DNA of 64,000 bases from Candidatus Limnocylindria bacterium. Lineage in GTDB: Bacteria > Patescibacteriota > Saccharimonadia > Saccharimonadales > JAGQNK01. Positions within the stretch are counted from its first letter, which is position 1. Each line of letters opens with the position of its first letter. The position numbers were made by a program, and so were the translations under genes. Where the stretch lies: assembly GCA_035489815.1 (NCBI GenBank), contig DATHJH010000032.1, forward strand, positions 32,301 to 96,300. The letters run 5' to 3'. The notes below the pieces were generated by a model that saw only the letters and a program-made list of their open reading frames with translations, was not told the origin of the DNA and made no database searches. Positions 1 to 64,000 of the stretch are shown here, in pieces.

Positions 1-93
1 AGACATTTATAGCCTTGATGAGATTACAGAGAGAAGTCTATATAAGTTTGCAACTTACATTAACAAGCTGAACAAGGCGGATAAAAGCAAAAA

Positions 94-447
94 ATGAATG
101 ACTCTGACCACGGCAAGCGCAAAGACGCTGTGGTGGAGTTTTTAAGCGAACGTCCAACAAACCTTACATTGCGGACTATGGGCGCAAGACGTACCAAAGA
201 AGAGATGCAACACAATCTCGCTAGAAATCTGCTCTTAGGTTTCTTGACTCTATTTGTCGTCGCTATTATAGGCGCATATGTATTTGATCGAAGTTTTTGT
301 AGTAACCCCAATGTATGCGGCGATAACTTTGTAAACGTTAAGGTTGTTATTGAGACTATGTTGGATTTCGGCTCCCCATTCATAGGTATTATTATTGGAT
401 TTTTCTTTAGTGAAAAATTCTGGAATAATAGGAAAGAGAATGAGTAA
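94..447 (+). CDS. hypothetical small membrane protein (AT-rich edge region)
   Basis: 117-aa ORF with two hydrophobic segments (LLLGFLTLFVVAIIGAYVF, FGSPFIGIIIGFFF). It overlaps a 154-aa antisense ORF, so the coding strand is uncertain. No recognisable motif. Confidence 0.3.
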   Translation: MNDSDHGKRKDAVVEFLSERPTNLTLRTMGARRTKEEMQHNLARNLLLGFLTLFVVAIIGAYVFDRSFCSNPNVCGDNFVNVKVVIETMLDFGSPFIGIIIGFFFSEKFWNNRKENE

Positions 448-907
448 AAAACTAAACAAATCTGCCTCCCAGTCCGTTCCAAAAGAACCGAGCCCAACCG
501 GCATTGCCCGGTAGTTATACTCATTAACCAAAGAGCCGACGGGCTGTTGGCTACTCACCCCTAATCATTAATGACAATAGCCAACAATGTACTGAGTTTT
601 GTAATTTTCCTGTAGACGTGTTCGTTTACGTCAGAATAGCTCATCGGCGGATACTCAAAGACTGATGTTTCTAGGGCTTTTTGTTCACAGTCATTTTTCG
701 ATTGCTTACTACAAACACCCAGGCACCGGCACCGGTAAGTGCGATTATTAATAGCCACGTCACAAGTTTGTTCATCACTGCCATATGGATAACACTGCCT
801 ACTTGCTCGGAGGGGATACTCGCGTCATCCAGGACCTTTGTTCTTGGTGTGGAACCGGGACTCTGCTGTAGATTTATAGCTCGTAACGTCCGGCGTCATA
901 CTGTAAT

Positions 908-1921
908 ATGAAGCTTATGAAGAAGACTGCTGCTGTGCAGGCTAAAAAACTTGGTTCTCGTAAGCTTTTACTTGTCATTGTCATGGGTGTAATCGTGGTC
1001 ATTTGCGGGGCTGGATTTGGATACTCCAGGGTTCAAAATCGCAGCAGGGATTTACAGGCAAGCGACGTAAACCAGGACGGCACCATTGACATACTGGATG
1101 AAGCAGCAGAAATCGAAACAGCCCAGGAAACCCAGGATCAGCCTGAGGACGCTCCCGTTCAACCTGCACCAGGTGTTGAGGCACAAATTTATGACCTGAA
1201 GCTTATAGGCTTCTATCTCCATGACCATGCTTTAATCGGGGGAACGTATATACCCGATGGCGCTCCAAGCACCAGCACGGATTTTGAAATTTTCTCCAAA
1301 GGCATAGATCTAGGCACCTGTTCTGTTGTGCAGGACATCACCCACGACTACCCGGATAACAAAAAGCAAAAGATCACGCTCCAGTCAGTGGCTGCCCAAA
1401 AGGTCGTGCTGTATGACGGTGAAAACACCGTTACCGTTACCTGTCCCCAGCCAGGCGGGGACATTGTAAAGTCCATGAAGGTGCGGATGATGGATCTCAA
1501 GCCCGAACTGTGCCGGGATTTTTCATTCAGCGAGTCAGCCGTTACAGCCACGACGGTTGACGAACTAAAGAGCGGTGTTGCCGGCACCTGGTCAGGCTGC
1601 GTCACAACGCCTTGGCGACCCAAATACCATGTCGCCATCGTATTCAATAGCGACGGCACTTATTCGACCGCGTCAAATGAAGTGCTGGATGGGTACAGAA
1701 CCCCGGTGCTGTACTATGGCCTTGATGGTACCGATCCGAATAAAAAGTATTCGCTGGCCGCACTGCCCGACGGTACCTTTGGCGGCGACATTACCATCAC
1801 ATTTGGTGGCACAAGTGTTCAGAACCAGCTGAAAAACGTAAAGCTCATGTCAGACAAATTGTCCTTTGAATTTTTACATAGAAATCGGTACGGGCCGGTT
1901 AAGTTTGAACTGAGTCGTTGA
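908..1921 (+). CDS. hypothetical membrane-anchored exported protein with one EF-hand/dockerin-like Ca-binding loop
   Basis: 337-aa ORF. N-terminal basic stretch plus TM (LLLVIVMGVIVVICGAGFG), a DVNQDGTIDILD loop, an acidic linker, then a beta-rich domain. Confidence 0.6.
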   Translation: MKLMKKTAAVQAKKLGSRKLLLVIVMGVIVVICGAGFGYSRVQNRSRDLQASDVNQDGTIDILDEAAEIETAQETQDQPEDAPVQPAPGVEAQIYDLKLIGFYLHDHALIGGTYIPDGAPSTSTDFEIFSKGIDLGTCSVVQDITHDYPDNKKQKITLQSVAAQKVVLYDGENTVTVTCPQPGGDIVKSMKVRMMDLKPELCRDFSFSESAVTATTVDELKSGVAGTWSGCVTTPWRPKYHVAIVFNSDGTYSTASNEVLDGYRTPVLYYGLDGTDPNKKYSLAALPDGTFGGDITITFGGTSVQNQLKNVKLMSDKLSFEFLHRNRYGPVKFELSR

Positions 1922-1927
1922 CCAGGT

Positions 1928-3445
1928 CTAATGGACGACTGTCCACCTAAGGACTGTCTGAACCCTATGGTTCACTGACTGCACTGTGGGGTTTTGCCAG
2001 CGCCAGGTGTCCTCGGCCCGAATCAGCCAGCCGGCGGTGCCGCCTCCCCACACATACGTCAGAGCGAATGCCAGCAACAGGCAGGCTTTTAGGTGCCAGG
2101 CAAGCCTCATGAATCGCCTGTCAGCGATTGTCCAGCTAACCGCTTGAAGCATCACAACAAACACAATGATAAGGATAGGGAGCGTATATCGGGCCTGGAT
2201 AGCCTCGGCTTTCCACAGCCTGAGGTAAGAAAGGTAGTTGAAGAGCCACAGAATAGCCAGATACATCCCGGAAATACTTACCCCAAATCTTAAGTACGGC
2301 TGCCGCCAGAGCCGCTTCCACTGCAGCACCAACGCGGTCAAGCCCGTCACCAGCGCCAGATAGCCCACGGTCAACGGCAACGGCAACAGAGATTTAAGCT
2401 CGATCGGACCGAACGGTTCGAGGTCCGACACCACTCGCGTAGGGGTATGCATAAATATGGCGTAAAAACCGCGCATCATCCGGCTGAACCAATACTGGGA
2501 AAAGCTGAAGGGATTCCCGTAAGGTGCCTCTGGCGGCCGGTTCTGCACGTTTAAAACCTTATCCCGGTACCACGGCCCAAAATCCTCGCACAGTGAACGG
2601 GGCTGCACAACCTCACAAGACGGCCGGATTGACCCATACTGCACAACGTTGCCCCCGTAGCGTTCCGCGAACAGCCCGCCAACCACACCAAGCCCCAGAA
2701 GGATGAGTGCGAACGACAAGTCTTTGGGCGTCCTGCGCCAAGCCTTGCGGCAAACCAAAAGTAGCTTGCCCCGATTCCGCCGCCATATCACAATAGCCGC
2801 ATAGGCCAGTACTATGCCCGCCAGCGGCAAAAAAGTCTGCTTGATCAAAAGCGCTGTCATGCCCGTCAACACCAACAGCAAGCTGCGTTTCAGGAAGTCT
2901 TTGCGGCCTGTAATGAGTTCAGTAGCCTGGAGCAAGAAGACCGGCGTCAGCAGGAGCATCAGGTTGTCGTAACTCACATGCGCAGCCAAAAACGGCACAA
3001 TCGGCGTGGACACAAACGCCAGCAACGCCGCATGCGTCAGCCGCCGGGACACACCCCATCGAAGCAGCAGTTTTCTAAAGAGTATAAGAGCAACCGCCAC
3101 GAACACCACGTTCAGCAGGCGGGTCGCAACAATCAGTACCGCCTGATTGTCGGTAAAGATGTCAAAGAATCTGTACGGGAAGCTCATCAGGTAGTGATAC
3201 AGGAAGGACGGTTCGCGGGTCACGTCCCCCAGGACTCCCGTCCCTGCTGGCTGCTGGGCAATAACCGGCAACCACTGCCGGGCATACAACTGAATAACCC
3301 CCACGTGCACGAACTCGTCAAAAGGCAGCGGGTAGATGGCCGTGCAGGCCAGCCAGACGGATTGCACAACAAACAACAGAACAGTAGCTACAAAAAACTT
3401 GGTGCTGGCAAGCAGGTTGTGTATTCTCAGGGCAAGTTTTTCCAT
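1928..3445 (-). CDS. polytopic membrane protein, GT-C fold (PMT/ArnT-like) glycosyltransferase candidate, paralog 1
   Basis: 505 aa with more than 10 hydrophobic helices. Shares the motifs FLYHYLMSFPY and VSYDNL with the ORF at 19047-20465. Confidence 0.6.
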   Translation of the reverse strand: MEKLALRIHNLLASTKFFVATVLLFVVQSVWLACTAIYPLPFDEFVHVGVIQLYARQWLPVIAQQPAGTGVLGDVTREPSFLYHYLMSFPYRFFDIFTDNQAVLIVATRLLNVVFVAVALILFRKLLLRWGVSRRLTHAALLAFVSTPIVPFLAAHVSYDNLMLLLTPVFLLQATELITGRKDFLKRSLLLVLTGMTALLIKQTFLPLAGIVLAYAAIVIWRRNRGKLLLVCRKAWRRTPKDLSFALILLGLGVVGGLFAERYGGNVVQYGSIRPSCEVVQPRSLCEDFGPWYRDKVLNVQNRPPEAPYGNPFSFSQYWFSRMMRGFYAIFMHTPTRVVSDLEPFGPIELKSLLPLPLTVGYLALVTGLTALVLQWKRLWRQPYLRFGVSISGMYLAILWLFNYLSYLRLWKAEAIQARYTLPILIIVFVVMLQAVSWTIADRRFMRLAWHLKACLLLAFALTYVWGGGTAGWLIRAEDTWRWQNPTVQSVNHRVQTVLRWTVVH

Positions 3446-3477
3446 CTGTTACTCAACTATAACAGATGACTTTTTGG

Positions 3478-3580
3478 GCTGAGTGCTGCCGTGGCCCATC
3501 CTGAGGGGTCAGCAAGCGCCTCGGCGGCCAAAGGCCGTCCGTAAAAGCGCTCCTCAGGATGGGCCACGGCAGCACTCAGC
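3478..3580 (+). repeat. family-1 nested hairpin element, copy A (subtype 1a)
   Basis: Perfect 29-nt arms at 3478-3506 and 3552-3580 enclose the core GGTCAGCAAGCGCCTCGGCGGCCAAAGGCCGTCCGTAAAAGCGCT. Confidence 0.9.
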
Positions 3581-3662
3581 AGTCCGTAACCCTGCACCAT
3601 CCGCAATTTATGACTGCGAGTATTCTGTCATAGGTATAATATCCAAGTACTAAGGAGCATGT

Positions 3663-5018
3663 ATGTCAAAAGATTCACTGGCGGAAATATTTAAAGCATA
3701 TGACATCCGCGGCAAGGTCGGATCGCAGCTAACACCGGAAACAGTGGAGCGCATTGGTGCCGTATTCGGCGACTGGTTGCCTACAGAAGGCGTGGTAGCG
3801 GTGGGACATGACATGCGCCCGGACTCTGCCGAACTGGCACAGGCGCTTATCAAGGGCATTACAGTAACTGGCCGGGATGTTATGGATGTTGGCCAGGTGA
3901 CAAGTGACATGAGCTATTTTGCCGTTGGCAAATACAACCTGGCCGGGGCTGCCATGGTCACCGCCAGCCACAACCCGGGTGCCGACAACGGGATAAAACT
4001 CTACCGGGATCAGGTTATCGCTGTGGGCTTGGATGCCGGGTTAGACCAGATCCGCGACAGGGTACTTACAGATTACGCGCCAAAAACCGCCGCACAGCCC
4101 GGTCAAGTCACGGCAAAGGATATTACAGAGGACTGGCTTGCCCATGTTATGAGCTTTGTGCCGGATCCGGCCAAACTCAAGCCGTACAAAATGGCCGTGG
4201 ACGCCGGCAACGGTATGGCAGGTAAAATATTCCCGGAACTTGAACCCTATGTCCCGTTTGAAGTGACCGAACTGTACTTTGACCTGGACGGCACCTTCCC
4301 TAATCATGAGGCCAATCCGCAAAAGCCGGAAAATATGCAGGACCTCATCAAGACAGTCCAGGAAAACAAGCTGGACTTTGGCATTGCCTTTGATGGTGAC
4401 GGTGACCGCGCCGGGTTTGTGGATGACAAGGGCCGGATTGTGTCCGGAAGTGACCTGATCAGCATTGTTGCCCGGGAGTATTTGAAGAAGTACCCTGGGG
4501 CAGAAATAGTGCACGAGGTCCGCACCAGCCGGGCCACCCAGGAACTCGTCCGCGAATGGGGCGGCACACCCTTTAGAACCAAAGCCGGACGGGTCAGCAT
4601 CGGCACTGTCATGCGCGAACACGACGCCCCATTTGGCGGCGAGACAACCGGACACCTGTTTTTTAAGGAAAACTATTACGCCGACTCTGGCCTGATTGGC
4701 GCGATGATGGTCATCGTCGCCCTGCAGGCAGCTGGTAAAAAATTGTCGCAACTGGTGGACGAATACCACAGATATGCCACTATGCCAGAGGTAAATTTTG
4801 AAGTAGCTGATAAGGACGGAGCGTTAAAACGCCTGGCTCAGGCCTTTTCCAACGACACCCAGGATACCCTTGACGGGCTAACGGTGAATTTTGATGACGG
4901 TTGGTTTAATATCCGCGCCAGCAACACCGAACCAGTCATGCGCCTCAACGCCGAGGCCGGGACCCAGGCCCGCCTCGACGAGCTCGTTGCAAAAGTCACA
5001 CACCTAATCCAGGACTAG
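3663..5018 (+). CDS. manB: phosphomannomutase/phosphoglucomutase (alpha-D-phosphohexomutase family)
   Basis: 451 aa. FKAYDIRG N-terminus, catalytic TASHNPGADNG loop, metal-binding FDGDGDR. AAGGAG RBS upstream. Confidence 0.85.
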   Translation: MSKDSLAEIFKAYDIRGKVGSQLTPETVERIGAVFGDWLPTEGVVAVGHDMRPDSAELAQALIKGITVTGRDVMDVGQVTSDMSYFAVGKYNLAGAAMVTASHNPGADNGIKLYRDQVIAVGLDAGLDQIRDRVLTDYAPKTAAQPGQVTAKDITEDWLAHVMSFVPDPAKLKPYKMAVDAGNGMAGKIFPELEPYVPFEVTELYFDLDGTFPNHEANPQKPENMQDLIKTVQENKLDFGIAFDGDGDRAGFVDDKGRIVSGSDLISIVAREYLKKYPGAEIVHEVRTSRATQELVREWGGTPFRTKAGRVSIGTVMREHDAPFGGETTGHLFFKENYYADSGLIGAMMVIVALQAAGKKLSQLVDEYHRYATMPEVNFEVADKDGALKRLAQAFSNDTQDTLDGLTVNFDDGWFNIRASNTEPVMRLNAEAGTQARLDELVAKVTHLIQD

Positions 5019-5037
5019 CGGGATATACTAAACACAT

Positions 5038-6045
5038 ATGAAGATGCTCATTACCGGCGGCGCGGGGTTCATTGGTGCGAACTTTGTCCACTATATCCGC
5101 CAGCACTACCCTGACTATCAGATAATCGTCGTCGATAAACTTAATCAACAGGGTAACTTAGAAAACCTGGCTGCCGTTCGCGATCAGATAGAGTTTCATG
5201 AGTTTGACCTCATCGAAGAAGCCAAGCTGGTGCTTATCTTTGAGCAAGGCCTGGATTATGTCGTCCACTTTGCAGCCGAAACCAACGTAGACCGATCTAT
5301 CGAAGATCCGGACAATTTTGTGAACAGCAATGTGCTTGCCACCAACATCTTGTTGCGCCTCAGCCGTGACCACAAAGTCAAACGCTTCCACCACGTTTCT
5401 ACAGATGAGGTCTTTGGCAGCCTGGAACTCGGATCAGATGATAAGTTCAACGAGCACACCTCTTACGACCCGCGCAGTCCCTACTCTGCTACCAAAGCCG
5501 CCAGCGATCACCTGGTACGGTCCTACTTCCATACCTACGACCTGGATGTCACTATCAGTAACTGCTCCAACAACTACGGCCCTTACCAGGTACCAGAGAA
5601 CATTGTGCCGGTCTTTACCCTCATGGGCCTGCAGGACAAGCCGCTGACTATTTATGGCGACGGCAAAAGCATCCGGGATTACCTGTTTGTGCTGGACCAC
5701 TGCCGGGCCATTGACCTGATTCTGCGCAAAGGCCGTGCCGGTGAAACATACTGCGTCGGCGGTGGCCAGGAACAAAATGGCGTAGAAATCGCCGATGGTG
5801 TGCTCTCCATCCTGGATAAATCCCAGGAGCTGAAAAAGTTCGTGACCGACCGGCCCGGTCACGACCGCCGCTACGCCATTGACTACACCAAAATCAGCCG
5901 CGAACTGGGCTACCAACCAAGCGTGACATTTGAGGAAGGCCTGCGCCAAACCATCGACTGGTACCAGGCCAATACCGAGTGGTGGCAGCCCTACATGGAA
6001 AAGTTTTATGTACCGAAGTTCATGCAAAAGGACGTGGAACAATGA
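5038..6045 (+). CDS. rfbB: dTDP-glucose 4,6-dehydratase
   Basis: 335 aa. GGAGFIGANF Rossmann motif, YSATKAASDHL (YxxxK), full-length SDR-extended architecture. Confidence 0.9.
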   Translation: MKMLITGGAGFIGANFVHYIRQHYPDYQIIVVDKLNQQGNLENLAAVRDQIEFHEFDLIEEAKLVLIFEQGLDYVVHFAAETNVDRSIEDPDNFVNSNVLATNILLRLSRDHKVKRFHHVSTDEVFGSLELGSDDKFNEHTSYDPRSPYSATKAASDHLVRSYFHTYDLDVTISNCSNNYGPYQVPENIVPVFTLMGLQDKPLTIYGDGKSIRDYLFVLDHCRAIDLILRKGRAGETYCVGGGQEQNGVEIADGVLSILDKSQELKKFVTDRPGHDRRYAIDYTKISRELGYQPSVTFEEGLRQTIDWYQANTEWWQPYMEKFYVPKFMQKDVEQ

Positions 6046-6050
6046 GAGGC

Positions 6051-6159
6051 CCGGAACGGCTCACCCTTACGAATTCGTCAGGCTAAAGCTAACGCCATGG
6101 GCTGACCGAAGGTCACCCATAAAGTGGCCTAGAGAATTCGTAAGGGTGAGCCGTTCCGG
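6051..6159 (+). repeat. family-1 nested hairpin element, copy B (subtype 1b)
   Basis: Perfect 26-nt arms at 6051-6076 and 6134-6159. Core is GTCAGGCTAAAGCTAACGCCATGGGCTGACCGAAGGTCACCCATAAAGTGGCCTAGA. Confidence 0.9.
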
Positions 6160-6169
6160 CGGGAAAAAT

Positions 6170-7282
6170 ATGAATATAACCTTCTTTGGAACATACGACA
6201 CCAGCAACACCCCCCGGGTTCAAGCCCTCATTGACGGTATGCGCGCCCATGACCACAAGGTGACAGAATGCAACGCACCGCTCAAGGTCAACACCGCCTC
6301 CCGGGTAGCCATCATGCAACAGCCTTGGCGCTTGCCACTGCTGGGTGGGCACATCCTCCGCTGCTGGGTTCGTCTGATCGGAAAATCGCGACACCTTCCA
6401 CCAACTGATTTGGTGATAGTGGGACACTTGGGGCAGTTCGATATTCAGCTGGCGCATCTGCTGTTTAGAAAAAAACCTATTGCTCTAGACTACATGATCT
6501 CCGGCACCGAAACGGCCAACGACCGCGGGGCTAAAGGCGGACTCAAGACAAAAGTCCTCGGCTGGCTGGACCAGGCAGCCCTCAAAAAATCCGCCATTAT
6601 CATAGTAGATACTGAAGAACACCGCCTAGACCTACCCGGGCACCACCGATCCAAGGGTGTAGTCGTAAACGTCGGCGCCCCGCCCTCCTGGTTTGAGGCG
6701 GGCGAGGCAGAGGCCAAACGCAAAGTAACCAAACCCATTAGCATCGCCTTTTTCGGCAACTACATCCCCCTGCAGGGCGCCCCAATCATTGCCGAGGCCA
6801 CCCGCTCTATGCAATCTCCCGTCACCATAACCATGGTCGGCCCCCACGGCCAGGACTTTGCCAAAGCCCAGGCCGCCGCTCGGCCTGCCAAAGGCCCAGC
6901 CACCATCAAGTGGGTCGACCATTGGGTGCCCATAGACGAACTGCCCGCACTTATGGCTCAGCACGATGTGTGCCTGGGTGTCTTTGGTACCAGCCCCAAA
7001 ACTTATAAAGTCGTACCTAACAAAGTCTACCAGTGCGCCGCTGCCGGCGGTGCCATTGTGACCTCCGACACGCCGTCACAGCGGCGGGTCTTTGGCGCGT
7101 CCGCCATCTACACACCCCCCGGCGACGCCCACGCCCTGGCCGACGCCCTGGACAAACTGGCCAACAACCCCAAAGAAGTGCAACGCCTCCGCGCAGCCGC
7201 TTTCACCCTCGCCAAAAAATCCTTCCGCCCCGAACAAATCATCCGCCCCTTCCTCAAAAAACTCGAAGAACAAGGTCTATGA
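6170..7282 (+). CDS. glycosyltransferase (GT-B, GT1/GT4-like)
   Basis: The ORF-track frame opens at 5930, but that extension overlaps rfbB and the hairpin element. The ATG at 6170 (MNITFFGTYD) is the first start after the element. The C-terminal half is GT-B-like. Confidence 0.6.
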   Translation: MNITFFGTYDTSNTPRVQALIDGMRAHDHKVTECNAPLKVNTASRVAIMQQPWRLPLLGGHILRCWVRLIGKSRHLPPTDLVIVGHLGQFDIQLAHLLFRKKPIALDYMISGTETANDRGAKGGLKTKVLGWLDQAALKKSAIIIVDTEEHRLDLPGHHRSKGVVVNVGAPPSWFEAGEAEAKRKVTKPISIAFFGNYIPLQGAPIIAEATRSMQSPVTITMVGPHGQDFAKAQAAARPAKGPATIKWVDHWVPIDELPALMAQHDVCLGVFGTSPKTYKVVPNKVYQCAAAGGAIVTSDTPSQRRVFGASAIYTPPGDAHALADALDKLANNPKEVQRLRAAAFTLAKKSFRPEQIIRPFLKKLEEQGL

Positions 7283-7818
7283 GACAACTCGATCAACAAA
7301 AGTTCTGCGGCTGGTGTGGCGGCATGGTAACTTACCCTTCAAAATGGCAATCAGTCTGTAGCACATGCGGATACAAGCAATACCAAAACCCTTTACCATG
7401 CAGCAGCGCTCTTATTATCTGTGGCGATGAAGTACTAATACTCCAGCGGTCTATAGAACCAGGAAAGGGGAAGTTTGACCTCCCGGGCGGTTTTATGGAC
7501 ATGACAGACAAGTCCATAGAGGCAGCCGCTTACCGAGAACTGCACGAAGAATTGGGAATAAAACAGCGTATGATAACCCAGGTTACTTATTTTGGATCGG
7601 GCATACAGCCATACGAGTGGCAAGGAACAGAGCTACTCACAGCGCCCTGTTACTTTACCTGCCACATAACCACCAAGGACCGCGCCCGGCTTGTCGTTGA
7701 CCCCAAAGAGGGCTCTCAGGTACGCTGGGTAAGTCGGGCCGACGTACCGACCGTAGACTTTGCCTTTGATTTGGATAAGGAAATGCTTACCAGTTATTTT
7801 AGTAATAAAACACCTTAG
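7279..7818 (+). CDS. NUDIX hydrolase with N-terminal zinc ribbon
   Basis: Nudix box GGFMDMTDKSIEAAAYRELHEELGI. CGWCGG...CSTCG Cys4 ribbon. The start ATG overlaps the upstream stop (ATGA). Confidence 0.8.
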   Translation: MRQLDQQKFCGWCGGMVTYPSKWQSVCSTCGYKQYQNPLPCSSALIICGDEVLILQRSIEPGKGKFDLPGGFMDMTDKSIEAAAYRELHEELGIKQRMITQVTYFGSGIQPYEWQGTELLTAPCYFTCHITTKDRARLVVDPKEGSQVRWVSRADVPTVDFAFDLDKEMLTSYFSNKTP

Positions 7819-7830
7819 GAGGGTTATAGC

Positions 7831-8406
7831 GTGCAGCTTATAAAGACGGACATCGACGGAGTATTACAGGCTCAGCCAGACATACACGGTGACGAGCGCG
7901 GTTTTTTCATAGAAACCTACCGGCGGCAGTGGTTTCCAAATGGACGGGAAATGATCCAGGGCAACCGCGGCGACCGTAAAGCTGGCTCCATTGTGGGCTT
8001 TCACTATCACCTGCACCAAGCAGATTACTGGTACGTTCCCTTTGGCTCCGCCCGCGTCATCCTGCATGATTTTCGCAAGGACTCACCAACGTTTGGCGTG
8101 ACAGCCACCTTTGACCTTGGCGCAGACCTGAAAAGTCCGGATGATCCAAAAAAGTTCAATCACAATGGCCTCTACATCCCGCCCGGGGTAGCCCATGGCT
8201 TTGCTGCATTGTCCGACATGACTATCACCTACCTCGTGGACGGCTACTATAATCCAGCAGATGAACTAGGCATTGCCTGGAACGATCCCGATGTTGGAGC
8301 CGATTGGGGATTGAAAGATCCCGTCGCATCTGACCGCGACAAAAAGAATCCATTGCGCAAAGATATTCCGATTGAGCTAAGACCGCACTTTAAACTCCGG
8401 GGGTAA
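7831..8406 (+). CDS. rfbC: dTDP-4-dehydrorhamnose 3,5-epimerase
   Basis: 191 aa, GTG start. GDERGFFIETY, FHYH...QADYWYV, cupin-type RmlC pattern. Confidence 0.85.
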   Translation: MQLIKTDIDGVLQAQPDIHGDERGFFIETYRRQWFPNGREMIQGNRGDRKAGSIVGFHYHLHQADYWYVPFGSARVILHDFRKDSPTFGVTATFDLGADLKSPDDPKKFNHNGLYIPPGVAHGFAALSDMTITYLVDGYYNPADELGIAWNDPDVGADWGLKDPVASDRDKKNPLRKDIPIELRPHFKLRG

Positions 8407-8409
8407 ATC

Positions 8410-9270
8410 ATGGATGATTCAAAGTTTTTTATTGTCGGGGCAAACGGACAACTGGGTACTGCGCTGCGGGCTCAGTATCCGCAGGCTCAGTTTGCTGACA
8501 TTGATGAAATGGATATTACTGATCGCGCGTCGGTCATGGGCTACGACTGGTCCGGCGTTACCCATATCCTCAACGCCGCTGCCTACACGAACGTGGACGG
8601 GGCAGAAACCGCCGAAGGCCGGATGGCCGCCTGGAAGGTCAACGCCGCAGCCGTAGGCTACCTGGCAGAAGTTGCGCGGCAGCATGACATCACCCTGGTG
8701 CACATTTCTTCGGATTACGTTTTTGACGGCACCAAACATCCACATACCGAACAGGAGGACTTTGCGCCACTATCCGTCTACGGCGCCAGCAAGGCGGCGG
8801 GCGACCTGCTAGTTGCTTCTTTGCCAAAGCACTACATCCTGCGCACCAGCTGGGTCATTGGCGAGGGCAACAACTTTGTCCGTACCATGTTGGGCCTGGG
8901 TGCAAAAGGAGTGTCGCCAACAGTCGTAGCAGACCAAGTTGGCCGCCTCACCTTCACGAGCGAGCTTGTCCGGGCAATCGACCATCTCCTTTCAACTAGC
9001 GCAGCACATGGCACATATAATGTCAGTAATAGTGGTGAACCAGCCAGTTGGGCAGACATCGCCCGCCACATATTTGAAATTGCTGGACACAAAGACCTCA
9101 CCGTTACCGACACCACCACGGCCGAATACTTTGCCGGCAAAGAAAACATCGCCGCCCGCCCCCTGCACAGCACCTTTGACCTCACTAAACTTACTGCCAC
9201 TGGCTTTGAAAGCCGCGGTTGGTATGATGAATTAAGGGAATACGTCAAAAAGGAGCTTTCCACGCAATGA
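8410..9270 (+). CDS. rfbD: dTDP-4-dehydrorhamnose reductase
   Basis: 286 aa. VGANGQLG, YGASKAAGD (YxxxK). Confidence 0.85.
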   Translation: MDDSKFFIVGANGQLGTALRAQYPQAQFADIDEMDITDRASVMGYDWSGVTHILNAAAYTNVDGAETAEGRMAAWKVNAAAVGYLAEVARQHDITLVHISSDYVFDGTKHPHTEQEDFAPLSVYGASKAAGDLLVASLPKHYILRTSWVIGEGNNFVRTMLGLGAKGVSPTVVADQVGRLTFTSELVRAIDHLLSTSAAHGTYNVSNSGEPASWADIARHIFEIAGHKDLTVTDTTTAEYFAGKENIAARPLHSTFDLTKLTATGFESRGWYDELREYVKKELSTQ

Positions 9271-10133
9271 AGGGAATTATTTTAGCCGGTGGATCGGGCA
9301 CACGCCTGTACCCCATCACCCACGGCATCTGCAAGCAACTGATGCCGATCTACGACAAGCCAATGATCTACTATCCCTTGTCCACGCTGATGCTGGCTGG
9401 GATTCGGGACATCTTGATCATTACCACCCCGCACGACCAGGAACGGTTCAAACAGCTGCTGGGCGATGGTTCACGCGTGGGCTGTCACTTTGAGTACGTC
9501 ATTCAGGATCAGCCGCGCGGATTAGCCGACGCATTTATAGTTGGCGCTGACTTCATTGGGAATGACAAAGTCTGCCTGATCCTTGGCGACAACATATTTT
9601 ATGGCTCCGCCTTTGGTGAACAACTCAAAGAAAACACCGATCCCGACGGCGGCATCATCTACGCCTACCATACGTCCACTCCCGAAAGACTGGGTGTGGT
9701 GGAATTCGACAAAGACATGAATGCAATTTCAATTGAAGAAAAGCCAGAAAAACCCAAATCCAACTATGGCATCCCAGGCCTATACTTCTACGACAATGAC
9801 GCTGTAGAGATCGCCAGACAAGCAAAACCAAGTGCCCGGGGCGAACTGGAAATCACCGAAATCCATAACGGCTACCTCCGCCAGAACAAACTAAAAGTCA
9901 GCATTATGGACCGCGGTACGGCATGGATAGACCCGGGTAATTTTGATGACGTCCTAAAAGCCTCACAGTTTGTCCAGATTATCGAGGAAAGACAGGGTCA
10001 AAAAATCGGTTGCATAGAGGAGATCGCCTGGGAAGAGGGATACATTACCACCGCCCAGCTACAAGCCCTGGCCGAACCCCTCAAAAAGAGCGGCTACGGA
10101 CAGTATCTGCAGTCGCTGGTACAAGAAGCTTAG
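9267..10133 (+). CDS. rfbA: glucose-1-phosphate thymidylyltransferase
   Basis: 288 aa. MKGIILAGGSGTRLYPIT, with RmlA pattern throughout. ATGA overlap with rfbD. Confidence 0.95.
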   Translation: MKGIILAGGSGTRLYPITHGICKQLMPIYDKPMIYYPLSTLMLAGIRDILIITTPHDQERFKQLLGDGSRVGCHFEYVIQDQPRGLADAFIVGADFIGNDKVCLILGDNIFYGSAFGEQLKENTDPDGGIIYAYHTSTPERLGVVEFDKDMNAISIEEKPEKPKSNYGIPGLYFYDNDAVEIARQAKPSARGELEITEIHNGYLRQNKLKVSIMDRGTAWIDPGNFDDVLKASQFVQIIEERQGQKIGCIEEIAWEEGYITTAQLQALAEPLKKSGYGQYLQSLVQEA

Positions 10134-10157
10134 GCCCGCCTCCAAACGATCTCGGAC

Positions 10158-10263
10158 CCCATCACAAATACCCTCTTATTCCGTCAGGGTCAGCAAGCGC
10201 CTCCGAGGGCCCATGGCCCGAGGTAAAAGCGCCCTAGAGGAATAAGAGGGTATTTGTGATGGG
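10158..10263 (+). repeat. family-1 nested hairpin element, copy C (subtype 1a)
   Basis: Perfect 25-nt arms at 10158-10182 and 10239-10263. Core is GTCAGGGTCAGCAAGCGCCTCCGAGGGCCCATGGCCCGAGGTAAAAGCGCCCTAGA. Confidence 0.9.
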
Positions 10264-10289
10264 CCGATGCCTAGTAATAGTCATAACCG

Positions 10290-11258
10290 TTATTTATCGA
10301 AGCGTTGGCGCTTGGCGGCTTCCAGAATCTTTTCCTGATTATTCAGCAGCCGGTCCAGCATGTCCGCTACCAGGCCAAGCGCCCAAACCACCAGCGCCAA
10401 GGTCGTGAGATAGAGGCCAAGGGCCCCGACGGCAATGTAAGGGGTAATGCGATCGGTGCGTATCCAATGCACAAAGGTAAACCCGCCAAGCAGCAGACCC
10501 GGGATAATGAGTATAACCCCCAGATTCCCGAAAAACTTCAAGGGTGCATAGTCGCGGTACGCCCGGAGTATATTCAGCGCACTGCCAAACAGGAATTGCC
10601 AAAAACTTTTCACCACCCGGGACTTTCGGCCCTCGTAGTACTTCACATGGATAGGCACAGCCACGATATTCATCTTTTTGACGGCCAGCACCTGAAAGGA
10701 CTCCTGCGTATAGGTGTAGGTACTGTTGATGTTTATGGCCAGCATGGCCTTTTTGGTGTAGGCCCTAAAGCCGCAGGTGACGTCATAAAACCGCTCGCCT
10801 GACAGATTGCCCACAATCCACGCCCCGAGCCGGTTAGCCCAGTACTTGCCGCCCGGCATGCCTGCCGGTTTGCGGCGCTGCCCGGTATCAGGGTCAGTGA
10901 AGCGATCGGCGGCTACAAAGTCTGCGCCGTCTTGCAGGATTGGTTTAAGCAGCGTCGGGATGTCCTCTGGTGCAAACTGCAAATCACCGTCAATATTTAC
11001 GGCAATATCCGCATCCATGGACAGCGCCGTTTCTATGGCTTGCTCAAACCTATAGGCCAGCCGCTTTTGCTTGACGCCCTCTATGATCTTGGTGGCACCG
11101 GCCCGGCGGGCGGCGTCTGCCGTGCTGTCGGTGCTGCCGTCGCTGACCACCAGCGTTTCAATCTTATCCACGCCAGGTATCTTTTTGGGAATCCTCTTCA
11201 GGAGTTCACCAATAGTCTCTGCCTCGTCCTTACAGATAGAAAATATTATTAGCTTCAT
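10290..11258 (-). CDS. GT2 polyprenyl-phosphate glycosyltransferase (GtrB/CsbB/DPM1-like) with C-terminal TM helices
   Basis: GT-A N-terminal domain (LIIFSICKDE, VVSDGSTD, NIDGDLQF) followed by two C-terminal TM helices. The maximal ORF reaches 11300. The ATG at 11258 (MKLIIF) is preferred. Confidence 0.7.
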   Translation of the reverse strand: MKLIIFSICKDEAETIGELLKRIPKKIPGVDKIETLVVSDGSTDSTADAARRAGATKIIEGVKQKRLAYRFEQAIETALSMDADIAVNIDGDLQFAPEDIPTLLKPILQDGADFVAADRFTDPDTGQRRKPAGMPGGKYWANRLGAWIVGNLSGERFYDVTCGFRAYTKKAMLAININSTYTYTQESFQVLAVKKMNIVAVPIHVKYYEGRKSRVVKSFWQFLFGSALNILRAYRDYAPLKFFGNLGVILIIPGLLLGGFTFVHWIRTDRITPYIAVGALGLYLTTLALVVWALGLVADMLDRLLNNQEKILEAAKRQRFDK

Positions 11259-11320
11259 GAGTGGTGTATTTTTCTCCCTATTGCCACATTTTACTGTCAA
11301 AGTGTTTTATAATCTAGTAA

Positions 11321-12595
11321 ATGAAGATAGCTGTGATTGGATTAGGGTACGTTGGCCTGCCCCTGGCGCTCCTGGCAGAAGAAAAAGGCTTTGACGTCAT
11401 TGGTATTGATCTGGACAAAAACAAACTAACCAGACTGAGTAAACGCCAGCCGATCATTGATGACACGATCGCAAACAAACAGCTGGAAAAAACAAACATA
11501 CGCTTTTCTGACGACTTTTCGCTGCTACAGAACGTAGATATAGCAATTGTCTGCGTACCTACCCCTGTTGATGAAGCCAAAAACCCTGATCTGGGCCCCG
11601 TAAAAGGTGCCTCTGTCAGCGTGGCAAAACAGTTAAAGCCCGGCAGCTTGCTGGTGATCGAATCAACCATTAACCCAGGAGTCTGCGACGAAGTCGTTAT
11701 CCCAATCATAGAAAAAGAAACCGACCACGTCATAGGCAAGTCCCTGTACATAGCTCACTGCCCGGAGCGCATCAATCCCGGAGACCCCAAGTGGCATGTC
11801 GGCAACATCAACAGAGTACTCGGTGCCGATTCCGACAAAGCCCTGGATATGGCTTACAAATTTTATGACCAGCTCGTAGACGCCAAGGTCAAAAAGATGG
11901 GCAGCATCAAGGAAGCCGAGGCCTGCAAAGTGGTTGAAAACTCATTCCGGGACATCAACATAGCCTTTGTAAATGAGCTGGCTATGTCTTTTGACAAGCT
12001 GGGTATCAATGTAGTCAACGTCATAGACGGTGCCGCCACCAAGCCCTTTGCTTTTATGGCTCACTACCCTGGTATTGGCGTCGGCGGACACTGCATACCG
12101 GTAGACCCCTATTACCTGATTGAATATGCACGCAGTAATGGGTTTGAGCACAAGTTCCTGTCGCTGGCCCGCAGCATCAACGAATCCATGCCTGTCTATG
12201 CCATTGATCAGTTGGAACAAGCACTCATCCAAAAAAGCGGCCGGACACTTGATGGTGCATCCGTAACAGTGCTGGGATTGTCCTATAAGCCCAATGTGGC
12301 AGATGATCGTGAAAGTCCAGCCTATGTAGTCATAAGGGCTCTAAAGAAGCGCGGCGCACGGGTAACCGGGTATGACCCGTACCTCCTGGAAAAGTCAGAC
12401 GCCAAATCTCTGCCGGAAGCGCTCCAAGACAAAGACGCTGTCATACTAGTAACCAGCCATCAGGAATTCAAGGACCTTGCACCAGAAGCCTTCGCGGGCG
12501 TATCTGTACTGCTTGACGGCCGGAATGACCTCATCAAACACAAGGCCGCGCTTAATGAGCTAGGCGTAGTCTATCTAGGCCTTGGCCTGAACTAA
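11321..12595 (+). CDS. nucleotide-sugar dehydrogenase (UDP-glucose/GDP-mannose dehydrogenase family; WecC/WbpA-like)
   Basis: 424 aa. MKIAVIGLGYVGLPLA, catalytic GVGGHCIPVDP. Confidence 0.85.
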   Translation: MKIAVIGLGYVGLPLALLAEEKGFDVIGIDLDKNKLTRLSKRQPIIDDTIANKQLEKTNIRFSDDFSLLQNVDIAIVCVPTPVDEAKNPDLGPVKGASVSVAKQLKPGSLLVIESTINPGVCDEVVIPIIEKETDHVIGKSLYIAHCPERINPGDPKWHVGNINRVLGADSDKALDMAYKFYDQLVDAKVKKMGSIKEAEACKVVENSFRDINIAFVNELAMSFDKLGINVVNVIDGAATKPFAFMAHYPGIGVGGHCIPVDPYYLIEYARSNGFEHKFLSLARSINESMPVYAIDQLEQALIQKSGRTLDGASVTVLGLSYKPNVADDRESPAYVVIRALKKRGARVTGYDPYLLEKSDAKSLPEALQDKDAVILVTSHQEFKDLAPEAFAGVSVLLDGRNDLIKHKAALNELGVVYLGLGLN

Positions 12596-12600
12596 AGCCC

Positions 12601-13956
12601 ATGGAAAAAACAATTACCATCATTGGCGCAGGCTATGTAGGGTTGTCCACCGCAGCCCTGCTTTCTAACTGTGGGTACCAGGTCTACCTGATAGATATCA
12701 ACCAGGAGCGTTTGGACACCATTGCCAGCGGCAAATCATTTTTCTTTGAGGAAGGTATAGACCCGTTGATTGCAGCAGGCATCAGCGCCGGTTTGCTCAT
12801 TCCCACGGCAGACTACAAAACGGGGGTGTCAAAAAGTTCCATAGTATTTTCCTGTGTGGGCACGCCCGACAACCCTGACGGCAGCTCTAATCTGACCTAC
12901 GTATTCTCTGCGGCCAAAGAAGCCGCCTCGTACCTGCAGCCCGGTTCTGTCTATGTCCAGAAAAGCACCGTTCCCGTTGGCACTGGCGGCAGGGTAAGCC
13001 AGGAGTTTCAGAAGGCAGGCACAAAGGTAGCTTATGTGTCTAACCCTGAATTCCTGCGCGAAGGAACGGCCATCAGCGACACTCTGTGGTTTGACAGGAT
13101 CATATGCGGGGGCTCCGACGAAGAAGCCGTCCAGGCCGTGTTTACAATCTATAGATCGCTTGAGGAGTGCCGCGAGAAGATTGCGAACCTGACAAAACTA
13201 AAAACACCGGACGTTCAGCTGCCCGGTTCTTACATCGCAACCACGCTTGAGAGCGCAGAGCTCATCAAGGTCACTGCCAATGCCTTTTTGGCGCTAAAGA
13301 TTTCGTTCGCCAACTCCATTGCTAAACTGTCTGACCAGGTTGGCGCGGATATAACTGAAGTTATGGACGCCGTTGGCCAGGACAATAGAATTGGCCGGGC
13401 CTTTTTAAATGCCGGCCGGGGCTACGGCGGCGGCTGTTTTCCCAAGGATATGAGCGGGCTGATTGATGCCATGCACGAACACAGTGCCGACCCGCAGATC
13501 CTCACCGCCGCCCAGGAGGTGAACGCCTCTATGCCCGGCTATATTGTGAACAAAGTCCAGACCGCTATGGGCGACCTGCACGGCAAGAAGATTGCTGTGC
13601 TGGGTCTGGCTTTCAAGGCAGGCACCAGCGACGCCAGAAGGTCGCAGGGTGTGCGTATGGCAAACATCCTATCCAAATCAGAGGCCGTTGTTCGGGTCTA
13701 TGACCCGGAAGCCAGCCATGAAGCAGCTGAGGACCTGCGGCCAAACGTCGTTGTCTGCCAGGACCTCCATGCAGCCGTCAAAGGGGCAGATGCCGTGTTG
13801 GTAGCAACGGAATGGCCAGAGCTCATCCAAATGGATCTGAAGCGGCTGGTCAAGGACGCGGCTAAGCCTTGTATACTTGTTGATTGCATGAACAGATTCT
13901 CATCAGCCCAAGCCGCCGAAGCTGGGTTACAATACATAGGAGTCGGAAAAAGATGA
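12601..13956 (+). CDS. ugd: UDP-glucose 6-dehydrogenase
   Basis: 451 aa. IIGAGYVGLSTA, GYGGGCFPKD catalytic Cys motif. Confidence 0.8.
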   Translation: MEKTITIIGAGYVGLSTAALLSNCGYQVYLIDINQERLDTIASGKSFFFEEGIDPLIAAGISAGLLIPTADYKTGVSKSSIVFSCVGTPDNPDGSSNLTYVFSAAKEAASYLQPGSVYVQKSTVPVGTGGRVSQEFQKAGTKVAYVSNPEFLREGTAISDTLWFDRIICGGSDEEAVQAVFTIYRSLEECREKIANLTKLKTPDVQLPGSYIATTLESAELIKVTANAFLALKISFANSIAKLSDQVGADITEVMDAVGQDNRIGRAFLNAGRGYGGGCFPKDMSGLIDAMHEHSADPQILTAAQEVNASMPGYIVNKVQTAMGDLHGKKIAVLGLAFKAGTSDARRSQGVRMANILSKSEAVVRVYDPEASHEAAEDLRPNVVVCQDLHAAVKGADAVLVATEWPELIQMDLKRLVKDAAKPCILVDCMNRFSSAQAAEAGLQYIGVGKR

Positions 13957-14708
13957 GTCACAACACAACAAGTAACAACAAATTCTTCAAAGCACCCAGG
14001 TATCTCTTCCGAAAATACAATATCCTGAACCTGATCCAAACAATTCCCGTAAAAACCTTTGCAGACGTGGGGTGCGGAGCGGGCGAGTTGGCGTGTTCCC
14101 TGGCCCAAAGAGGATACAAAGGCGTGGGGATCGATTTTTCTGATGACGCACTGGCTGTTGCAAATGGCATCCGAAAAGAAAGAGGCCTGACCACCAAACA
14201 ACTGTCCTTCAACAAAGGCAGCCTCAGCGTCCTCCCTAAAAAATCTGATCTGATTATCTGCTGCGAGGTCATAGAACACCTGGAGGATGACAACAAATTC
14301 TTACAAGACGTCAAAAAGTACGGCGATTATTTTATCTTCTCTGTCCCCGCCCGCATGCAGTGGTTTGATCAATTTGACGAAAAGGTCGGCCATTTTCGCC
14401 GCTATGAAAAAGGTGAACTTATCAAACAGCTGGAAAAGCATGGGTACGTCATTAAGCGCTTTTCTTCCTACGGCTATCCTTTTATCAATGTCACCCGCCT
14501 GATGCGAAAAGCCCTGGCCGGCAAGGTAAAAAAGCAAAAAAACGCAGAGGAAATGACCAAACAAAGCGGCATCAACCCCATAAAGACCAAATACCTGCAG
14601 CTCTTAAATATAGAACCGTTTTTGTTGCCCCTGTACTGGATGAGCCGGCCTTTCAACAGATATAATCTATCTGAGGGGTACGTTGTCCTGTGTCAAAAGA
14701 AACAATAA
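13953..14708 (+). CDS. class I SAM-dependent methyltransferase
   Basis: FADVGCGAGELA motif I, CCEVIEHL. The ATG at 13953 overlaps the ugd stop (ATGA). Confidence 0.75.
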   Translation: MSHNTTSNNKFFKAPRYLFRKYNILNLIQTIPVKTFADVGCGAGELACSLAQRGYKGVGIDFSDDALAVANGIRKERGLTTKQLSFNKGSLSVLPKKSDLIICCEVIEHLEDDNKFLQDVKKYGDYFIFSVPARMQWFDQFDEKVGHFRRYEKGELIKQLEKHGYVIKRFSSYGYPFINVTRLMRKALAGKVKKQKNAEEMTKQSGINPIKTKYLQLLNIEPFLLPLYWMSRPFNRYNLSEGYVVLCQKKQ

Positions 14709-15553
14709 CCGCTTCTCTGTCCAGCGCCCGCAGATACATCGGCTTTTTTGTCATAGTTGCTGCCGCCGGAGCTTTTGTATGGTACCTCAGAGCCCACCCG
14801 GGAGCCCTGGACCCGCTGAGAGCGACGCCTTTGTACCTTATCCCGCTACTCGTTGTGCTGTACGGCCTGTTTTTACTCACTAACTTTTTCATTACCGCCA
14901 TTACCATAACTATAAGCGGCAAGTCCTATCCCTTGAAGGACTCGCTGATGCTAACCGTCTACTCCACGTTAGTGAATTTCTTTGGCCCCCTGCAAAGCGG
15001 CCCTGGATTCCGGGCGGTATACCTAAAAAAGAAGATCGGGCTGGGCATCAAGGACTACACGCTGGCCACCATGCTGTACTATGGGGCGTTCCTGGCCATT
15101 AGCCTGGTTATGATGCTTGGTATTCGCTACCCACTGGCGACGCTGGCTATAGTGGTCGTCATCACCGGGGCTGGCGTATGGTTCTTTCGGACGCAAAAAT
15201 TAGCCACTTTGATTCGTAACTTTGCTATCGTAGGGCTGGTGACATTGGTGCAGCTGGCACTCATAGCCATTATCTATTACCTGGAACTGCGGGCAACTGG
15301 CTATCATCCCTCACTGGCAGCAACCCTCACCTACACTGGTAGCGCCAACCTGGCTTTGTTCGTAGCCTTTACCCCCGGGGCAATTGGCATTCGGGAATCC
15401 TTCATATACTTTTCCCAGTCCATCCACCACATACCAACCGATCATATCCTGAGCGCCGGCCTGCTGGACCGATCAATCTACCTGATCTTCCTTGGGATTT
15501 TATTCATAAGTTCCAGCAGCCTGCACATCAGCAGCAAACTCCGGGCCAGATAG
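14690..15553 (+). CDS. polytopic membrane protein (flippase-like / LPG-synthase-TM-like, UPF0104-type)
   Basis: 287 aa, GTG start, about 8 TM helices. The function is inferred from topology and context only. Confidence 0.45.
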   Translation: MSKETITASLSSARRYIGFFVIVAAAGAFVWYLRAHPGALDPLRATPLYLIPLLVVLYGLFLLTNFFITAITITISGKSYPLKDSLMLTVYSTLVNFFGPLQSGPGFRAVYLKKKIGLGIKDYTLATMLYYGAFLAISLVMMLGIRYPLATLAIVVVITGAGVWFFRTQKLATLIRNFAIVGLVTLVQLALIAIIYYLELRATGYHPSLAATLTYTGSANLALFVAFTPGAIGIRESFIYFSQSIHHIPTDHILSAGLLDRSIYLIFLGILFISSSSLHISSKLRAR

Positions 15554-15577
15554 CTGCCAAAGGGCAGTCCAAGGCTG

Positions 15578-15725
15578 CCGACCCACCCTCACTTTCCCGT
15601 CATACCGGCCTTGATCTGCTATCCAGAAGCGTTATTGATCAGGCCTGGATTCCCAGTCAAGCCTGCCCTCGGCTCCGATCGGGGGCTGGGAATGACAGGG
15701 GTGGGAGAAAAAGTGGGGGGTAGGT
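15578..15725. repeat. family-2 structured element, copy D (MITE-like)
   Basis: About 148 bp bracketed by the imperfect direct repeat CAGTC(C)AAGGCTG (15565-15577 and 15726-15737). It contains hairpins GGCCTTGATC...GATCAGGCC and ATTCCCAG-TCAAGCC...CTGGGAATGAC. It is homologous to the element at 60087-60206. Confidence 0.7.
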
Positions 15726-15772
15726 CAGTCAAGGCTGTTAAAGCTTACGCTTTTATGCTATAATTATATTTG

Positions 15773-16318
15773 ATGGTACAAAATAAAAACTACAAGAAAC
15801 CTATACTTATCATACTTGCCGCCGTTTTGCTGGTAAGCGGCGGGGTTTTCGCATACAGAGCCTACGGCAGGGATTCAGGCCGGGACGATTGGGTGGATGG
15901 CGTAAACTACGGTCCGCCTACCGAGGAAGAAAAAGCCTCTGGTGACAAGCAGAAAGAAACCACGGACGCAGAGGAGGAGCAACAGAACGCTCCAGAACCT
16001 CCGGACCAAAATGACCCCCAGAAAAAAGCCGTGACCGTCATCATCACCGATGCCGATCAATATGATGCTATAATTGAAGTCCGATCCTTTATCTCCGACC
16101 ACTACCAAGACGGCACTTGTACGATCACCATCAAAAAAGGCAGCCAAACAGTTACCAAAAAAACGCCTGCCTACCGCGATGCCTCTACCACCATCTGCAC
16201 CAACCCGCTCATCAAACGTTCCGAGTTCCCGAGCGCCGGGGACTGGCAAGTTACAGTAGCCTACGCTTCCAAAGACGCTGCCGGCACATCGGACGCACAA
16301 ACCATTAAAATCAAGTAG
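15773..16318 (+). CDS. hypothetical membrane-anchored exported protein
   Basis: About 181 aa. N-terminal TM (PILIILAAVLLVSGGVFAY), an acidic linker, then a small beta domain. Confidence 0.6.
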   Translation: MVQNKNYKKPILIILAAVLLVSGGVFAYRAYGRDSGRDDWVDGVNYGPPTEEEKASGDKQKETTDAEEEQQNAPEPPDQNDPQKKAVTVIITDADQYDAIIEVRSFISDHYQDGTCTITIKKGSQTVTKKTPAYRDASTTICTNPLIKRSEFPSAGDWQVTVAYASKDAAGTSDAQTIKIK

Positions 16319-16321
16319 CTC

Positions 16322-18883
16322 ATGAAATACACCCTAGTCCCCCATCTCCCATACCTTGACAGGTCTGCCCTCCCAGAAGCAGTGCCAAACAGCCCGGCTG
16401 CCCTGAAACGTAGCTATGGCTACGTTTCAGGCACATCCAATCTGCCTGGCACTGCTTCTGGAAAGGCATCTAGCCGTCAGAGTATGGGAGATGGGGGACT
16501 AGGCAAACAGCAAGTAAAAAAGCGACTCGTGCCCACCATTGCTGCTGTTTTTGTCCTTGGTATCCTACTCCCGGCTGTTCTGCCCTCCCAGAACACAGAT
16601 GCGCTGAGCGGTTCGCAGTTTAATGCCGGACGAATCATCGATGATGCGGTGTTCTACAACAAAAACTCTATGTCCGCCAGCCAGATCCAAAGCTTCCTAA
16701 ACAGTAAGGTCCCGACTTGTGAAACCCACCATGCCAAATCTTCCAGCAGTAACGATTCCGGGCCGCCGTATAAATGCCTCAAGGACTATCGTCAAAATAC
16801 CGCCAACATTGCTCCGGACAGCGGCCTGTGTGGCGGCTACACCGGCAGAAGCAACGAAACAGCCGCCCAGATCATCTACCACGTCGCCCAAAGCTGCGGC
16901 ATAAGCCCTAAGGTCATACTGGTCATGCTCCAAAAAGAGCAAGGGCTGGTAACCGATACATGGCCATGGGACATTCAATACCGAAAGGCCATGGGCGCTT
17001 TCTGCCCGGACTCCGCCCCGTGCGATCCGGCTTATGCTGGATTCTTTTACCAGGTATACTACGGTGCTCATCGGTTCAAGGTCTATGCCGCCAACCCGGG
17101 TAGTTTCAACTACCGGGCCGGCCGCAATAACTCCATCCTCTGGAATCCCAAGACATCCTGCGGAAGGTCAACTGTGTACATCCAGAACCAGGCAACCGCC
17201 AGCCTCTACATTTATACCCCGTACCGCCCCAACCAGGCCGCCCTCAATAACCTGGGCGGCACCGGAGACAGCTGCAGCTCCTACGGCAATCGCAACTTCT
17301 GGGTATTCTATAACCAGTGGTTTGGCCCCACCACCGGCAGCCCCCTGTTCAAATTCAGTAATGACGCAACGGTGTATGTACTCGGCGCAAACAACAACTA
17401 CTACCGTATGGAAAATCGTGAAAAACTGGATATATACGGGTTCGGCGACACCATACATAGCGTCAAGACCGTCAGTACCAGCTATGTCTCCGGCCGGAGC
17501 TTTTCAGGCAACCTGCCGCTTATCGCCCGGTTCCAGGGAGATGAGGTCTACATGATTAGTGGCGGCCGGGCTCATCACTTTACCTCCCGGGCGCTGTTAC
17601 AGACATTTGGCTACGACATTGGCCAGGAAGCCCTGCTGCCGGCCGGCATTAAAGAATGGTACCCGGACGCCGAAGCCATGCAAACCACCGTTCGCAGCGC
17701 TAACGGCCCCGCTGTCTGGTCTGTCGAAGGCGGCAAGAAGCGGCACATCATCAATGGCGAGGCCTACCTTTCCGGCAGCCCCGCGTATGCGTCAAGGCCT
17801 GAGGTCACCTTATGGGAAGCCGTTATGGCGCCGATCGAAAACGGCCCGCCGATTCTGACGGCCAACAAGCTGTTAAAACGGACCGACCAAAACACTTACA
17901 TTTTCTGGGATGGCACCAAACGGCAGGAAATTTCTGCCAGAGTGGCCGCAGAGCTGCATCTGCCCCTCATCTATGCCACCAGAGCCTCCATACTCAACCA
18001 GTTACCCGCCGGGGGCACAGACATAGACAAGTATGTAAAAAACGGCGGCGGCGAGCTGTATGTCCTGGACTCGGGCCAAAAGTTCCTTGTGTCGCCCTCT
18101 GACCTCACCCAAATGGGACTTACCTCATCTTCATTCTCACTCGCCCCGGACGGATTCTTTGACTTTGTCCCCACTACTAAAGCTTTTAAACGGCTATTCA
18201 GAATTGGGAGCGACAGCGGCGTCTTCTTAATCAAAAGCGGGCAGCGCTATCACCTCATGAGCCCGGCCGCTGTTTCAGAAAGCGGCTTTGCACTGTCAGA
18301 CGCCATATCCCTGAACGACACATCAGCAAACCTGTTCCCTAATTCCGGAAAAAAGATTATGGCCAAGGGTACATTGTTCAGGATCGGCTCCAGGGATGAG
18401 GTGTTTGTAGTAAACACCGGCTCGTCCAGCCTGCACATTGTGTCTGCCCCTACCCTGAAGGACTACGGCCTGAAAATTGCCAGTACCTTCAGCCTCAACC
18501 CCACCCAGGCATCCGACTACCCAATGTCCGGAAAGCTCCGGCACATTGTGAAAGACGGCTCAAACAACGTCTGGCAGGTACAGAACGGCGCAGAGAAACG
18601 GCCCGTACCCACGCCCATGCAAGACCCCGGCGGCTATAACGTCATTGTTCCGGAATTAGCCGTTCTGGATACCAGCCTCTTTGGCGGATATGCCACTCAA
18701 TCAGACCTGACCAACCTCATACGCGCAGCGGGTGATGCCCGTGTATACAAGGTCGAAAACGGCAAAAAGCACTGGGTAACCAGTCGGGCCGTTTTTGACA
18801 CCAACGGGTTTTCACTCAGTAACGTCACGAACGTCTCCACAGGGTTCCTGAACAGCCTTGCCAGCGGTCCGAACATACACTAG
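16322..18883 (+). CDS. large exported cell-wall-associated protein: putative murein-hydrolase-like N-domain plus about 9 degenerate ~55-aa repeats
   Basis: 853-aa maximal ORF. A more likely start is the ATG at 16484 (MGDGGLGKQQVKKRL + TM), because codons 4-61 are the hairpin element. It carries the motif AAQIIYHVAQSCGISPKVILVMLQKEQGLV. The C-terminal repeats follow the pattern hYhh..G.+h.h.s...h...Gh. Confidence 0.7.
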   Translation: MKYTLVPHLPYLDRSALPEAVPNSPAALKRSYGYVSGTSNLPGTASGKASSRQSMGDGGLGKQQVKKRLVPTIAAVFVLGILLPAVLPSQNTDALSGSQFNAGRIIDDAVFYNKNSMSASQIQSFLNSKVPTCETHHAKSSSSNDSGPPYKCLKDYRQNTANIAPDSGLCGGYTGRSNETAAQIIYHVAQSCGISPKVILVMLQKEQGLVTDTWPWDIQYRKAMGAFCPDSAPCDPAYAGFFYQVYYGAHRFKVYAANPGSFNYRAGRNNSILWNPKTSCGRSTVYIQNQATASLYIYTPYRPNQAALNNLGGTGDSCSSYGNRNFWVFYNQWFGPTTGSPLFKFSNDATVYVLGANNNYYRMENREKLDIYGFGDTIHSVKTVSTSYVSGRSFSGNLPLIARFQGDEVYMISGGRAHHFTSRALLQTFGYDIGQEALLPAGIKEWYPDAEAMQTTVRSANGPAVWSVEGGKKRHIINGEAYLSGSPAYASRPEVTLWEAVMAPIENGPPILTANKLLKRTDQNTYIFWDGTKRQEISARVAAELHLPLIYATRASILNQLPAGGTDIDKYVKNGGGELYVLDSGQKFLVSPSDLTQMGLTSSSFSLAPDGFFDFVPTTKAFKRLFRIGSDSGVFLIKSGQRYHLMSPAAVSESGFALSDAISLNDTSANLFPNSGKKIMAKGTLFRIGSRDEVFVVNTGSSSLHIVSAPTLKDYGLKIASTFSLNPTQASDYPMSGKLRHIVKDGSNNVWQVQNGAEKRPVPTPMQDPGGYNVIVPELAVLDTSLFGGYATQSDLTNLIRAAGDARVYKVENGKKHWVTSRAVFDTNGFSLSNVTNVSTGFLNSLASGPNIH
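16333..16503. repeat. 171-nt triple-nested perfect hairpin element (E)
   Basis: Outer arms are 22/22 perfect (16333-16354 and 16482-16503). The middle stem is 14/14 (16373-16386 and 16448-16461). The inner stem is 12-13 bp (16403-16414 and 16419-16430) with loop TATG. Confidence 0.9.
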
Positions 18884-18899
18884 CTGGCTCTTCTTTTTT

Positions 18900-19006
18900 G
18901 GCCGAGTCAGCTACTTTCGTTCCTCTAGGGCGCTTTATGGGCGATCCTTACGGATCGGCCCATGGCGCTTGCTTACCCGGACGGAACGAAAATAACTGGC
19001 TCGGCC
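18900..19006 (-). repeat. family-1 nested hairpin element, copy F (subtype 1b, core on minus strand)
   Basis: 24-nt arms at 18900-18923 and 18983-19006 with 21 WC pairs. The minus-strand core is GTCCGGGTAAGCAAGCGCCATGGGCCGATCCGTAAGGATCGCCCATAAAGCGCCCTAGA. Confidence 0.9.
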
Positions 19007-19046
19007 CCGGACGTCCGATGTATATATATCGTATACTAGCTGTAAG

Positions 19047-20465
19047 ATGCTTGCTAAAACAATAATGAAGGGTCTAAATAAAAAGGGCCGCCAGGTCCAT
19101 GACCTTATAGTTGCCCTCATATCATCTAAGGTGTTTTTGGTTGGTTCTTTTGTCTGGTTTGCAGTCCAGGGCCTGTTCTTTGCCATAACCATCAGGGTGG
19201 GCTTGCCGCCGGACGAAAACTACCACCTCTCACTCATAAAGCTGTTTTCAGAACACAGTCCGTCGCCTTTCCTCGCCGATCAAGATGGCTATTTGGCACT
19301 GGGCGAGGTTGTCCACACGCCGTTTTTCCTCTACCACTACCTGATGAGTTTCCCCTATCTCCTCGTAGGCGATTCTGAGTGGGGATACGTTGTGCTCCGG
19401 CTACTCAATCTAGCGCTAGCGCTTGGTTCTATGTACCTGGTCTACCGAATTGCCGGCGAGCTCAAGGTGTCCAAACTGGTTCGTAACCTAAGCATATTCA
19501 TGCTGGTCAATACTTTGATGTTTGTATTTTTGTCTGCGGCGGTCAGCTACGACAATTTATTTATTTTCTTGTCCCTGGCAACTATTCTGTTTCTTCTGAG
19601 GCTGTTAAAGGGAGTTACCGCTTATCGGTTCCTGCTCTTTGGAGTGGCGATGGCTGCCGGTTCTTTGATAAAGGTCAACTTCTTGCCAGTGGCTTTTATT
19701 TGTCTGGCTGTTTTGATTTTCCGGTACCGCAATCGCTTTAGTACTATATGGCCGGCGCTGTCCCACAGCTTTATGGCCAGAAAACGGCTCAACAGTATAC
19801 TTGGCATCGTACTTGGCGTCCTGACCATATTGGTTATACAAAGGTACGGCTACAACGTCCTCAAATACCACACATACGCACCAAGCTGTCCTCAAGTGCA
19901 AACCTTGCAGGAATGTCGCCGTAGCCCGCTGTTTGTCAGAAACGAACACATTAGTCGTACTCCGCTTCGTGCCACTAAAGATCCTTTTGAATATGTCTAC
20001 GACTGGGTGCCGCTTATTCAGGCTAGAACCTACGGAATTTTTGCGCACAGGGAGCTCCCGGCGCTGAAACTCATACTGGCCTGGTCTCAGATACTTATAG
20101 TGCTTGGCGTCGTAGCAATTGCCCGGGTTTGGCGGCGCGAAGACAAGCTTCTGACGCTTACCCTGGGTATCAGCCTGTTTTATGTGGCCATTGTACTGCT
20201 GGAAAACTACGGCGCCTATACGTCTTCGGGCCGGTTTGGGTTTGCGCTCCATGGACGCTATTTGTTTGCTGTCTTGCCGCTCCTGTACGTCCTTGGCAAC
20301 CACTACACCCTCAAACTTCTGCGTGACAACTATACAAAAACGCTATTTCTAGCCGTCACTATTGCCGTATTTTTTGCGGCCAGCCTGCCTACCTTTATAT
20401 ATAAATCATCAGAGCTCTGGTATGCGGACCGGTTCAAGCAAACCAGGACCTACTTACTGCCGTAA
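19047..20465 (+). CDS. polytopic membrane protein, GT-C fold glycosyltransferase candidate, paralog 2
   Basis: 472 aa with more than 10 TM helices. Shares FLYHYLMSFPY and VSYDNL with the ORF at 1928-3445. Confidence 0.6.
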   Translation: MLAKTIMKGLNKKGRQVHDLIVALISSKVFLVGSFVWFAVQGLFFAITIRVGLPPDENYHLSLIKLFSEHSPSPFLADQDGYLALGEVVHTPFFLYHYLMSFPYLLVGDSEWGYVVLRLLNLALALGSMYLVYRIAGELKVSKLVRNLSIFMLVNTLMFVFLSAAVSYDNLFIFLSLATILFLLRLLKGVTAYRFLLFGVAMAAGSLIKVNFLPVAFICLAVLIFRYRNRFSTIWPALSHSFMARKRLNSILGIVLGVLTILVIQRYGYNVLKYHTYAPSCPQVQTLQECRRSPLFVRNEHISRTPLRATKDPFEYVYDWVPLIQARTYGIFAHRELPALKLILAWSQILIVLGVVAIARVWRREDKLLTLTLGISLFYVAIVLLENYGAYTSSGRFGFALHGRYLFAVLPLLYVLGNHYTLKLLRDNYTKTLFLAVTIAVFFAASLPTFIYKSSELWYADRFKQTRTYLLP

Positions 20466-21925
20466 GAATCAGACAATTTAAAGAGTGACCACGAAAGCAG
20501 TACCGTTCCAGCCGCAAACAACAGCAAGAGCAAGGTAACAATCATGCCTGGCAAGCCATTTGCCGCAGTGTCTCCGTGCAGCTTGCCCAGATGGCCCCGC
20601 ATAAGTCCCATGAGGCTGGAAACCCCCAAAGCACAGGCCGCAAGCGTTACCAGCTGGCCCCGCATGTTTCTAAACTGAAGCAGTCCAAAAGAAAACAAGA
20701 GCCCCATGGGCAGCAAGGCTGACAGAAGGTACCTGAAATTAATCGACCCGTACCCAAAGGCAAGTTTAATCTGGATGACGGACACACCAAGCCAGGCCAG
20801 GGCAAATATCGCCAACACACTCCGGCGCTTAGGCCCGCCTATAAGCCCCTTGAGCTCTTTCCTACTCAAAGATAAGCAGCCCGCTATGCAAAAGCTCAGG
20901 ACAGCCAAAGACACCTCCAAATACCGGGCATAGCCGGCATAGACCAGCCCCCACAGTTTGCTCCCCAGCAAAACGTCAGACAAAGACTGAAAGGAACGAC
21001 CCCCGCTATAGTCCAGGGGAGATGACTGGAGCGGGCTGCCATTTGTCTTATAATTCCATAGGTAGTAGAACCATCCGGAAGTAATTGTGATAGCTGCGAC
21101 AACCAGGACGGATACGCCGGCTGTCTGGAATATGACCTTCTTCAAGTTATGCTTGTAACGGATGAGGTAGTGCAGGCCGACGGCCAAAAGATTAAGCCCT
21201 ACAAAAAGTATATATGGCACCTTGGTAAGCATACCCGCGCAGGACAAAAGTACCAGCCACACCAGCAGCTTTTTGTTGGGGCCCTTATATACCAACTTAT
21301 AGCTTAGTATGAGTGAAAGGGTAGAAAACAACACCAGCAGCGGGTCAAGCGCATAGTCCTGGTTAAGCCGGGTAAACCGGTACATAAGGACGCCTAGCGC
21401 AGGCACAGCCACCGCAAACAGCGCCCGACGCCGCCCGGCCATCAGCCAGCCGCCCCAGGCCAGCGCTGCTATACAGCCTACCCCAATTAACAGGTTGATG
21501 ACACGCCCCACACCAATCGCCGCATGCAAGTTGCCGCGCGCCAAAAGGGGACCCACAAACGGCGCATGTACAACATAGAACAAAGGAGGATTTGCAGAAG
21601 CTGCCTGACGGCCAGAATAACCAGACGTGGTAAAGGCCGGGTACCTAAGACCGTCCTCCCACCTGGGTAGCTCCCCATGGTACACGCGCCAGACATAGTC
21701 AATGTGCTGCTTGGAATCGCTGGAGGAAATCCACGGCGTCGCAACCGACACCGTACCAGCAACACCGGCATACATACACACCACACCCAGCAGCCCTATC
21801 AACAAAGCCCTGGGGAAGGTTTTATTACGAATAGTCACGGTGCCGTTTGCCAGTCCCCGTATACGCGAAAAGAGTGTGGAAGGTTGTTTGAGCGGAGTCT
21901 TTTTGACATTTCTCTTTTTTGCCAT
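20450..21925 (-). CDS. polytopic membrane protein, GT-C/ArnT-PMT-like glycosyltransferase candidate, paralog 3
   Basis: About 491 aa from the ATG at 21925 (MAKKRNVKK). The maximal ORF reaches 21985. Many TM helices. Confidence 0.5.
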   Translation of the reverse strand: MAKKRNVKKTPLKQPSTLFSRIRGLANGTVTIRNKTFPRALLIGLLGVVCMYAGVAGTVSVATPWISSSDSKQHIDYVWRVYHGELPRWEDGLRYPAFTTSGYSGRQAASANPPLFYVVHAPFVGPLLARGNLHAAIGVGRVINLLIGVGCIAALAWGGWLMAGRRRALFAVAVPALGVLMYRFTRLNQDYALDPLLVLFSTLSLILSYKLVYKGPNKKLLVWLVLLSCAGMLTKVPYILFVGLNLLAVGLHYLIRYKHNLKKVIFQTAGVSVLVVAAITITSGWFYYLWNYKTNGSPLQSSPLDYSGGRSFQSLSDVLLGSKLWGLVYAGYARYLEVSLAVLSFCIAGCLSLSRKELKGLIGGPKRRSVLAIFALAWLGVSVIQIKLAFGYGSINFRYLLSALLPMGLLFSFGLLQFRNMRGQLVTLAACALGVSSLMGLMRGHLGKLHGDTAANGLPGMIVTLLLLLFAAGTVLLSWSLFKLSDSYGSK

Positions 21926-22095
21926 GCTGTGGAGTAGGATAGCATAAACCTGTGCCACTGATGGCACGTGGATCAGAGCGCACACAGGTAGGCAGCGCCA
22001 TGAGTCAGCCTAGGACTGCTCATAGCGCCAAACCACTGCTGATGGGTCAGTGATAGCCTTTATAGTCCAGGTATAAATATAGTAGAGTACCTGTA

Positions 22096-23418
22096 GTGTC
22101 AGACAGATCACTAAGCAAAAGCTCATCCATAATAGACCAGACCAGACCAGACCGCACGCCAGTCCAGACTTTTATAAAGCTGCTGGCACACGGACAGTTT
22201 GGTGAGATTGCCCGCGTACTCCTGCAAAAAATGCGCACCTTTTTTAGGCTGGGGTACCGGGCCTATGCCATTCCCAGACACCTTATTCGCAAACATCCAG
22301 CCGTAGACTTACGGTTCAAAAAGGCCCATCTAAAACGCAGGCTGCGCAGGCTCTACGGCCACCCTCACAGATTAGCCCCTGGTGCCCTGCGTGTAGCTGT
22401 TATTGTTGGGCAGGGCACGGTCCAGCCCAAAAGCTCTGCCTTTATCCGGCTTATCTCGCCGCTCACCGACCCTTCAATCACAGATAAAATATCCTTGCAG
22501 ATCTTTCCGGAAAACACTACCGCCCTGCCTGGCAGCTTTGACGTCTGCATTATCCAGCGAACTGTCTTTGACCACGAAGATGATGCAAAGGCTCTTGTCA
22601 GAAACCTGAAACAGAACAACACCGCACTGGTCGTAGACAGCGACGACGGCTTCCACGCCCTGGACAAAACCCATCCAGAACATGATGTGCACCAGGAGCG
22701 ACTGGCGGCCTTGAATTTTCTCCTGAAGTCAGCGGACCAGATTTGGCTTTCCACCAAAGAATTAGCAAAAACCTACAAAGGCCTGGAGCAAAAAATCCAC
22801 GTCGTTCCCAACAGCCTCGACCCCCGGGTCTGGCAGCAGCACAGCCAAAGATCCATCGCAGATCGAACCGGGCCGCTCCACTTGCTGTACATGGGCACTG
22901 CCACTCACGACGCCGACCTGGGAATGATTCTGCCCGCCCTGGATACCGTGGCCCGGCAACACCCCTTCCGCCTCAGTGTCATCGGCGTGTCAGACGACTT
23001 GCCCCAGCGGCCATGGATAGAACGCCTCCCCCAGGCAAAAGGCTCTATGTACCCGGACTTTGTGGAATGGTTTATGGGCATCGCGGGTTTTGACGTAGGC
23101 CTCTCGCCGCTGGTGGATTCACTTTTCAACCGCTGCAAATCAGACATAAAATGCCTGGACTATCTGGCCGCCGGCATGGTGCCAGTCGTTTCCGACATCA
23201 CCCCTTACCAAGTCAAAGACCTGGACCCCTACATCATCCGCAGCCAAAACGACCAGCAATCCTGGCAAAAAGCCCTGGAACAACTCGTCTCCAACCCCCA
23301 AGCCACCCGCAAACAACTCGCCCCCATGATAAAAAACGGCCAAGAATACGTATGGCAAAAAAGATCCTCCCAAACCACCGCCAAACTTTTGTTAGAGCTA
23401 CTCACTTCCTTGAAGTAG
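22096..23418 (+). CDS. glycosyltransferase-like protein (GT-B C-terminal half)
   Basis: 440 aa, GTG start. The C-terminal region LHLLYMGTATHDADL...LSPLVDSLFNRCKSDIKCLDYLAAGMVPVVSD resembles GT1/GT4 C-domains. Confidence 0.5.
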   Translation: MSDRSLSKSSSIIDQTRPDRTPVQTFIKLLAHGQFGEIARVLLQKMRTFFRLGYRAYAIPRHLIRKHPAVDLRFKKAHLKRRLRRLYGHPHRLAPGALRVAVIVGQGTVQPKSSAFIRLISPLTDPSITDKISLQIFPENTTALPGSFDVCIIQRTVFDHEDDAKALVRNLKQNNTALVVDSDDGFHALDKTHPEHDVHQERLAALNFLLKSADQIWLSTKELAKTYKGLEQKIHVVPNSLDPRVWQQHSQRSIADRTGPLHLLYMGTATHDADLGMILPALDTVARQHPFRLSVIGVSDDLPQRPWIERLPQAKGSMYPDFVEWFMGIAGFDVGLSPLVDSLFNRCKSDIKCLDYLAAGMVPVVSDITPYQVKDLDPYIIRSQNDQQSWQKALEQLVSNPQATRKQLAPMIKNGQEYVWQKRSSQTTAKLLLELLTSLK

Positions 23419-23451
23419 CGTAAGCTTCTAGAGTGTCAGGACAACTTACTC

Positions 23452-23601
23452 TTATCGCCTAGGTAACCAAGCCATCACTACAGCTACCAGAGGTACCGTT
23501 GCCGTAACCCAGCGCCATTCAAACCTCCAACTTATAACGAGCAGAATAAATAGTGCTGTAGCTATGAGGATCACATGTTTTTGCCTCATAAATCCCGTCA
23601 T
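23452..23601 (-). CDS. hypothetical 49-aa two-TM mini-protein
   Basis: Translated manually: MTGFMRQKHVILIATALFILLVISWRFEWRWVTATVPLVAVVMAWLPRR. Not in the ORF track because it is under 60 aa. It lies 11 nt downstream of the preceding ORF, in a low-GC islet. Confidence 0.4.
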   Translation of the reverse strand: MTGFMRQKHVILIATALFILLVISWRFEWRWVTATVPLVAVVMAWLPRR

Positions 23602-23612
23602 GATAGATGTAC

Positions 23613-23849
23613 TTATCTACGCTTTTTAAAAGTATGCCGTAGCTCGTCCTCAAAAATACTACCTGTAAATATAAGTATCACTACCAGCGTTAGCCAAACT
23701 TTATTCTCAAACGCAAAACTAGTTGCAATCAGTACAATTGAGGTAAGACCAAACTTTACTGAAAGCTCTTTCTTTGCTTTAGCTCTTGTGGAAGCAGCTA
23801 CTATTAGCAAGATCACAGCTAGCAAAAATAAACTACTTGATAAGTCCAT
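23613..23849 (-). CDS. hypothetical 78-aa three-TM mini-protein
   Basis: MDLSSSLFLLAVILLIVAAS..., hydrophobic throughout. It lies immediately downstream of the ORF at 23863-24852. Confidence 0.5.
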   Translation of the reverse strand: MDLSSSLFLLAVILLIVAASTRAKAKKELSVKFGLTSIVLIATSFAFENKVWLTLVVILIFTGSIFEDELRHTFKKRR

Positions 23850-23862
23850 GTATCACCCTTTC

Positions 23863-24852
23863 TTAGCACTTATATACCCACGCCACTAGAGGTGCCCCTA
23901 GCCAATAACTTCTATATATTGCAAGGCAGTACCCACGACGAGAGGCTTGGTTGGCAAGAAAAGATACCGTACCTGCGATTGCTGCAGCCTGTGGGAATCT
24001 TGCTGCGCCTAGGGCCGCTGCTGCACCGGAGGTTTCACTAATCCACCTCATGTCGCCTCGATTAAACCAGACTGTTATACCGTGCCATGATCGACTTATG
24101 CGCGGGTCTGCAATAATAGGATATACCACTCCGGGTACATTGTGCTTCACATGTTGGGTTAATGTTTTTCCGTCCGCGGTGAAGTAGGTTTGGATGGCAT
24201 TGCCTTTAGCGTCTTTGGCCCATGGCTTATCAATAGTGAACATAACTTTTTTATTTGCTCCAACGACGACCGCTCCTCCGTCCACTGCGAGCATAATACG
24301 CCCGCCATTCGGCACAGTCACTTTGTAGTCATACTCTGTAGGAGCATTCGGGTTATCTATGACTGTCAGCATGCGTAAGCCGCCGTCTTCTGTTGGCTGG
24401 ATGGCATTGGCAGAGCCATTACCGGAGTCGTAAGTGACTACTCCCGGCGCTGCCTGCTTGGCAAGGGCAGCACTATCTGCACCCGGGAGCTCAATGCTGA
24501 GTTTGTTTTGTCCTTCGGTACCAAAAGTGACACCTCGGTCGGCGTCTTTGGGGATGTCTATGGCTGTGTCATTGGTTGTAGCAGTTAGCGCTGAGTCCGA
24601 ATCACTCTTTGTGGCTACCTGGTCAGAGCTACTCAGGACGCCAGAGACAGTTTGGAGGGCGTTCTTTACCTCTGTGGTAGAGACGTTCTTATTATGGTTC
24701 GTAAGGCCGCGACTTCCAGCCAGAATTGTACCGAGTGGCAGACTGAGGTTGGAAAACGTTGCCGCTACTAGAGACAGCGCAACGAGCCTTAGTTTGTTTT
24801 GTTTTAGGAAGTGGATGTTTTGATGTACTAGGAGTTGCCTGAATTGACCCAT
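23863..24852 (-). CDS. hypothetical secreted protein
   Basis: 329 aa with a signal-peptide-like N-terminus (LRLVALSLVAATFSNLSLPLGTILAGS). No recognisable catalytic motif. Low-GC islet. Confidence 0.6.
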   Translation of the reverse strand: MGQFRQLLVHQNIHFLKQNKLRLVALSLVAATFSNLSLPLGTILAGSRGLTNHNKNVSTTEVKNALQTVSGVLSSSDQVATKSDSDSALTATTNDTAIDIPKDADRGVTFGTEGQNKLSIELPGADSAALAKQAAPGVVTYDSGNGSANAIQPTEDGGLRMLTVIDNPNAPTEYDYKVTVPNGGRIMLAVDGGAVVVGANKKVMFTIDKPWAKDAKGNAIQTYFTADGKTLTQHVKHNVPGVVYPIIADPRISRSWHGITVWFNRGDMRWISETSGAAAALGAARFPQAAAIAGTVSFLANQASRRGYCLAIYRSYWLGAPLVAWVYKC

Positions 24853-24974
24853 GCTCTGTATTCCCCTCGTTGTTTTAATTCACAAAGGAAATAGTACTTC
24901 ATGTATATATGCTTAACAATATGTAAGACTGTTTATTTTAGTGTGGTTTTGACAACTGGGGCCAACACTTCAAA

Positions 24975-25022
24975 AAACTGTACTTTTATTTTGTCCGGCC
25001 GGATATAAATGGAGTACAGTTT
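24975..25022. promoter_or_regulatory. imperfect 48-bp palindrome (candidate operator) upstream of the PaaX/Cas2-fold gene
   Basis: AAACTGTACT-N-GTCCGGCCGGAT-N-AGTACAGTTT. It shares its ends and its centre with the perfect palindrome at 25545-25598. Confidence 0.6.
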
Positions 25023-25033
25023 CAGAGGACATC

Positions 25034-25549
25034 ATGAAAAGAAGCAGGAGCACCAAAGATTTACCAAACTCAGCCCTGGCCTATGTACTGGAGGCCTTGA
25101 TCCCTTACTCTGATGCGAACGTAAAGCTAGCTTTCAAGCCGCACCTATTCTTTAACGACCTTGAGAACATTGCCCGGCAAAAGCAAAGCCTCAGCTACCG
25201 TCGTCAAACTTTACGGAATGCTTTTTACCACGCCAAGCGTAGTGGATTTATTGAGTTTAGTAAGTCTGGTGGCCCACGCCTTACGCGCAAAGGGGAAGCG
25301 TACTTAAAGCCCTATGAGCCAAGCAAGCTTGGCGACTCCGCACGACTCATGGTTATATTTGATATCCCGGAAGAACAGCGAGCCAAGCGTCGCTACCTAA
25401 GGCTCATACTTAGACAGTTAAAATTCAAAATGGTTCAGCAAAGTGTTTGGATAAGTAAGTACGATTGCAAAACGATTCTTCATGATGAGATCGAAGCGTA
25501 TGAGCTGCAGGCTTATGTTCAAATATACGAGTGCGTTCGATTATTATAA
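25034..25549 (+). CDS. PaaX-like / Cas2-fold domain DNA-binding protein
   Basis: 171 aa. The C-terminal RLMVIFDIPEEQRAKRRYLRLILRQLKFKMVQQSVWISKYD matches the ferredoxin-like Cas2/PaaX-middle-domain pattern. The N-terminal half is wHTH-like. Confidence 0.6.
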   Translation: MKRSRSTKDLPNSALAYVLEALIPYSDANVKLAFKPHLFFNDLENIARQKQSLSYRRQTLRNAFYHAKRSGFIEFSKSGGPRLTRKGEAYLKPYEPSKLGDSARLMVIFDIPEEQRAKRRYLRLILRQLKFKMVQQSVWISKYDCKTILHDEIEAYELQAYVQIYECVRLL

Positions 25550-25598
25550 CTGTACTCTAAAAATGTCCGGCCGGACATTTTTAGAGTACAGTTATAAG
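25545..25598. terminator. perfect 54-bp palindrome; candidate bidirectional intrinsic terminator and/or operator
   Basis: 27/27 perfect arms centred on GTCCGG|CCGGAC, flanked by A5/T5 runs. It contains the stop codon of the ORF at 25034-25549 and lies between convergent genes. Confidence 0.7.
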
Positions 25599-25630
25599 AG
25601 ATGACAGCCCTGTCTAAGAGGATCTTGGGG

Positions 25631-26548
25631 CTAGAGGCGCTTGCGGACTTGGCGGGCGAGGGCGTGGACTTTTGGGTTGCTTTTGATCAGCTTTTTAATA
25701 ACAGACCTGGCATCTAGTGATGGGCGGATGCCAGCTTCTTGTTCCAGGACTTGCTCGCGGGGGATTGCTGCGGCCATGTAGTCGCGGACGGACTGCCGGT
25801 ACTTGGGGTAGCGTTCCCACAGAATCTTATTATTTGCCTCCAACAGCTTGGACTTGACCTCTGGCGTAAAGCTGCGGGCCTCCAGGTGGAAGACATAGGC
25901 ACGGTTGGCCAGCACGCTTTTGTAGCCGTGTTTGGCGATCCGCATGCAAAAGTCCACTTCCTCGCCATACCCCTTGCCAAAAGCCTTATCAAACAAGCCG
26001 TACTGTTTTATTAATTTGCGGCGGATGAGCATGCAAAAGCCGTGGGCTACCGGCACTACCTGGTAGCGCGGCAAAAGCGGCTTGATCTTTTGGTACAGCT
26101 GGTAGGACTTGGGCGCAGCAACCCCCTTCTGGACCGCCGCAGACAGGGGAATGGTAGCAATCGTGGCATTGTTAGAACGCGGCGAAACTGCTCCGTGCCT
26201 GGGAGTGGCATACAGCACCGCCAACATTTCGTCCAAAAACCCGGCCGTGACCTTTGTGTCGCTATTGAGCAGCAGAATGTCGTTATTCGTTTTTTCAAGC
26301 GTAAGAACCGCATGATTACAATTGCCGACAAAGCCGAGGTTCTTTTTGTTCCGGTGGTAGGTAAAACCCGGCACATCCTTGATTGCCGCCTGAATATTAC
26401 GCTCTATCAGCTCCGCCTCCGGCCCGCAGTCATTGACCAGCATAACCGGGTGCAGCGTCGTGTCCACATGTTCTTTCAACGAACTTATGCATTCGCTCAA
26501 GGACGGCCAATCGCCGTAAACCGGGATAATGATCGTGACGGTATTCAT
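25631..26548 (-). CDS. GT2 family glycosyltransferase
   Basis: 305 aa. VTIIIPVYGDWPSL, LVNDCGPE, LLNSDT (DxD-like). Confidence 0.8.
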   Translation of the reverse strand: MNTVTIIIPVYGDWPSLSECISSLKEHVDTTLHPVMLVNDCGPEAELIERNIQAAIKDVPGFTYHRNKKNLGFVGNCNHAVLTLEKTNNDILLLNSDTKVTAGFLDEMLAVLYATPRHGAVSPRSNNATIATIPLSAAVQKGVAAPKSYQLYQKIKPLLPRYQVVPVAHGFCMLIRRKLIKQYGLFDKAFGKGYGEEVDFCMRIAKHGYKSVLANRAYVFHLEARSFTPEVKSKLLEANNKILWERYPKYRQSVRDYMAAAIPREQVLEQEAGIRPSLDARSVIKKLIKSNPKVHALARQVRKRL

Positions 26549-27909
26549 CCCTTCATCCTCCGGTACTTGGCCTTCAGGTTACTGCCAACGTGACGCACCC
26601 TGGCTTTGGCCTGGCGGGCCAGTAGCTTTTTGGCTGATACAGCCCCTAGGTTTTTGATATACTCATCTGCCACCTGCGGATAACTAAGCCAGGCATGGGA
26701 AAAGTGAAAGGGACGAGGCAATTCGTTGCGATTCATCCCCATGACCTTTTCTACCTTTTTGTAGAGTGAGGCAACTGTGTGTTTGCCGTTCATCATGGAC
26801 TTGGCATGAGTTATAGAATTCTGACCATGCTTTGCTACCAGTGACCGGTCTTTGGCGTAGTGCATGAGGGCGGCTACCAGGCTGGCAGTATCCCGATACT
26901 TGTACAGGTAGCCGTTTGAACCGTCCTTGACCATTTCCGGCGTCCCGCCGGCACCTACTCCCACAACCGGCTTGCCCAGCACCATGTACTCAAACGTCAC
27001 CCGTCCAAAAGCCTCCATGCGCGAGGACATAATGCCTACGTCAGCATGCGCCGCCAATGCCAGGGGATTTTTTTGAAAACCTGCAAAGTGGACCTTGTCC
27101 GCTATCTTGTACTTTTTCATGAGTTCATGCAGCGTGTTAATAAAAGCTGGATCACCCCGGCCAATAACGCAGAACTCTGTGTCGTAGCCTTTTTGGTTCA
27201 GCTCCCCCACCGCCTGGATCACCTCCTGGTGACCCTTGGACTCGGCTATGCCGCCGATGATAACCAGTTTGAGGCTGTCTTTACTTTTGAAGGGGGTAGG
27301 TACCGATTGAGCGGCTGCAGCCTGCATAGCATCTGTGTCAAAAGGATGGTAGAGCGTCGTTACTTTATCTGCCGGCACATACTGACTGACGTGCGTGGCC
27401 AGCGTCTCAGAATTCGTAATAACCAGTTGCGACAGCAGGTCCACGTCCTGGAAAGTCTGTTCCCGGCCCAGTTCAAACACCCGGCCGTGATCCAGGTCCC
27501 CGTATTCGCGGATGAACCAGACGTGCGGCACCCGCTGATAATAGGCAGCAAGGGCAGCCCAGGGACAAACCACAGAATTGGTCAGGACCACATCCGGCTT
27601 GGCAGCCTGAATGATCTTTTCTATTTCCAGTACCGCCTGAGTATTCTGACTGGCAGCTTTGTGCTTTTGCTCGGCAGCCTGTGGTGGCGTCCCCTCTGAC
27701 CAGAAGGTGTACGGCAGGGCATGGTACCTCCATCCGCGCTTCTCCAGCGCCGGGCCCAGAGACCCGACTGGTTTACGGATTATAAACTCCGGCTGGACGC
27801 CGTGGTCCCGGGCCCAAATGTCCATCACTTCCAGCATAGACATCTCTGCCCCGCCAGCCAGTTCCGATATGTGGGATAGAACCAATAGTTTGGGCTTGGT
27901 TTTATTCAT
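26545..27909 (-). CDS. GT4 (GT-B) glycosyltransferase
   Basis: 454 aa. EAFGRVTFEYMVLGKPVVGV E-x7-E-type motif. 4-nt overlap with the downstream GT2. Confidence 0.8.
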   Translation of the reverse strand: MNKTKPKLLVLSHISELAGGAEMSMLEVMDIWARDHGVQPEFIIRKPVGSLGPALEKRGWRYHALPYTFWSEGTPPQAAEQKHKAASQNTQAVLEIEKIIQAAKPDVVLTNSVVCPWAALAAYYQRVPHVWFIREYGDLDHGRVFELGREQTFQDVDLLSQLVITNSETLATHVSQYVPADKVTTLYHPFDTDAMQAAAAQSVPTPFKSKDSLKLVIIGGIAESKGHQEVIQAVGELNQKGYDTEFCVIGRGDPAFINTLHELMKKYKIADKVHFAGFQKNPLALAAHADVGIMSSRMEAFGRVTFEYMVLGKPVVGVGAGGTPEMVKDGSNGYLYKYRDTASLVAALMHYAKDRSLVAKHGQNSITHAKSMMNGKHTVASLYKKVEKVMGMNRNELPRPFHFSHAWLSYPQVADEYIKNLGAVSAKKLLARQAKARVRHVGSNLKAKYRRMKG

Positions 27910-27926
27910 AAGTTTTCTAACAGTAG

Positions 27927-28586
27927 CTATTTTTCCAGAGAAACAACTATCTCAAACCTACTATACACCGGCCGATCAAAAGTCACCTTTTTCTTGGGAC
28001 CCAGGGACTTGTTGTAAAAGATGGTGTTGTGCGGGGCGTCCAGGGGCAAGATGTGCTTATCACTACTGTCGGCTATCGGCAGTTTGGGTTCGATGGTGTA
28101 GTGCCGCAGCCCCAGTTGCTTAAACATTTCCTTGAACTCATCCAGGGTTATGGGCGAGTTGTGGTCGTAGCCGTCTGTCCAGTCAATCTTCAGGCCCAGC
28201 CCCTTCAGATAGTCTATATCCTCAAACGACGGATGGTGAATGAAAAAGAACTCCCGCGACCATTTTTTGCACCGTTCCAGCACCTGCATAACCGTTTCCT
28301 GATCTGGCAGGTGTTCCAGGAAGTCCATCATCGCCACGTAGCGGAAGCTATTTTCCGGGTAGTCCAGGGTCAGTACATCGGCACAAATGGCGTCATACCC
28401 CGCCTTAGTGGCTTCATCAATCCACTCCTGCTTCATGTCCACGCCCAGGCCCCGCCCGCCGTACTTGCGATGGCTCCAGCCAATGGAACTGCCTTTTTTG
28501 CAGCCCAAGTCTAAAAAGTCGTAGTCTGGTTTTTTAGCTTTTTGTTTAAAGAATTTCCTAAGCGGCACAATCCCCGGATTATACAC
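27927..28586 (-). CDS. class I SAM-dependent methyltransferase
   Basis: 219 aa. FLDLGCKKGSS motif I, MMDFLEHL. Confidence 0.6.
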   Translation of the reverse strand: MYNPGIVPLRKFFKQKAKKPDYDFLDLGCKKGSSIGWSHRKYGGRGLGVDMKQEWIDEATKAGYDAICADVLTLDYPENSFRYVAMMDFLEHLPDQETVMQVLERCKKWSREFFFIHHPSFEDIDYLKGLGLKIDWTDGYDHNSPITLDEFKEMFKQLGLRHYTIEPKLPIADSSDKHILPLDAPHNTIFYNKSLGPKKKVTFDRPVYSRFEIVVSLEK

Positions 28587-28707
28587 TGCCGGAAGAGTGA
28601 CTGCAAAAGATAGAGCTTTACCTCGTGTCAGTCATGTATTGTAGAGATCTACGAGTAGTCAACAGACTATTGCTAATCTTCTAAAATCGCTTATACTAGA
28701 AATTAGC

Positions 28708-29538
28708 ATGAAGAAATCAATCACTAAAATAGTCGTTCAGGACACAAACATTGCGCTGCAAGTAGTAGATGGCGAAGATTATATCTGCCTGACTGACATG
28801 GCCAAAAGTATGGGCGGCCCTGCCCTTGTGGAAAAGTGGTTCCGGAATAAAAACACTCTGGAATTCTTAGGCACATGGGAGATTATCCACAACCCTCATT
28901 TTAAAACCCCCGAATTCGGGGGAATTAGAAGTCAAGCCGGTAGTCATAGATTTCTCCTATCAGCGAAACAATGGATTGAAACAACCGCCGCTATAGGCGT
29001 GAGAGCGCAAGCAGGTCGCTACGGAGGCACATACGCCCACAAAGATATCGCTTTTGAATTTGGATCTTGGCTGAGCCCTGAATTCAAGCTTTATCTGATA
29101 AAGGAATTCCAACGGCTCAAGGAAGCAGAGGCGGAACAGGAGCAGTGGAACTACCAACGCTTTCTAACAAAAGTAAACTGGCGGCTACAAACCAGTGCAG
29201 TACAACAAACACTTATACCGATATCATCCTTGCCGATAGGAAAACATGGCATTATTTATGCTAGCGAAGCAGAGTTGTTGAACCTAGCATTATTCGGGCA
29301 AACGTCTAAGGAGTGGAGGAAGCAAAATCCCGCCCTCGTCAAATCCGGCAATATACGGGATCAGGCTAGTATTGATCAGCTCACGGTTTTATCTAATCTT
29401 GAAAGTATCAATTCAATGCTAATTAGCCAAGGTATGGATAAGGCCGAGCGGTTTGAGAAGTTGCGTATGGAGGCAGTAAGGCAGCTCCAAGCAATCGTAG
29501 GCGCCAATCTGAAGCTTATGCCTAGCGATGACAAGTAG
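28708..29538 (+). CDS. KilA-N domain-containing protein
   Basis: 276 aa. The pattern YICLTDMAK...WFRNKNTLEFLGTWE...GGTYAHKDIAFEFGSWLSPEFKLYLIKEF is typical of KilA-N DNA-binding proteins. It is a low-GC single-gene islet on the opposite strand to its neighbours. Confidence 0.8.
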   Translation: MKKSITKIVVQDTNIALQVVDGEDYICLTDMAKSMGGPALVEKWFRNKNTLEFLGTWEIIHNPHFKTPEFGGIRSQAGSHRFLLSAKQWIETTAAIGVRAQAGRYGGTYAHKDIAFEFGSWLSPEFKLYLIKEFQRLKEAEAEQEQWNYQRFLTKVNWRLQTSAVQQTLIPISSLPIGKHGIIYASEAELLNLALFGQTSKEWRKQNPALVKSGNIRDQASIDQLTVLSNLESINSMLISQGMDKAERFEKLRMEAVRQLQAIVGANLKLMPSDDK

Positions 29539-29569
29539 ATCAAAGCCTAGCCTGCCTAAATGTCTAAAA

Positions 29570-30784
29570 CTAAGTAACGGTTACTTGAATCTTGGGGCGG
29601 GTGAGGGTTTGGACGTGGGCGGAGACGCCTTTGATGATGAATTCGTGGATGTTGTCGCGGCGCAGCAACAGATGGGGATTGAGCGGCGAATCATCGGCTA
29701 CACCCAGATTAATGGTATACACACCGTTGGCAAAAATGTTTTGGATTTTGAACCGCGCGGTCATTTCTTTGTCAGCCTCCAACCGGTATTGGCCTGCCCA
29801 TAGTGCGGTGTCAGCCGAAATAAGCATTAGTTTGTCATGATTCTTTACGTTTATGCCAATGTTGACGTGATCTATGGCGATCTTACTTTTGACCGTGACC
29901 TCTATTTCAAAATCCTCGTCTGCTTCAATGGCTCCCTGGGCCTTGCCGCCCTGGATGACGCGCGCTTTGACCAATTCCACGGTCTCGGTGCCGTCGGCTT
30001 CCTCGCCCCGCTGCTGGCTCAGCCGGTCGGCTTCCTCGCGCAGGAACATTTCCTCGTACCGGCCGGCTATTTTGGTGCTGGTACCGATCTCTTTTATCTC
30101 ACCATATTCCAGTAGCAGAGCCCTGTCGCAAAAACGTTCTATCATGGCCATGGCATGGGACACCAGGATGATGGTCCGGTTTTCATTTTTGAGCGAGGCA
30201 AAATAGTCAAAACACTTTTGTTGAAAGGCAGAGTCGCCCACGGCCAGCACTTCGTCCAGCAGCAGTATGTCTGACTTGGCCCGGATGGCGATGGAAAAGG
30301 CCAGGCGCACCTGCATGCCGCTGGAATAGTTCTTCAGCTTTTGGTCCATGAATTTTTCCAGTTCTGCAAACTCTACAATGTCATGGTACATGGCTTCCGT
30401 CTGCTTCCGGCTAAAGCCCAGGAGGGCAGCGTTCAGAAAGACATTGTCCCGGCCGCTTAGTTCCGGGTTAAAGCCCACGCCCAGTTCTATAAAAGGCACC
30501 AGGCTGCCGTATATTTTGATCTTGCCTTTGTCCGGGGTATAGACGCCGGCCATGCACTTCAAAAGGGTGCTTTTGCCGCTGCCGTTGCGGCCGACGATGC
30601 CAAAGAACTCGCCTTTTTTGACTTCAAAGGAAACGTTCTTTAGACTCTGCTGCAGTTCATAGCTTTTGCTGCGGAAACTGCTGAGGAAAACGCCTTTGAG
30701 GGACGACTGTTTTTCATGGGGCAGCTTGAATGCCTTGCTGACGTTTTCTACCCTAATAGCTATGTCTTGGGTGCTGTCCGGCAT
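29570..30784 (-). CDS. polysaccharide/teichoic-acid ABC exporter ATP-binding protein with C-terminal extension (Wzt/TagH-like)
   Basis: 404 aa. Walker A GRNGSGKST, signature YSSGMQVRLAFS, Walker B ILLLDEVLAVGD, plus an extra ~150-aa beta-rich C-domain. Confidence 0.9.
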   Translation of the reverse strand: MPDSTQDIAIRVENVSKAFKLPHEKQSSLKGVFLSSFRSKSYELQQSLKNVSFEVKKGEFFGIVGRNGSGKSTLLKCMAGVYTPDKGKIKIYGSLVPFIELGVGFNPELSGRDNVFLNAALLGFSRKQTEAMYHDIVEFAELEKFMDQKLKNYSSGMQVRLAFSIAIRAKSDILLLDEVLAVGDSAFQQKCFDYFASLKNENRTIILVSHAMAMIERFCDRALLLEYGEIKEIGTSTKIAGRYEEMFLREEADRLSQQRGEEADGTETVELVKARVIQGGKAQGAIEADEDFEIEVTVKSKIAIDHVNIGINVKNHDKLMLISADTALWAGQYRLEADKEMTARFKIQNIFANGVYTINLGVADDSPLNPHLLLRRDNIHEFIIKGVSAHVQTLTRPKIQVTVT

Positions 30785-30786
30785 GC

Positions 30787-31611
30787 TCAGATCTCCTCCG
30801 CAAAATACTTAGAGCGCTTGCGAAAATACGCAGAACTTATGAGCAGAGCGATAACTACCAGGGTAAATGGTATCAGGCGAGCCATTGGGTTATGGAATAC
30901 GTCGCCAGTCTGCAAATTGCTGTCGTGGGTTATGACTGCCCGGGAGTCCTGGATTATTTGCGCCAGGGGGTTAGAGATAATGAGCTTTTGCAGAGGTGAA
31001 GAGTCTATGAGGCTTAGGGGGTAAAGGATGGGTATGGTGTAGAACATAGCTTGCTTGAGGATGTCCCATATATGCTCAATGTCGCGGTAGCGTACATACA
31101 GGGCTGACAGGAAGAAGCCTGTTGATACTGACACTACGACCAGCTCGACCAGCAGGAGCGGGAATATAATGACGGTCAGCCAGGACAACGCAGTATCATG
31201 AGCAAACAACACAAAGATAAAGACTACGACGAGGTTTAAGGACATGTTGATGAATGCCGAGGATATGGCGGCCACGGGGATGAGGTAGCGGGGTATGTTT
31301 ATTTTGCGGATGAGGCTGCCTTTGTCGACAATCGAGGAAAGGGCGTTGGATGTTGCCTCTGTGAAAAAGTTCCATAGTACGATACCCAGCAGTAGTGATA
31401 TGGGGTAGTTGGGTACTCCTCTGCCAATATGCAAGAACCTGGTAAATACCGTGTAGAGGATGGCAAACAACATGAGCGGCTTCAGCAGCGACCACAAATA
31501 GCCCAGGACGGAACCTTGGTACCTAAGTTTGAAGTCTGTTCGGATCATCTCCAGCAGCAGGCTTTTGTAGGTTTTCTGGAAGGCTTTTACTGTTCTTGTG
31601 AGCTTCATCAA
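30787..31611 (-). CDS. ABC-2 type polysaccharide exporter permease (Wzm/TagG-like)
   Basis: 274 aa, 6 TM helices, immediately upstream of the ATPase. Confidence 0.85.
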   Translation of the reverse strand: MMKLTRTVKAFQKTYKSLLLEMIRTDFKLRYQGSVLGYLWSLLKPLMLFAILYTVFTRFLHIGRGVPNYPISLLLGIVLWNFFTEATSNALSSIVDKGSLIRKINIPRYLIPVAAISSAFINMSLNLVVVFIFVLFAHDTALSWLTVIIFPLLLVELVVVSVSTGFFLSALYVRYRDIEHIWDILKQAMFYTIPILYPLSLIDSSPLQKLIISNPLAQIIQDSRAVITHDSNLQTGDVFHNPMARLIPFTLVVIALLISSAYFRKRSKYFAEEI

Positions 31612-31681
31612 GTAGAATAATTATATATGATAGTTCGTCGGGTAGTATACCCGCATTGTCTTATTATCACGAGATGCCTTG

Positions 31682-31782
31682 GCCGGCACCGACCACTCGC
31701 CCCCCTAGGGCGCTTTTACGAATTGCCTAACGGCGATTCGAGGCGCTTGCTGACCCTAGGGGGCCAAGCAGTCGGTGCCGGC
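31682..31782 (-). repeat. family-1 nested hairpin element, copy I (subtype 1a, core on minus strand)
   Basis: 26-nt arms at 31682-31707 and 31757-31782 with 22 WC pairs. The minus-strand core is GGGTCAGCAAGCGCCTCGAATCGCCGTTAGGCAATTCGTAAAAGCGCCC. Confidence 0.9.
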
Positions 31783-31796
31783 TGGCCCGTGGAGTT

Positions 31797-31960
31797 AGAA
31801 CCTGCTCATGATCTCGCTCCTGATGCCAAAACTGATCCATTTCGAGTGGCAATTCGTTCTAGTTTTCCTGCTGTACCCATAGGTACGGCAGGGGGATTAG
31901 GGCGGATTGACGCCGGAATGGGCGGCTTTGGGACAGGATTTGAGATCATGAACAGGTTCT
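31797..31960. repeat. 164-nt nested hairpin element (J)
   Basis: 19-nt arms at 31797-31815 and 31942-31960 with 18/19 paired. An inner 11-bp stem lies at 31867-31877 and 31883-31893. Confidence 0.8.
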
Positions 31961-31976
31961 CAGAAAGGCCCTGCTC

Positions 31977-33587
31977 GTGAAGCCGTTTCACAAAGATCCA
32001 TCCAAAGACATTGAGGCCGCCGAAGAGGCCATGACTGGGAAGGATTGGCCTGCTGCAATTGAACGGTGGGGAAGGATTTTGCAGACTTATAAACGCAAGA
32101 CTCCGGCTGGGGTATATGTCCGGCTGTCTATTGCCTACCGCAGACAGACCAAGTACCCAGAGGCTGAGGAAGTCCTGGCTCATGGCTTGAAGAAACACAC
32201 AGATTATATGCCTTTGTACATTGAGTACGCCGAGGTTGCCACAGAACAGAAGGATTGGGTGGAAGCTGCCCGACGGTGGCAGGTGGTACTGGATACCTTT
32301 CCAGAAACAACCCCTGTAGATGTCTGGATTAAGCTGGTACGGGCCTACCGGTTCCAGAATGACCTGGACCACGCTGAAAAGTTTGTTACCCGGGGCTTAG
32401 ACATCTACACCAATGACGCCGGGCTGTGTACGGAAGCCGCGTATATTGCCGCTGCTCAGGAGGATTGGCCAAAGGCCCTGGCCTCCTGGCAGACCATCAT
32501 AAGCGGGCAAAAGGACCTGGCGCCGGCAGAGGCCTGGGCAGGGCTGGGAAAAGCGCAGCGCAGGACTGGAGATAGCCTGCAGGCCGAAACTACTATCAAA
32601 AAAGGCCTTCAAAAACACCCTGATCACCTGGGCCTCAACCTTGAATATGCAGAACTCGCCAACGATCAACAAGACTGGGCAGAAGCCCTGAAGCGGTGGC
32701 AGGCGGTACTGGACAAGTTTGGCGACTCGCCGTCCATGACTATCTACCTTAGCCAGACTACACGGTTCACTCTAAGTATTCTCAAGAGACTGCAAGATAT
32801 TGCAGCCTATAAAAAGGGCCTTAGCAGATATGCCAGCAAAAAGGGCCGCCGAAAGATTGCTATTGTCACGGCCGTGAGCGCAGGCTACGACAGCCTGAAG
32901 CCGCACGAGGTGATTGACGACAGGTTTGATTACATCGCCTACACAGACGCAAAGCTGGATGACATCGGCCTCTACGATATCCGGCCATTGCCCCAGACCT
33001 GGCCCGACGCCGGGCCGCTCTCCAATAAACCACTGGATAATCCGCGTGCTATTCGGATAATTAAAACCCATCCCCACGTCCTCTTTGACCAGTACGATCT
33101 GGTGGTCTGGCTGGATACCTCCGTTATGATTGTGGGCGATATCTATCCTGCCTTAGAAAAGTTTATGGAGTCCGGCCGGGCCATCGGTGCCGGTGTGCAC
33201 CCAGAGCGCAGCTCTATTTTTGAGGAACTGGAAGCCTGCATAGCTATGAAAAAAGACGATCCGGCGGACCTCAAACGCCAGCTGGCCTACTACAAAAAGA
33301 TCGGGTTCGAGGACACCGGACTGGCGGAGTGCGGGTTCCTGGCCTTTAATCTGCGGGACAAGCGGGACCAGGTAGCCGCTGCTATGGACACCTGGTGGGA
33401 TCAGATTTGCCGCTTTAGCCGGCGGGACCAGCTGAGTTTTCCGTATGCGCTGGCGTCAAACAAAGTGGTGTGGCACCCGCTTACCAAGCCCCCGCAGGAT
33501 ATCCGCCATCACCCGGACTTTGTGATCACCCCGCACCAGTACGAACCGGCCATTCTGGCAGAATTTGAAAGTCTATTACAGAAATAA
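31977..33587 (+). CDS. TPR-repeat protein fused to a glycosyltransferase-like (DUF616-type) C-terminal domain
   Basis: 536 aa, GTG start. The N-terminal half has about 7 TPR-like units (W..A...W). The C-terminal half reads IAIVTAVSAGYDSL...WLDTSVMI...SRRDQLSFPYAL. Confidence 0.6.
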   Translation: MKPFHKDPSKDIEAAEEAMTGKDWPAAIERWGRILQTYKRKTPAGVYVRLSIAYRRQTKYPEAEEVLAHGLKKHTDYMPLYIEYAEVATEQKDWVEAARRWQVVLDTFPETTPVDVWIKLVRAYRFQNDLDHAEKFVTRGLDIYTNDAGLCTEAAYIAAAQEDWPKALASWQTIISGQKDLAPAEAWAGLGKAQRRTGDSLQAETTIKKGLQKHPDHLGLNLEYAELANDQQDWAEALKRWQAVLDKFGDSPSMTIYLSQTTRFTLSILKRLQDIAAYKKGLSRYASKKGRRKIAIVTAVSAGYDSLKPHEVIDDRFDYIAYTDAKLDDIGLYDIRPLPQTWPDAGPLSNKPLDNPRAIRIIKTHPHVLFDQYDLVVWLDTSVMIVGDIYPALEKFMESGRAIGAGVHPERSSIFEELEACIAMKKDDPADLKRQLAYYKKIGFEDTGLAECGFLAFNLRDKRDQVAAAMDTWWDQICRFSRRDQLSFPYALASNKVVWHPLTKPPQDIRHHPDFVITPHQYEPAILAEFESLLQK

Positions 33588-33600
33588 AAGGGATTTACTT

Positions 33601-34488
33601 ATGACAAAGCTGCTGGACCGTTTGCGTACCAAACCAAAAACTATAGAAAACGACGTGACGGTCATCATCCGCGGCGTAGGCGAACGGACCGAGGCCGCCT
33701 GCCTGGCGCTTGTGTCCCGGGAAATACCCCGCACCAACATCCACCTCATTCACGAAACGCCTTTTAGCGCCGCCCTTAAAAAATCCTACAAAATCGGTTT
33801 GGCGAAAGGCCGGAAGTGGACCATGGTGGTTGACGCAGATGTACTCATCCGCCCTGGTGCCATACTGGACCTCTATACCCGGGCAGAGAACGATCCGCAG
33901 TCGGTCTTTGTGCTGATTTCAGACATGTTAGACAACTTTTTTGGCGGCACCCGGGTAGGCGGCGTCAAACTGTACCGGACTAAGCTCCTTAAAAAAGCGC
34001 TCAAGCTAGCGCCCGACGTCAACGTCCGCCCCGAGGGCTTTGTGAATAAAACCATGCACAAAAACGGCTACTATGTAGACATTACCGGCATTTCCTGCGG
34101 TCTGCACGACTTTGAGCAGTTTTATGCCGACATCTTCCGCAAAGGTTTTGCCCACGGTAACAAGCATGCCTCGCTGGCCGATCTGCTGATTCCTTACTGG
34201 AAAAGGATGGCCAAAAAGGACAAGGACTTTGCGGTGCTGCTGGCCGGTTTTGAAACCGCCAAACACAAAGGCGGTGACCTAAAACTTGAAAAGGACGAAG
34301 TACTGGCAGAGTTCACCCAGTTCCTTACAACGTCCAAAACGCGGGAAAAGCCTGCTCTGAAAAAGAAGATCGATTTGAAGGACGTTACCGCTATAATGGA
34401 TACGTTCGTGCCGCCCAAAGAGTACACGGCGGTCATACGCGAAATAAATAAGTGGGGAAAGCCGGAAATACCTAAAGATGCCAAGTAA
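33601..34488 (+). CDS. hypothetical protein, possible GT-A-like glycosyltransferase
   Basis: About 295 aa from the ATG at 33601 (MTKLLDRL). VTVIIRGVGERTE ... MVVDADVLI (DxD-like). Confidence 0.4.
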   Translation: MTKLLDRLRTKPKTIENDVTVIIRGVGERTEAACLALVSREIPRTNIHLIHETPFSAALKKSYKIGLAKGRKWTMVVDADVLIRPGAILDLYTRAENDPQSVFVLISDMLDNFFGGTRVGGVKLYRTKLLKKALKLAPDVNVRPEGFVNKTMHKNGYYVDITGISCGLHDFEQFYADIFRKGFAHGNKHASLADLLIPYWKRMAKKDKDFAVLLAGFETAKHKGGDLKLEKDEVLAEFTQFLTTSKTREKPALKKKIDLKDVTAIMDTFVPPKEYTAVIREINKWGKPEIPKDAK

Positions 34489-35461
34489 AAAAACTACCCT
34501 TGCCCCATTCGCTCAGTTTACCTATAGGGGCAAAGCCCTCCAGGAAAAAGACGGCTCCTTAACAGACGGCAAAACTACCTTCCCCGTCAGGGACGGGATT
34601 CCCCGCTTTACCCCGGACCAGTCGTACTCTACCGGCAATTTCTCTAAACTGCGGGAAAACCACGCCACGCTGCAGCTGGACTCCATCAACGGCACCACAG
34701 ACCGGCTGAACACCATCCTCAACCGTACCCGCTGGCCCAGGGACTTTTTCAAGGGCAAGACGGTGCTGGAGTGCGGCTGCGGCGCCGGCCCGGATACTGA
34801 AATCCTGCTGGACCTCGGCGCCAAGGTGGTGTCCGTGGACATTGCCGGTGTAGACATTGCCAAGCGAAACTTGTCCAAACACCCCCGCGCCGACCACGTG
34901 CAATTTGTACAGGACAGTATTGCCAACCTCCACCTAAAGCCGCAGTCCTTTGACGTTGTGTTTTGCCATCGGGTCCTGCAGCACACGCCCGACCCGGCAG
35001 CGACCCTCAAACACATCCTGCAGTTTGTGAAAAAAGACGGCTACCTTTTTGTCCACTCCTACTCCAGCAGCCGGTTTCAGATGCGGCGCTGGAAGTACGC
35101 ACTCCTGCCATTCACCAACAAACTGCCGCCAGTTTTGCTGTATAAGATCATACAATTTTACGCCTGGCCAACATTTTACCTCACCAATTTTACGAACAAG
35201 ACTAAGCTCGGGGCCAGGTTTAATCACATCTTTGTGCCGTTTCTAAACTACCGGTCCAGCAAAAAATTCAGCCAAAAGTCCAACAAGTTCATTGTCGAAT
35301 ACGGCGTCCACGATACCTTCGACGCCCTCAGTCCACCCTACGACCAGCCGCTCACCCCGGAGCAGATGGAGAAGATAGCCCAGAAAGCACTAGGTGGCAC
35401 AGCCCGAAAGTTCGATGTCTATAAAGATACCGGCATGACACTGCTAAGGACGAAACTGTAA
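34478..35461 (+). CDS. SAM-dependent methyltransferase with N-terminal Trm112-like segment
   Basis: 327 aa. FPVRDGIPRF, VLECGCGAGPD motif I. Confidence 0.75.
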   Translation: MPSKKTTLAPFAQFTYRGKALQEKDGSLTDGKTTFPVRDGIPRFTPDQSYSTGNFSKLRENHATLQLDSINGTTDRLNTILNRTRWPRDFFKGKTVLECGCGAGPDTEILLDLGAKVVSVDIAGVDIAKRNLSKHPRADHVQFVQDSIANLHLKPQSFDVVFCHRVLQHTPDPAATLKHILQFVKKDGYLFVHSYSSSRFQMRRWKYALLPFTNKLPPVLLYKIIQFYAWPTFYLTNFTNKTKLGARFNHIFVPFLNYRSSKKFSQKSNKFIVEYGVHDTFDALSPPYDQPLTPEQMEKIAQKALGGTARKFDVYKDTGMTLLRTKL

Positions 35462-35462
35462 C

Positions 35463-37226
35463 ATGTGCGGTATCTTTGGCCACACACAACCCGGCAAGAA
35501 CCCGACCGCCTCACGGCGTGCTTTGAACACTTTAGCCCACCGCGGGCCAGACCAATGGAACGACTGGCAGGACAAGGAAGTGTATGTGGGCCACCGGCGG
35601 CTCAGCATTATCGATCTGTCTGAACATGGGCGGCAGCCTATGTCTGCCCAGGGCGTTGTTATAACGGTGAATGGGGAAATCTATAATTACAAAACCCTCA
35701 AAAAAGAACTGGGGAACAAGTACGCCTACCAAAGTGATTCTGACTCAGAAGTCCTCATCTACGGCTATCTGGAATGGGGCATGGACAAGCTTCTGGAAAA
35801 ATTAGAAGGTATGTATGCTTTTGTGCTGTACGACACCAGGCAGAGGAAACTCTTTTTGGGCCGGGACCGGGCGGGCATCAAACCCTTGTACTATTCGCAT
35901 AAGGGCGGCCAAATAGCCTGGGCCTCAGAGCTCAAAGCCCTTACCAGTTTCCATACCGAGGCAAAGCTGGAGGTTGACTCCACGGCCGTCTACGACTACC
36001 TGACCTACCGGTACATCCCCACCCCAAAAACGCTCTACAAGGACGTATACAAACTGCCGCCGGCGCAGTACCTGGAACTGGACCTGCACACGCACAAGCT
36101 CCAGAAAAAACAGTATTGGACACTCGGGCTTGTCAAAATCAACCCAACCCTGGACGAGGCCGCCGCCAAAGTCAGGGAACTGGTCGACCAAGCCGTCCAG
36201 GAACAGCTGATGAGCGACGTCCCAGTGGGCTTTTTCCTGAGCGGCGGCATGGACTCCAGCACCGTCGTAGGCATAGCCGCCCAGCACAGCAAACAGCTAA
36301 ACACCTACGCCATCGGTTTTGATATAAAAGAGCACGACGAAACCCACTTTGCCGAACTGGTAGCCAAAAAGTTTAAGACCAATCACCGGCGCAAGGTCGT
36401 GTCTGTGGGTGAGGTCAAAAAACTCTTCCCCAAAATCAAAGACTGGTACGACGAGCCTTTTGCTGACACCTCCACCTTCCCGGTTTACATAGTGTCCAAG
36501 CTCACCAAGCCCAGTTCAACAGTGGTGTTGACCGGCGACGGCGGAGACGAAGTCTTTGGCGGCTACAACTGGTACGCCGACTTCAAAAAAAATGCCCCTG
36601 GTTTTATCAAAGAGAACTACCCCGGCTCCCGACTAAAAAGAAAACTCACCCGGTCCCACCAGGCAACCATCACCAACCTGGAGTTCGCCTACTACACCAA
36701 ACTCATGGGCGGCCTGACCCGGGAAGAAAAGGCCGGCTACCGCAAACAATTCGGTATAGCTGACTCCTACGATGACTATTGGTATTTTAGAAAATTCTAC
36801 CGGCCAGAACTGCCCCTCTATACCCGCCTGCAATACCTGGACTTTCACACCTATCTGCATGACGACATCTTAACCAAAGTCGACCGGGCCAGCATGGCCG
36901 TAGCCCTGGAGTGCCGGGTACCACTGCTGTCCACCCCCCTCATCGAGTACCTGTTTTCTCTGCCGGAAAATATTCGCTATCACAACGGTGAGCTTAAGGG
37001 ACTTATGAAATACGCCTTCCACGACCTGCTGCCGGATGAAATCCTAAACCGCAAAAAAAAAGGCTTCAGCATCCCCACCGGCCGCTGGCAGCCAAACCTG
37101 ATGGAGCGGGACACCACCGTACCAGAGTTCATCCTCAAAAAGTTTTTCAATAATACCACGGGTCGGTCCAAAACGGCTGCCCCTTCACAGCACAAAAGGC
37201 TTCAGCATAGCCGGCGTAATTTTTGA
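35463..37226 (+). CDS. asnB: asparagine synthase (glutamine-hydrolysing) family amidotransferase (WbpS-like context)
   Basis: 587 aa. MCGIFG N-terminal nucleophile, PP-loop FLSGGMDSS. The last ~20 codons overlap hairpin element K. Confidence 0.85.
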   Translation: MCGIFGHTQPGKNPTASRRALNTLAHRGPDQWNDWQDKEVYVGHRRLSIIDLSEHGRQPMSAQGVVITVNGEIYNYKTLKKELGNKYAYQSDSDSEVLIYGYLEWGMDKLLEKLEGMYAFVLYDTRQRKLFLGRDRAGIKPLYYSHKGGQIAWASELKALTSFHTEAKLEVDSTAVYDYLTYRYIPTPKTLYKDVYKLPPAQYLELDLHTHKLQKKQYWTLGLVKINPTLDEAAAKVRELVDQAVQEQLMSDVPVGFFLSGGMDSSTVVGIAAQHSKQLNTYAIGFDIKEHDETHFAELVAKKFKTNHRRKVVSVGEVKKLFPKIKDWYDEPFADTSTFPVYIVSKLTKPSSTVVLTGDGGDEVFGGYNWYADFKKNAPGFIKENYPGSRLKRKLTRSHQATITNLEFAYYTKLMGGLTREEKAGYRKQFGIADSYDDYWYFRKFYRPELPLYTRLQYLDFHTYLHDDILTKVDRASMAVALECRVPLLSTPLIEYLFSLPENIRYHNGELKGLMKYAFHDLLPDEILNRKKKGFSIPTGRWQPNLMERDTTVPEFILKKFFNNTTGRSKTAAPSQHKRLQHSRRNF

Positions 37227-37291
37227 CCTCGTGGCCAAAATTACCCGCGCGAAGCGGTCTTCTGGGTGGGAAGGGGCAGCTGTTTTGGACC
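37165..37291. repeat. 127-nt hairpin element (K) straddling the asnB stop codon
   Basis: 22-nt arms at 37165-37186 and 37270-37291. 21/22 are WC pairs and one is G:T. Confidence 0.8.
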
Positions 37292-37333
37292 AGATACATA
37301 AACTTACCAATTACTATTAAGGAGCATGTGCAT

Positions 37334-38293
37334 ATGGAATCATCAACTATCTTAGTGACCGGCTGTGCCGGATTCATTGGCAGCAATTTTATAAAACAAT
37401 TCAAGGAAAAGTACCCAGACACCACAGTCATCGGCATGGACGATTTTTCTACCGGCCGTCGAAGCGTCCTGGACCCGGCTATCACCTTTTACGAAGGATC
37501 GATACTCGATGAAAAGCTGCTGGAAAAGATCTTCAGTACCCATAAACCAGCGTATATCTTTCATTTTGCCGCCCTGCCTCGCGTGTCCTACTCCGTCGAA
37601 CACCCCCGGTTAACCACCGAGGTAAACATCGTCGGGACCGTCGCCCTGTTAGAAGCCGCTCACAAACACGGCGCCAAACGCTTCATCTACTCATCGTCAT
37701 CAGCCCTCTACGGCGGCGCCAAAAAGCTCCCAACCAAGGAATCAGAAAACCCGCCCAGCCCCAAATCCCCGTATGCCGTGCAAAAGTACGTTGGCGAACC
37801 GTTTTGCAAAGTCTTTAGTGAACTTTTTAGCCTGGACACTGTTTGTCTGCGCTATTTTAATGTCTTTGGCCCGGGGCAATACGGCGACTCCCCTTACTCC
37901 ACGGTCATTTCCGCCTGGCTGGAGTCAGTTTACTTCCCGGACAAAAAGCAGGCCTTCATAGAAGGGGATGGTACACAGTCCCGCGACTTCTGCTACATAG
38001 ACAATGTCGTAGCCGCCAACATGCTGGCCATGGAATCAGACAAAGACTTCGGGGGTGAAGCTGTCAATGTCGCCCACGGCGAACAAACCACCGTCAACGA
38101 GGTAAAGACATTAATTGAAAAGTACACGGGCAAACAACTATCCTTGGAGCACCGCCCGCCACGCGTCGGTGATGTTGCCCATACCAATGCCGACGTCTCT
38201 ATGGCCAAAGAACTGTTGGGGTACGAACCAACCGTCCGGTTCGAAGAAGGTCTGCAGCGCACCATAGCCTGGTTTGAAACCCGCACCGAATAG
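37334..38293 (+). CDS. NAD-dependent nucleotide-sugar epimerase/dehydratase (SDR-extended)
   Basis: About 319 aa from the ATG at 37334, preceded by an AAGGAG RBS. VTGCAGFIGSNF, YAVQKYVGE (YxxxK). Confidence 0.85.
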   Translation: MESSTILVTGCAGFIGSNFIKQFKEKYPDTTVIGMDDFSTGRRSVLDPAITFYEGSILDEKLLEKIFSTHKPAYIFHFAALPRVSYSVEHPRLTTEVNIVGTVALLEAAHKHGAKRFIYSSSSALYGGAKKLPTKESENPPSPKSPYAVQKYVGEPFCKVFSELFSLDTVCLRYFNVFGPGQYGDSPYSTVISAWLESVYFPDKKQAFIEGDGTQSRDFCYIDNVVAANMLAMESDKDFGGEAVNVAHGEQTTVNEVKTLIEKYTGKQLSLEHRPPRVGDVAHTNADVSMAKELLGYEPTVRFEEGLQRTIAWFETRTE

Positions 38294-38300
38294 TGCTGTA

Positions 38301-39320
38301 ATGAATTCAATGAATTCACTAAAAACCTGTGTCGTTATACCCAACTGGAACGGTAGGGCTGAAATTGGGGCCTGTTTGGATTCTCTACTGAAGCAATCCT
38401 TAAACGCTACAATCATTGTCGTAGAAAACGGCTCGACGGATGGTTCGCTGGAGTTCATACGTCAAAACTACCATCAGGTGGACCTGGTAGTGAACCAGAA
38501 AAACCTGGGCTTTGCTGGCGGCGTTAACAGCGGTATTCGGCGGGCAAAGCAACTTGGAGCCGACTATGTGGCCCTCCTCAACAACGACGCCCTCGTGCAC
38601 AAGGACTGGCTCAAACACCTGGCTACCGCCCTGTACGAAGATGCCGAACTTAGTGCCGCCGCCAGTAAACTGCTGAGCGGCGATAAAAAGCACATCGACA
38701 GTACCGGTGATTTCTACACCACCTGGGGATTACCGTTCAACCGTCAACGCGGTGAACCAGCCTCTCGGGCCATCAGCCATGAGGGCTTGGTGTTTGGACC
38801 CTGCGCCGGGGCGGCACTGTACCGGATGGCAGCGTTGGACGACGTGGGATTATTTGATGAGGACTTTTTTGCCTATCACGAGGACGCCGACCTGCACTTC
38901 CGGCTGCAACTGGCCGGCTGGCAGACGCTGTACGTCCCCCAGGCCGAAGCCTACCACCAGACCGGCACCACCTCTGGCAAAATCAAAGGCTTTACCACCT
39001 ACCAGACATTCAAAAACTACCCCTTACTTTTCTGGAAAAACGTTCCCGCCCGCCTGCTGCCCGTCATGCTGCCGCGCTTTACATTGGTCTATCTGTTTAT
39101 CTACTGTAATTCACTGGTCAGCGGCCGGGGCTGGCCAGCTACCAAAGGCTTGTTGCGTATGCTCACCTTACTGCCAAAGAAATTACTGGAACGGAGGCAC
39201 ATCCAAAAGTCCCGGAAAGTTTCTATAGACTACATAAACTCCGTTCTGGTGCATGACTTACCGCCCAATGCCGCCAGGCTGCGCCGGTTTCGAGCGCTTT
39301 TTACCCGATCCCACCGCTAG
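38301..39320 (+). CDS. GT2 family glycosyltransferase (rhamnosyltransferase-like)
   Basis: CVVIPNWNG, VVENGSTD, LLNNDA. The start is taken as ATG 38301, after the epimerase stop. Confidence 0.8.
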   Translation: MNSMNSLKTCVVIPNWNGRAEIGACLDSLLKQSLNATIIVVENGSTDGSLEFIRQNYHQVDLVVNQKNLGFAGGVNSGIRRAKQLGADYVALLNNDALVHKDWLKHLATALYEDAELSAAASKLLSGDKKHIDSTGDFYTTWGLPFNRQRGEPASRAISHEGLVFGPCAGAALYRMAALDDVGLFDEDFFAYHEDADLHFRLQLAGWQTLYVPQAEAYHQTGTTSGKIKGFTTYQTFKNYPLLFWKNVPARLLPVMLPRFTLVYLFIYCNSLVSGRGWPATKGLLRMLTLLPKKLLERRHIQKSRKVSIDYINSVLVHDLPPNAARLRRFRALFTRSHR

Positions 39321-40574
39321 ACCGGCCAACCCCCACCAGCCAAAAGCCACGGCTTCGTTTGTCCATAAGTGCATGACCAGGCACATGACCGCATAAGCCG
39401 CTGCCGCACCCAGGAGGGTGATAGTCAAAGGCGACAGAACCTGCGTGACCAGACGCCTGATCACAAACAGCCATATGGCCACAAATACGGCCAGGCCCAC
39501 AACCCCCACTTCGTACGCAATCTGCACATAGTAGTTCTCCGTCAGCTGCTGATTACCCCTGTTTCGTATAGATACAATACCGGCGGTGCCCGGACCGTGC
39601 CCCAGCGGCTTGTCTACCACCCCCTGGACTCCTTCTTTTATAAAGCGCAGGTGGTATTCGTCCGAGTCCAGGGCAGCAGCCGCGTTTTTATCGTCTGCCT
39701 TGAGCACAATGCTGCGGAAACTCTGGGTGCCGCGAACACTATAGGCCGCAAAATAAAGCACCAAAAGACCCACGGCCAGTACCGGCCAGTACCACTTAAG
39801 TATATGTACTGTCTTTTGGCGATGGGACATGACCAGTACCATACCCAGGCCAACCGCCAACCCCAGCCATGCTCCCCGCGAAAAGCTCAAGTACAGCACA
39901 ATCAGGTGCAGGACTAACAGCCCGCATAGCAGCACCTTGTTCTTTTGTTTTTGGATCAGCTGGACCAGTAAAAGGATAGGGATTATGAGGTAGGCGCCAA
40001 ACGAATTCGGATCACGAAAGGTGGCAAAGATGCGGGGAAGGGCCGGATCTTCATTTATAAAAAAGTTGGGTTTTACTCCCAAAGCCTGACTATAGCCAAA
40101 GTGCTTTAGAATGTCTTTGGGCAAAAACCACTGTAGCAGGCCCAGTACACAAACAATGGTGCTTATGACCAGTACAAATTTTACGAGCTGTCTGTGGTCA
40201 GCGCGATACTTCAGCAGTAGTCCGCCGCCCACAGCAATCAAAAATATCCATATAAAGCGGTTGTTATAGGTGCTGGCCAGGGCCGCAGTGTCCAGCGGCG
40301 TATCTTTATTTACCAGATACAGCACAACGTGCAGGGCCGCATAGAGCGCCGCCAAAACCAGCAACACAATGTAGTTCTGCCATTCCCGGCGTTGGACCTT
40401 CAGCAGCACCAGAACACCGGTCATGGCCAGCAGCCCGATAGTTACCAGGTCTTTGCCGATCTTCCAGCCTTCCAGCCCGCCCAGCGACGTTCCCAGCCAT
40501 TGGGACACAAAAATATGAAACGGCATATAGGCCAGCAAAGCATAAACCCCGTATGCAGGTAGTCGTCTGATCAT
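39258..40574 (-). CDS. O-antigen ligase/polymerase family membrane protein (Wzy_C-like)
   Basis: About 438 aa with at least 10 TM helices and the motif LSFSRGAWLGLAVGL. The maximal ORF reaches 40652. ATG 40574 (MIRRLPAYG) is preferred. Confidence 0.7.
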   Translation of the reverse strand: MIRRLPAYGVYALLAYMPFHIFVSQWLGTSLGGLEGWKIGKDLVTIGLLAMTGVLVLLKVQRREWQNYIVLLVLAALYAALHVVLYLVNKDTPLDTAALASTYNNRFIWIFLIAVGGGLLLKYRADHRQLVKFVLVISTIVCVLGLLQWFLPKDILKHFGYSQALGVKPNFFINEDPALPRIFATFRDPNSFGAYLIIPILLLVQLIQKQKNKVLLCGLLVLHLIVLYLSFSRGAWLGLAVGLGMVLVMSHRQKTVHILKWYWPVLAVGLLVLYFAAYSVRGTQSFRSIVLKADDKNAAAALDSDEYHLRFIKEGVQGVVDKPLGHGPGTAGIVSIRNRGNQQLTENYYVQIAYEVGVVGLAVFVAIWLFVIRRLVTQVLSPLTITLLGAAAAYAVMCLVMHLWTNEAVAFGWWGLAGLAVGSGKKRSKPAQPGGIGR

Positions 40575-40596
40575 TTCCACCGTATAATTGTAACCT

Positions 40597-41703
40597 ATGG
40601 AGCACCCCCAAAAACACATCGTCATCGACGCCCGCATCCGTCGCTCCAGCACCGGCCGCTACGTCGACCGTTTAGTAGAGCATTTGCAGAAAAACGACAG
40701 CCATACTCGCTACACCGTGCTGGTTGAGCCGGACGACCCCTGGCAACCCAGTGCCGGGAACTTCACCCGCGCAACGTCACCCTATCCGCAGTTTTCCTTC
40801 AACCCGCTGCACCAGTTGGGCTTTGCCTGGCAGCTCTACAAGCTTGGTGCCGATATCGTGCACTTTCCCATGAACCAGCAGCCGCTTTTGTACTTCAAGC
40901 CGGTCGTTACGTCCTGCATGGACCTGACGATGCTGCGTTTCACACGGCCGGGCAGGGCAACCCTGCCTGTCTTTTGGCTGAGGATGGCGGGTTATCGGTT
41001 TTTGTTTTGGTACTCCTTGCGCAAGTCCAAAGCCATCATCACCATAAGCCAGTTTGTAAAACAGGATGTCGAGAACCACTACCCCTTCGCCACAGGCCGT
41101 ATTACTGTCACCTATTGCGCCAGCGAGCCTCCGCTGGGGGGCAAAGCACTTGCTCCTCCCGGTGTCAATCAACCCTTCATCATGCATGTCGGCAGTCCCT
41201 TTCCACACAAAAACATCGAGCGGCTTATAGAGGCTTTTGCCATCCTGAAAAAGTCTCACCCCAAACTTCAGCTCGTCCTGGTAGGCAAGAAAGAGTATCA
41301 TTTTACCCAGTTAGAAGAACAGGCTCAGGCCAATCCCTTTGTCCGTGACATCATCTTTACCGGCTTCGTGTCAGAGGAAGAGCTCAAGTGGCTCTACCAA
41401 AACGCCGAGGCCTATGTGCTGCCCTCTCTCAGCGAAGGCTTTGGCCTGCCAGGGCTAGAAGCCATGGTGCACGGATGCCCCGTCGTCAGCAGCAATGCCA
41501 CCTGCCTGCCCGAAGTCTACGGTAATGCCGCCCACTATTTTGACCCCAAAAGTACAGAAGACATCGCCCAAAAAACGGACGAGGTCCTTGCTAATATCTC
41601 CTTGCGCAAAACTCTTATCAAAGAAGGGTATGTCCGGCTCAAGAAATATTCCTGGCAGCGCATGGCCGAACAAACCTTAGAAATCTACAGGGGTACGCTG
41701 TAG
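40597..41703 (+). CDS. GT4 (GT-B) glycosyltransferase
   Basis: 368 aa. SLSEGFGLPGLEAMVHGCPVVSS. Confidence 0.85.
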   Translation: MEHPQKHIVIDARIRRSSTGRYVDRLVEHLQKNDSHTRYTVLVEPDDPWQPSAGNFTRATSPYPQFSFNPLHQLGFAWQLYKLGADIVHFPMNQQPLLYFKPVVTSCMDLTMLRFTRPGRATLPVFWLRMAGYRFLFWYSLRKSKAIITISQFVKQDVENHYPFATGRITVTYCASEPPLGGKALAPPGVNQPFIMHVGSPFPHKNIERLIEAFAILKKSHPKLQLVLVGKKEYHFTQLEEQAQANPFVRDIIFTGFVSEEELKWLYQNAEAYVLPSLSEGFGLPGLEAMVHGCPVVSSNATCLPEVYGNAAHYFDPKSTEDIAQKTDEVLANISLRKTLIKEGYVRLKKYSWQRMAEQTLEIYRGTL

Positions 41704-41720
41704 TCACCCTTCATAATCTA

Positions 41721-42716
41721 TCAGGCCGCCTTCGGTTCCGGTTGCTGCCCTTGTCCCCAGTAATTTCGAATACCATTGCCAATATCTTGATAAGCAATCT
41801 GCAGGCCACGCTCTGATGTATCGCCAATGGCCCGGGCAACACTCGAAAGAGGTGTCTCAACAACAACCCGCTTAACTTTCCCAGCCTCTTTCACTACCCC
41901 CAGCATATATCCAATATCGCCCGCATAGTTTCCGTTCAGGGCGCCGCGTAGCTCTGTCATACTCGCTTCACTACGGCCCTGGTCCAACCTGCCAACCGAA
42001 AGATGCACTTCAGGACTATATGGTGCCAGGTAGGGCACAGACGCTTCGATATTACTTATGACTTGCGGTCCAATAGTAGACGGATGATGTACCCATCCGG
42101 TGTCCAAGGCGTAGCCATTATACCCTCGAACGATACGCATTTTGTGATCAAATTCCCCCAGAGTAGACGCACCGACTCTGCGGGCTTCTTTGTCGTGCGG
42201 CTGAATCAGCGCTTTGTCCGGTTGGGCAGCCGCAATCTGCTTATTATCAAGTTGGGGGTTGGCGTGGGGGTAAAAAACCGCATCGCGCGTCCCGCTGCAT
42301 GCCAGTTCTTCTTGGGCCTTGCCAATGGCCCTGGCAGAACCCATAACCGTCGGCCCAAACACCACCCTGCCAACACCCGGGGTATTGATAGCCACTCGCG
42401 CAGCCCACGAACCCCTGTTAGACACTTCGCCGGGAACCCGATCCTGTCTTCTTGACCGGGGCGTATGCCGCCAGCCCTGATGCCACGAATTCACCACAAG
42501 CTCTCTGGCGTCGACCGCCCGCTTTATGGCACCTATGCCATGTCCAGGCACCATGTCGAAAATAGGCATCCACTGCACACCGTCAAACCCGGCTGCGGCT
42601 GCGAACTCACCAAGTCGCCCTGGGGTGTAGCGGAAAAGGTTGCCCAAGTTGGTGCGCGGGTCAGTGTCCAGAATGTTCTGGTTCGAAAAGACTACTTCTA
42701 GATTTTGATTCGGCAT
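41721..42716 (-). CDS. hypothetical protein
   Basis: 331-aa soluble ORF with no motif I can name. Confidence 0.5.
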   Translation of the reverse strand: MPNQNLEVVFSNQNILDTDPRTNLGNLFRYTPGRLGEFAAAAGFDGVQWMPIFDMVPGHGIGAIKRAVDARELVVNSWHQGWRHTPRSRRQDRVPGEVSNRGSWAARVAINTPGVGRVVFGPTVMGSARAIGKAQEELACSGTRDAVFYPHANPQLDNKQIAAAQPDKALIQPHDKEARRVGASTLGEFDHKMRIVRGYNGYALDTGWVHHPSTIGPQVISNIEASVPYLAPYSPEVHLSVGRLDQGRSEASMTELRGALNGNYAGDIGYMLGVVKEAGKVKRVVVETPLSSVARAIGDTSERGLQIAYQDIGNGIRNYWGQGQQPEPKAA

Positions 42717-42772
42717 TATTTAACGGTACTAACAAAAAAGTTCGTCGTCCGTAATAATTTTCACATCCAACC

Positions 42773-42853
42773 TATAGACATCACACTCTGTCCTGCCACC
42801 AGAGTTGCCTGAGGGCAGGCAAGTCGGGACAGGGTCAGGGTGTGATGTCTATA
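42773..42853. repeat. 81-nt nested hairpin element (L)
   Basis: Perfect 14-nt arms at 42773-42786 and 42840-42853. Inner pairings are CTGTCC/GGACAG and CTGCC/GGCAG. Confidence 0.75.
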
Positions 42854-42869
42854 AAGCCACCCTAAAAAG

Positions 42870-43349
42870 TTACGGTGCCGGTTTGAAAACAACGTGGCGG
42901 TCCGGACCTTCGCCCTCCGATTCGGTTTGCAGGCCGGCGTCAGTGGCCACCTTGTGTACCGTACGGCGATCGGTAGCGTTCATCGGCTTAAGGTGCAGAG
43001 GCTCGCCGGAGTCCTTGACAATAGCCACCCATTCCCCGGCCTGCTGAGCCAGGCGGTCGGCCCGGGATTTTTTATAATCAGCCACGTCAACATTTACCCG
43101 GCTGGCAGCATAGCCTTGATTCTTCAGGGCATTACTTGTCACAAACTGCAGGGCGCGCATGGTGTCGCCGCGCTGGCCGATCAGAAAGCCGTTCAGGTGC
43201 GTGCTGGGCACATGGAGTTCTATAACCTCGTTATCCTCAGTTGTAGCATAAATGTCGGTGTTCAGGCCAAAGAAAGACAGGATGTCTTCCAGATACTTCT
43301 TGGCATACTGAATAGCTGCTTCTATATCCATAGGCTTTGCGTCTGGCAT
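42870..43349 (-). CDS. jag: Jag/KhpB RNA-binding protein (KH + R3H domains)
   Basis: 159 aa. R3H region LKPMNATDRRTVHKVA. Conserved position downstream of yidC, with the start overlapping the yidC stop. Confidence 0.8.
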   Translation of the reverse strand: MPDAKPMDIEAAIQYAKKYLEDILSFFGLNTDIYATTEDNEVIELHVPSTHLNGFLIGQRGDTMRALQFVTSNALKNQGYAASRVNVDVADYKKSRADRLAQQAGEWVAIVKDSGEPLHLKPMNATDRRTVHKVATDAGLQTESEGEGPDRHVVFKPAP

Positions 43350-44320
43350 TATCTCCTCCTCTTTTTAGCTGACTTTGAGGAAGATTTCTTATTTTTGGTT
43401 TTCGGTTTACCCTGAGTTTGTTGAACTGGGCGGACGGGTTTTTTAGAGACAACTTCGCCCTCTATGATTTTTTTCTTATTGGATTTGTCAGGCTGGTCAG
43501 CAATAGCTTCCAGCTCCTCTTCATCTTGCCTCAGTATGATGTACTGCTGCAGGTAGGCCACCAGACCGCTTACAAACCAATACAGTCCCAAGGCCGAGGG
43601 CAGGTTAATGGTAAAAACAAATATCATGACCGGTATAAAAAATCGGGTGCTGCGGCCGACAGCAGCATTAACCTCTCCCTGATCGGACTTTTTGCCCGAA
43701 CCGGCATCCTTCAGGATTTGGCGTAGCGTTCGGGCGTCTTTTTCAGTCGGCATCAACTGAACGGCCTGGAAATACTGGGTAACCGCGCTGCCGGCAACCA
43801 GGAACATAGCCGGCCAGTAAATACCGCCGCCTGATGGAATAGCGGCTTTAGTAAGGTCAATAAACCCAAGGAATGTCGCGTCAAACTGGCCGATGTTTTC
43901 GGCCAGGGACTTCAGCCAACCCAGGTTCTGCAGGTACGGGTAGGAAAACTCAATCACTGCATGCGGATTCTTAACTACCTTTTGCAGGCCAGAGTAAAGG
44001 CCCAGCAGAATGACGAGCTGAATGGCCAGCACGCCCAGGGAACCAAAGGGGCTGACCTCGCGCTCCTTATAGAGCTCCATAACCATCATGGATTCTTTCT
44101 GGCGGTCGCCTTTGGCTTCTTTTTTAATGCGCTTCAACTCTGGCTGAAGCCTCCGCATAGCTTTGGCATGATGCAGCTGCTTCTTAATAAGCGGCCACAT
44201 CAGCAGACGGATGACGATAGTAAATATTACAAGCGCCAGGCCAAAATTGTGACCGGGCAGCAGGGCATAAATCAGAACAAGCAGATTAAAGATTGGCTGG
44301 ACTATGAATGACTGGAACAT
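43349..44320 (-). CDS. yidC: membrane protein insertase YidC (short monoderm type, Lys-rich C-tail)
   Basis: 323 aa. GLALVIFTIVIRLLMWPL, QPELKRIKKE, MELYKEREVSPFGS. Confidence 0.9.
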   Translation of the reverse strand: MFQSFIVQPIFNLLVLIYALLPGHNFGLALVIFTIVIRLLMWPLIKKQLHHAKAMRRLQPELKRIKKEAKGDRQKESMMVMELYKEREVSPFGSLGVLAIQLVILLGLYSGLQKVVKNPHAVIEFSYPYLQNLGWLKSLAENIGQFDATFLGFIDLTKAAIPSGGGIYWPAMFLVAGSAVTQYFQAVQLMPTEKDARTLRQILKDAGSGKKSDQGEVNAAVGRSTRFFIPVMIFVFTINLPSALGLYWFVSGLVAYLQQYIILRQDEEELEAIADQPDKSNKKKIIEGEVVSKKPVRPVQQTQGKPKTKNKKSSSKSAKKRRR

Positions 44321-44422
44321 GTTTTCTCCCTCAGGTTATACCCATAATACCAAACTAACGCCTGTACGGCAGGGTGTTAAACAAAAAGCGAACACTTATA
44401 TATCCCGAAAGTATCCCCAAAA

Positions 44423-44767
44423 CTATAAAATGCGGGCCTGGCGAAGCTGGTCCAGCACGGTCTTTTCAAGCTCTGCAGCCGGAATAGCAGCCATCTGTTC
44501 GCTATAAACTGTCAATACCATGTCATAAGGCCTCGACATGTCTGCCTCGTGCCGGCGAACCGCCTCATATAAACGGCGGCGGATACGGTTACGCACAACG
44601 GCCGATTTGTTGACCTTTTTACTGACTACCACTGCCAGCCGGTAGGAGGTGCGACGGTCGTTAGGAGCAACCTTCAAACTGGACAGAGGACCGCGAACGG
44701 TCCGGCCGTGCTGATAAACGTAACGCAGGCTGCCGTATCCGTGGAAGCGATGTTTTCGCGCAATCAT
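44423..44767 (-). CDS. rnpA: ribonuclease P protein component
   Basis: 114 aa. RLAVVVSKKVNKSAVVRNRIRRRL. Synteny with rpmH. Confidence 0.9.
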   Translation of the reverse strand: MIARKHRFHGYGSLRYVYQHGRTVRGPLSSLKVAPNDRRTSYRLAVVVSKKVNKSAVVRNRIRRRLYEAVRRHEADMSRPYDMVLTVYSEQMAAIPAAELEKTVLDQLRQARIL

Positions 44768-44876
44768 GCTATGGAAACCGTCTACTGCCCTTCCCGGTTT
44801 TTTTAATATTTGACATGAGCCAAAAAAAGTTTTACAAATGTTTAAAAGTGCTTTGTATTCTGAAGTATAAAACTGT

Positions 44877-45014
44877 TCAGGCAGATATCTTCTTGCGGCC
44901 CTTGATGCGGCGGCGCTGTAAAACCGCCCGCCCTGCCTTGCTGGCCATGCGCTTCATAAAGCCATGCTGTCGGGCACGCTTGCGGGTCTTCGGCTGATAA
45001 GTTCTTTTTGGCAT
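44877..45014 (-). CDS. rpmH: 50S ribosomal protein L34
   Basis: Translated manually (under 60 aa, so absent from the ORF track): [49 protein letters not shown] lies upstream. Confidence 0.9.
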
Positions 45015-45254
45015 TTTCTTCTCCTTAATGCTCTATTGTAATCAAGCTTTCAACTGTTGCCTAGGTCTCACACCTGGACGCCGGGGTGTATTCTTGCCGG
45101 GAAACGGACCGGACCGTATTTAATGAGGTACGGTAAGGAGTATCCCGGATAAAAATCGCGCCGGGCGGCGGTGAGGACAGCGTGCGGGGGCCCAGGGTGT
45201 TTTTAACAATGGTTATTCGCTTATATTAGCAACTTTTCCCCATTTTTTCAACTA

Positions 45255-45360
45255 TTTTCCACAGATATTACAGAGGTGGTCTTTAGATGTGTACAAGTCT
45301 GCCCCTGTTCCTGAAAAATTATAGGGGTTCCTTCTTATTCCAAACACAGGTTGTGGAAAA
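45255..45360. promoter_or_regulatory. pair of inverted DnaA-box-like 9-mers upstream of dnaA
   Basis: TTTTCCACA at 45255-45263 and its reverse complement TGTGGAAAA at 45352-45360. Each has one mismatch to TTATCCACA. Confidence 0.6.
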
Positions 45361-45415
45361 GTGATATATTTGTTGGTAGACTCTTAGAACAGATTCTGGA
45401 AGGAGTACGGAGGGT

Positions 45416-46798
45416 ATGCAAGACAGCCTGTGGCAAGCAGTACTGGGGGAGATAGAGCTGACGGTTTCCCGGGGTCATTACGTCACGTGGTTTAAAAATA
45501 CCCGGCTGCTCCGCCATCAGAACGACACGCTCGTCATAGGCGTTCAGAATGTCTTTGTAAAACAACAACTGGAACGCAAGTTCAATCAGCTCATAACCGA
45601 TACTTTAGAAAAAAACGGTGTAAAGCCGGAACACATCGAATACAAGATAGACTCTGGTATGGCTCAATCCCGAAAGGCAGATGATGAACTTTCCGGGACC
45701 ACCGTGCTCAGGAATCCTGAAAAAAGGTCTGTCGTCCAGGCAGCCGGCAAGTCCAGCCGTACCACGCTCACCCACACTTACCGCCAGGGACTGAATACGA
45801 AATATACCTTCGACAGTTTCATAGTTGGCTCCGGCAACGAACTGGCTTATGCTGCCTGCCAGGCTATCGCTCAAAATCCGGGCAGCAAGTATAATCCCCT
45901 CTTTGTCTACGGCGGCGTTGGTATTGGCAAAACACACCTCATTCAGGCCGCGGGCAACGCCGTTATCGCCAGGAATCCTGCTGCTCATGTCGTCTATGTT
46001 TCCACGGAACAGTTTGTGCAGGAGTTTCTGGATGCTATCCGGTACAAGAAAAATACCGATTTTGCCGGCTTTTACCGGAGCGCCGATGTGCTGATTATCG
46101 ACGATATGCAGTTTATCGCCGGTAAGGAAAAGACGCAGGAAGAATTCTTTCACACCTTTAATGCCCTTCACCAGGCCAACAAACAGATCATTATCAGCAG
46201 TGACAAGCCGCCGAAAGACATCCCCACCCTGGAGGAACGGCTGCGCAGCCGGTTTGCCTGGGGCATGAGTATAGATATGCAGATCCCGGACTTTGAGACG
46301 CGCTGTGCTATTGTCCAGACCAAGGCCCACGAGCACGCCACTACCCTGCCCCCGCCAGTGGTAGAGTTCCTGGCTAACCTCATCCAGACCAATATCCGTG
46401 AACTGGAAGGCGCCCTGAACCAACTGCTGGCTTTTTGTGAAATGAGGGGGCTGGAACCCGAACTTACCTTAGCCACCAGCCTGTTGGGCACCAGCAAAAC
46501 CCGGCCCAAGCATTTAAGTGCCAAGCAGATTATTGAACGAACCGCCAAGCACTTCCAGATCCCCCTGGAGGAAATGCTGGGCCCAAAAAGAGACAAAGAC
46601 ATCGTCGTACCCCGCCAGGTGGCTATGTATATGCTGCGGAGCGAACTACACCTGAGCTTCCCAAAAATCGCCCGGGAACTGGGCCGCAAGGACCACACTA
46701 CCGCCATTCATTCCGTCGAAAAAATCACCAGGGAATCCGGCCTGGACCCGGTTATAAAAGCCGCCATCACCGAAATCAAGGAGCGTCTCTATGCTTAG
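45416..46798 (+). CDS. dnaA: chromosomal replication initiator protein DnaA
   Basis: 460 aa. Walker A GGVGIGKTHL, DDMQFIAGKE, C-terminal DNA-binding KDHTTAIHS. Confidence 0.95.
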   Translation: MQDSLWQAVLGEIELTVSRGHYVTWFKNTRLLRHQNDTLVIGVQNVFVKQQLERKFNQLITDTLEKNGVKPEHIEYKIDSGMAQSRKADDELSGTTVLRNPEKRSVVQAAGKSSRTTLTHTYRQGLNTKYTFDSFIVGSGNELAYAACQAIAQNPGSKYNPLFVYGGVGIGKTHLIQAAGNAVIARNPAAHVVYVSTEQFVQEFLDAIRYKKNTDFAGFYRSADVLIIDDMQFIAGKEKTQEEFFHTFNALHQANKQIIISSDKPPKDIPTLEERLRSRFAWGMSIDMQIPDFETRCAIVQTKAHEHATTLPPPVVEFLANLIQTNIRELEGALNQLLAFCEMRGLEPELTLATSLLGTSKTRPKHLSAKQIIERTAKHFQIPLEEMLGPKRDKDIVVPRQVAMYMLRSELHLSFPKIARELGRKDHTTAIHSVEKITRESGLDPVIKAAITEIKERLYA

Positions 46799-47135
46799 AA
46801 TTAGCACTGACCCACAAACCCTGCCCGGAGGAATTTCCGGCTGTCAGTCAGGTACCATGAGTGCTAAAAATCTGTGGGAAATTTGTGCACAAGCTGTGCA
46901 GAGGCTGTGGGTTGGACTGGGACAAAACCGGCACCTTACACACAGGCGGCTGGCGGCTGGCGGGACACTGTGGGAAAAACCGGGATTTTTGCACGGGTTG
47001 TACCACTTTTGTACTCAGGATTTGCCCACATATTTTTATACCTTTACGCCTCTGTTGTTAGGACAATTGTCCACCCCGTCCACAGGCCCTACTAAAACTA
47101 CTACTATATATAATAAGTAATTAAGGAGTATAGGA
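46799..47135. other. candidate oriC (dnaA-dnaN spacer with DnaA-box cluster and AT-rich unwinding segment)
   Basis: TGTGGGAAA occurs at 46873-46881 and 46969-46977. Weaker boxes lie at about 46906, 47022-47030 (TTGCCCACA), 47067-47075 and 47078-47084. An AT-rich run sits at about 47096-47125. Confidence 0.65.
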
Positions 47136-48227
47136 ATGAAACTGCAAGTCACCCAGGAAAACCTCACCCGAGCCCTAAACAATGTCAGCCGGGTAGCTAA
47201 TACACGCGGCACCCTGCCCATTCTGGCGAACGTCCTGCTCAAGACCGTGGGTAATCGCCTCAGTATCGCTGCCACCAACCTGGATATTGCCATCACTCAT
47301 TACATTGGCTCCAAAGTCGGTGAAGAAGGCTCTATAACCGTCCCTGCCCGGTTGATGCAGGATTTTGTAAGCAGCCTGCCGAGCGGTGTCATAGACCTCA
47401 AGCTGGATGATTACAAGCTCAACATCAGTACTGACAAATACCAGTCGGTTATTAACGGCATTTCGGCCGAGGACTATCCGGTTATGCCAGCTATAGCTGA
47501 CGGCAAAAGCTGGAAAATAGCCGGCAAAACTCTCAAGGCCGGTCTACAGCAGGTGGTTATGGCGGCGTCAAACGATGAAGCCCGACCAGTTCTGACCGGG
47601 GTGTACCTTCACAGTCACGAAGGAGACCTGTATATGGTGGCCACAGACAGTTACCGCCTGGCCGAGAAGAAGCTTATGAAGTCCACTGACGAGGTGCAGC
47701 TTCTCATACCGGCTACCGCCCTCCAGGATTTGCTGCGTATTCTGGGCGAGTATGAGGGTGATGTGAATGTGACGCATGATGACCAGCAGGTGCTGTTCAA
47801 GGTGGGCGACATCGAGTTAGTTACCCGACTTATCGAGGGCAGTTACCCTGATTACCGCAAACTCATTCCGTCCAATTTTGCCTCCAGCGCCAAGCTGAAG
47901 CGGGCTGACCTCACAAACATTACCAAGGTGTCCAGCCTGTTCGCCCGTGAAAGTGCCGGCAGTGTGACTATCCACCTGGACGGTGAAAAATCCCAGGTGA
48001 GCATCCGCTCAGTCGCCTCGCAGTTAGGAGAGAACACATCTGCGGCGACAGCCGAGGTCACAGGCGACGGCATAATAACCCTTAATTCACGGTATATTCT
48101 GGATGCCCTGCATGCTCTCAGCGGCGAGGATGTCACCTTCTCTTTTAACGACAAACTGGAACCAACCGTCCTGGCCGACCCAAAGGCTGGCGACTATCTG
48201 CATGTCATTATGCCGCTCAAGTCGTAA
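47136..48227 (+). CDS. dnaN: DNA polymerase III beta sliding clamp
   Basis: 363 aa with a typical N-terminus (MKLQVTQENLTRAL...LPILANVLL) and three-domain length. Confidence 0.95.
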   Translation: MKLQVTQENLTRALNNVSRVANTRGTLPILANVLLKTVGNRLSIAATNLDIAITHYIGSKVGEEGSITVPARLMQDFVSSLPSGVIDLKLDDYKLNISTDKYQSVINGISAEDYPVMPAIADGKSWKIAGKTLKAGLQQVVMAASNDEARPVLTGVYLHSHEGDLYMVATDSYRLAEKKLMKSTDEVQLLIPATALQDLLRILGEYEGDVNVTHDDQQVLFKVGDIELVTRLIEGSYPDYRKLIPSNFASSAKLKRADLTNITKVSSLFARESAGSVTIHLDGEKSQVSIRSVASQLGENTSAATAEVTGDGIITLNSRYILDALHALSGEDVTFSFNDKLEPTVLADPKAGDYLHVIMPLKS

Positions 48228-48645
48228 ACGGATTTTTGACAGTTAGACCACCATACTTACGTCCATCTTGTAAATCCTCGCTATAGAGAATGGCGCAGTT
48301 GAGATCTATAGCAGCTTGTACAATAAGTGCATCGTAAAAACTGAGAGAGTGCCCAGCGTGAAGGGCGACAGCACTGTTATAAAAGTAAATATCCGGAGTG
48401 TGTTTTAAGAGCCTCCTCATAAAAGTATTGAGTATACTTTCAAGATCAAGATCCAGGGTGGTTTTTTTAAATTTCCCGGTAGCAATATTGCAAAACTCTT
48501 GAACCACCTGTGAACTGATGCAGCCCCGGCCGGACCGCAGTGCATCCCGGATAAGCGTGTTGGCCGTGCTTTGCTTAACCTTATCCCGAGGGTCTAGCGC
48601 ATAAATGAGAATGTTTGTATCTAGAAAATAGCTCTGTTTTGGCAA
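48217..48645 (-). CDS. PIN-domain toxin (VapC-like)
   Basis: 142 aa. YFLDTNILIYAL (Asp1), SFYDALIVQAA, ILYSEDLQ acidic residues. Confidence 0.8.
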   Translation of the reverse strand: MPKQSYFLDTNILIYALDPRDKVKQSTANTLIRDALRSGRGCISSQVVQEFCNIATGKFKKTTLDLDLESILNTFMRRLLKHTPDIYFYNSAVALHAGHSLSFYDALIVQAAIDLNCAILYSEDLQDGRKYGGLTVKNPFTT

Positions 48646-48647
48646 GT

Positions 48648-48866
48648 CTATCTCTCGTTCATTTCTTCTCTGGTAAATTTACGTCCTGGCTGGACGTAGC
48701 TTAGTCGCTTCATAAGTTCATTGTATTCCCTGACGGCTCGTTCTCGATCTGTGTATTGTTTGAGCCACTCACGAAAAAGGTTGTTAAGCGTAGTATTCTG
48801 GGAACGCGCTCGTTCTCTGGCAGCTTCAATAAGCTTTTCATCGGCAGAAAGAGTAATGTTTTTCAT
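48648..48866 (-). CDS. ribbon-helix-helix antitoxin (VapB/CopG-like)
   Basis: 72 aa. MKNITLSADEKLIEAARERA beta-strand-helix pattern. It lies 2 nt upstream of the PIN gene. Confidence 0.7.
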   Translation of the reverse strand: MKNITLSADEKLIEAARERARSQNTTLNNLFREWLKQYTDRERAVREYNELMKRLSYVQPGRKFTREEMNER

Positions 48867-48935
48867 ACGACAATAGTGTACACAGCTATAGTGCTACCGT
48901 CAATAAAGCTTCTCTCTATCGTATACTGGTAACAC

Positions 48936-49997
48936 ATGTTGGACTCAGTGAGATTACAGAGGTTTCGGTCGTACCGGGACGAGTCTTTTGAATTTGACCC
49001 CGGGGTGAATATTATCGTCGGGCCGAATGCCAGCGGCAAGACAAATCTGCTGGAGGCGCTCCTTGTCAGCTACACGGGCGGTTCCTTTCGGGCTAAGGAT
49101 GGAGAGCTGGTGGCTTTTGGAGCGCCCTGGGCGCGGCTGGATGTCCTGGGGCCTGGTGGCGGTCGTACAGTAAAACTGCTCGTGCAGGAAAACGGGTTGG
49201 TAAAGAAAGAGTTTGTCATTGGGGATCAAAAGCTTGTGCGCTTGAGTTTGCAGAAGTCGCTGCCGGTAGTGTTGTTTGAGCCGAATCACCTGCTTCTGCT
49301 GCACGGCTCACCCGATCTCAGGCGTGAGTATATGGACGCTCTGCTGGAGCAGACCGTGGCGGGGTATGGGAAGATCCGGCGGGATTATCGCCGGGCTTTG
49401 GCTCAGCGTAATGCGCTCTTAAAACGTGGTGCATCCGCCCGGGGTCAGCTATTTGCCTGGGACATCCGGCTGAGCGAGATTGGTGCGCGTATTGCAAGCG
49501 AGCGTAATGCTCTTGTGCGGCGAATGAACGGACAGTTAGGGTTGCTCTACCACTCCATGGCCCGTTCTCGTGCCAATACAGTGACTGTTACATATGCAGC
49601 CAGCTGTGACATCACCCAGTACAGCTCAAGCCTGCTACACGCCCTGGAAAAGCGCCAGGACGTGGATATTGAACGTGGATACACTACAATCGGACCGCAT
49701 CGTGAGGATTTGGTCGTGGCTTTTGACGGGCGGGAGGCGTCGCAGGTTGCTTCCCGCGGAGAGACGCGTACCATATTGTTGGCCCTCAAGGTCATGGAGC
49801 TACAGTTCATAGAGGAGGCCCGCGGCACTCAACCGATCCTCCTCCTGGATGACGTCTTCAGCGAACTGGACGGTGCCCGCCGCCGGGCCCTGACAGAAGT
49901 CATCAGCGGCTACCAAACCTTTATAACCACCACCGACGCGGACGTCGTGGTCCAGCATTTTATGAATAAGTGCCGGATCATTCCTCTCGGCGGCTAG
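48936..49997 (+). CDS. recF: DNA replication and repair protein RecF
   Basis: 353 aa. Walker A GPNASGKTNLLEAL, signature/Walker B LLLDDVFSELD. Confidence 0.95.
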   Translation: MLDSVRLQRFRSYRDESFEFDPGVNIIVGPNASGKTNLLEALLVSYTGGSFRAKDGELVAFGAPWARLDVLGPGGGRTVKLLVQENGLVKKEFVIGDQKLVRLSLQKSLPVVLFEPNHLLLLHGSPDLRREYMDALLEQTVAGYGKIRRDYRRALAQRNALLKRGASARGQLFAWDIRLSEIGARIASERNALVRRMNGQLGLLYHSMARSRANTVTVTYAASCDITQYSSSLLHALEKRQDVDIERGYTTIGPHREDLVVAFDGREASQVASRGETRTILLALKVMELQFIEEARGTQPILLLDDVFSELDGARRRALTEVISGYQTFITTTDADVVVQHFMNKCRIIPLGG

Positions 49998-50011
49998 CCG
50001 TGCAGGAGTTT

Positions 50012-50117
50012 GCCACACATGCTACCTGCTGAATCTCTAGGCCGCTTTATAGGTGGCCTTACGGCCAGCCTATGGCGCTAGCTTTAGCCTGACGATTCAG
50101 CAGGTAGCATGTGTGGC
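50012..50117 (-). repeat. family-1 nested hairpin element, copy M (subtype 1b, core on minus strand)
   Basis: Perfect 24-nt arms at 50012-50035 and 50094-50117. The minus-strand core is GTCAGGCTAAAGCTAGCGCCATAGGCTGGCCGTAAGGCCACCTATAAAGCGGCCTAGA. Confidence 0.9.
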
Positions 50118-50193
50118 CCGGGTATGAGGACATTCCTGGTGCAGTTTGTAATTGGTGGCGGACAGAGTTTTGAAAGGAGGGTTTCCCGCGTAG

Positions 50194-51774
50194 TTATTCG
50201 AGGGTATTTTTTATCTGGTATTTCTTACGGTCAATACCGATCTCGTTCAGCTTTTTGTTAATCTGGGCATTTGCTTGCCGTAATCTGTCGGGTTCGTAGC
50301 CAAAAGCATCCAGTTTTGGCTGATACTCCAGCCTGCCGGCGTTGGGTGATATGGATATGAGAGTGCCGTAGGTAGAGACAGCAGAAACCTCCGGTACTTT
50401 CATAAGCTGGGCAACCTTTTGGTCGATCTTGTCGCTGATCTGCTGCTGTTCTATGTACAAGACCGAACGGGCTCCTGCATCGCTGGTAACACACAGCAAG
50501 TACGTGTCGTCTACCGGCTGTACGCCGCAGTAGTTGTAATCTCCAAAACCGTACTGGATTACGCCGGACTGTGTATCAACGTCAAAGTTTAAGACCTCAG
50601 TGTCCCTTACTATCACTAACCCGCCGCGGAAAATTGCCAGGTCGCGTACATTACTGACGGTGTAGAGCTGTTGAACTGTTTCACCGCTGACGTCATAGAC
50701 CTCCAGGGCGTTTTCGTGCAAACCGCACAGTTTTTTGTCGCCGCAGAGGCGAATGGAGTCAAACCTTTTCTTTTGAAAGCTGTATCTTCTGGTTTGGTCG
50801 CCGTCCTGCAGGACTATTTCACTGTCTATATCAGAACCTTCGCCTTCTGCAGTATAGGCAATCGCAAAAGCGGAGCCGCGGGCGGTAAGCGCATAGGGTT
50901 TTAGCTTGGTGTTGCCCGGCCCGGCTATGGCTACCTCGACGGGCTTGGCCCCCAGTGCGGCGTAATAATGGGCGCTGGTAAGAGTGGAGGGATAAGCCAG
51001 GAAGCCATCCCGGTAAGCCTGCAAGCTGTAGCGCTCTTCGCCCAGGTCCGGCAGGTTGGTTCTGTTGGCCAGATTCGGCTTCAGTGCGCTTTGGAAATTG
51101 AAGGCCACGTGCGGTGTGTGCCCCGGTTCGGTGTCCCGGGCAAATTCATCGTGGCCGGCTACCACTACCTCATAGGTGAGTGCTATGGTCCCCTCTTTGG
51201 TCTGGATAATACCTTCCAGCAGGTCCTGTGTTGGAAAAGACCCGGTTCGCGGGTAGGTGGGCAAACTGGCGGTTGCCGGCACATGGACCTGAAGGGTGTC
51301 AAAGCCGCTGCCGCAGTCGTAGGAAACAAGGTGGGTTTTTAGAAAGTAGATGCACTCTTTGGGTTGGTTGCCTACAAACCGCCGGCCTTTTTCCGCCCCG
51401 GGCCTGGCCTGAACGGTCGTTGTTTCACCTTTGGCCTCCACTACGGAAAAGTACTGTGTTTCATCCTGGCGTACGGTTAGTTCATAGGTGCCGTTAGGCA
51501 GACTGGCCTCAATATGCCTGGAGGGGTCTTTGATTTCGGTAATGTCGTCCGGTTTGGCCTGATTGACGAACCGGTAGGTTACCTCGTTATTACTGGCGCT
51601 TTCGACATTGACTATCACCTTTGTTTTGCCGGCCACCAGTGTGAATATCAGGGCCATGCCTATGAAGACACCGGCAATTACAGCCAACAGGATCAGCTTG
51701 CGGCGTTGGTTACTGCCCGGCTGCTGCCCTGGCTGCACATACGATTCGTAAGGATTTATTTGTTCTGGTGGCAT
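50194..51774 (-). CDS. hypothetical single-pass membrane protein with large beta-rich ectodomain (last gene of the T4SS-like cluster)
   Basis: 526 aa. N-terminal P/Q-rich segment, TM (LILLAVIAGVFIGMALIFTLV). No named motif. Confidence 0.6.
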   Translation of the reverse strand: MPPEQINPYESYVQPGQQPGSNQRRKLILLAVIAGVFIGMALIFTLVAGKTKVIVNVESASNNEVTYRFVNQAKPDDITEIKDPSRHIEASLPNGTYELTVRQDETQYFSVVEAKGETTTVQARPGAEKGRRFVGNQPKECIYFLKTHLVSYDCGSGFDTLQVHVPATASLPTYPRTGSFPTQDLLEGIIQTKEGTIALTYEVVVAGHDEFARDTEPGHTPHVAFNFQSALKPNLANRTNLPDLGEERYSLQAYRDGFLAYPSTLTSAHYYAALGAKPVEVAIAGPGNTKLKPYALTARGSAFAIAYTAEGEGSDIDSEIVLQDGDQTRRYSFQKKRFDSIRLCGDKKLCGLHENALEVYDVSGETVQQLYTVSNVRDLAIFRGGLVIVRDTEVLNFDVDTQSGVIQYGFGDYNYCGVQPVDDTYLLCVTSDAGARSVLYIEQQQISDKIDQKVAQLMKVPEVSAVSTYGTLISISPNAGRLEYQPKLDAFGYEPDRLRQANAQINKKLNEIGIDRKKYQIKNTLE

Positions 51775-51807
51775 AGCCTATTCCTCACCTTTTTTAAGCA
51801 TCACTTC

Positions 51808-52611
51808 TCATCCCTCTGCCGGGCAGCCCTGGCCGCTGGTAAACTGCGTGAAATAGTTGGCGGCCTGGGTTTGGCGGCGTGGAACGGCCTGGCTCATCCG
51901 GCCGGGTATTTCGTAGTGCCGGGTAATGATTTCGCTGGCTGCCCGGGGGTCGGCGTCTGCTCCTAGTGCTGTAAGCGGGTCAAGCGTACTGTTTCTGTAA
52001 GGGCCGTTTAGTTCACGCCAGATTGCCTCCAGCTGGACGCTCCTGGTGCCTGGTGCCTGGCCGAGTTCGTCGGCGACTATCTGCAGCTGATCCTTCCTGC
52101 CCGGCGAGGTGAACTGTATAAGTCCATAGCCGCCCCCCAACTGGTCGCCGCCGCTTCGCCGCTCGCGGCTAATGTAGATACGACCGGCAGAGTCTTTATA
52201 CTGCACGGGCGGTATCTGGTCGTCCAGGCTGGTGGGCTGCCCGGCCCGGGATATTTCACCCCTTGAGTTTTGCCAGCTGTACTCAACCAGCCGGGGTTCA
52301 AAATGCGCTTCTTCTACCATGTTACCCAGGAAGCCAGCTGCCACCCCCGGCGCTAAGCTTCTGGTCTGGGTAAAGTAGTTCCATATCTCCTCGGCGGCGT
52401 TGCAGCCTTGCAGGGGTGCTCCGGCAGCCGGGTCGGTCTGTCTTTGGGCGTCTATGACCTCGTGATCAAAATGGCCGATTTCTTTGTCGAATATGGCTTT
52501 TTGTTCTCTGGACAGGGCTGCTACGGAAACAGCCGGAATAAACAGCTGGGCAACCAGGCCGGCCAACCCCAACCCTATCAAAAGTTTTGCTGCTACCTTG
52601 TGTCGTCTCAT
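51808..52611 (-). CDS. secreted peptidoglycan hydrolase candidate (phage-tail-lysozyme-like domain)
   Basis: The start at 52611 (MRRHKVAAKL) is preceded by an AGGAGG RBS. Signal anchor present. FLGNMVEEAHFEP and GGGYGLIQFTSPGRKDQL resemble the GN..ES...P / GiGl.QWT..R pattern. Confidence 0.6.
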   Translation of the reverse strand: MRRHKVAAKLLIGLGLAGLVAQLFIPAVSVAALSREQKAIFDKEIGHFDHEVIDAQRQTDPAAGAPLQGCNAAEEIWNYFTQTRSLAPGVAAGFLGNMVEEAHFEPRLVEYSWQNSRGEISRAGQPTSLDDQIPPVQYKDSAGRIYISRERRSGGDQLGGGYGLIQFTSPGRKDQLQIVADELGQAPGTRSVQLEAIWRELNGPYRNSTLDPLTALGADADPRAASEIITRHYEIPGRMSQAVPRRQTQAANYFTQFTSGQGCPAEG

Positions 52612-52612
52612 A

Positions 52613-55366
52613 TTATCCTCCTGACGTGGACCAGTGCCACGATTCACTCGGCAGATTACTCAGCCCGAACCGGGCGGCGTTAGCCACCAGCCAGTTCCAG
52701 CCCGCGTCGCCGCGCCGGACTGTACCGCCGTTTAGCGTAAAGTCTATGGCCAGCCCGCGTTCGTGCATTGATTTTCCCGGTATGGCCGTTGGTATACGGC
52801 AAGTGCTTGGGCTGGCAGTCCAGACGTCCCGGCAGCCATTCTGGGTGCGCAGCCGTATCTGGTCGGCCGTATCGCGCCAGCCCCCGCCGGCCAGATTTAC
52901 GCCCGCCGCATGGGCCTCGGTGAGCAGCTGATCAATGCGGCCGCCAATGCACCGGTGCACCCGAACGCCTTGTACCACGACAGTTTCGGACTCGGGAACG
53001 GGTGCTTGCGGGCAGCCGCCGGCGTCGAGTGCAGGGCTGCCGGCAGGGGTCACCACTTCGCTGTCGGCCTGGCCGTACAGCTGGTCGCAGGCCCCTTCAT
53101 CCAACCCTTCATAACAGTCCAGGGCAAGCACGTTAAGGGTGTAGGCGAGGTAATAACGGTAGCGTAGTACTTCTTCCCTGCCTCTGTCTGCGTGGCACTT
53201 TGCCGGAAGTTGGACAAGGTCGTCTTCTTCCCCGGCCTTGCTATAGCGCAGATTCCCTTCGCGGGTGATGGTCATGGCGTGGCAGTCATCGCCGTATTCG
53301 TTGTTTAAACGCTCCAATTCATCAGGGTGATCTTCAAAGTAATTGCCGACTTCAAAGGGGTTTTCAAACCGGGGGTCGTCTTGCTCTGCTTCGGTAAAGC
53401 CGACAGTAGCAAAACCGTAGTCATAGCCGTTGGCGTCCTGCGCGATTGCTCTGCTGCCGGCAAAGGGCGCGGCAATCGCGCTGCTTATAACATTCGGCAG
53501 CCGGGCAATTGTGGCGATGGCCTCTGTCCTGGTCCGCGGTACCTTCATGAGCGTCGTTGCGGCCAGCGAATCAGCGTTAAAAATGTTCAGGTAGCGTTCG
53601 TAAAGGCTGGCGTTGGCCAGGTCCTGCATTCTTTCTTCGGTCGCCAGTTGCCTGACAGCGCGCGCTTCTGTTGTGCTAAGTTCGCTGCCGCCGGTCATCC
53701 GCATTTGTTCACGGGCCGCCAGCGCATTGCCGACGTTTACGATGCCACCCCACATGGCGCCTTTGGCGGCGGTGCTGGCAATCTGGCTGGCGTAGCGGTC
53801 CCGCAGCCACTGGATCCACTCGTCCTTGGTTCGGCCAGTCGGGCTCAGTGCCAGGTTAATGGCGCCGTCCACCAGGCTCTGAACCCTCCCTACGCCGGGC
53901 AGGTTGTTAATAAAATCACCAGTTTCATTAATCAGATCGCAGGCATCTGGTCCAACGCCGACCCCCCCTATTTCGACCCTGGTCGTTATTCGGTCAACAG
54001 CATCTAGGAGCGCGGGTCTCTCCCTGGAGCCGGGCTTGAGCCCGTTTGCTGACAACAGGTCTACGCCGGCTGCCGCGCCATTGCCGCTGGCGGCCTGAAT
54101 GCCGGAGTCTGCCGCCCAGGAGGTGTCGGTTTCCTGGTCGTAGAAATGCTCGGCGTACACCCCCATTTCTTCAATACTCAGATCCTCAAAGCTCTTGATC
54201 TGGTCGCCCATAGCAACGGCGCCCAGGCCCATACGTATCATGGTCAGCTGGCTTTCCAGGTTCTGGGCGTCTATAGACTCGCTAAAGCCCTTGGCGGCAC
54301 ATACCAGGGCGACGGCCGCAGCCGGACCCCGGGCGGTCCGAAGAGCTGTGCTGAACTTTTGCCGCAGCCGGCCCAGGCGGGTCGTGTTAACGTCTATGTC
54401 TGCACCGCCGGTCCGGTGCCGGTTGGCTTCTTCGTCTCTGAGCTTTTCCTTCTCTTGCCGCCGCTGGTCGCGGCTTAGGGCAAATCTGTCCGCGGTTTGC
54501 CGGAAACGATTCCTGAACGGGTGGAATAAGCCATCGGTTCCACCACGTTTTATATGTAATCTTGCCCCCATCCAGGCACTGATCCGGTTGACTTTCAGCG
54601 CTTTGGTGGCTGCTCTGGTAATGCGATTCCGATCCCGAAACGGCATGTCCTGGGTTACGACACCTCTGGCACCATTTACCGGGTTACCGTCTATATCTAC
54701 AGCGCTCTGAAAAGAGCCGTTTACGTCTATATCCTGCGCTCGCATTCGATCAAGGGTAGGCTTAGCTTTTACCGGGTCAGTCACCTGAAAACCTATGCCG
54801 CGCTGTGTTCCCGCCTGATACAACGGCCTCATACCGTTGTCGCTGAAACGACTTGCCCAGCGGTCGGCCCGCTGGTTGCCCCAGAGCCCCATGCGCCCCC
54901 GGGCAGCTTTGCCGGCCAGGGCGTAGACCACGAACCGGCCTGAGAATTTGTCGCCAAGGCTTTCGGAGGGGCTGTGGTGAAAAATCTTCATAAACTGGGA
55001 GACCTGAAGGAACTGCAACGGCCCGGACGTAATGCCGCCAATGCCCAGAATGCCGCCTACCACAAGGCCCGCTATGCCGCCCGTCACGGCGGTGCGGCGG
55101 GTAAGCAGCCCCTTAATGCCCCTTGAGCGCGAACTGCCTCCTTTGCCGCCGGCCTGCTGCTGGTCGTTTGACTGCGGAGTGACTTCTCCTTCGCTGTTTA
55201 CAGCAAATACCCTATCTCTTTCGGTGTTGTCCGGGCTATCCGCTGCCTGCTGGTCGTTTGGCTGGGAGGTCGCTTCTCCGTCATTGTTTACACTAAACAC
55301 TCTGCCTCTTTCAGACTCGCCAGTGTCTGAGGTGTATCCGTTTTGCTGTGGTGGAGGTTGTGCCAT
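52613..55366 (-). CDS. 917-aa T4SS-associated membrane protein with C-terminal M15B (VanY-type) peptidase domain
   Basis: Disordered N-terminus with a 30-aa tandem repeat, a Gly-rich TM, a large central domain, and a C-terminal SMHERGLAIDF (SxHxxGxAxD) plus ESWHW zinc-peptidase signature. Confidence 0.7.
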   Translation of the reverse strand: MAQPPPQQNGYTSDTGESERGRVFSVNNDGEATSQPNDQQAADSPDNTERDRVFAVNSEGEVTPQSNDQQQAGGKGGSSRSRGIKGLLTRRTAVTGGIAGLVVGGILGIGGITSGPLQFLQVSQFMKIFHHSPSESLGDKFSGRFVVYALAGKAARGRMGLWGNQRADRWASRFSDNGMRPLYQAGTQRGIGFQVTDPVKAKPTLDRMRAQDIDVNGSFQSAVDIDGNPVNGARGVVTQDMPFRDRNRITRAATKALKVNRISAWMGARLHIKRGGTDGLFHPFRNRFRQTADRFALSRDQRRQEKEKLRDEEANRHRTGGADIDVNTTRLGRLRQKFSTALRTARGPAAAVALVCAAKGFSESIDAQNLESQLTMIRMGLGAVAMGDQIKSFEDLSIEEMGVYAEHFYDQETDTSWAADSGIQAASGNGAAAGVDLLSANGLKPGSRERPALLDAVDRITTRVEIGGVGVGPDACDLINETGDFINNLPGVGRVQSLVDGAINLALSPTGRTKDEWIQWLRDRYASQIASTAAKGAMWGGIVNVGNALAAREQMRMTGGSELSTTEARAVRQLATEERMQDLANASLYERYLNIFNADSLAATTLMKVPRTRTEAIATIARLPNVISSAIAAPFAGSRAIAQDANGYDYGFATVGFTEAEQDDPRFENPFEVGNYFEDHPDELERLNNEYGDDCHAMTITREGNLRYSKAGEEDDLVQLPAKCHADRGREEVLRYRYYLAYTLNVLALDCYEGLDEGACDQLYGQADSEVVTPAGSPALDAGGCPQAPVPESETVVVQGVRVHRCIGGRIDQLLTEAHAAGVNLAGGGWRDTADQIRLRTQNGCRDVWTASPSTCRIPTAIPGKSMHERGLAIDFTLNGGTVRRGDAGWNWLVANAARFGLSNLPSESWHWSTSGG

Positions 55367-55387
55367 AGTTGTTTATGCTTTTCTGTA

Positions 55388-57289
55388 TTATAACCCTGGA
55401 TACAGCCTATTGTTCAAGTCGATTGTGCCCTGCTGCCCGGCCAGTTCGCCCTGCGCCTCTATTTGGGCGACTTGCTCGGGGTTGGTGGTAATCAGGCCGG
55501 TCTCTGTCGGACTGGCGGCAATCTGAATGTGCACATGGTTCTGCCCGGCAAAGAACAGGCCTTGCCCTACCGGGAACTGGCTCAGACGTTTCTTTTCCTC
55601 GCTTGTAAGCTTAAAAACGCCTGCAAGGACATCTACAGCGGAAGTGGACTGCTTGAGCAGTATTTGCATAGAGGCGTTGGCGACAATCGCCCGGCCCATG
55701 CGGCTGCCCATAAAGTCTTCCACGTCCTGAGTTATGGTGGTGATTCCCAGGTTGTATTTGCGGGCGCGCTTGGCCAGCGAGAAGAGGAAGGTTGCCGAAT
55801 CTTCGTATTTCATAAGCTGCCAGGCCTCGTCCACTACCAGAATGCGCCGCTTTTTATCTGTCTTGGTCCGGTTCCAGATAAAGTTCAGGACAATGTACAT
55901 AGCTACCGGGCGGAGCTCGTCCTCCAGATCCCGGATGTTAAAGACCACCAGCTGGTTGTTAATGTCTATGTTGCTTTGCTGGCTGAATATGCCGGCAAAG
56001 GTTCCGGTGGTGTATTTGCGCAGCCGCTGGGCCAGCTGCGGCCCGGTGCCCCCCATGTGCAACAGCGTGTCGTACAGGTCGGAAATGGTCGGCGGCTGGG
56101 CGGTATGAGTCAGCGGGTCATTGGTAATGCCGGCCTTGGCATAGGTCTCGATCAGGGCAGAGTCCAGGTCGGCCTCTTCTACCGGGCTGAGCGCCGGGAT
56201 GGCTGTTGCCTGGCCGCCCATCATCTGGGTCTGGGCGCCGCCCATCATGAGCCGCAGCAGGCCATGCAGGGTAATGAGGTTGCTGCGCAGTGCGCTGTCG
56301 GCTTCATCAGTATCCACCACCTTTGGCAGGTCAAAGGGATTTATGCGTGTCGGTGAAGTCAGGCTCAACCGCACATAGGCGCCGCCGACGGCCTCGGCCA
56401 TGCGCTGGTATTCGTTTTCCGGGTCTATGATGAACACCTCGGTGCCGAACATCATGCTGCGAAGCGCCTCTAACTTGACGGTGAACGATTTACCGGCACC
56501 GGACTTGGCAAAAACCACGGAGTTGCCGTTTTCCAGAGAGAACCGGTCAAAAATGACCAGGCCGGAGTTGTGCATATTGATACCGTACAAAATGCCGTTA
56601 TCTTGCGTGAGGTCGGCACTGGTGAACGGAAAGCTGGTGCTGAGCGCGCCGGTGTTAAAGTTGCGGCGGATTTGCAGCTGGTCGCTAAACTGCGGCACGG
56701 TGCTGTTAAAGCCCTGTTCCTGTTGGGAGGTAGCCGGCTTGGAGTAAAGCAGCTGCTGCCCCAACAGGGATTCGACCTTGTGGGTGACAAACTCCAACTC
56801 GTCCTGTGATGAAGCGTACAGCGTAAAGTAAAAGCCAAAGCGGAAGAACCTTTCCTCGCCCACCTGCAGTTTGTCGCGCATTTCCTCGGCGTCCAGGATG
56901 GCCGCTTGCTTGCCCGGGTCGCGGACCCGGCCCTTTTCGGCGTCTATCTGGATACCGGCTTCCAGCTGCGAAACCTTTTTGCGCAGATTTTCCAGTACCA
57001 CCTGGCTTTCCACCGGGTAAATGAACAGTGACATATCTATGACCTCATCAAGATTGATCATAGGCGACAGCCAGCCGGTAAAGACCTGCCGGGGATAGCC
57101 ATACACATAGTAGGTACGAGCCAGCCGGGTACCCAGCTGAAAGTGCGTTGCCATATATTCCAAAGAAGCCGGTGCAATGAAATCGCGCAGCGCAGTGACG
57201 CCCTTCTGAAAGGCCGCCTGCACCTCCTGCTGTTCTGCCATACGTTGCTGTTGAGCTATGGCGACCGGGTCAAGCTGCTGTTTAGCCAC
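55388..57289 (-). CDS. virB4: VirB4-family T4SS ATPase (C-terminal two-thirds of a Gram-positive VirB4/PrgJ/TcpF-type protein)
   Basis: 633 aa. GTG start with a GGAAGGAG RBS. YYVYGYPRQVFTGWL, Walker A FAKSGAGKSFT, Walker B RRILVVDEAWQL. Confidence 0.9.
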   Translation of the reverse strand: MAKQQLDPVAIAQQQRMAEQQEVQAAFQKGVTALRDFIAPASLEYMATHFQLGTRLARTYYVYGYPRQVFTGWLSPMINLDEVIDMSLFIYPVESQVVLENLRKKVSQLEAGIQIDAEKGRVRDPGKQAAILDAEEMRDKLQVGEERFFRFGFYFTLYASSQDELEFVTHKVESLLGQQLLYSKPATSQQEQGFNSTVPQFSDQLQIRRNFNTGALSTSFPFTSADLTQDNGILYGINMHNSGLVIFDRFSLENGNSVVFAKSGAGKSFTVKLEALRSMMFGTEVFIIDPENEYQRMAEAVGGAYVRLSLTSPTRINPFDLPKVVDTDEADSALRSNLITLHGLLRLMMGGAQTQMMGGQATAIPALSPVEEADLDSALIETYAKAGITNDPLTHTAQPPTISDLYDTLLHMGGTGPQLAQRLRKYTTGTFAGIFSQQSNIDINNQLVVFNIRDLEDELRPVAMYIVLNFIWNRTKTDKKRRILVVDEAWQLMKYEDSATFLFSLAKRARKYNLGITTITQDVEDFMGSRMGRAIVANASMQILLKQSTSAVDVLAGVFKLTSEEKKRLSQFPVGQGLFFAGQNHVHIQIAASPTETGLITTNPEQVAQIEAQGELAGQQGTIDLNNRLYPGL

Positions 57290-57403
57290 GGAATGCTCCT
57301 TCCAGTCGCGAAGTCAGGAGTGCGGAGTCAGAAGAAAGGAGATCTAACCCCTTCGCACTTCGCACTTCTATCTTCTCACTCCTAAAAGGCGACAGCATTT
57401 TAC

Positions 57404-58381
57404 TCATTGGAGGGTCCTATCCAGGTTGGGCTGGGGCGCCAGGCCCTGGCCCTTGGTGACAACCGGCGCACTCAGATCATTAAAGTTCTTGAGCTGCTGG
57501 CGGGTGGCGGTATCGGGGTTGTAGGTGTCATAATACAGTTCAATTAATTCCTGTGTATCAAGCGGCAGGCCCTGTATGTTGCACTGCAGCAGGCCGGAGA
57601 GCACGGCTTGAACCCGGTTGCGCAGCTCATCTTTGGCGGTGTTGAGGTCCTGTTCGTTGATAACCACGTGCTGCTCTTGTTTACTAAAAAGGCCTTTAAG
57701 CCCGGAGAAAAAGTTTTTACTTTGTGTCAAAGCCTTTTGCACGTCAAGCGTTGGAAAATACGGGATGACCACATAGAACTTCTTGTCCATAATGTTCGTC
57801 TGGAGCGCCAGATTGTCCACAAAGCCCAAATAATCTTCCATCAGTAGCGCCAGCAGCATGTTGTCGTGTTCCTGGCGGATTTTGTCCAACTTTTCCAGAT
57901 ACGGCCGGATGTCTACCTTTTGCGAGCGGATAAATATTTGCACCGGGAAATACAGCGAGTTCAAAAATCCCTGGTAGGCATACTCAACCGCCTCGCGCTC
58001 TTCACCGCTCATCAGGTCAAAGTTTATGGACTTGACCATAACGACCGAACGGAAGGAACCGTCGTTCATGATGACAATGCCGTCGCGGATTTCTGCTATC
58101 TGGAGGGCGTTTTGCGTGCTGTTAGGGTTGCCTTTGGCTGCCGGCGGTTTTGTTTGTTGAGGGGGTTGGACTGCTGCCGGGGCCGTCTGTTGGTACGGAT
58201 TTGGAGGTTGTACGGGCGGCGCTGCATAAGGCGCCGGGTTGTAAGGAGCTGCCGCCGGAGCTTGCCCGGAGGGGGCAGCGTAAGGAGTACCGGGGCCGCC
58301 ACTGGCGGCTCCCATAGGTTGCTGAGGATTCATATCTGGATTCATAGGGTTTGTACTAAGGTCTCCCACCGGATGATTCAA
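57404..58381 (-). CDS. P/Q-rich protein carrying the extreme N-terminal VirB4-type domain (split VirB4, part 1)
   Basis: 325 aa. After ~95 aa of low complexity comes IAEIRDGIVIMNDGSFRSVVMVKSINFDLMSGEEREAVEYAYQGFLNSLYFPVQIFIRSQKVDI, the pattern that opens Tn916 Orf16/PrgJ-type VirB4 proteins. Confidence 0.65.
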   Translation of the reverse strand: MNHPVGDLSTNPMNPDMNPQQPMGAASGGPGTPYAAPSGQAPAAAPYNPAPYAAPPVQPPNPYQQTAPAAVQPPQQTKPPAAKGNPNSTQNALQIAEIRDGIVIMNDGSFRSVVMVKSINFDLMSGEEREAVEYAYQGFLNSLYFPVQIFIRSQKVDIRPYLEKLDKIRQEHDNMLLALLMEDYLGFVDNLALQTNIMDKKFYVVIPYFPTLDVQKALTQSKNFFSGLKGLFSKQEQHVVINEQDLNTAKDELRNRVQAVLSGLLQCNIQGLPLDTQELIELYYDTYNPDTATRQQLKNFNDLSAPVVTKGQGLAPQPNLDRTLQ

Positions 58382-58386
58382 GGGTT

Positions 58387-59589
58387 TTAGTGAAGGTTAA
58401 TCACCACTTCGCCATCTGACAGACCTTGCTCTTTAGGCTTTTTATTTGCCTGGCGGGCAATGGTTGCCACATCTAGATCATCATTGGTTGCAAGTCCAAT
58501 TATATCAGGGTCCGGGGCTTGTGTCACAGGCTGATCATAGGCTGGCGGGAGGGCCGGCTGAACAGGCATGGCCGCGGCTGCGCTGGCAGCCGCTTTGGCC
58601 TCTGCCTGTTGCTCTTCCAGGGTTTTGATGACCCGCATGTTGCCGTAGTTTTTCGGTGTCTTTTGTTCGGCGTGAATTTTTTCTAATAATTCCTCTTCTG
58701 TCAGGGGGCCGCCGGCCGGGGCAAGCGGCTTAAGCGGCATTCCCTGTGATTGCTGGATTGCTGCCGGGTCGGGCGTGACAATAGTGCTCCCCGGTGCGGC
58801 GGGGAGACTGCCTGGCCCCGGGGGTTGCATTGCCGGGCCGTTGCTGTTCAAAAACCAGTAGTCAGGCTGCGCTGGCGGCTGGCTTGCTTGGGGTTGACCA
58901 GGTACCGGGGTTGGTAACTGCACAGACAGCGGCTGCGGGTTTTTCATATTGCTGACAATTTGATCGCGGTGCGCTTTGGAAGAAGCGCTGATCATCCGGT
59001 CAAGGCTTTGTGCCGTCGGGTTGTTTTGTTCGTCCAGTATGTCGTCGGTGGCGGTCGTATCATCCGGGGCTGCTGCCGACATAGAGCTAATATCAATCAG
59101 CCGGTCAGAACCGGCGCCTGCAGCGGCAAGGGTCGGCGTGCTGAACAGAGCGGCATTGACATTTTTTATAGCCCAGCCCCGGCTGTCGATAGTGTTGGCC
59201 AGGGCCTCCAAACGCGAACGAACTTCCCCCTCGGACATATTTTTAGTCAGAATCTTTTCAATCTTTTTCGGTGCGGTAATGGTCACCAGATCTCTGGTGC
59301 CGCTCTGATTCCAGATTCGCTTTCGGGGCTTCAGGGCAAAACGGATCTTAGCCAACAGCCACGTTTCCGTCGGCTGTTCCCCGCCGAACGGTAGGGCCAA
59401 CAGACTAAAAAAGATCGTGTGCGGCAGCAACGGCAACACCAAAAACCAGGCTACAATAAACAGCCGAAAACCTACAAACAGCGAAACAGCAACAATTATA
59501 AGATAGACAAACTGCCGTATACCAAAAGGCCCGATCAGCTTATCCTCTGCCTCAATATCCTGAATAACCTTGTACGTCGCCATTAACAT
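58387..59589 (-). CDS. PrgI-family (VirB3-like) T4SS membrane protein with long Pro/Ala/Gln-rich C-terminal tail
   Basis: 400 aa. The N-terminus YKVIQDIEAEDKLIGPFGIRQFVYLIIVAVSL is followed by 2 TM helices, and the gene lies directly upstream of the VirB4 genes. Confidence 0.65.
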   Translation of the reverse strand: MLMATYKVIQDIEAEDKLIGPFGIRQFVYLIIVAVSLFVGFRLFIVAWFLVLPLLPHTIFFSLLALPFGGEQPTETWLLAKIRFALKPRKRIWNQSGTRDLVTITAPKKIEKILTKNMSEGEVRSRLEALANTIDSRGWAIKNVNAALFSTPTLAAAGAGSDRLIDISSMSAAAPDDTTATDDILDEQNNPTAQSLDRMISASSKAHRDQIVSNMKNPQPLSVQLPTPVPGQPQASQPPAQPDYWFLNSNGPAMQPPGPGSLPAAPGSTIVTPDPAAIQQSQGMPLKPLAPAGGPLTEEELLEKIHAEQKTPKNYGNMRVIKTLEEQQAEAKAAASAAAAMPVQPALPPAYDQPVTQAPDPDIIGLATNDDLDVATIARQANKKPKEQGLSDGEVVINLH

Positions 59590-59653
59590 GTAGTATCAAG
59601 AGTCAAAGGCCACGAGTCAAGAGTATCGGCATCCGCTAAAGCTATTTTTAACT

Positions 59654-60031
59654 CTATGACAAAAGAGTAACGTCAATGAGGCTACCGTAGTTTTTTGCCA
59701 GCTTGCCATCAAAAGTTACAAACTGCTTACAGTCACCCAATACCGCACAAGCCACCTGCAATGCGTCTTCAAAATCGTCATCCTGGCGGTTGGTGATAGC
59801 CCAGCGCAAGACCGGCGAGCCCATATCCGTTATCTTATAGCTCTGAATATCTTCCAGCAGATCGGCCAGCGTATGTTTTTCTTTTTGACCAAAATATACA
59901 TACAGATGCGCCGAAAGCGGAGATATACATGCTTGCTCAGCACGAACCAGAGCTGCTGCTGCAACCTCGGCCTTCCTGCGCCCCCGCAAAAGCACTTCCA
60001 GCAAAATGTTTGCGTCAAAACAGGTCTTCAT
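59654..60031 (-). CDS. PIN-domain toxin (VapC-like)
   Basis: 125 aa. CFDANILLEVL (Asp), DFEDALQVA, VTFDGKL. Confidence 0.75.
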   Translation of the reverse strand: MKTCFDANILLEVLLRGRRKAEVAAAALVRAEQACISPLSAHLYVYFGQKEKHTLADLLEDIQSYKITDMGSPVLRWAITNRQDDDFEDALQVACAVLGDCKQFVTFDGKLAKNYGSLIDVTLLS

Positions 60032-60036
60032 GCATG

Positions 60037-60450
60037 CTATCCGCGATATGGAGGCTTATGCTTTGGGTCCGTGTCAAGCATCTGATACCTGACTCTCAAA
60101 ACCCTGGTCCTGTCATCCTCCAGCTTGACTGGAGGATCCAGTAGAATAACAAGAATACTGGATTGTCTGGTCAAGCCAGACAATGACGAGGTTTTGAGAG
60201 TCAGGTTCTGATGATACAGCTCTTTGACGGATTTATTCGGATCAAATGCAGGCTTACTGCTTGTGCCCTTGCGGTTGGCAGTGCGGACAAGAAAGCGCTG
60301 GACTGCCTCGCGGCTACCGGGCGCAGTCTTCTTGGCGGACGGAACTTCCGGGGTAATAGTAAAAGCAGGCTTAGACCGATACGTCACCCGGATACGTTCC
60401 CCGGCCCTTGCCCGTGCAACAACCTTGTCCAGATTTGTCACACTATGCAA
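60037..60450 (-). CDS. Phd/YefM-like antitoxin ORF with an in-frame repeat-element insertion in its 3' third
   Basis: 137 aa. The N-terminus (VTNLDKVVARARAGERIRVTYRSKPAFTITP) is antitoxin-like. The codons covering 60087-60206 are the MITE-like element. The ORF ends 5 nt before the PIN gene. Confidence 0.55.
   Translation of the reverse strand: MHSVTNLDKVVARARAGERIRVTYRSKPAFTITPEVPSAKKTAPGSREAVQRFLVRTANRKGTSSKPAFDPNKSVKELYHQNLTLKTSSLSGLTRQSSILVILLDPPVKLEDDRTRVLRVRYQMLDTDPKHKPPYRG
60087..60206. mobile_element. family-2 MITE-like element, copy N
   Basis: 120 bp with perfect 17-bp terminal inverted repeats ACCTGACTCTCAAAACC / GGTTTTGAGAGTCAGGT. It is flanked directly by the 6-bp direct repeat TCTGAT (60081-60086 and 60207-60212). 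It has three internal hairpins. Confidence 0.8.
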
Positions 60451-60470
60451 TTAATGTTATATAGTAACTT

Positions 60471-61172
60471 ATGCATGAGTTTATAGAGCAGGCTACTGAA
60501 AGAAGGAGAATCTACGACCACAACCGGAATCAGGCCAAACTGTTAGAAACTCAGGACGTGCTTGAAAAGCAAAGAGCTTCAGAAGCACGCGAGAGGGAGT
60601 TGCAGGTTGCTGCCAGGTTCCAACCGCTTATTGCTGCTACCGTCAAGGAAGCTGCAAAAGATATTGCTCCCATATTGCCAGAAGCGACTGCCAATGTAGC
60701 TCTTTGGCGTCAACCTAAGCGTGTTGTGACCAAGAAGCTTGGAGTTGCCACATTACTTTTCGGTGTAAGTTATAGGGTGACCTATGAGGAGCAGGAGCCC
60801 AAACCGGCTTGGCTCATTAGGCGTCATATTGCCTCACCAAGAGGTATTGGCTTTGGCCCTTACTTCGGAAGTATTCCTGATTTCCCTCAACACGAGATTG
60901 AAGAAACGGGACTCGTGGTGGACGGGACCGGCCAATTATTAACTTATGAAATTTGCCATGGCACCGGTAACGTTTCTGATTATGAAGTACGCAGAACATA
61001 CCAGAAGCTCAGTAGTTCACCGTCCAGTCCTTTTACGGCTGCAAGCTATCGGCCAGCTACTGATGCGGAAATTGCTCCTCTGGGCAGTATTACACCCCAT
61101 ACGGATGTCAACGGTGTACCGATTGACATATCGATGTGGCGTAATCGACTACTGTCCCTAATTCCTGCGTAG
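60471..61172 (+). CDS. hypothetical protein
   Basis: 233-aa ORF on the opposite strand to the T4SS cluster, with lower GC. No motif recognised. Confidence 0.5.
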   Translation: MHEFIEQATERRRIYDHNRNQAKLLETQDVLEKQRASEARERELQVAARFQPLIAATVKEAAKDIAPILPEATANVALWRQPKRVVTKKLGVATLLFGVSYRVTYEEQEPKPAWLIRRHIASPRGIGFGPYFGSIPDFPQHEIEETGLVVDGTGQLLTYEICHGTGNVSDYEVRRTYQKLSSSPSSPFTAASYRPATDAEIAPLGSITPHTDVNGVPIDISMWRNRLLSLIPA

Positions 61173-61351
61173 AATTCTCATCGGTCAGCTCCTCGCCGAC
61201 CAGGTAGCCTACTCATTAAGCCCCTGGCTTGTCCAGGGTCTGACTCCTTACGGTTTTCTGCCCGGCGTTCGTTTTATTCGTTATTTTTTGCTCTAACCTT
61301 GGCTTTGTCTGGCCGACTCTTCGCCATGGCCTTTTGTTTTTTATCTTTCGC

Positions 61352-62497
61352 TTACTTCACGCGCGGTGATGCTTGATCGACTTCGTCGCCAGGGATTATG
61401 GTAATAATCGGCCCCCTATGTGGCTTACCAGAAACTGCTGCGCCCTGCTGAGCCAGCCTATTCAGTTCGTCGTCTTCCGTATGGTACAGTTTATCAAATT
61501 GACTTACCAATCTTGCTCTGGAAGAATCTGTTATGCCCGAGTCAAACTCTTCCATGGGTATACTCAACTGGGATGAGAGGAATCCCCGAACTGCATTTTG
61601 TTCCATCATAGTGCGAAAGGCTCCCGCGTCAAATGCCTGAGCTGTCTCCGCGGCCTTATCGGCTGCTGCCTTGGTTAGTGGGTTGACCTGGTCTCTAATG
61701 CCTTGCTTGATGCGTAGGATTTGTGCAGGGTCAAAGCCGTTTTGAGGAGTTTCCGCTCCTTGTTCGTGTCCGTTGGGGTAGAGTTCGTTATGCGGAGTGG
61801 GGGCGTCCTCAACACGGATAACAGTTGCCCGCCCCGTACTGCCAGTTTCTTTAGGATACCCCAATTGCTCTTCGCCGTTCGTAAGCATATGCTGGCGTTC
61901 TTGGTATTCTCTCTCAACTTTTCTTATTGATTTTTGTGTTGTATGAGGATGGTCTCTAAGCGATCCATTTTCATCTCGCCACAATGATTTTCCTGTTTCA
62001 GGGTCAATGTCGTAGACACCGTGCTGATCTACTGCCTGAGTAGCGCGGAGTGTGCCCAAAGTATCGCTTCGACGGAAGGCCTTTCGAGACCTTCGCCACT
62101 CCTTCCCTGAAGACGGCCAGCGGCCCTCCTCAAGGCTGTAGTTTTTGCGCTCTCGTGCAGCAGTATTCCAGTCAGGGCCCTCATAATCCTGGGTAGTTTT
62201 CTCCGGCTGCGTCCCGGGCCTGTCTCTGAGCTGCCGGCGCCGGAGTATGGCCCGAAGCCCGGTAACGGCTGTTGCTTCACCGGCCACTACTGCCGTAGGT
62301 TCCGTAGCCACTGCTATTTTATCTTGGTCGGTCTGAGGGCCGGCGTCAGCCCCGCTCTGCTGGCGGAGTTGATCTCTCAATGCGTCTGCTTCTGGTGAAG
62401 GTGCCTTGTTACCAACGTCCCAATACTCTCCATAAGCACCCAGGTCTGGTTCTGCGGAAGTTGGACGAAGATTTTTTTCGCTTCTTCTTTCTGACAT
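61352..62497 (-). CDS. hypothetical, largely disordered charged protein
   Basis: 381-aa ORF, rich in R/E/D/Q/G. No motif recognised. Confidence 0.5.
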   Translation of the reverse strand: MSERRSEKNLRPTSAEPDLGAYGEYWDVGNKAPSPEADALRDQLRQQSGADAGPQTDQDKIAVATEPTAVVAGEATAVTGLRAILRRRQLRDRPGTQPEKTTQDYEGPDWNTAARERKNYSLEEGRWPSSGKEWRRSRKAFRRSDTLGTLRATQAVDQHGVYDIDPETGKSLWRDENGSLRDHPHTTQKSIRKVEREYQERQHMLTNGEEQLGYPKETGSTGRATVIRVEDAPTPHNELYPNGHEQGAETPQNGFDPAQILRIKQGIRDQVNPLTKAAADKAAETAQAFDAGAFRTMMEQNAVRGFLSSQLSIPMEEFDSGITDSSRARLVSQFDKLYHTEDDELNRLAQQGAAVSGKPHRGPIITIIPGDEVDQASPRVK

Positions 62498-62559
62498 CTG
62501 TTACATTATAACATCATGTTTTATTATTGTCAAAAAATCAAGCAATCAAGAGTGCAACA

Positions 62560-64000
62560 CTACGGCCTTCCTGGCCCGCCAGCTCCTGGTGCGGGAGGTT
62601 GAAACCCTGCTCCCGGGTCGGTCGGACGGCTCCCTGCGCGACGGGCTTCCTCCTCGGACAGGCCATACTCCTTTTTCATTTCGCGGAATTCTGCATCGCC
62701 TCTTGATGCGTCGACTTCCTGAAGTTGCGTTTGGCCGCTTCTGGCCACCCTGGTTATAACAGTATTATTAGGTCCGGGAACGTTGATCGTAACTTGTCCT
62801 TCTCTGCCGAATACTTGATTTGCCAGTAACGTGCCCACGGTTTGTTTAGCCTGACCAGCTTGGTCATGGATGCTAGAGACAGCGGCCAGTTGTTGTTTGA
62901 CCACTCGTTGTGCCTGTGCCTTGTCTGCATCACTGGCAGCGGGATCCAGATAAACTTGTGCGGCATTGCCCTTGGCTTTGTCGAGTCCTCTGTTAATTGC
63001 CTGGGCAAACATGCCTGCAGTTTTGGCGTTTCTTGATCCTATAACTGCTGCCGGTCCACCATTTGCATACGCCTTGTCCACGATCATGTCTGTAATTGCC
63101 TGGGTGCTTTCGCCACGCTCGGCCATGCTTATGGCCGCCAAATGGTCACCAAATCCCGCTTCTGACACTTCATACCGTTGCGCAGACTTGAAACCGGACT
63201 TACCCGCTGCCACCAGGGAACCTTGTATCGACCTGTTGCCTTTAGTATATTTTGCAATGTCTTCATGCCACTTACCGATATCTCCTTCCTCGTAGGAGGT
63301 GCCTGCCGCAGGCAGTTTGGCCAGCGTAGCCAAGGTAAATCCTTCGTTGCCCATTTCCTTGCGTAGACGCATGATCTGGCCCAGTGCTATTTCCTGGCTT
63401 TTGCCTGTGAATCCATTTTTTGCCAGCGCGCTCTTCGTTTTTGTAATGTCGCCTTCGCCCTCGAGCGCAGCTTTCATGATCGAATCGTTGGCAAAGAAAG
63501 CTCTTGCTCCAGAAAGTTTTTCTGATTCTTCCATGGCTTTTTCAAAGTGTTGATCAGCAACGGCTCCCTGCAGGTTTCCCCTCATCATGCTCGGACGCAG
63601 ACCAGCTTTTTTAGCATTGGAAGCATAGCCTATTCGAGTATTCCATTTCTCGCGGCGAGAGCCCTCTGGGGCGCCCCTGAAGAAGTTGCTGGCCTTGGCT
63701 CGCTCGCCAGCTTCCTTCTTGATTCGTGTACGCCTTTCGCGTTGGCGGTCGAACAGGCCTTTGCTGCGGTCGTTGGCTATACCGGCTACGTTGGCAAACA
63801 GGCCGCCGGCAAACTTGAAGGTAAATGGAATAAAGGCATAGGGTATCATGTAGGCAATCAGGGTGCTGATGGGTTGCAGTATAGCGCCGTCCAGTCCGGC
63901 ACTATTGCCCTCGTGAATGGTAAAGGCAAAGACACGGCCCATAGCGATCACGGCCATAATCAACGGGTACATGATAAGCAGCTTGCTGAAGGCGCTCCAC
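62560..64000 (-). CDS. T4SS-associated polytopic membrane protein (VirB6/TrbL-like candidate), 5'-truncated by the window edge
   Basis: The frame stays open to position 64000 (WSAFSKLLIMYPLIMAV...). Hydrophobic helices are followed by a ~400-aa soluble tail ending in a Pro/Gly-rich tip. Confidence 0.45.
   Translation of the reverse strand, partial: WSAFSKLLIMYPLIMAVIAMGRVFAFTIHEGNSAGLDGAILQPISTLIAYMIPYAFIPFTFKFAGGLFANVAGIANDRSKGLFDRQRERRTRIKKEAGERAKASNFFRGAPEGSRREKWNTRIGYASNAKKAGLRPSMMRGNLQGAVADQHFEKAMEESEKLSGARAFFANDSIMKAALEGEGDITKTKSALAKNGFTGKSQEIALGQIMRLRKEMGNEGFTLATLAKLPAAGTSYEEGDIGKWHEDIAKYTKGNRSIQGSLVAAGKSGFKSAQRYEVSEAGFGDHLAAISMAERGESTQAITDMIVDKAYANGGPAAVIGSRNAKTAGMFAQAINRGLDKAKGNAAQVYLDPAASDADKAQAQRVVKQQLAAVSSIHDQAGQAKQTVGTLLANQVFGREGQVTINVPGPNNTVITRVARSGQTQLQEVDASRGDAEFREMKKEYGLSEEEARRAGSRPTDPGAGFQPPAPGAGGPGRP

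Follow-up and report, generated by a model that had tools for sequence, protein, structure and literature searches.

The window, the whole 64-kb stretch of DNA that was analysed, contained about 50 ORFs and included a polysaccharide locus of 42 kb. Six intergenic elements of one plan were found in it, each composed of an asymmetric core of 45-59 nt enclosed by arms of 24-29 bp that are perfect or nearly so (Table 1); these are the six that the sequence-only reading had described, and all were located. The gene contexts were two divergent, two convergent and two co-directional with the orientation mixed, and the element orientation is random relative to the genes. The core of c4, which lies between two + strand genes, is therefore antisense to both neighbours. 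Five of the six copies are in the polysaccharide locus, which is no enrichment because two thirds of the window belong to that locus. A scan with a covariance model built on the six copies scored them at 81-114 bits (E 1e-16 to 1e-24) and revealed no seventh copy in the 64-kb window. No transposase, recombinase, invertase, HUH or Y1 transposase gene was found among the window ORFs, Pfam search included.

Table 1. Positions, arms and neighbouring genes of the six hairpin elements in the window
Copy	Subfamily	Coordinates	Strand	Arms	Core	Covariance model (bits)	Neighbouring genes
c1	B	3478..3580	+	3478-3506 / 3552-3580, 29 bp, 100% complementary	3507-3551	89.3	divergent: 505-aa ORF (-) and phosphoglucomutase (+)
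c2	C	6051..6159	+	6051-6083 / 6127-6159, 33 nt, 91% complementary; 26-bp arms perfect		109.8	begins 5 nt past rmlB stop, ends 10 nt short of next glycosyltransferase start
c3	B	10158..10263	+	10158-10189 / 10232-10263, 32 nt, 91% complementary; 25-bp arms perfect		100.9	convergent: rmlA (+) and GT2 gene (-)
c4	A	18900..19006	-	24-bp arms, 3 transition mismatches		111.5	two + strand genes
c5	B	31682..31792 including 5' tail (31785-31792)	-	31682-31710 / 31754-31782, 29 nt, 86%, 4 mismatches		81.3	divergent: wzm-like ABC-2 (-) and TPR/GT protein (+)
c6	C	50012..50117	-	50012-50042 / 50087-50117, 31 nt, 90%; 24-bp arms perfect		114.3	convergent: recF (+) and 526-aa ORF (-)

The common core reads GTCAGG-GT(C/A)AGCAAGCGCC-[hairpin P3]-(T)AAAGCGC-CCTAGAG. 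It comprises an imperfect junction (GTCAGG/CCTAGAG) with fixed mismatches, a single-stranded AAGC(A/T)AG bulge of 9 nt, a helix P2 of 2-3 bp and a hairpin P3 of 9-12 bp, whose loops are frequently purine-rich (GAA, AAA, GUAA). The junction carries two invariant U-G (T-G) pairs together with fixed G-A and C-A oppositions, on one strand only; its variant in c1, CCTGAGG/CCTCAGG, is fully paired. The c2 core is GTCAGGCTAAAGCTAACGCC...AAAGTGGCCTAGAG, and c4 shows the subfamily A signature GTCCGGGTAAGCAAGCGCC. The likeness of the cores is above chance: GTCAGGGTMAGCAAGCGCC with up to 3 mismatches matched three times in the window against 0.03 expected, and TAAAGCGCCCTAGAG at the same tolerance matched six times against 1.6 expected, a number attained in none of 100 shuffles. 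A 5' tail of the form CC-ACNGGC, at a fixed distance from the element, repeats part of the core and reads CCACGGGC in c5. A different hairpin element is located at 31795-31963, 13 nt from c5.

The elements had been judged unlike intrinsic terminators, and this agrees with our results: no T-tract follows the stems, two copies are flanked by the starts of divergent genes, and the promoter (sigma-70-like consensus) and terminator scan showed no site within c1-c4.

The family is not restricted to the window. Seventeen further copies were detected at Saccharimonadia metagenome and MAG loci, giving 23 distinct copies; the dispersed family proposed from the six is real. No family member was found in Rfam, in phage and plasmid collections or in the literature searched, and this Saccharimonadia hairpin family is without earlier description in that literature. 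The whole window gave no Rfam match at the gathering threshold, and at E <=10 the copies c3, c4 and c6 matched only long-hairpin miRNA models far under the threshold, in line with the view that this is no named motif.

A structure of 40 pairs was evaluated over the 23 copies. Of its 914 cells, 95.2% were paired, compared with 63.8% after shuffling and 33-42% with the partners slid; double changes occurred at 35 of the 40 pairs, and the covariation score was 0.824 versus 0.20. These values support the structure strongly, and the fold is kept through compensatory change. The suggestion that pairing is all the long helix requires was borne out by changes on both sides in 26 of 29 pairs. The arms are fully Watson-Crick in 14 copies, and among all 525 arm pairs there were 486 Watson-Crick, 17 G-T, 10 A-C and 12 transversion pairs; with 17 G-T against 10 A-C beside 486 Watson-Crick pairs, the arms have no wobble bias. 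The folding energy did not differ between sense and antisense strands, and the arms show Watson-Crick pairing on both strands.

Whether the arms are unrelated between copies, as first stated, depends on where one looks: among the six window copies the outer arms are indeed unrelated, but elsewhere the arm tips (4-6 bp, commonly GCTGA...TCAGC or GGCC...GGCC) and about 10 bp of the inner arm are conserved inside sublineages, and copies at one orthologous locus have arm sequence in common. At paralogous loci the homology is confined to the central 60-82 nt. Within one genome, near-identical cores can be accompanied by unrelated mid-arms: the cores of L012 and L019 are identical at 58 of 60 positions, and L032 holds two copies (L032a and L032b) with identical P3. 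Identical P3 hairpins with unrelated mid-arms or whole arms were found in L012/L019/L005 and in L015/L016/L020. Near-identical cores with unrelated mid-arms need either gene conversion of the core or replacement of the arms. Core identity was 87-90% where the flanking protein was 67-76% identical.

Upstream of polA, five related genomes carry the element in the same position, and copies can persist at one locus across species. The genes flanking this locus diverge, conserved -10-like boxes are found on its two sides, and the element is upstream of both boxes. The core orientation is + in L028, L031 and L032 and - in L012 and L029. Between L012 and L028 the flanks are identical at 249 of 250 positions and the 19-bp outer arms are identical, and the middle 70 nt are exact reverse complements. 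The segment between the arms inverts between near-identical strains, as seen in assemblies through this one near-identical pair and the orientation differences among more distant orthologues. Between L012 and L031 the arms are identical at 21 of 26 and 20 of 24 positions (about 80%), and within each of the two genomes the arms are still complementary, indicating that both arms change in parallel at this locus. In L034, a 100-N scaffold gap is located exactly at the element.

Other sites differ in presence of the element. The sites orthologous to L032b in L034, L031, L012 and L029 are 5-45 nt long and have no arm sequence, and at the empty L034 site no palindrome is present and both arms of the L032 insertion are missing. 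For c1, c3 and c6 the element was not found at the corresponding sites of the nearest relative (for c6, an intergenic site in L025). The unit present or absent between relatives is the whole hairpin including its arms. In L011 a perfect 9-bp direct repeat, CCTTGAGAG, abuts both arms outside them, and L001 has a possible repeat of 7-8 bp offset from the element; no flanking direct repeat was seen in the other copies, so that a candidate target-site duplication was found in one of the 23 only.

We favour, with moderate confidence, the explanation that these hairpins belong to a family of MITE- or REPIN-like palindromic DNA elements, small (about 105-130 bp), non-coding and long-lived, in Saccharimonadia chromosomes, which insert whole and whose arms subsequently undergo arm-arm recombination or template switching. 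Either the closely spaced arms would recombine or the polymerase would switch template between them; the core would thereby flip repeatedly, and the same process would copy changes from one arm to the other. We propose that each pair of arms thus keeps its perfect complementarity although the sequence is free to drift. Selection would hold the core, most likely as a module for a putative trans-acting protein acting on folded single-stranded or cruciform DNA. With drifting arms and a selected core, old paralogues would therefore have the core in common and not the arms, which is the pattern that the sequence-only reading had noticed. Thus the "locus-specific" arms are probably best explained by concerted evolution of the two arms of each copy rather than by a new insertion logic. 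Template switching at short inverted repeats, with arms homogenised and the spacer inverted, is reported (PMC8604942). Several observations weigh against this account: no transposase, recombinase or HUH gene among the window ORFs and no known autonomous partner, a single candidate target-site duplication in 23 copies, a flip seen at the level of assemblies, near-identical cores with unrelated mid-arms, the one-stranded U-G pairs and junction oppositions, which would suit an RNA as well, and the 5' tail.

Beyond this, we might speculate that the 59-nt core is read by a putative protein (recombinase, HUH enzyme or regulator) as a new hairpin-switch or single-strand-recognised class in CPR bacteria, that it flips at appreciable frequency within populations and thereby varies surface-polysaccharide and other loci, and that the nested ends, a hairpin inside a P3-like hairpin, reflect self-targeted insertion; this larger reading seems unlikely to us.

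The inverted polA-upstream core also raises the idea of miniature invertons, in which the flip would be a phase-variable switch of the neighbours, here mostly surface-polysaccharide genes, by an orientation-dependent protein site or signal. The inversion polymorphism in near-identical strains, both orientations at one conserved locus with its divergent -10-like boxes, the window copies in the polysaccharide locus and the conservation of the core across deep divergence would all suit such a switch, and the L034 gap would fit mixed orientations in a population, although it is only a hint. Against these stand the absence of promoters and terminators in c1-c4 and of an invertase gene among the window ORFs, and the position of c3 and c6 between convergent gene ends. 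Since the arms vary from locus to locus, the junction would be the only common site for a site-specific invertase, and 45-70 bp makes a very short spacer for an inversion synapse mediated by a protein. We regard the switch as rather improbable. A similarly low probability is given to a structured RNA, transcribed from the sense strand and serving as a module recognised by RNase III or a protein, as a stabiliser of mRNA or as the precursor of a small RNA, whose long helix need only pair. The covariation, P3 included, the conserved single-stranded bulge, the one-stranded U-G pairs and the purine-rich loops are as expected of an RNA; c2 and its counterpart in L022 are likewise both in sense direction inside an rmlB-GT operon. 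But variable helices of 23-29 bp almost without wobble, with G-U not above A-C, and equal energies of the two strands are not, and the antisense position of c4, the polA-upstream element preceding both -10-like boxes in both orientations, the lack of an Rfam relative at E <=10 for three copies and the lack of promoter or terminator signals in the scanned copies also speak against it. A purely RNA role for the Saccharimonadia hairpins, which the sequence-only reading had placed among its explanations, is disfavoured.

Its two other explanations, that a small element homes into palindromes already present and that the flank is duplicated in inverted form, belong together as a mobile core that would gain new arms with each insertion, either from a palindrome whose loop it enters or through an inverted copy of about 25 nt of flank. 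Recently related cores with identical P3 and unrelated arms would follow from this. The c2 arms hold a mirrored fragment of another member's junction (AATTC-GTAAGGGTGAGC within the 3' arm agrees at 17/18 positions with another subfamily's left junction), as though by copying of local DNA from one side to the other, and many arm tips and the 5' tail resemble pieces of the P3 hairpin, as if elements lay inside older hairpins. However, homing fits poorly with the empty L034 site, which has no palindrome, and with the rarity of unoccupied ones, only two empty perfect palindromes (stem >=10, loop <=12) being found in 64 kb; flank duplication fits poorly with the arms missing from the empty site and with the L011 direct repeat lying outside both arms. 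Orthologous copies, furthermore, have stable, common arms, and the flank motif CCACNGGC was not enriched elsewhere in the window. We consider new arms per insertion very unlikely.

Genomes of Saccharimonadia measure about 1 Mb, and the mobile elements and regulators known from them are few. A flipping structured repeat, conserved across genera and locus-stable across species, gives a handle on these uncultured bacteria: on genome dynamics through recombination or template switching at inverted repeats, on assembly breaks in MAGs, and possibly on phase variation. It also offers a clean case from nature in which hairpin arms that evolve in concert may make a repeat family appear to have "locus-specific termini". 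If the hairpin-switch reading were true, the family would be a compact means for streamlined Saccharimonadia to vary surface-polysaccharide and other loci.

MITEs, REPINs and other hairpin-forming interspersed repeats are the closest in kind. REPINs are REP doublets that form hairpins (Bertels and Rainey 2011, PMC3116915). Like them and MITEs, the present elements are short, non-coding, multi-copy and intergenic (six in 64 kb), fold as a whole unit into a long hairpin, are present or absent between relatives, have subfamilies side by side in one genome and, in one copy, a 9-bp flanking direct repeat. The differences are that the asymmetric centre and not the arms is best conserved, that arms are alike only at the tips and inner ends within lineages, that neither an associated transposase nor a RAYT was found in the window, and that the window copies are old and mutually divergent with no recent burst. 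Terminal inverted repeats conserved among copies, as in MITEs, are not seen in the window copies, nor is the REP/REPIN-RAYT combination of a 20-40 nt palindrome, GTAG/CGTC tag and RAYT gene, although CGTC is present at the junction. The statement that the arrangement is the reverse of MITE logic was overstated, since tips and inner arms are conserved within lineages.

Invertons are promoters or segments that lie between inverted repeats and can be inverted, for example the hsdS invertons (PMC7672463). Here, too, an inverted-repeat-flanked segment occurs in both orientations (L012/L028; five orthologues), intergenic and beside surface-structure genes, but the segment is merely 45-70 bp, the scan of c1-c4 detected no promoter or terminator in it, no invertase is nearby, and the inverted repeats are not common to loci. 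With integron attC sites and IS200/IS605 ends, recombination or transposition substrates folded from a single strand, the elements share a conserved structure with varying stem sequence and fixed unpaired or bulged bases that make the hairpin asymmetric. They differ in having no R/L boxes (GTTRRRY; R''/R' RYYYAAC / GTTRRRY), no cassette array, integrase or Y1 transposase, and a conserved centre where that of attC is the variable part; moreover, the copies occur here and there between polysaccharide and housekeeping genes, in either orientation. In the CGTC REPs (Di Nocera et al. 2013, PMC3733652), a class also without a dedicated transposase, the 8-9 bp stems start with A-T pairs, the loops have 4-5 nt and there is a CCA tail. 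The core here follows none of these stem, loop and tail rules. What it has in common with that class is CGTC: in 19 of 23 copies this tetranucleotide, with unpaired bases, is found at the base of the inner hairpin.

As for processes, template switching and RecA-independent inverted-repeat recombination are the known systems to be compared with the flipping. Template switching (PMC8604942) is described as a mutational process at arbitrary repeats, whereas here a conserved dispersed family is concerned and only the products are observed; its two marks, perfectly matched arms that change together and a spacer inverted exactly, are both seen in the Saccharimonadia hairpins.

The nested architecture described in the sequence-only reading, a shared core inside a long inverted repeat, was confirmed at all six places in the window (copies c1 to c6), and among the interrupted inverted repeats that the repeat finder detected in the window, five of these were the longest. 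The shared core is GTCAGG-GT(C/A)AGCAAGCGCC-(variable hairpin)-(T)AAAGCGC-CCTAGAG, and half-core patterns had far more matches in the window than expected by chance. We built a covariance model on 17 copies; with it, the six window copies scored 81-114 bits, and the scan found no other full copy in the window. The cores fall into three subfamilies, A (GTAAGC...), B (GTCAGC...TC) and C (CTAAAGCTA...), which recur across genomes and are all present in the window.

Coordinates of the family copies and of other hairpins and related sequences (window positions unless a related metagenome or MAG locus, L number, is named; start only for c1 to c6)
Feature	Position	Core strand	Subfamily	Remarks
Copy c1	3478	+	B	
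Copy c2	6051	+	C	
Copy c3	10158	+	B	
Copy c4	18900	-	A	
Copy c5	31682	-	B	
Copy c6	50012	-	C	
Copy in L011	12687-12814			Short 3'-arm pieces TGTGGGGTG and GGGAGAAG repeated in downstream flank
Scaffold gap in L034 (GCA_964478195.1)	~8052-8151			100 N, starting a few bases into the arm
Core-like sequence	21987-22029			Without arms; single weak core-only model match (E 0.45; model positions 41-87); reads GGTAGGCAGCGCC-ATGAGTCAGCC...CTCAT-AGCGCC; could be relic or chance
Second hairpin family	42773-42853; L022 6047-6222			Conserved tips TATAGACAWCACAC...GTGTGATGYCTATA, interiors differ; classical MITE-like terminal repeats; present in window and nearest relative
Third long-hairpin family	31795-31963; L011 10694-10875			74% identical over 182 nt between the two genomes; 13 nt from c5; arms AGAACC-(8 nt that covary)-ATCTC; variable mid-stem as in main family
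Three-tier hairpin	16333-16503			170 nt; arms 28, 27 and 13 bp; directly at longest-ORF start (16322) of 853-aa gene; outer arms start CCTAG and meet GTCAGAG, short motifs of the main-family junction
Inverted repeat	37165-37291			25 nt, 92% complementary, 77 nt apart; spans asparagine synthase/epimerase gene junction; weak model match (E 0.11)
Related palindromes	24975-25022; 25544-25597			One a perfect 54-mer; common centre GTCCGGCCGGAC; bracket small gene 25034-25549 with PaaX-central/Cas2-like domain; may be operators or bidirectional terminators

RNAalifold and the covariance model concur on four structural elements. The first is the long helix on the outside. The second, the junction, is imperfect and consists of C-G, G opposite A, U-G, C opposite A, A-U and three G-C, with an invariant U-G closing it. 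The third comprises a 5' bulge of 9 nt and a P2 of 2-3 bp, and the fourth is the P3 hairpin, in which a 1-nt bulge is conserved. Across 23 distinct copies, standard pairs made up 95.2% of 914 cells, against 63.8% in shuffles and 33-42% with slid partners, and double changes occurred in 35 of the 40 pairs. The conserved fold is real. A 5' tail, (T)TACC-ACNGGC, keeps a constant distance of 33-34 nt to the junction in five or more copies from three subfamilies and repeats the core's own GCGCC-ACGGGC segment. Considering this tail together with the many arm tips that resemble parts of the P3 strand and the 3' flank, frequently AAA(G), the hairpin as a whole resembles a giant P3. The arms of c2 show a mirrored 17/18 match to the junction of another subfamily.

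RmlB and RecF of the window have identical counterparts on a single MAG contig, and every close relative bears the name Candidatus Saccharimonadales or Saccharimonadia; in the public record, the MAG of the window is labelled Limnocylindria, although the relatives are all Saccharimonadales. With a 22-base split pattern, we found one true copy among the GTDB species representatives, in a Candidatus Saccharibacteria MAG, and ten in JGI metagenome contigs; six further copies came from loci around homologous proteins. The family patterns had no match in IMG/VR, and a whole copy had none in phage or plasmid collections. The window copies lie in two divergent, two convergent and two co-directional intergenic contexts, one of the last two being antisense to its neighbours. 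Since the window carries rnpA-dnaA-dnaN-recF and a GC-skew minimum, the replication origin region lies in it. Two clusters (1-42000 and 50000-60000) flank the dnaA-dnaN-recF region and dominate the window: a surface-polysaccharide locus some 42 kb long (rmlABCD, numerous glycosyltransferases, Wzy, Wzm/Wzt and methyltransferases) and a type IV secretion-like cluster (VirB4/TraG-like, PrgI, lysozyme and VanY-like).

The protein adjoining the copy in L012 has a 98% identical relative on contig L028. The flanks of these two loci share 249 of 250 bases and the 19-bp outer arms are identical, and the 70 nt between the outer arms are exact reverse complements, spanning the whole core and the inner arms, 1-nt bulge included. 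The element is also present in this intergenic region, which lies between polA and a conserved gene of 311-316 aa, in L029/L030, L031 and L032/L033, where the flanking protein is only 67-76% identical. Core orientation at the site is -, +, -, +, + in L012, L028, L029, L031 and L032, respectively. Therefore, the element can persist at one locus across species, and its centre flips. The scaffold gap in L034 falls where the polA-upstream element is expected, and repeats of the family apparently break assemblies.

At the polA locus, L012 and L031 agree at 21/26 and 20/24 arm positions, and the two arms of each genome stay complementary, so the changes were mirrored. Towards more distant orthologues, arm identity drops to about 0.6-0.7, the background level between paralogues, for which the conserved inner ~11 bp account; the cores remain 85-90% identical. 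Unrelated loci resemble each other only in the 60-82 nt centre. PMC8604942 reports that template switching between short inverted repeats homogenises arms and inverts spacers. Both products are seen in the family, and we infer that template switching may be the process behind its arm homogenisation and core inversion. Near-identical cores with unrelated mid-arms also occur within a genome (L012/L019; L032a/L032b, with identical P3; L015/L016/L020), which either gene conversion acting on the cores of paralogues or arm replacement may explain. Arms as spacers or guides were rejected: arm 12-mers recur in 246 kb at about the estimated chance rate, and two arm 20-mers had no exact match in IMG/VR.

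A second, partly decayed copy lies directly downstream of the 311-aa gene in L032/L033; the same site measures 5-18 nt in L031, L012 and L029, and in the closer relative L034 about 45 nt, containing neither a palindrome nor arm sequence. The copy in L011 has a perfect direct repeat of 9 bp (CCTTGAGAG) immediately next to both of its arms. Together with the rarity of empty perfect palindromes in the window, these sites argue that the hairpin arrives whole. The sequence-only reading had proposed that a small element homes into pre-existing palindromes, or that the flank is duplicated in inverted form. The empty L034 site speaks against both, the former by its missing palindrome and the latter by its missing arm sequence; the L011 repeat, which abuts the arms, further opposes the flank duplication, and palindromes as insertion targets were rejected because they are rare in the window. 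The flank motif CCACNGGC was rejected as a common target site, showing no enrichment. Turnover is what the rmlB-GT site points to: the copy there is of subfamily C in the window and of subfamily A in the nearest relative, and the arms of the two are unrelated. At the sites of c1, c3 and c6 the nearest relative has no element, and the intergenic DNA there has diverged beyond alignment. We found no transposase or recombinase in the window.

A structured RNA module had also been offered as an explanation. An early count of 5/6 suggested that wobble pairs are in excess on the core-sense strand, but this signature faded to 17 versus 10 at 23 copies and was rejected. The variable part of the arms comprises 486 Watson-Crick pairs, 17 G-T, 10 A-C and 12 transversion mismatches, and is perfect in 14 of the 23 copies. 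A helix kept only at the RNA level is expected to tolerate many G-U pairs, and on one strand only; that pattern is absent here. Folding energy has no strand asymmetry, sense equalling antisense with RNA or DNA parameters, and in a scan no promoter-like or terminator-like site overlapped the window copies. The motifs UAAAAG and AAGC resemble those of a twister-like ribozyme. As the earlier reading had suggested checking, Rfam was searched; no family reached its gathering threshold in the window, and none matched c3, c4 or c6 even when E values up to 10 were allowed, so a twister-like ribozyme was rejected. We prefer to read the core as a protein-recognised DNA hairpin; a phase-variable switch or an RNA role is less probable.

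We conclude that a constrained core and concerted, flip-associated arm evolution account for the conserved centre and the private arms. The family did not turn up in the literature searched on Saccharibacteria or Patescibacteria repeats, invertons and structured RNAs. It lacks the terminal repeats that define a MITE and the defining features of GTAG/CGTC REPs and of attC, and with invertons it shares only the first property, that both orientations exist. In kind it belongs with MITEs, REPINs and REPs, as an undescribed Saccharimonadia family of small palindromic interspersed repeats.

Follow-up and report, generated by a model that had tools for sequence, protein, structure and literature searches.

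A perfect inverted repeat between two divergent genes is one copy of a dispersed family of hairpin repeats

A perfect inverted repeat in the spacer between two divergently oriented genes raises the question of whether it serves the promoters of these genes or belongs to something that is not specific to the locus. We addressed this question for the element at positions 3478..3580 (plus strand, 103 nt; copy A) of a 64-kb stretch of genomic DNA, hereafter the window, which carries rnpA, yidC, jag, dnaA, dnaN, and recF. The DnaA protein encoded there is 86% identical to that of one unclassified MAG and 73-80% identical to those of dozens of Candidatus Saccharibacteria/Saccharimonadales MAGs. These values assign the window to a TM7/CPR genome, and the naming of an identical manB protein as "Limnocylindria" at NCBI probably reflects a binning error. 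The left neighbor of copy A is a minus-strand ORF (1928-3445) whose start lies 33 nt from the element, and the right neighbor is a PGM/PMM-family (manB-like) ORF with its ATG at 3663, 83 nt from the element. Both distances had been given correctly in the original prediction, as the ORF coordinates showed, and its statement that copy A is no terminator for either gene was right, the element lying between two divergently oriented genes. The name GT-C attached to the left ORF was not confirmed; the sole match of this ORF was a sub-threshold DUF2142 membrane protein (E = 0.0018).

The inverted repeat of copy A was confirmed to be real and far above chance. The claim that its arms pair perfectly over 29 of 29 positions was borne out by an inverted-repeat search, which recovered both 29-nt arms (3478-3506 and 3552-3580) as 100% complementary and separated by a 45-nt spacer. 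The arm sequence occurred twice in the window and not once in 100 dinucleotide-preserving shuffles of it. When the 121-nt region of copy A was folded as RNA, the minimum free energy was -88.7 kcal/mol compared with -45.7 +/- 3.7 kcal/mol for shuffles (z = -11.8), and folding with DNA parameters gave -54.5 against -21.7 kcal/mol (z = -11.9). The further claim that these perfect arms are the longest held for uninterrupted pairing only; the arms of three other copies (B, C, and D) extend over 31-33 nt and are 90-91% complementary, their sole break being a conserved 3x3 internal loop.

More importantly, copy A is one copy of a dispersed hairpin repeat family and not a dedicated regulator of its two neighbors. 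A window-wide inverted-repeat scan returned several hairpins of like geometry with different arm sequences, which shared a common core once they were placed in the same orientation. A covariance model (R1) built from 11 copies and run against the window with filters off matched six copies at 53-86 bits, with the next best match at 13 bits; the original view of copy A as one copy of a repeated element was therefore upheld by five further copies within the window. Copy A itself was matched over 3496-3562 on the plus strand with 74.6 bits (E = 1.2e-18). Copy B (6051..6159, plus strand, 54.4 bits), which has a type-2 core (CTAAAGCTAACGCC...ATAAAGTGGCC) and a GTC/AGA 3x3 loop, is in sense orientation to both of its neighbors, an epimerase/dehydratase gene whose stop codon it follows by 5 nt and a GT1 gene whose ATG it precedes by 10 nt. 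Copy C (10158..10263, plus strand, 85.7 bits; type-1 core, GTC/AGA loop) occupies the convergent spacer between an rmlA-like and a GT2 gene, and its pairing reaches 10152-10267 with a 2-nt bulge. Copy F (18900..19006, minus strand, 53.5 bits, E = 1.2e-12), which was added by the R1 search and has a hybrid core (CGGGTAAGCAAGCGCC...CCCATAAAGCGCCCTAGAGG) and three arm mismatches, lies between two plus-strand genes and is thus antisense to both. Copy E (31682..31782, minus strand, 75.9 bits; type-1 core) was found in the divergent spacer between the genes of an ABC-2 permease and a TPR protein, with four arm mismatches, three of them G.U in the sense orientation, and copy D (50012..50117, minus strand, 53.9 bits), which has a type-2 core and the GTC/AGA loop, separates recF from a 526-aa ORF that converges on it. 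The core patterns occurred three times (type 1) and twice (type 2) in the window compared with none expected. The elements are ~105 nt long (98-116 nt), occur at a density of about one per 10 kb, and occupy two divergent (A and E), two tandem (B sense and F antisense), and two convergent (C and D) spacers, with B, C, D, and F lying 5-22 nt from stop codons. In the tandem contexts of the window and the metagenome copies described below taken together, four copies were sense and two were antisense (F and that of metagenome locus L053). The orientation of the copies was unrelated to the replichore, both directions being represented within a single one (the GC-skew minimum of the window lies at ~46-48 kb).

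All copies share a core of ~55 nt that consists of an asymmetric internal loop and a small covarying hairpin, and the consensus fold is a single long hairpin comprising an outer stem, the asymmetric internal loop, and a variable cap hairpin. The internal loop has 7-8 nt on its 5' side (UCAGCAA or UAAAGCUA), a 2-bp RC/GY helix with a bulged G, and GCC opposite (U)AAAA. In the type-1 core (A, C, and E) the order is ...AGG-GUCAGCAAGCGCC-(hairpin)-GUAAAAGCGCC-CU..., and in the type-2 core (B and D) it is ...AGGC-UAAAGCUARCGCC-(hairpin)-AUAAAGYGGCC-U...; the boxes GGTCAGCAAGCGCC and GTAAAAGCGC are identical across all type-1 copies. The core of copy A (3507..3551, plus strand) follows this plan of an asymmetric internal loop and a small hairpin, with the order GG-UCAGCAA-GC-GCC, the inner hairpin (CGGCGGCC AAA GGCCGUCCG), and then UAAAA-GC-GCU. 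The 3x3 internal loop 5'-GUC/AGA-3' lies 4 bp below the core in B, C, D, F, and the metagenome copy L024, and thus with both core types, and pairing is unbroken there in A, E, and others.

The arms of 25-33 bp differ in sequence between copies, and pairing is kept within each copy. Paired cells made up 88.8% of the alignment compared with 68.1% in shuffles, and compensatory double changes were observed in 18 of 23 pairs, a level that none of 500 shuffles reached; sliding the partner columns by 1-3 positions reduced pairing to 31-49%. Compensatory changes were present in 25 of 28 pairs when full-length elements were considered. These results demonstrated that base pairing is under selection in the arms as well as in the inner hairpin. 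That the arms of different copies are unrelated sequences was considered and rejected, as the arms near the core are diverged homologues. The inner 14 arm positions showed 38% identity in the correct register versus 28% in shifted registers (ts/tv 0.91 versus 0.62), and the outer 10 positions were close to background (30% versus 28%). The copies of metagenome loci L045 and L033, which are not orthologous, share 16 of 22 positions in an arm segment, and the terminus (G/C)CTGA...TCAG(C/G) is found in 5 of 13 copies, copy A among them. The aligned copies show arms that were evidently copied along with the core and diverged afterwards. Considered as possible guides or antisense sequences, the arms matched no other site of the window and none in 1.7 Mb of other loci.

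Besides pairing, the family showed a clear strand polarity. Wobble-compatible arm mismatches numbered 16 on the sense strand versus 4 on the antisense strand (p = 0.012), or 12 versus 2 in a conservative subset. The 5' arm was pyrimidine-rich in 12 of the 13 copies (63% Y; C 137 versus G 73), irrespective of the genomic strand, and the conserved unpaired core boxes were likewise asymmetric. These patterns show that one defined strand carries the constraints; the wobble bias, the pyrimidine bias, and the asymmetric boxes together indicate that the selected form is not a symmetric duplex site but one folded strand, RNA or ssDNA, with a set polarity. Both signs looked for in a structured RNA, helix covariation and strand-specific tolerance of G.U pairs, were found, and a folded ssDNA would fit as well.

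We then compared the copies with related loci, which showed the copies E, D, and L045 to be discrete insertions, as judged from alignments, with positions that differ between related genomes. The metagenome contig L045 is syntenic with the window at 29.0-38.8 kb (~76% nucleotide identity). Its copy lies exactly at the stop codon of the TPR gene, the ORF of which runs ~37 codons into the element, and the window has 13 nt between this stop codon and the next ATG. Conversely, the 365-nt divergent ABC-2/TPR spacer of the window is composed of 95 nt, copy E (101 nt), and another repeat of 169 nt that is unrelated to E. The L045 spacer at the position of copy E is 95 nt long, contains no E, and aligns over the shared promoter-proximal part; the -10-like boxes near copy E are also conserved in this contig. 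The recF convergent spacer measures 196 nt with copy D in the window versus ~11-22 nt in the relatives L088 and L083. Metagenome copies at different loci aligned with one another only within the element itself. No target-site duplications were detected beyond chance, the best flanking 8-mer match averaging 4.5 versus 4.2 in mismatched flank pairs. A 7-nt direct repeat flanks the L024 copy, the only one so flanked. At copy A, the nearest manB relative is 74% identical and no near-identical strain was available, so that the insertion junction was not placed to the nucleotide. A Pfam search of ~50 ORFs in the 64-kb window returned neither a mobilizing enzyme (transposase, HUH nuclease, or reverse transcriptase) nor an RNase III gene.

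The distribution of the family appeared narrow. R1 was run on 89 loci from related Saccharibacteria (~1.4 Mb in total) and matched nothing, neither in the dnaA regions of 80 genomes (1.3 Mb) nor in the closest manB loci (71-74% identical; 120 kb). Long hairpins of the family geometry were likewise rare in the relatives, with four weak ones in 1.3 Mb compared with at least six in the 64-kb window. Exact core patterns had no matches in GTDB representative genomes or in IMG/VR. Of 66 pattern matches in JGI metagenomes, 10 loci, representing seven distinct copies (L037 = L062, L024, L045, L053, L033 = L055, L003 = L048, and L041), have arms and the inner hairpin; the other matches, which have neither, were rejected as chance. 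All metagenome copies come from three related JGI samples (Ga0193742, Ga0193752, and Ga0193753), and no orthologous pair was found between the copies of the window and those of the metagenomes. From these searches, the family is apparently confined to a narrow Saccharibacteria (CPR) lineage.

We next considered the promoters of the genes that flank copy A. The spacer between them is 217 nt long, of which the element accounts for 103 nt and the remaining sequence for 114 nt. On the manB side, a perfect TATAAT (3635..3640, plus strand), read by eye, lies 3' of the element and 22 nt upstream of the ATG as a candidate -10 box; its best -35 sequence is ATGACT at a spacing of 19 nt, and an RBS, AAGGAG, was read from the sequence at 3652-3657 (plus strand). 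On the other side, a putative extended -10-like box, TGTTATAGT (3456..3464, minus strand), is found between copy A and the minus-strand gene, 10 nt upstream of its ATG. A strict two-hexamer sigma-70 scan of the locus called no promoter for either gene. A 9-bp hairpin (3443-3468) covers the minus-strand start codon near copy A. If the candidate -10 boxes are used, both transcription starts would be gene-proximal and copy A would be transcribed by neither gene; thus, copy A is probably in neither 5' UTR. Such gene-proximal starts would agree with one of the two observations that the original prediction had named as speaking against it. The element may nevertheless have an incidental effect on both promoters via spacing, supercoiling, or cruciform formation.

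Against this background, several explanations of the element have to be weighed. The original prediction had placed copy A in a 5' UTR or had seen it as a cruciform between the two promoters, that is, as a locus-specific regulatory hairpin of the GT-C-like and manB divergent promoters. Although the element is correctly positioned between the two divergent starts and its helix is extremely stable, we consider such a role highly improbable, as each candidate -10 box is closer to its gene than the element is, and the family has at least 13 members, copy A included, in contexts that are unrelated. The element also occupies convergent (C and D), tandem (B and F), and another divergent (E) spacer, and syntenic comparison shows sister copies to be plain insertions into older, short spacers. 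Moreover, the loci of manB relatives have upstream spacers of ~92-137 nt and no R1 match anywhere, with the limit that their upstream genes differ from that of the window and the spacers are not strictly orthologous. Because all spacer types and both orientations are occupied, the presence of the element at the copy A locus is not specific to its promoter architecture. The very strong hairpins and the location of C and D between convergent genes might instead recall a factor-independent bidirectional transcription terminator, but this class was rejected and is scarcely credible for the family: no U-tract follows any copy on either strand, A and E lie upstream of genes, and the 10 nt between copy B and the next start codon leave no room for a new promoter. 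Terminator scans, which allowed only loops of 3-8 nt, listed none of the copies in the stretches covered (A, B, C, and F). A DNA architectural site, in which a cruciform or the core direct repeats AAGCGCC, ~33 nt apart, would be bound by a nucleoid or topology protein, is also improbable, and so is the role that such a site would have in organizing supercoiling domains or insulating neighboring promoters. BIME/REP elements bind IHF and gyrase, and an architectural role would agree with an orientation independent of genes and replication direction, with the occupation of all spacer types, divergent promoters included, and with the very stable fold under DNA parameters. However, a symmetric cruciform or duplex leaves the strand-specific wobble bias unexplained, the covarying inner hairpin is too short to extrude alone, and close relatives with the same gene order do without the family, which argues against a general architectural requirement.

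A host-recruited structured RNA, the sense transcript of which would form a ~30-bp dsRNA stem with an asymmetric loop bound or cut by a protein, is a serious competitor to the reading favored below but unlikely in our estimate, and the same holds for one form of it, an RNase III-type processing or stabilizing site that would set the boundaries and stability of mRNAs in a genome without canonical terminators. It is supported by the strong covariation across all helices, by the 16:4 asymmetry of G.U over A.C that favors one strand, by unpaired purine-rich boxes and a non-canonical GUC/AGA loop conserved in both core types, and by the contrast between saturated arms and cores that no copy has lost, a sign that selection may act on the copies in place. 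The proximity of B, C, D, and F to stop codons and the number of terminator-like sites in the scanned stretch of the window (positions 1-20000; 24 versus 24.3 in shuffles) are also consistent with it. Correia elements are known to bind RNase III and to be cut or protected by it (PMC2649163). On the other hand, two of the six copies in tandem contexts are antisense to their flanking genes, transcription from the neighbors is not expected to cross A and E, which are located upstream of the likely -10 boxes of divergent genes, and no promoter of the element's own is apparent. Furthermore, there was no match to an Rfam family even at E <= 10, the positions are not conserved in the only syntenic genome pair, and the short distance from copy B to the next start would bury the RBS region beside a 33-bp stem. 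Also doubtful is the proposal that the conserved internal loop and the GUC/AGA loop form the active site of a new element read on one strand, either a protein-recognition or catalytic RNA module or a mobilization fold of ssDNA read at its tip. We regard it as equally doubtful that this would be a class specific to CPR/Saccharibacteria, with ~30-bp dsRNA hairpins processed by the cell in its RNA version. To our knowledge, the non-coding repertoire of CPR/Saccharibacteria is almost unexplored. Resemblances of AAGCGCC, UAAAAG, and N*GUC/AGA to twister and hairpin ribozymes were also considered and rejected, as there was no Rfam match; the GUC/AGA loop, only 4 bp away from the core loop and without a junction, does not agree with a hairpin-ribozyme geometry.

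We favor, at somewhat less than even confidence, the reading of copy A as an insertion of a lineage-restricted, non-coding palindromic repeat that is REP/BIME-, MITE-, or RPE-like. Under this proposal, a trans-acting enzyme would spread, or would once have spread, the element by reading the conserved core in a folded single strand; its substrate would be ssDNA or possibly RNA, and recognition would depend on the core and not on conserved termini. Mutations in one arm would either be eliminated or be transferred to its partner during replication by quasipalindrome template switching, and selection on the fold would help to keep the arms of each copy complementary. Template switching that renders quasipalindromes "perfect or more perfect" is established in Escherichia coli (PMC7202029). 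At locus A, the element would have landed in a divergent spacer of ~114 nt, distal to both likely -10 boxes, so that its effect on the two genes would be a by-product and not its purpose. The mobile-repeat reading is weakened by the window's containing no mobilizing enzyme, and no known transposition chemistry fits, since target-site duplications do not exceed chance and the termini are only partly conserved. Its main weakness concerns the state of the copies. The window contains no decayed copies, with nothing scoring between 13 and 53 bits under R1, ten type-1 copies have 100% identical core boxes while the arms are near saturation, and the L003 copy has badly decayed arms around an intact core. 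This looks more like purifying selection on each copy in place than neutral selfish decay, which would point to a host-level function and speaks for the structured-RNA reading, itself weakened by the antisense copies and by those upstream of promoters.

To place the family, we compared it with known systems. It resembles REP/BIME elements in being made up of dispersed intergenic non-coding palindromes in either orientation and without target-site duplications, in its presumed recognition as a folded single strand, and in effects on mRNA stability or DNA topology that would be by-products. However, REPs are 20-40 nt long, are alike within a genome, and carry a conserved 5' tetranucleotide of the GTAG/GTGG type by the stem, whereas the present elements are 98-116 nt long, conserve the apical core, have stems that differ between copies, and lack a GTAG box; no RAYT (Y1 HUH transposase) was found in the 64 kb of genome examined. 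With MITEs and the Correia elements (CREE) of Neisseria, the family shares a length of ~100-150 nt, a non-coding, multi-copy, and mostly intergenic nature, and hairpin transcripts (PMC10969869, PMC2649163), as well as insertion polymorphism between relatives and the capacity to adjoin promoters. The family is indeed shorter than 300 bp, non-coding, multi-copy, and polymorphic for insertion, but MITEs are defined by conserved TIRs that match an IS transposase and by target-site duplications, neither of which applies here, and the pattern is inverted, with a conserved core and variable arms. RPEs offer a parallel as palindromic repeats of ~100-150 nt that proliferated in the small, reduced genome of a host-dependent bacterium (PMC10969869), as old, diverged families, and in the toleration of insertions at or inside gene ends, as seen in the TPR ORF of L045; RPEs, however, are frequently read in frame within genes and code for a conserved peptide, whereas the present family is intergenic, has covariation of the RNA or ssDNA type, and shows no sequence similarity to them.

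Systems in which a structure is read offered further parallels. Like the family, attC sites are intergenic folded strands of set polarity, recognized by structure, with variable sequence, conserved pairing, and unpaired spacers or extrahelical bases. Their boxes R''/R' (RYYYAAC ... GTTRRRY) lie at the outer ends around a variable centre, which is the opposite of the arrangement found here, and they form co-oriented arrays by cassette genes, whereas the present copies lie in mixed orientation among core housekeeping genes such as dnaA, recF, and rml, with no integrase present. The RNase III hairpins between the cistrons of phage T7 likewise have dsRNA stems, some two to three helical turns long, that a conserved internal loop interrupts, but the T7 sites are all sense to a single transcript, whereas the family has mixed orientation and two copies upstream of promoters. 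Rfam, whose models include the hairpin, twister, and hammerhead ribozymes and HEARO, gave no matches at the gathering score in the whole window; for copies A and B, the only matches at E <= 10 were miRNA-precursor-type long-hairpin models, far below threshold. The family behaves most like REPs and RPEs, and the simplest account of the data would place it with the bacterial interspersed palindromic repeats. It is unusual among them in that the apical core and not the termini is conserved, the arms are near-saturated yet paired, and one strand is constrained.

The genomes of Saccharibacteria and other CPR bacteria are ~1 Mb in size and are thought to be streamlined, and we found no description of interspersed repeats or structured non-coding elements in Saccharibacteria or Patescibacteria in Rfam or in the literature searched. 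The element expanded spacers that are otherwise minimal, from 11-22 to 196 nt in one case and from 95 to 365 nt in another, and its conservation is the reverse of that of a transposon, as its tip is the conserved part and its ends vary in a correlated way. These results also caution against taking copy A as a promoter-specific regulator, and the covariance model can be used to annotate the family. If the family is selfish, it would mean that mobile palindromes persist through a structure-reading mechanism even in the ultra-small genomes of epibionts; if it is a functional RNA, it would be a new motif with clean covariation that is directly testable. Taken together, the clean covariation and the inverted conservation make the family a tractable candidate for a structure-reading mobilization system or a new RNA motif.

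The copy of the hairpin family in L045, the metagenome contig syntenic with 29-38.8 kb of the window, lies (5069-5183, minus strand) precisely where the gene for the TPR protein has its stop codon. The TPR-protein ORF of this contig runs approximately 37 codons inside the family copy and then ends, and such reading into the repeat recalls the ORF-fused Rickettsia palindromic elements. A direct repeat was observed around only one family copy, that of contig L024 (12693-12809), which carries CTTGAGA on each flank; the element could have inserted there recently and duplicated 7 nt, or the match could be fortuitous.

Next to copy E (31682-31782, minus strand), after a gap of 12 nt, lies a second repeat of approximately 169 nt (31795-31963), which is unrelated to the hairpin family; it is bounded by 19-bp terminal inverted repeats (AGAACCTGCTCATGATCTC) and contains a hairpin in its interior (CCTGCTGTACCCATAGGTACGGCAGG). 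Two metagenome sequences, L024 10694-10875 and L053 3176-3316, align with it at 74-79%; it is missing from the syntenic contig L045 and found no match in Rfam. This repeat could represent a further mobile element or a conserved ncRNA. Adjoining copy A (3478-3580, plus strand), a 9-bp hairpin (CATCTGTTA...TAACAGATG; 3443-3468) spans the position where translation of the minus-strand gene starts (its ATG) and shares sequence with the candidate extended -10 box of that gene. The hairpin may contribute to translation initiation.

Other long palindromes were also observed in the window. Two mutually related palindromes (24975-25022 and 25544-25597, the latter perfect over 54 nt) share the pattern ACTGTAC...TCCGGCCGGA...GTACAGT and flank on both sides the ORF at 25034-25549, whose product contains a domain of the PaaX central/Cas2-like type. 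The pair resembles operator sites for this regulator. A nested hairpin of 171 nt (16333-16503), located between the ORF at 15770-16318 and an 853-aa ORF, has outer arms of 28 nt (93%), inner arms of 27 nt (85%), and a 15-bp hairpin at its apex, and is a singleton, with no counterpart among all loci fetched for comparison. Two long inverted repeats have cores unlike that of the family: one at 42773-42853, with a 24-nt arm segment in common with contig L003 (95.8%), and one at 37165-37291, spanning the point where the asparagine synthase and epimerase genes meet.

Further gene content included a minus-strand T4SS-like cluster (51808-60450) encoding a TraG/VirB4-type P-loop ATPase, a PrgI-family protein, a phage-tail-lysozyme-like protein, and a 917-aa VanY-domain protein, together with a KilA-N domain protein (28708-29538) and a PIN-domain protein (48217-48645) flanked by dnaN and recF. 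No tRNA or tmRNA genes were found across the 64 kb, and canonical intrinsic-terminator-like sites in positions 1-20000 were not commoner than in shuffled sequence (24 vs. 24.3). The protein identical to the manB product of the window carries the NCBI label "Candidatus Limnocylindria bacterium", but DnaA and synteny assign the window to Candidatus Saccharibacteria; the contig is probably mis-binned.

Across all family copies (for example, window 10183-10195), the pentamer GTCAG has three recurring places in the element: the inner 5' arm, as CGTCAGG (B, C, D, and L024); the type-1 core, as GGTCAGC; and the 3' terminus, as GTCAGG or TCAGC (L037, L003, L024, and A). This pentamer might serve as a signal for recognition or cleavage.

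Follow-up and report, generated by a model that had tools for sequence, protein, structure and literature searches.

A 109-nt hairpin lies between a dTDP-glucose 4,6-dehydratase gene and a glycosyltransferase gene, and this locus raises the question of what kind of element the hairpin is and whether the compensatory base changes between its copies reflect selection on a folded single strand, as the first-pass annotation had proposed. The window, which is the whole 64,000-nt stretch of DNA that was analysed, is placed in Saccharibacteria by its synteny with Saccharimonadales contigs and by its gene content; the MAG carries the NCBI label "Candidatus Limnocylindria". The gene surroundings in the window comprise a polysaccharide cluster and the replication origin region. 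The hairpin, called copy B, is a member of a roughly 105-base hairpin repeat family of Saccharibacteria. The family is apparently previously undescribed, as no description of it was found in the literature on repeats, hairpins, and MITEs of Saccharibacteria and Patescibacteria.

Copy B and the conserved core of the family

Copy B belongs to subtype 1b and occupies positions 6051-6159 of the plus strand. It starts 5 nt past the stop codon of the dehydratase ORF, which ends at 6045, and finishes 10 nt before the glycosyltransferase ATG at 6170. The two genes are co-directional, and copy B fills nearly the entire spacer between them. Folded as RNA, it reaches -73.5 kcal/mol (z = -12.85), and with DNA parameters -43.5 kcal/mol (z = -11.45); none of 200 shuffles matched it under either set. 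An ORF with a TTG start (5930-7282) reads through the element. It had been suggested that this ORF gives the glycosyltransferase a false N-terminal extension of 240 nt, and the suggestion was borne out: the extension is judged false since a separate gene prediction for this sequence, in a public assembly, starts the glycosyltransferase at the equivalent of the ATG at 6170, exactly 240 nt downstream.

All parts of copy B are given here on the plus strand. The 5' outer arm (6051-6076) forms 26 perfect Watson-Crick pairs with the 3' outer arm (6134-6159); its distal half is found at that locus alone, and its proximal ~12 nt follow the degenerate pyrimidine-rich pattern of the family. The 5' strand of the core base (6077-6084) consists of a bulged G6077, T6078 and C6079 paired with A6133 and G6132, AGGC (6080-6083) paired with GCCT (6127-6130), and T6084 opposite G6126. 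It is followed by the 5' bulge AAAGCTA (6085-6091), for which the family consensus is (A)AGCWA with AGC invariant, and by a segment (6092-6096) in which A6092 and C6093 form a 2-bp helix with G6124 and T6125, and the invariant GCC (6094-6096) forms one strand of an internal loop. The inner hairpin (6097-6120, 24 nt) is composed of ATGGG (6097-6101), a bulged C6102, TGACC (6103-6107), the loop GAA (6108-6110), GGTCA (6111-6115), and CCCAT (6116-6120). The 3' strand of the core (6121-6133) then includes the invariant AAA loop strand (6121-6123), G6124, T6125, G6126, GCCT (6127-6130), a bulged A6131, G6132, and A6133.

Across the copies, read in the GTCAGG sense, the outer stem measures 24-33 bp and the core base follows a constant order: an invariant C:G pair, a bulged G, two pairs (U:A and C:G), and a bulged A. 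The next helix is 5 bp long, AGGS/SCCU closed by a U opposite G; its fourth pair is G-C in 16 copies and C-G in 3, and the closing U.G is present in all 22 of 22 copies. Above this helix lies the 5' bulge of 6-7 nt, and then the 2-bp helix. Its R:Y pair stays intact in every copy, as G-C in 18 and as A-U in the other 4. Next come the internal loop of GCC opposite AAA, both strands of which are invariant, and the inner hairpin. The 18 copies of subtype 1b, B, F, and M among them, have a 5-bp lower helix (AYRGG/CCYRU), one bulged C, a 5-6-bp upper helix, and an apical loop of 3-4 nt that is not conserved; the four copies of subtype 1a are without the C bulge.

Cores are on average 0.81 identical between copies. 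In the arms, positions 3-12 from the core have an identity of 0.41 against 0.27 in shuffles, with a pyrimidine-rich 5' strand, and positions 13-22 are at the shuffled level (0.26 against 0.27). From this gradient, the homologous unit is set at ~82 nt, made up of an asymmetric core of 58-60 nt and ~12 bp of loosely conserved proximal stem, beyond which stands another 12-20 bp of perfect stem that is specific to each locus.

The compensatory differences that had been described between the inner hairpins of B, M, and F are real. The lower helix is ATGGG/CCCAT in B and ATAGG/CCTAT in M, and the upper helix is TGACC/GGTCA in B, TGGCC/GGCCA in M, and CGATCC/GGATCG in F. The GTAA loop, which was said to occur twice, was found in M and F, and the loop of B is GAA. 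A conserved C-C mismatch between the two helices had also been reported, but it does not exist: each of the three transcriptions contains an extra C on the 3' side, and what was taken for a mismatch is one unpaired C that bulges from the 5' strand (6102 in B), so that the hairpin of B is 24 nt long, not 25. When the 18 subtype-1b copies were parsed inward from their fixed flanks, independently of any alignment, the lower helix was Watson-Crick in 90 of 90 pairs, the 5' bulge was C in 17 copies and GC in one with the opposite strand empty, and the upper helix was fully paired with one G.U.

On the larger alignment of 22 copies, the family covaries well beyond its shuffles, with standard pairs in 95.6% of the pair cells compared with 75.2% in shuffles (0 of 500 as high); a slid-partner control on the same copies gave 34-47%. 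Both-sided changes occur in 22 of the 29 pairs. The inner helix is 98.5% paired, with double changes in eight of its nine pairs, and the inner hairpin is never broken. RNAalifold recovered identical helices from a plain MAFFT alignment, and predicted base pairs made up 16 of the 17 highest-ranking column pairs when mutual information was scanned without supervision. These results show that the fold is conserved through covariation.

Constraint on a folded single strand and not on primary sequence, as originally claimed, holds on a larger and largely unbiased sample of 22 copies, with three qualifications: the C-C mismatch is absent, nothing marks the folded strand as RNA, and double changes are weaker evidence of selection in an inverted repeat because template switching can make both changes in one step. 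Arm homogenisation and such one-step double changes are documented for template switching (PMC8794818, PMC8604942). The better evidence of selection is the persistence of the unpaired, asymmetric parts against symmetrising pressure: the bulged G, A, and C, the AGC-containing 6-7-nt bulge, the GCC/AAA loop, and the U.G opposition are kept across organisms whose stems are unrelated. For covariation-based RNA discovery, this is a caution that paired double changes in inverted repeats are by themselves no proof of selection at the RNA level.

Distribution, orientation, and turnover of the copies

Inverted-repeat and pattern searches together yielded six solid copies in the 64-kb window. Copy A (3478-3580, plus strand, subtype 1a) is located in a divergent intergenic region; its core base is symmetrised, without the G and A bulges, and it is absent in the closest relative. 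Copy C (10158-10263, plus strand, subtype 1a) stands between convergent genes, has an inner hairpin without the C bulge, keeps the G and A bulges, and is likewise absent in the closest relative. Copy F (18900-19006, minus strand, subtype 1b) is antisense to both of its flanking plus-strand genes. The sixth copy (31682-31782, minus strand, subtype 1a) is found just downstream of a small conserved minus-strand ORF and has its core base symmetrised to CCTAGG/CCTAGG, without the G and A bulges, and the base helices of this copy and of copy A are perfect palindromes. Copy M (50012-50117, minus strand, subtype 1b) lies between the convergent recF and a gene of 526 aa. A stretch at 21987-22029 of the plus strand may be a decayed core that has no outer arms (20.8 bits, E ~0.001).

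A further 16 copies from Saccharibacteria MAGs and soil metagenomes bring the family to 22, a sample in which decayed copies are under-represented since the scan demanded intact flanking strands. The scan pattern applied to the public collections fixed the two conserved strands flanking the inner hairpin and left the inner hairpin itself unconstrained. Among species-representative genomes, four genuine copies turned up, in records that all bear the title Candidatus Saccharibacteria or Saccharimonadales, and 12 more came from soil and rhizosphere metagenomes; the remaining pattern matches are without the hairpin and are due to chance. No family match was obtained in collections of viral contigs, phages, or plasmids. 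The members are all ~100-125 nt long, non-coding, intergenic, and near gene ends. Saccharibacteria genomes are ~1 Mb in size with little room for repeats, and six copies of a conserved 100-nt hairpin per 64 kb are a notable investment for them.

In tandem gene contexts, the copies are sense and antisense in a ratio of ~3 to 2: B and the copy at 31682 are sense, and F and the copy L018 are antisense. C and M are between convergent genes, and A and several metagenomic copies between divergent ones. The window holds an origin of replication, with yidC-rnpA and dnaA-dnaN-recF and a cumulative GC-skew minimum near 45 kb. A polarity relative to the replication strand was considered and rejected, the orientations being +, +, +, -, - on one side of the origin and - on the other. 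Nothing in these placements points to RNA as the folded strand: orientation is independent of transcription, and in one pair of orthologous loci, the core is inverted.

A check for within-species polymorphism in the closest relative (L035-L037 and L043, with ~40 kb syntenic to the window) found three samples identical over 6-18 kb. This relative keeps the copy at the B site and is without copies A, C, and M; the recF spacer that holds M in the window (196 nt) is 66 nt long in this relative. Its intergenic flanks are too diverged for empty sites to be defined to the exact base. In four further related genomes, no copy was present in ~96 kb, and the density of copies ranges from six per 64 kb in the window to none in related genomes. 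The elements mark sites of gain and loss between close relatives. The core of B is 0.95 identical to that of L018, which comes from another organism, 0.88 to that of M, and 0.77 to its positional orthologue L030; being nearer to L018 and M than to the orthologue, it suggests replacement or conversion of cores.

Marks of mobility were sought at the copies and in their surroundings. Of the 12 copies tested, L021 has a direct repeat of 9 nt on its two sides (1 in 300 in the null), and the other 11 were without a target-site duplication beyond chance. A Pfam scan of ~40 window proteins returned neither a transposase nor a partner-protein domain, and no RAYT-like gene was seen among the window proteins scanned. 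Within 380 kb of loci, no longer autonomous version and no split half-sites around an ORF were found, the matches consisting solely of scattered chance matches with two mismatches.

Outer stems and the proposed role of template switching

Helices that are shaped at the RNA level are normally rich in G.U pairs, and only on the transcribed strand. The outer arms of the family contain 479 Watson-Crick pairs, seven G.U-type, and seven A.C-type mismatches; G.U thus makes up ~1.4%, with no excess on either strand of the arms. Sense and antisense strands fold equally well, the sense strand being lower in 13 of 21 cases with a mean difference of -0.8 kcal/mol.

Two pairs of orthologous loci reveal how the stems change. 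L030 is syntenic with positions 4869-13818 of the window at ~81% nucleotide identity and has its element exactly at the B site. The stems of B and L030 are ~52% identical, and the four-fold sites of the flanking genes stand at 0.52 and 0.62, which shows that the stem at an orthologous site diverges at about the level of synonymous sites; despite this divergence, each of the two stems is perfect or near-perfect. The core at the B site has stayed intact across this near-saturated synonymous divergence, which fits purifying selection by the host as well as conversion between copies. In the second pair, the orthologous loci L001 and L012 (80% identity) have the flank and the proximal arms in common, and the core is inverted relative to the gene; the two cores are mutually among the closest (0.90).

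Template switching is known to homogenise the arms of inverted repeats, to expand them, to invert the spacer, and to make paired substitutions in one step (PMC8604942, PMC13100816, PMC8794818). We infer that it shapes the stems of this family because it predicts random orientation relative to both transcription and replication, Watson-Crick arms, fast-evolving perfect stems, an inverted core, and symmetrised copies. The arm homogenisation, expansion, and spacer inversion described in that literature match the perfect fast-evolving stems, the L001/L012 inversion, and the symmetrised copies, but what is described there is a mutational process and not an element, and it leaves the conservation and multiplication of a 58-nt asymmetric spacer unexplained (PMC8604942, PMC13100816, PMC8794818). 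Empty uninterrupted palindromes of the proximal-arm type were not present in any of 34 loci.

The explanation that accounts best for the whole, and that is put forward tentatively, is an interspersed element that behaves like MITEs and REPs and not like a regulatory RNA tied to particular genes. Recognition of its asymmetric core would take place in a folded single strand, and template switching would keep its stems perfect. Switching from arm to arm at replication would keep the stem perfect and occasionally invert the core; it may also lengthen the stem, and it would symmetrise parts of the core, as in copy A and the copy at 31682. Survival of the asymmetric core would be due to a protein that recognises it in folded single-stranded DNA or RNA. 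The likeliest candidate for this reader would be a trans-acting transposase or nuclease that spreads or converts the copies, and most copies would be tolerated passengers of intergenic DNA. Adjacent transcripts may be affected incidentally, through the high stability of a hairpin placed between cistrons and through spurious ORF extensions. The family offers a clean natural case in which a mutational process perfects the stem and can flip the centre, and selection holds the unpaired bases against it.

Relation to known elements and competing explanations

Correia (CREE/NEMIS) MITEs of Neisseria have conserved terminal inverted repeats and regular target duplications. The present family resembles them in its length of ~100 nt, its non-coding nature, its many intergenic copies in either orientation, its long hairpin, its lineage-specific copy number, and its presence or absence between relatives. 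In contrast to the Correia elements, its conserved part is central and asymmetric, ~12 bp of the stem are loosely common to the copies, and the distal stem is locus-specific. As for terminal inverted repeats, by which MITEs are recognised, the proximal 12 bp give 0.41 against 0.27 in shuffles and the distal 10 bp 0.26. Because the distal stems are unrelated, unlike those of a classical MITE, a MITE reading has to assume in addition that the elements inserted into palindromes already present or that the stems grew later.

REPs are units of 20-40 nt with a conserved GTAG head that occur as near-identical copies within a genome and are served by RAYT transposases. Like REPs and REPINs (BIMEs), the hairpins studied here are extragenic, palindromic, and non-autonomous and undergo changes that preserve the hairpin, and REPs too are read as folded single strands; they differ in having no GTAG head and no near-identical copies, and in having a 58-nt asymmetric centre and stems that differ at each locus. 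In integron attC sites and the end hairpins of IS200/IS605, recognition is carried by conserved bulged bases and not by the stem sequence. In attC, the outer R''/R' boxes are conserved and the centre is variable, and the sites form a cassette array next to intI. The family shares with attC and IS200/IS605 a sequence-variable hairpin, conserved extrahelical bases, and a position just after gene ends, but its layout is the reverse of that of attC, with a conserved centre and unrelated ends, and the window contains no RYYYAAC/GTTRRRY boxes, cassette array, or integrase. Arrays of TIGR/Tas stem-loops likewise have variable palindromic stems (PMC12045711). They were rejected as a match since those arrays are tandem, have variable loop spacers, and occur near a Nop-domain gene, while the present copies are dispersed and conserved at the centre (PMC12045711).

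Several other candidates were screened and set aside. Rfam 15 gave zero matches on the whole window at gathering thresholds, and none of its families, including hammerhead, twister, twister-sister, pistol, hatchet, hairpin, and HDV-like ribozymes, came near a gathering threshold; with B and C as queries at E up to 10, the matches were generic miRNA-precursor and long-hairpin models alone, far below threshold. Intrinsic terminators were discarded as well: no T-run follows the stems, none of A, B, C, and F coincides with a terminator-like site, and such sites are overall as numerous as in shuffles.

Among the competing explanations, the strongest contender is a functional structured RNA module, which we consider less likely than the favoured reading. 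The hairpin would here be a substrate of RNase III or another dsRNA-acting factor, or a hairpin that protects 3' or 5' ends, with the core binding an RNA-binding protein and directing the processing, stability, or termination of neighbouring mRNAs. Strong covariation around ~20 invariant unpaired nucleotides is the usual signature of protein- or ligand-binding RNAs, and the U.G opposition, invariant in the GTC sense (22 of 22), gives a hint that it matters which strand is folded. The copies are without exception intergenic and near gene ends, that of B nearly filling a co-directional spacer, and the B-site copy is intact in two diverged lineages. Covariation, however, can be mimicked by template switching, and the fixed orientation and strand-biased G.U pairs expected of a cis-acting structured RNA are absent: the copies are placed in sense, antisense, convergent, and divergent positions without preference, the core is inverted between orthologous loci, and G.U is rare (~1.4% in the arms) and no commoner in sense than in antisense. 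The hairpins also have neither a following T-run nor an Rfam match, and their number drops from six per 64 kb to none in related genomes. The symmetric Watson-Crick arms, which fold equally on both strands, and the independence of orientation from genes speak for a DNA site of the host. A chromosomal protein would here bind the extruded cruciform or the single-stranded hairpin, for example in nucleoid organisation, recombination or repair, or DNA uptake, and such a role would not depend on the direction of transcription; the conserved bulges are in keeping with protein-recognised DNA hairpins. We rate such a site below the RNA module, as the copies have no polarity relative to the origin, no candidate protein was seen among the window proteins scanned, and their density is very uneven, with three of the four examined window copies absent in the closest relative. 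The uneven density and the absent copies argue against a required chromosomal function.

Unlikely, by comparison, is the reading in which the core is a small ribozyme of a new self-cleaving type, or a catalytic RNA of another kind, that has a P1-like closing stem of great length and has spread in many copies, as hammerhead and twister ribozymes sometimes do. Hairpin and twister ribozymes share with the family invariant junction nucleotides, covarying helices, a variable outer stem, and multiple copies, and the variable covarying helices around invariant junction and bulge nucleotides are what such an RNA would display. There is also what we take to be a superficial resemblance to loop A of the hairpin ribozyme (GUC opposite AGA) and to the AAGC, GCC, and AAA strings of twister. 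The GUC and AGA strands, however, are opposite in polarity to those of loop A, RNAalifold pairs most of this region and leaves two single-base bulges, the hairpin loop needed for the twister pseudoknots is not conserved, no Rfam ribozyme model matched a 150-nt query even at E up to 10, and orientation relative to transcription is random. Both ribozymes were rejected by name on strand polarity, the non-conserved loop, and the absent covariance-model matches. The least probable explanation of all is a functionless, decaying relic repeat with covariation that comes purely from homogenisation by template switching. Template switching can by itself produce perfect stems and double changes that preserve pairing (PMC8794818, PMC8604942); also in favour of a relic are arms that evolve roughly as fast as synonymous sites and copies that are symmetrised or decayed. 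Homogenisation should erase bulges and asymmetric loops, but all 18 of 18 subtype-1b copies retain the C bulge; the G and A bulges, the AGC bulge, and the GCC/AAA loop are kept in nearly all copies across unrelated stems, and the cores are 0.81 identical compared with 0.26 for the distal arms.

Under the favoured reading of a MITE- or REP-like element recognised as a folded single strand, the core would be the part that is read. A more speculative proposal, to which we assign a low probability, is that the 58-nt core is the active unit of a novel element of CPR bacteria, either a mobile module, specific for structure, that inserts at long palindromes or builds them and can flip inside them, or a new class of protein-binding or catalytic RNA borne on palindromes of this sort, with a candidate partner that would read the three single-base bulges and the AGC bulge. 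Discovery of such a protein would establish a new mobile-element or RNA-protein system for an uncultivated phylum. For genome annotation, a more immediate effect of these elements is that they cause false ORF extensions, here over positions 5930-6169.

Origin region, surface-polysaccharide cluster and taxonomic label

The chromosomal origin region lies at window positions 43349-49997 and comprises yidC (43349-44320, minus strand), rnpA (44423-44767, minus), dnaA (45416-46798, plus), dnaN (47136-48227, plus), a PIN-domain gene (48217-48645, minus) and recF (48936-49997, plus). The cumulative GC skew of the window reaches its minimum at approximately 44-48 kb. The long ORFs of 337-853 aa at 1-3445, 15770-18883 and 20450-24852 have no Pfam matches; they sit within a large surface-polysaccharide cluster containing rml genes, several GT2/GT4 glycosyltransferases, a Wzm/Wzt ABC transporter, a Wzy-like ligase and methyltransferases.

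The source MAG is labelled 'Candidatus Limnocylindria bacterium' (Chloroflexota) at NCBI. A saccharibacterial source of the window is indicated by nearest homologues (proteins P0001 and P0121), by synteny with Saccharimonadales MAG contigs and by the secretion cluster of PrgI/TraG type at 51-60 kb; the MAG is probably mis-binned or mislabelled.

Copies and possible traces of the repeat family

A weak covariance-model match (20.8 bits) in a divergent intergenic region at window 21987-22029 is core-like and has no outer arms, and it may be a decayed copy of the family. Among 12 copies tested, a candidate target-site duplication was found only for the type-1a copy of the metagenomic contig L021 (12687-12815), which lies between 9-nt direct repeats reading CCTTGAGAG in the sense of the element. 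The type-1a copy at window 31682-31782 is located directly downstream of an ORF of approximately 47 aa (31795-31963, minus strand), which is absent from the 90-aa ORF list; this ORF is conserved in L021 (10694-10875) with 74% nucleotide identity, and the repeat copy is missing there. Directly before copy A, the type-1a copy at 3478-3580, a 9-bp hairpin followed by ACTTTTTGGG (3443-3468) is terminator-like on the plus strand and overlaps the beginning of the gene starting at 3445 on the minus strand.

Hairpins with unrelated centres and spacerless palindromes

Further hairpins of 80-160 nt, whose outer arms (17-45 bp) are perfect and specific to each locus and whose centres are different and unrelated, were observed in the window (16366-16468, 37165-37291, 42773-42853 and 60087-60206) and in two comparison loci, L001 (5003-5100 and 5757-5872) and L004 (4690-4772 and 5329-5487). 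The hairpin at 16366-16468 folds much better on its minus strand, where it forms many G.U pairs (-80.7 vs -63.1 kcal/mol), opposite to its flanking genes, which are on the plus strand. In the hairpin at 60087-60206, a 17-bp stem closes three inner hairpins. The hairpin at window 42773-42853 is replaced by a type-1b element at the corresponding site of the related contig L002.

Two related palindromes, whose arms adjoin without a spacer, lie at 24975-25022 and 25544-25597, on either side of an ORF (25034-25549) whose 171-aa product has a PaaX_M / Cas2-like domain. In the second palindrome, the 27-nt arms are 100% complementary. The pair could act as operators or form the termini of a small mobile unit.

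Follow-up and report, generated by a model that had tools for sequence, protein, structure and literature searches.

Two structured blocks of a Patescibacteria-like genome are copies of one short mobile DNA element that carries no gene

In the 64-kb stretch of Patescibacteria-like DNA analysed here (the window), a block at 15578–15725 had been singled out in a preliminary description as a strongly folding element ahead of a gene for an exported protein, related to a second block inside an antitoxin gene. This locus raises the question of whether the two blocks are related and whether they are to be read as structured RNA or as mobile DNA. We find that the first block (el1) is a decayed copy, and the second (el2, 60087–60206) an intact copy, of the same small gene-less mobile DNA element, and that their core hairpins are of the same type as Neisseria dRS3/NTS and the Ssn-related motif (SRM).

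Homology of the two blocks

Inspection of the sequence confirmed every shared motif that had been listed for the two blocks. The first contains CCCGTCAT (15596–15603), ATCCAG (15621–15626), CTGGATT (15645–15651), GTCAAGCC (15656–15663) and ATGACAGGG (15692–15700); the second contains CCTGTCAT (60109–60116), ATGACGAGG (60183–60191) and, across 60136–60177, the series ATCCAG...CTGGATT...GTCAAGCC. The spaced pattern ATCCAG-N12-24-CTGGATT-N4-8-TCAAGCC matched exactly twice in the window and never in 100 shuffles. Local alignment of el1 with the reverse complement of el2 scored 46, a value reached by none of 1,000 dinucleotide shuffles (20.8 ± 3.6). A covariance model trained on 80 copies, all from other genomes, recognized el2 on both strands (60108–60191; 80.1 bits, E = 4e-20) and el1 at 15595–15700 (39.4 bits, E = 9e-9 on the plus strand; 36.3 bits on the minus strand), with no further match at E < 0.1 in the 64-kb window. 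The shuffled alignments and the model thus bear out the earlier claim that both blocks belong to one family. No link between them emerged from a plain blastn run at sensitive settings, so the similarity is diverged though real. This failure, together with a minimum-free-energy fold of el1 that does not reproduce the structure first described, would suit a coincidental resemblance between short strings of low complexity; both shuffle tests and the detection of both blocks by an independent model refute that reading, as do homologous copies at no fewer than 119 loci elsewhere, and we regard it as vanishingly improbable.

An intact element within an antitoxin gene

The second block is an intact, non-autonomous 120-bp element in which a dimer of REP hairpins is enclosed by terminal inverted repeats (TIRs); the two elements and the target-site duplications are treated here as strandless. 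The TIRs are perfect over 17 bp (17 of 17 bases complementary), with ACCTGACTCTCAAAACC on the left (60087–60103, plus strand) and GGTTTTGAGAGTCAGGT on the right (60190–60206, plus strand), and are flanked by two copies of the 6-bp target-site duplication TCTGAT (60081–60086 and 60207–60212). REP unit A (60111–60141, plus strand) consists of the tag TGTC (60111–60114), a stem of ATCCTCCAG and CTGGAGGAT around the loop CTTGA, and the tail CCAG. Unit B (60158–60188, minus strand) has the tag CGTC (bottom strand, 60185–60188), a stem of ATTGTCTGG and CCAGACAAT, and the same loop and tail. Both stems are 9 bp long and 100% complementary (arms 60115–60123 and 60129–60137 in unit A; 60162–60170 and 60176–60184 in unit B).

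The element lies in frame within a Phd/YefM-type antitoxin open reading frame (ORF; 60037–60450, minus strand), where it adds 42 codons (QNLTLK...RVRY)—the element plus one copy of the duplication amounts to 126 nt, and the ORF stays open in the only stop-free frame of the six. About 30 antitoxin homologues lack exactly these 42 codons and represent an empty site at the protein level; in silico removal of el2 and one TCTGAT restores both the ORF and the conserved C terminus (...KELYHQMLDTDPKHKPPYRG*). The N terminus lacks the conserved MKTITAKELR, and given this truncation the host gene may be undergoing decay instead of coping with the insertion. As context, a putative PIN-domain (VapC-like) toxin gene (59654–60031, minus strand) lies 3′ of the antitoxin gene; in our reading, the PIN assignment is suggested by its sequence and by PIN/antitoxin pairs in relatives.

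Further copies show that the 120-bp unit is mobile. A copy in an unrelated metagenome locus (L145:3764–3883) is 100% identical to el2 over exactly 120 bp, has flanks unrelated to those of el2 and carries its own 6-bp duplication, GGATAG. An element in L150 combines the TIRs of el2 with different REP stems and the duplication GATTAA, and across L145, L150, L148, L140 and L147 the TIR 17-mer bounds elements with differing REP stems. In L145, which holds at least four TIR-bearing copies in 12.5 kb (the window has two family copies in 64 kb), collapsed copies are flanked by near-perfect 6-bp repeats; the two copies at L145:6511 and L145:7818 show an imperfect duplication, and it was looked for and found absent at el1 and in L148. 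At L145:12397, a perfect left TIR precedes unrelated sequence, which continues beyond the end of the locus. All of the complete copies recovered with TIRs at both ends contain REP-derived sequence, either as full dimers or as collapsed GTCAT...ATGAC remnants. For family members other than the el2 subfamily, the signs of target-site duplication (5 bp in L081 and possibly 7 bp in L012) are suggestive only. A 17-mer match in L137 lies inside an unrelated ORF and probably reflects coincidence or a relic, and a search of viral contigs with the TIR 17-mer gave one isolated match that looks like chance. The view of the family as mobile and MITE-like thus stands on its TIRs, the 6-bp duplications, the empty sites of 42 codons, the restored ORF on excision, the identical copy elsewhere and the further copies sharing the TIR.

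A decayed copy between two genes

The recognizable core of el1 (15595–15700) is a degenerate REP dimer. Unit A (15598–15626) has a broken stem around CTTGA, with pairing at no more than about 4 of 6 positions. Unit B (15645–15697, bottom strand) carries an extra hairpin of about 25 nt after TCAAGCC, and el1 now falls outside the stem definition of CGTC-REPs. The tags are still legible as CGTC (15598–15601) and, on the bottom strand, TGTC (the reverse complement of ATGACAG), and each unit of el1, like each unit of el2, ends in the tail CCAG, which appears as ATCCAG/CTGGAT. The full extent, approximately 15578–15730, takes in a C-rich/G-rich linker (CCCACCCTCAC...GTGGGAG), similar to linkers at L145:6511 and L145:7818, and decayed, vestigial termini without a recognizable 6-bp duplication. 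The right end (...GGTAGGTCAGT) resembles ...GAGAGTCAGGT and probably lies near 15730. The span first given for the block, 15578–15725, was roughly right, with outer ends too decayed to fix.

The imperfect direct repeat reported to bracket the block fared less well. All three strings exist—CAGTCCAAGGCTG on the left (15565–15577, plus strand), CAGTCAAGGCTG on the right (15726–15737, plus strand) and the internal near-copy CAGTCAAGCCTG (15654–15665)—but they do not make a credible target duplication, which is 6 bp rather than 12–13 bp in intact relatives. The left member forms a small stem-TCAAG-like hairpin (GGCAG-TCCAAGG-CTGCC) and is probably REP-derived debris; the right member overlaps the decayed right terminus of el1, and the internal copy is no more than the stem-TCAAG-stem at the tip of the second REP hairpin.

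The element lies between an LPG_synthase_TM-family gene (14690–15553, plus strand), the stop codon of which precedes the el1 core by about 40 nt, and a gene for a small exported protein (15770–16318, plus strand). A putative extended −10 box of the TGnTATAAT type (TGCTATAAT, approximately 15757–15765) is located downstream of el1; it was not called by a simple promoter scan and is conserved as TGCTATACT in L121, the closest relative of the locus. The placement "upstream of an exported-protein gene" accordingly holds as a matter of position only, el1 preceding the −10 box of that gene. In L121, the intergenic region measures 110 nt versus 216 nt in the window (106 nt shorter) and gave no match to the covariance model. 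Together with the antitoxin homologues that lack the insert, this shorter, copy-free region answers the earlier call for empty sites in relatives. No family copy was found in 110 kb of related Saccharibacteria-like loci.

The core across bacterial phyla

A 21-base core pattern was found at 119 or more loci across many phyla among GTDB genomes (about 12 are expected by chance, as an estimate), and GTCAT and ATGAC, which lie outside the search pattern, are present in 104 of the 122 matches. The scan added Nitrospirota, Omnitrophota, Chloroflexota, Patescibacteria and others to the phyla of the family; plasmid and phage collections yielded one weak plasmid match and no phage match. Like el1 and el2, around 100 copies from other places consist of two inverted units whose tags point outwards, and the GTCAT/ATGAC closing pairs and the ATCCAG/CTGGAT hairpin arise because two hairpin repeats are inverted. 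Both REP stems show compensatory covariation in an alignment of family copies. The closing and middle stems never vary there, partly owing to the way in which copies were collected, so the covariation is neutral on whether a real four-way junction forms; anchored extension of the closing stem in about 100 copies was only slightly above mismatched controls. Outer inverted repeats occur 8–18 nt off the core and are lineage-specific.

The published SRM consensus, HGTCWYN(0-2)YYVSBRHN(0-5)WNVSBRGN(0-2)RNCYNB, is matched by 53 of 101 family copies (Neisseria NTS by 8). It has no exact match in the window; the top strand of el2 fits with two substitutions and el1 does not fit with up to two. The units of el2 agree exactly with the definition of CGTC-REPs as given in section 6 of Di Nocera, De Gregorio and Rocco (BMC Genomics 2013, PMC3733652).

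Nuclease cassettes and the search for a mobilizing enzyme

In L042, L129 and L152, a REP–GIY-YIG–REP cassette adjoins gene-less dimers that share both of its ends, and L028 retains a remnant of the association. The cassette genes are small and encode a single GIY-YIG domain (PF01541 at E = 1e-17 for the L042 ORF; precomputed PF01541 matches for L129 and L152), with the hairpin copies inverted around them. This adjacency in three lineages suggests that gene-less dimers are internal-deletion derivatives of REP–GIY-YIG nuclease–REP cassettes. The 17-bp TIR shell is absent from all three cassettes, so the nuclease is tied to TIR-driven transposition only indirectly. Enzymes of the GIY-YIG type act by hydrolysing DNA, and strand transfer is not known for them. 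One GIY-YIG protein (P0257), present on 65 contigs, had been considered as a case of many insertion sites and proved to be one conserved locus seen in many samples.

Within the 64-kb window, a motif scan, tblastn and a family HMM detected neither a GIY-YIG gene nor a transposase. No autonomous element with the ends of el2 was found in the window, the other loci examined or viral contigs, and the cognate transposase with ACCTGACTC ends anticipated in the preliminary description was likewise not found.

Proposed mechanism and alternatives

We propose, with a probability of roughly three in four, that el1 and el2 are copies of a non-autonomous mobile CGTC-REP-dimer element that combines a TIR shell, 6-bp target duplications, an origin from a nuclease cassette and hairpins cut by Ssn-type enzymes. 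The core consists of two CGTC-tagged REP hairpins in inverted orientation, each with a (C/T)GTC tag, a stem that starts with AT, a 5-nt CTTGA loop and a CCAG tail, and one unit is readable on each strand; the apparent cloverleaf is a geometric consequence of this inverted arrangement. In this lineage, 17-bp TIRs (ACCTGACTCTCAAAACC) enclose the dimer, and the 120-bp unit would move as DNA and leave 6-bp target duplications. A transposase acting in trans, presumably encoded outside the window, would recognize the TIRs and make 6-bp staggered cuts. By analogy with three other lineages, the dimer may have originated when a REP–RBS–GIY-YIG nuclease–REP cassette lost its gene, and the literature suggests that REP hairpins extruded in single-stranded DNA would be recognition and cleavage sites of Ssn-type GIY-YIG enzymes, with the tag giving orientation. 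On this model, el2 is an in-frame insertion in the Phd/YefM antitoxin gene that keeps the reading frame open, and el1 is an insertion of long standing in intergenic DNA 3′ of a gene, where REPs usually come to rest.

Could the blocks instead be primarily RNA elements, with a stable multi-branched transcript serving in cis as a terminator, 3′-end stabilizer or processing site, and mobility being secondary? The fold of el2 is strong as RNA (z = −9.6), el1 sits about 40 nt past a stop codon and ahead of the next promoter, as is typical of REPs, and the covariation of the REP stems is compatible with any single-stranded fold; Di Nocera et al. argue, in section 15 of their paper, that many REPs are transcribed and may act as RNA (PMC3733652). 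The single-stranded DNA of el2 folds equally well on both strands (z = −9.9 and −8.7), however, and many family copies match the covariance model on both strands, with no fixed orientation relative to genes. The fold of el1 is barely above shuffles (z = −2.7 as RNA and about −2 as DNA), and el1 is not followed by a terminator-like run of T. A cis-regulatory role is not evident for el2 within a coding region, and conserved TIRs and target duplications are DNA-level features. Searches of the window and of seven canonical loci against Rfam 15, at gathering and lenient thresholds, gave no relevant match. SsnA, the only characterized partner of this hairpin type, binds and cuts single-stranded DNA and not double-stranded DNA or RNA (Nat Commun 2025, PMC11893778). 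We therefore consider a primarily RNA-based function quite unlikely, and the strongly folded transcript of the preliminary description is not required to explain the blocks. A 76-nt four-way fold had also brought to mind ribozymes that cleave themselves (twister or twister-sister) and tRNA-like structures; this idea was dropped, as no model matched, ARAGORN found no tRNA or tmRNA, and the junction follows from inverted-dimer geometry.

A closer contender, which we hold possible but less probable than our model, takes the TIR unit for an ordinary MITE of a DDE transposase, in which the REP dimer is a passive passenger or a nested, earlier insertion and Ssn-type enzymes have no role in this lineage. 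It would account for TIRs that are better conserved than REP stems (L150, L148 and L140 compared with el2), for the fixed 6-bp length of the duplications and for the perfect left TIR with unrelated sequence behind it at L145:12397, and it agrees with the lack of a GIY-YIG gene in the window and of this TIR around the GIY-YIG cassettes. Against it, all complete TIR-bounded copies recovered hold REP-derived sequence, and lineage-specific outer inverted repeats surround the same core elsewhere, including, according to section 7 of PMC3733652, in H. neapolitanus; shell and core therefore seem to travel jointly by design. An extension of our own model goes further, and we regard it as doubtful: the TIR-bounded, 6-bp-duplicating unit might be the transposable form of CGTC-REP/SRM dimers, descended from a TIR–REP–GIY-YIG(Ssn)–REP–TIR parent, with gene-less dimers as precise deletion derivatives. 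If so, spread of the element would depend on a hairpin-specific single-stranded DNA GIY-YIG nuclease, instead of or together with a classical transposase, and gene-less dimers would be able to invade coding sequences in frame.

Comparison with known systems

The closest known repeats are the CGTC-tagged REPs (CGTC-1 to CGTC-4), which the 2013 survey describes from five phyla that do not include Patescibacteria (PMC3733652). They are defined there by a CGTC, TGTC or CCTC tag, an 8–9-bp stem starting with AT, a 4–5-nt loop and a CCA tail, mostly occur as inverted pairs capable of folding together into a single larger structure, and usually lie just 3′ of coding regions, sometimes within ORFs in which they encode extra residues; in H. 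neapolitanus, a longer palindrome encloses all dimers. The survey reports no dedicated transposase, and the parts cited here make no mention of target-site duplications. Tag, stem, loop, tail, inverted dimer and location inside an ORF are shared by el2, whereas its enclosure by a conserved 17-bp TIR and 6-bp duplications sets it apart. Rickettsia palindromic elements likewise insert in frame without closing the ORF, which is also the behaviour of el2 in its antitoxin gene; they were described in Rickettsia, and their kinship to el2 would follow from the published equivalence of RPE-4 with CGTC-4 and of RPE-6 with CGTC-1 (PMC3733652).

The Neisseria NTS corresponds to the 5′ half of the canonical family core (CGTCAT-TCCCGC-GAAA-GCGGGA-ATCCAG), and SsnA, a GIY-YIG single-stranded DNA endonuclease, cuts Neisseria dRS3/NTS and SRM (PMC11893778). 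In contrast to the family described here, that work, in the parts cited, treats single hairpins and describes neither an inverted dimer nor its origin from a cassette that lost its gene, and likewise no TIRs or target duplications; moreover, neither el1 nor el2 matches SRM exactly, and the window has no ssn gene.

REPINs and their RAYT enzymes offer the nearest parallel in organization, being inverted doublets of tagged hairpins that are non-autonomous and multi-copy, with hairpins flanking a single small enzyme gene. They differ in the tag (GTAG versus CGTC) and in the enzyme (an HUH/Y1 tyrosine transposase versus a GIY-YIG hydrolase), and, as far as we know, REPINs lack a shell of TIRs and do not duplicate their target. 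Classical MITEs (Correia/NEMIS, RUP and ERIC) resemble el2 in size (70–300 bp), TIRs, fixed-length duplications, non-coding character and identical copies at unrelated sites, yet the interior of el2 is a conserved, phylum-spanning REP dimer rather than the remnant of a transposase gene, and no parent insertion sequence was found. The AC-initiated ends and a duplication within 3–9 bp recall what we take to be features of the IS982 family.

Implications

Two anonymous structured blocks of a Patescibacteria-like genome can thus be assigned to a family of repeats that is spread over many phyla of bacteria and the biochemical partner of which, the Ssn single-stranded DNA nucleases, was identified only in 2025. 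For annotation, this means that the cloverleaf-like fold should not be taken for a novel RNA and that the antitoxin gene should be flagged as carrying a 42-codon selfish insert. The family is real but largely ordinary selfish DNA and not a new structured RNA. With its TIRs, target duplication, identical copy and reconstructable empty site, el2 provides unusually clean evidence that hairpin dimers of this kind can move as discrete units; for the spread of CGTC-type REPs and related in-frame palindromic inserts, its copies set the ends and the duplication length that a candidate transposase would have to explain.

Two homologous elements in the window

The blocks at 15578–15725 (el1) and 60087–60206 (el2) are homologous. 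Both contain (C/T)GTCAT, a CTTGA-centred segment, ATCCAG, 16–19 nt, CTGGATT, a TCAAGCC-centred hairpin and ATGAC in the same order, which bears out the motifs and the kinship proposed in the preliminary description. Exactly two matches to the pattern ATCCAG-N12–24-CTGGATT-N4–8-TCAAGCC occur in the 64 kb, against none in 100 shuffles, and aligning el1 locally to reverse-complemented el2 gave a score of 46 (dinucleotide shuffles, 20.8 ± 3.6; ≥46 in 0 of 1,000). Sensitive blastn alone did not recover the pair. A covariance model built from 80 foreign copies matched el2 at 60108–60191 (80.1 bits (+), 72.8 bits (−)) and el1 at 15595–15700 (39.4 bits (+), 36.3 bits (−)), with no third match at E < 0.1 in the window. 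The strong folding previously ascribed to the transcript holds for el2 (z = −9.6 as RNA against shuffles) and not for el1, which folds marginally better than shuffles. As single-stranded DNA, el2 reaches z = −9.9 and −8.7 on its two strands, and the earlier emphasis on RNA is not supported.

The core is a dimer of CGTC-tagged REPs

The passages of Di Nocera et al. (2013; PMC3733652) drawn on here define CGTC-tagged REPs (hairpin repeat units) by a CGTC/TGTC tag, an 8–9-bp stem beginning AT, a 4–5-nt loop and a CCA tail. They describe mostly inverted dimers, sometimes intragenic and sometimes inside longer palindromes, equate them with dRS3 (Neisseria) and RPE-4/-6 (Rickettsia) and call them "apparently lacking a dedicated transposase". 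Both el2 units, one per strand, fit this definition exactly (TGTC-ATCCTCCAG-CTTGA-CTGGAGGAT-CCA and CGTC-ATTGTCTGG-CTTGA-CCAGACAAT-CCA). The two units are inverted with their tags outward; the previously noted "closing pairs" are therefore the tag and AT of one unit pairing with those of the other, and the ATCCAG...CTGGATT hairpin is formed by their tails.

The Neisseria Transformation Sequence (NTS; CGTCATTCCCGCGMAVGCGGGAATCYRG), which contains dRS3, makes up the 5′ half of this family's canonical core. In the consulted portions of PMC11893778, the small GIY-YIG protein SsnA binds and cuts the NTS hairpin only as single-stranded DNA, and ssn genes often have this motif on their flanks. The published regular expression for the Ssn-related motif is narrower than the present family, matching 53 of 101 copies, el2 only with two substitutions and el1 not at all. 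Extruded hairpins would be recognized by an Ssn-type single-strand nuclease.

A 21-base pattern from the shared core, run on one genome per GTDB species, matched at least 119 loci (approximately 12 estimated by chance). Hosts among the matches listed were Nitrospirota, Alpha-, Beta-, Gamma- and Deltaproteobacteria, Thermodesulfobacteriota, Omnitrophota, Dehalococcoidales, Patescibacteria, Actinomycetes and Clostridia, with many copies in Inquilinus. GTCAT upstream and ATGAC downstream, though absent from the search pattern, occurred in 104 of the 122 matches listed, in which the GTCAT-to-ATGAC core usually spans 69–82 nt (mode, 76). Alignment of 80 copies gave a four-helix consensus with abundant compensatory changes in both lateral hairpins (at one pair, in as many as 43 of the 80 sequences). 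Covariation supports two hairpins rather than a four-way junction, because the closing and middle stems are invariant, partly as a result of how copies were collected. There was no Rfam family of this type and no tRNA-like gene by ARAGORN. Both el1 and el2 belong to a phylum-spanning family of CGTC-REP dimers.

The host label, Candidatus Limnocylindria, looks wrong, because homologues of the LPG-synthase-family protein (annotated Patescibacteria or Saccharibacteria) and gene order point to Patescibacteria/Saccharimonadia; identical NCBI proteins carry "MAG TPA: Candidatus Limnocylindria bacterium". The portions of the literature consulted contained no earlier description of the family from this host phylum.

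An insertion in an antitoxin gene and a possible relic

The mobile-element reading proposed previously is supported for el2, a MITE-type insertion whose ends form a perfect 17-bp terminal inverted repeat (TIR), with TCTGAT on both sides as a 6-bp duplication. It lies in a Phd/YefM-type antitoxin ORF (60037–60450, − strand) upstream of a putative PIN-domain gene. Approximately 30 antitoxin homologues (~100 aa each) represent the empty site at protein level, lacking exactly the 42 inserted residues (QNLTLK...RVRY); the sole other protein with these residues is the same sequence in an NCBI MAG (locus tag VK674_05960). Loss in silico of the 120 bp and one TCTGAT restores ...KELYHQMLDTDPKHKPPYRG*, in agreement with the family consensus, and the frame used across el2 is the only stop-free frame of six. 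The antitoxin gene may be decaying, and the module degenerating independently of the insertion, because the conserved N-terminal MKTITAKELR is missing; the ORF start directly follows stop codons (60420–60470, − strand).

A metagenome scan for TIR plus GTCAT identified further copies (L-numbers denote comparison loci from other genomes or metagenomes). L145:3764–3883 shares exactly 120 bp with el2 at 100% identity, within unrelated flanks and with its own duplication (GGATAG), which demonstrates recent activity. L150 has identical TIRs, different REP stems and the duplication GATTAA; two collapsed copies (L145:6511–6593 and 7818–7884) have near-perfect 6-bp repeats. L140, L147 and L148 also carry TIR plus REP-dimer copies, that of L148 with no target duplication.

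For el1, the same reading is plausible, as a relic. Its right terminus is vestigial, it has no 6-bp duplication, and it shares a C-rich/G-rich linker with the collapsed L145 copies. The 12–13-nt direct repeat bracketing el1 coincides with the stem-TCAAG-stem of the REP loop and a decayed terminus, and would be REP-derived debris; its reading as a target duplication is not supported. The closest relative available for comparison, L121 (79% identical LPG-synthase-family protein), has an intergenic region of 110 nt against 216 nt and no covariance-model match; a downstream −10-like box, TGCTATA(A/C)T, is conserved in both.

Other hairpins and palindromes

A second hairpin family occurs at 3478–3580, 6051–6159 and 10158–10263 (+) and at 18900–19006, 31682–31782 and 50012–50117 (−), with an outer stem of 25–33 bp, unique to each copy, that encloses a core conserved between copies (roughly CGTCAGG(G/C)-UCAGCAAGCGCC-[hairpin]-UAAAAGCGCCCUAGAG). 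A stop codon precedes the start of most copies by 6–25 nt. The core shares the CGTC tag of REPs, and CGTCAGG resembles the terminal AGTCAGGT of el2. The family had no Rfam match, and its strict pattern matched this genome only (~1 Mb of loci compared). Related palindromes centred on TGTCCGG|CCGGACA (25544–25597, with perfect 27-bp arms and zero spacer, and 24975–25022) flank an ORF at 25034–25549; their sole Rfam match, a microRNA precursor, is meaningless. A triple-nested inverted repeat with 28-, 27- and 13-bp arms (16333–16503; −120 kcal/mol as RNA) sits at the annotated 5′ end of an 853-aa ORF, the true start of which is probably downstream. Long stable hairpins of neither family lie at 31797–31960 (−106 kcal/mol), 37165–37291 (−76 kcal/mol) and 42773–42853 (−54 kcal/mol).

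Origin and mobilization

We infer that the dimers derive from GIY-YIG cassettes. L042 encodes a 96-aa single-domain GIY-YIG ORF (PF01541, E = 1e-17) between GTCAT-hairpin-ATCCAG and CTGGAT-hairpin-ATGAC; the gene-less dimer that comes next repeats both of these hairpins and the initial 5 nt of the spacer. In L129, the ORF takes its AGGAG ribosome-binding site from the 5′ REP tail and ends in a stop codon that directly adjoins the 3′ REP; two dimers next to it retain the ribosome-binding site and an ATG fused directly to CTGGAT. L152 (Nitrospirae) has the same REP–GIY-YIG–REP layout and two tandem dimers. The GIY-YIG family yielded at least 7,992 matches, the majority on very short contigs, with no member (by HMM) in the window or beside most dimers. 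At L028:7200–7760, a BIME/NIME-like cluster of at least four dimers, one with a zero-length spacer (ATCCAGACTGGAT) and one with a 70-nt spacer, lies beside the C-terminal remains of a GIY-YIG gene.

The 17-bp TIR shell is absent from the L042, L129 and L152 cassettes. Across copies, conservation is higher in the TIR than in the hairpin stems, a pattern expected of a transposase binding site, and a transposase would mobilize the element in trans. L145:12397–12523, with a perfect left TIR (ACCTGACTCTCAAAACC), two small hairpins, a possible ATG and no REP before running off the locus, may be the start of an autonomous partner. At L147:169–906, a serine-recombinase-like ORF (by eye) directly adjoins the TIR plus REP-dimer element at the contig end. 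Eight further loci from other lineages (L029, L112, L091, L059, L012, L043, L080 and L081) have their own outer inverted repeats 8–18 nt beyond the dimer (for example, TCGTAAAAAGWCCGAAT in Desulfobacterales-type hosts, TAGAGTCTGTGTATAAA in Nitrospirota, and also CCTTTGCAAAAC). Several of these end A-rich, ...AAAAC(C), as the el2 TIR does, and L081 and L012 show possible 5–7-bp duplications. For this class of repeats, ends and a target-duplication length are now defined.
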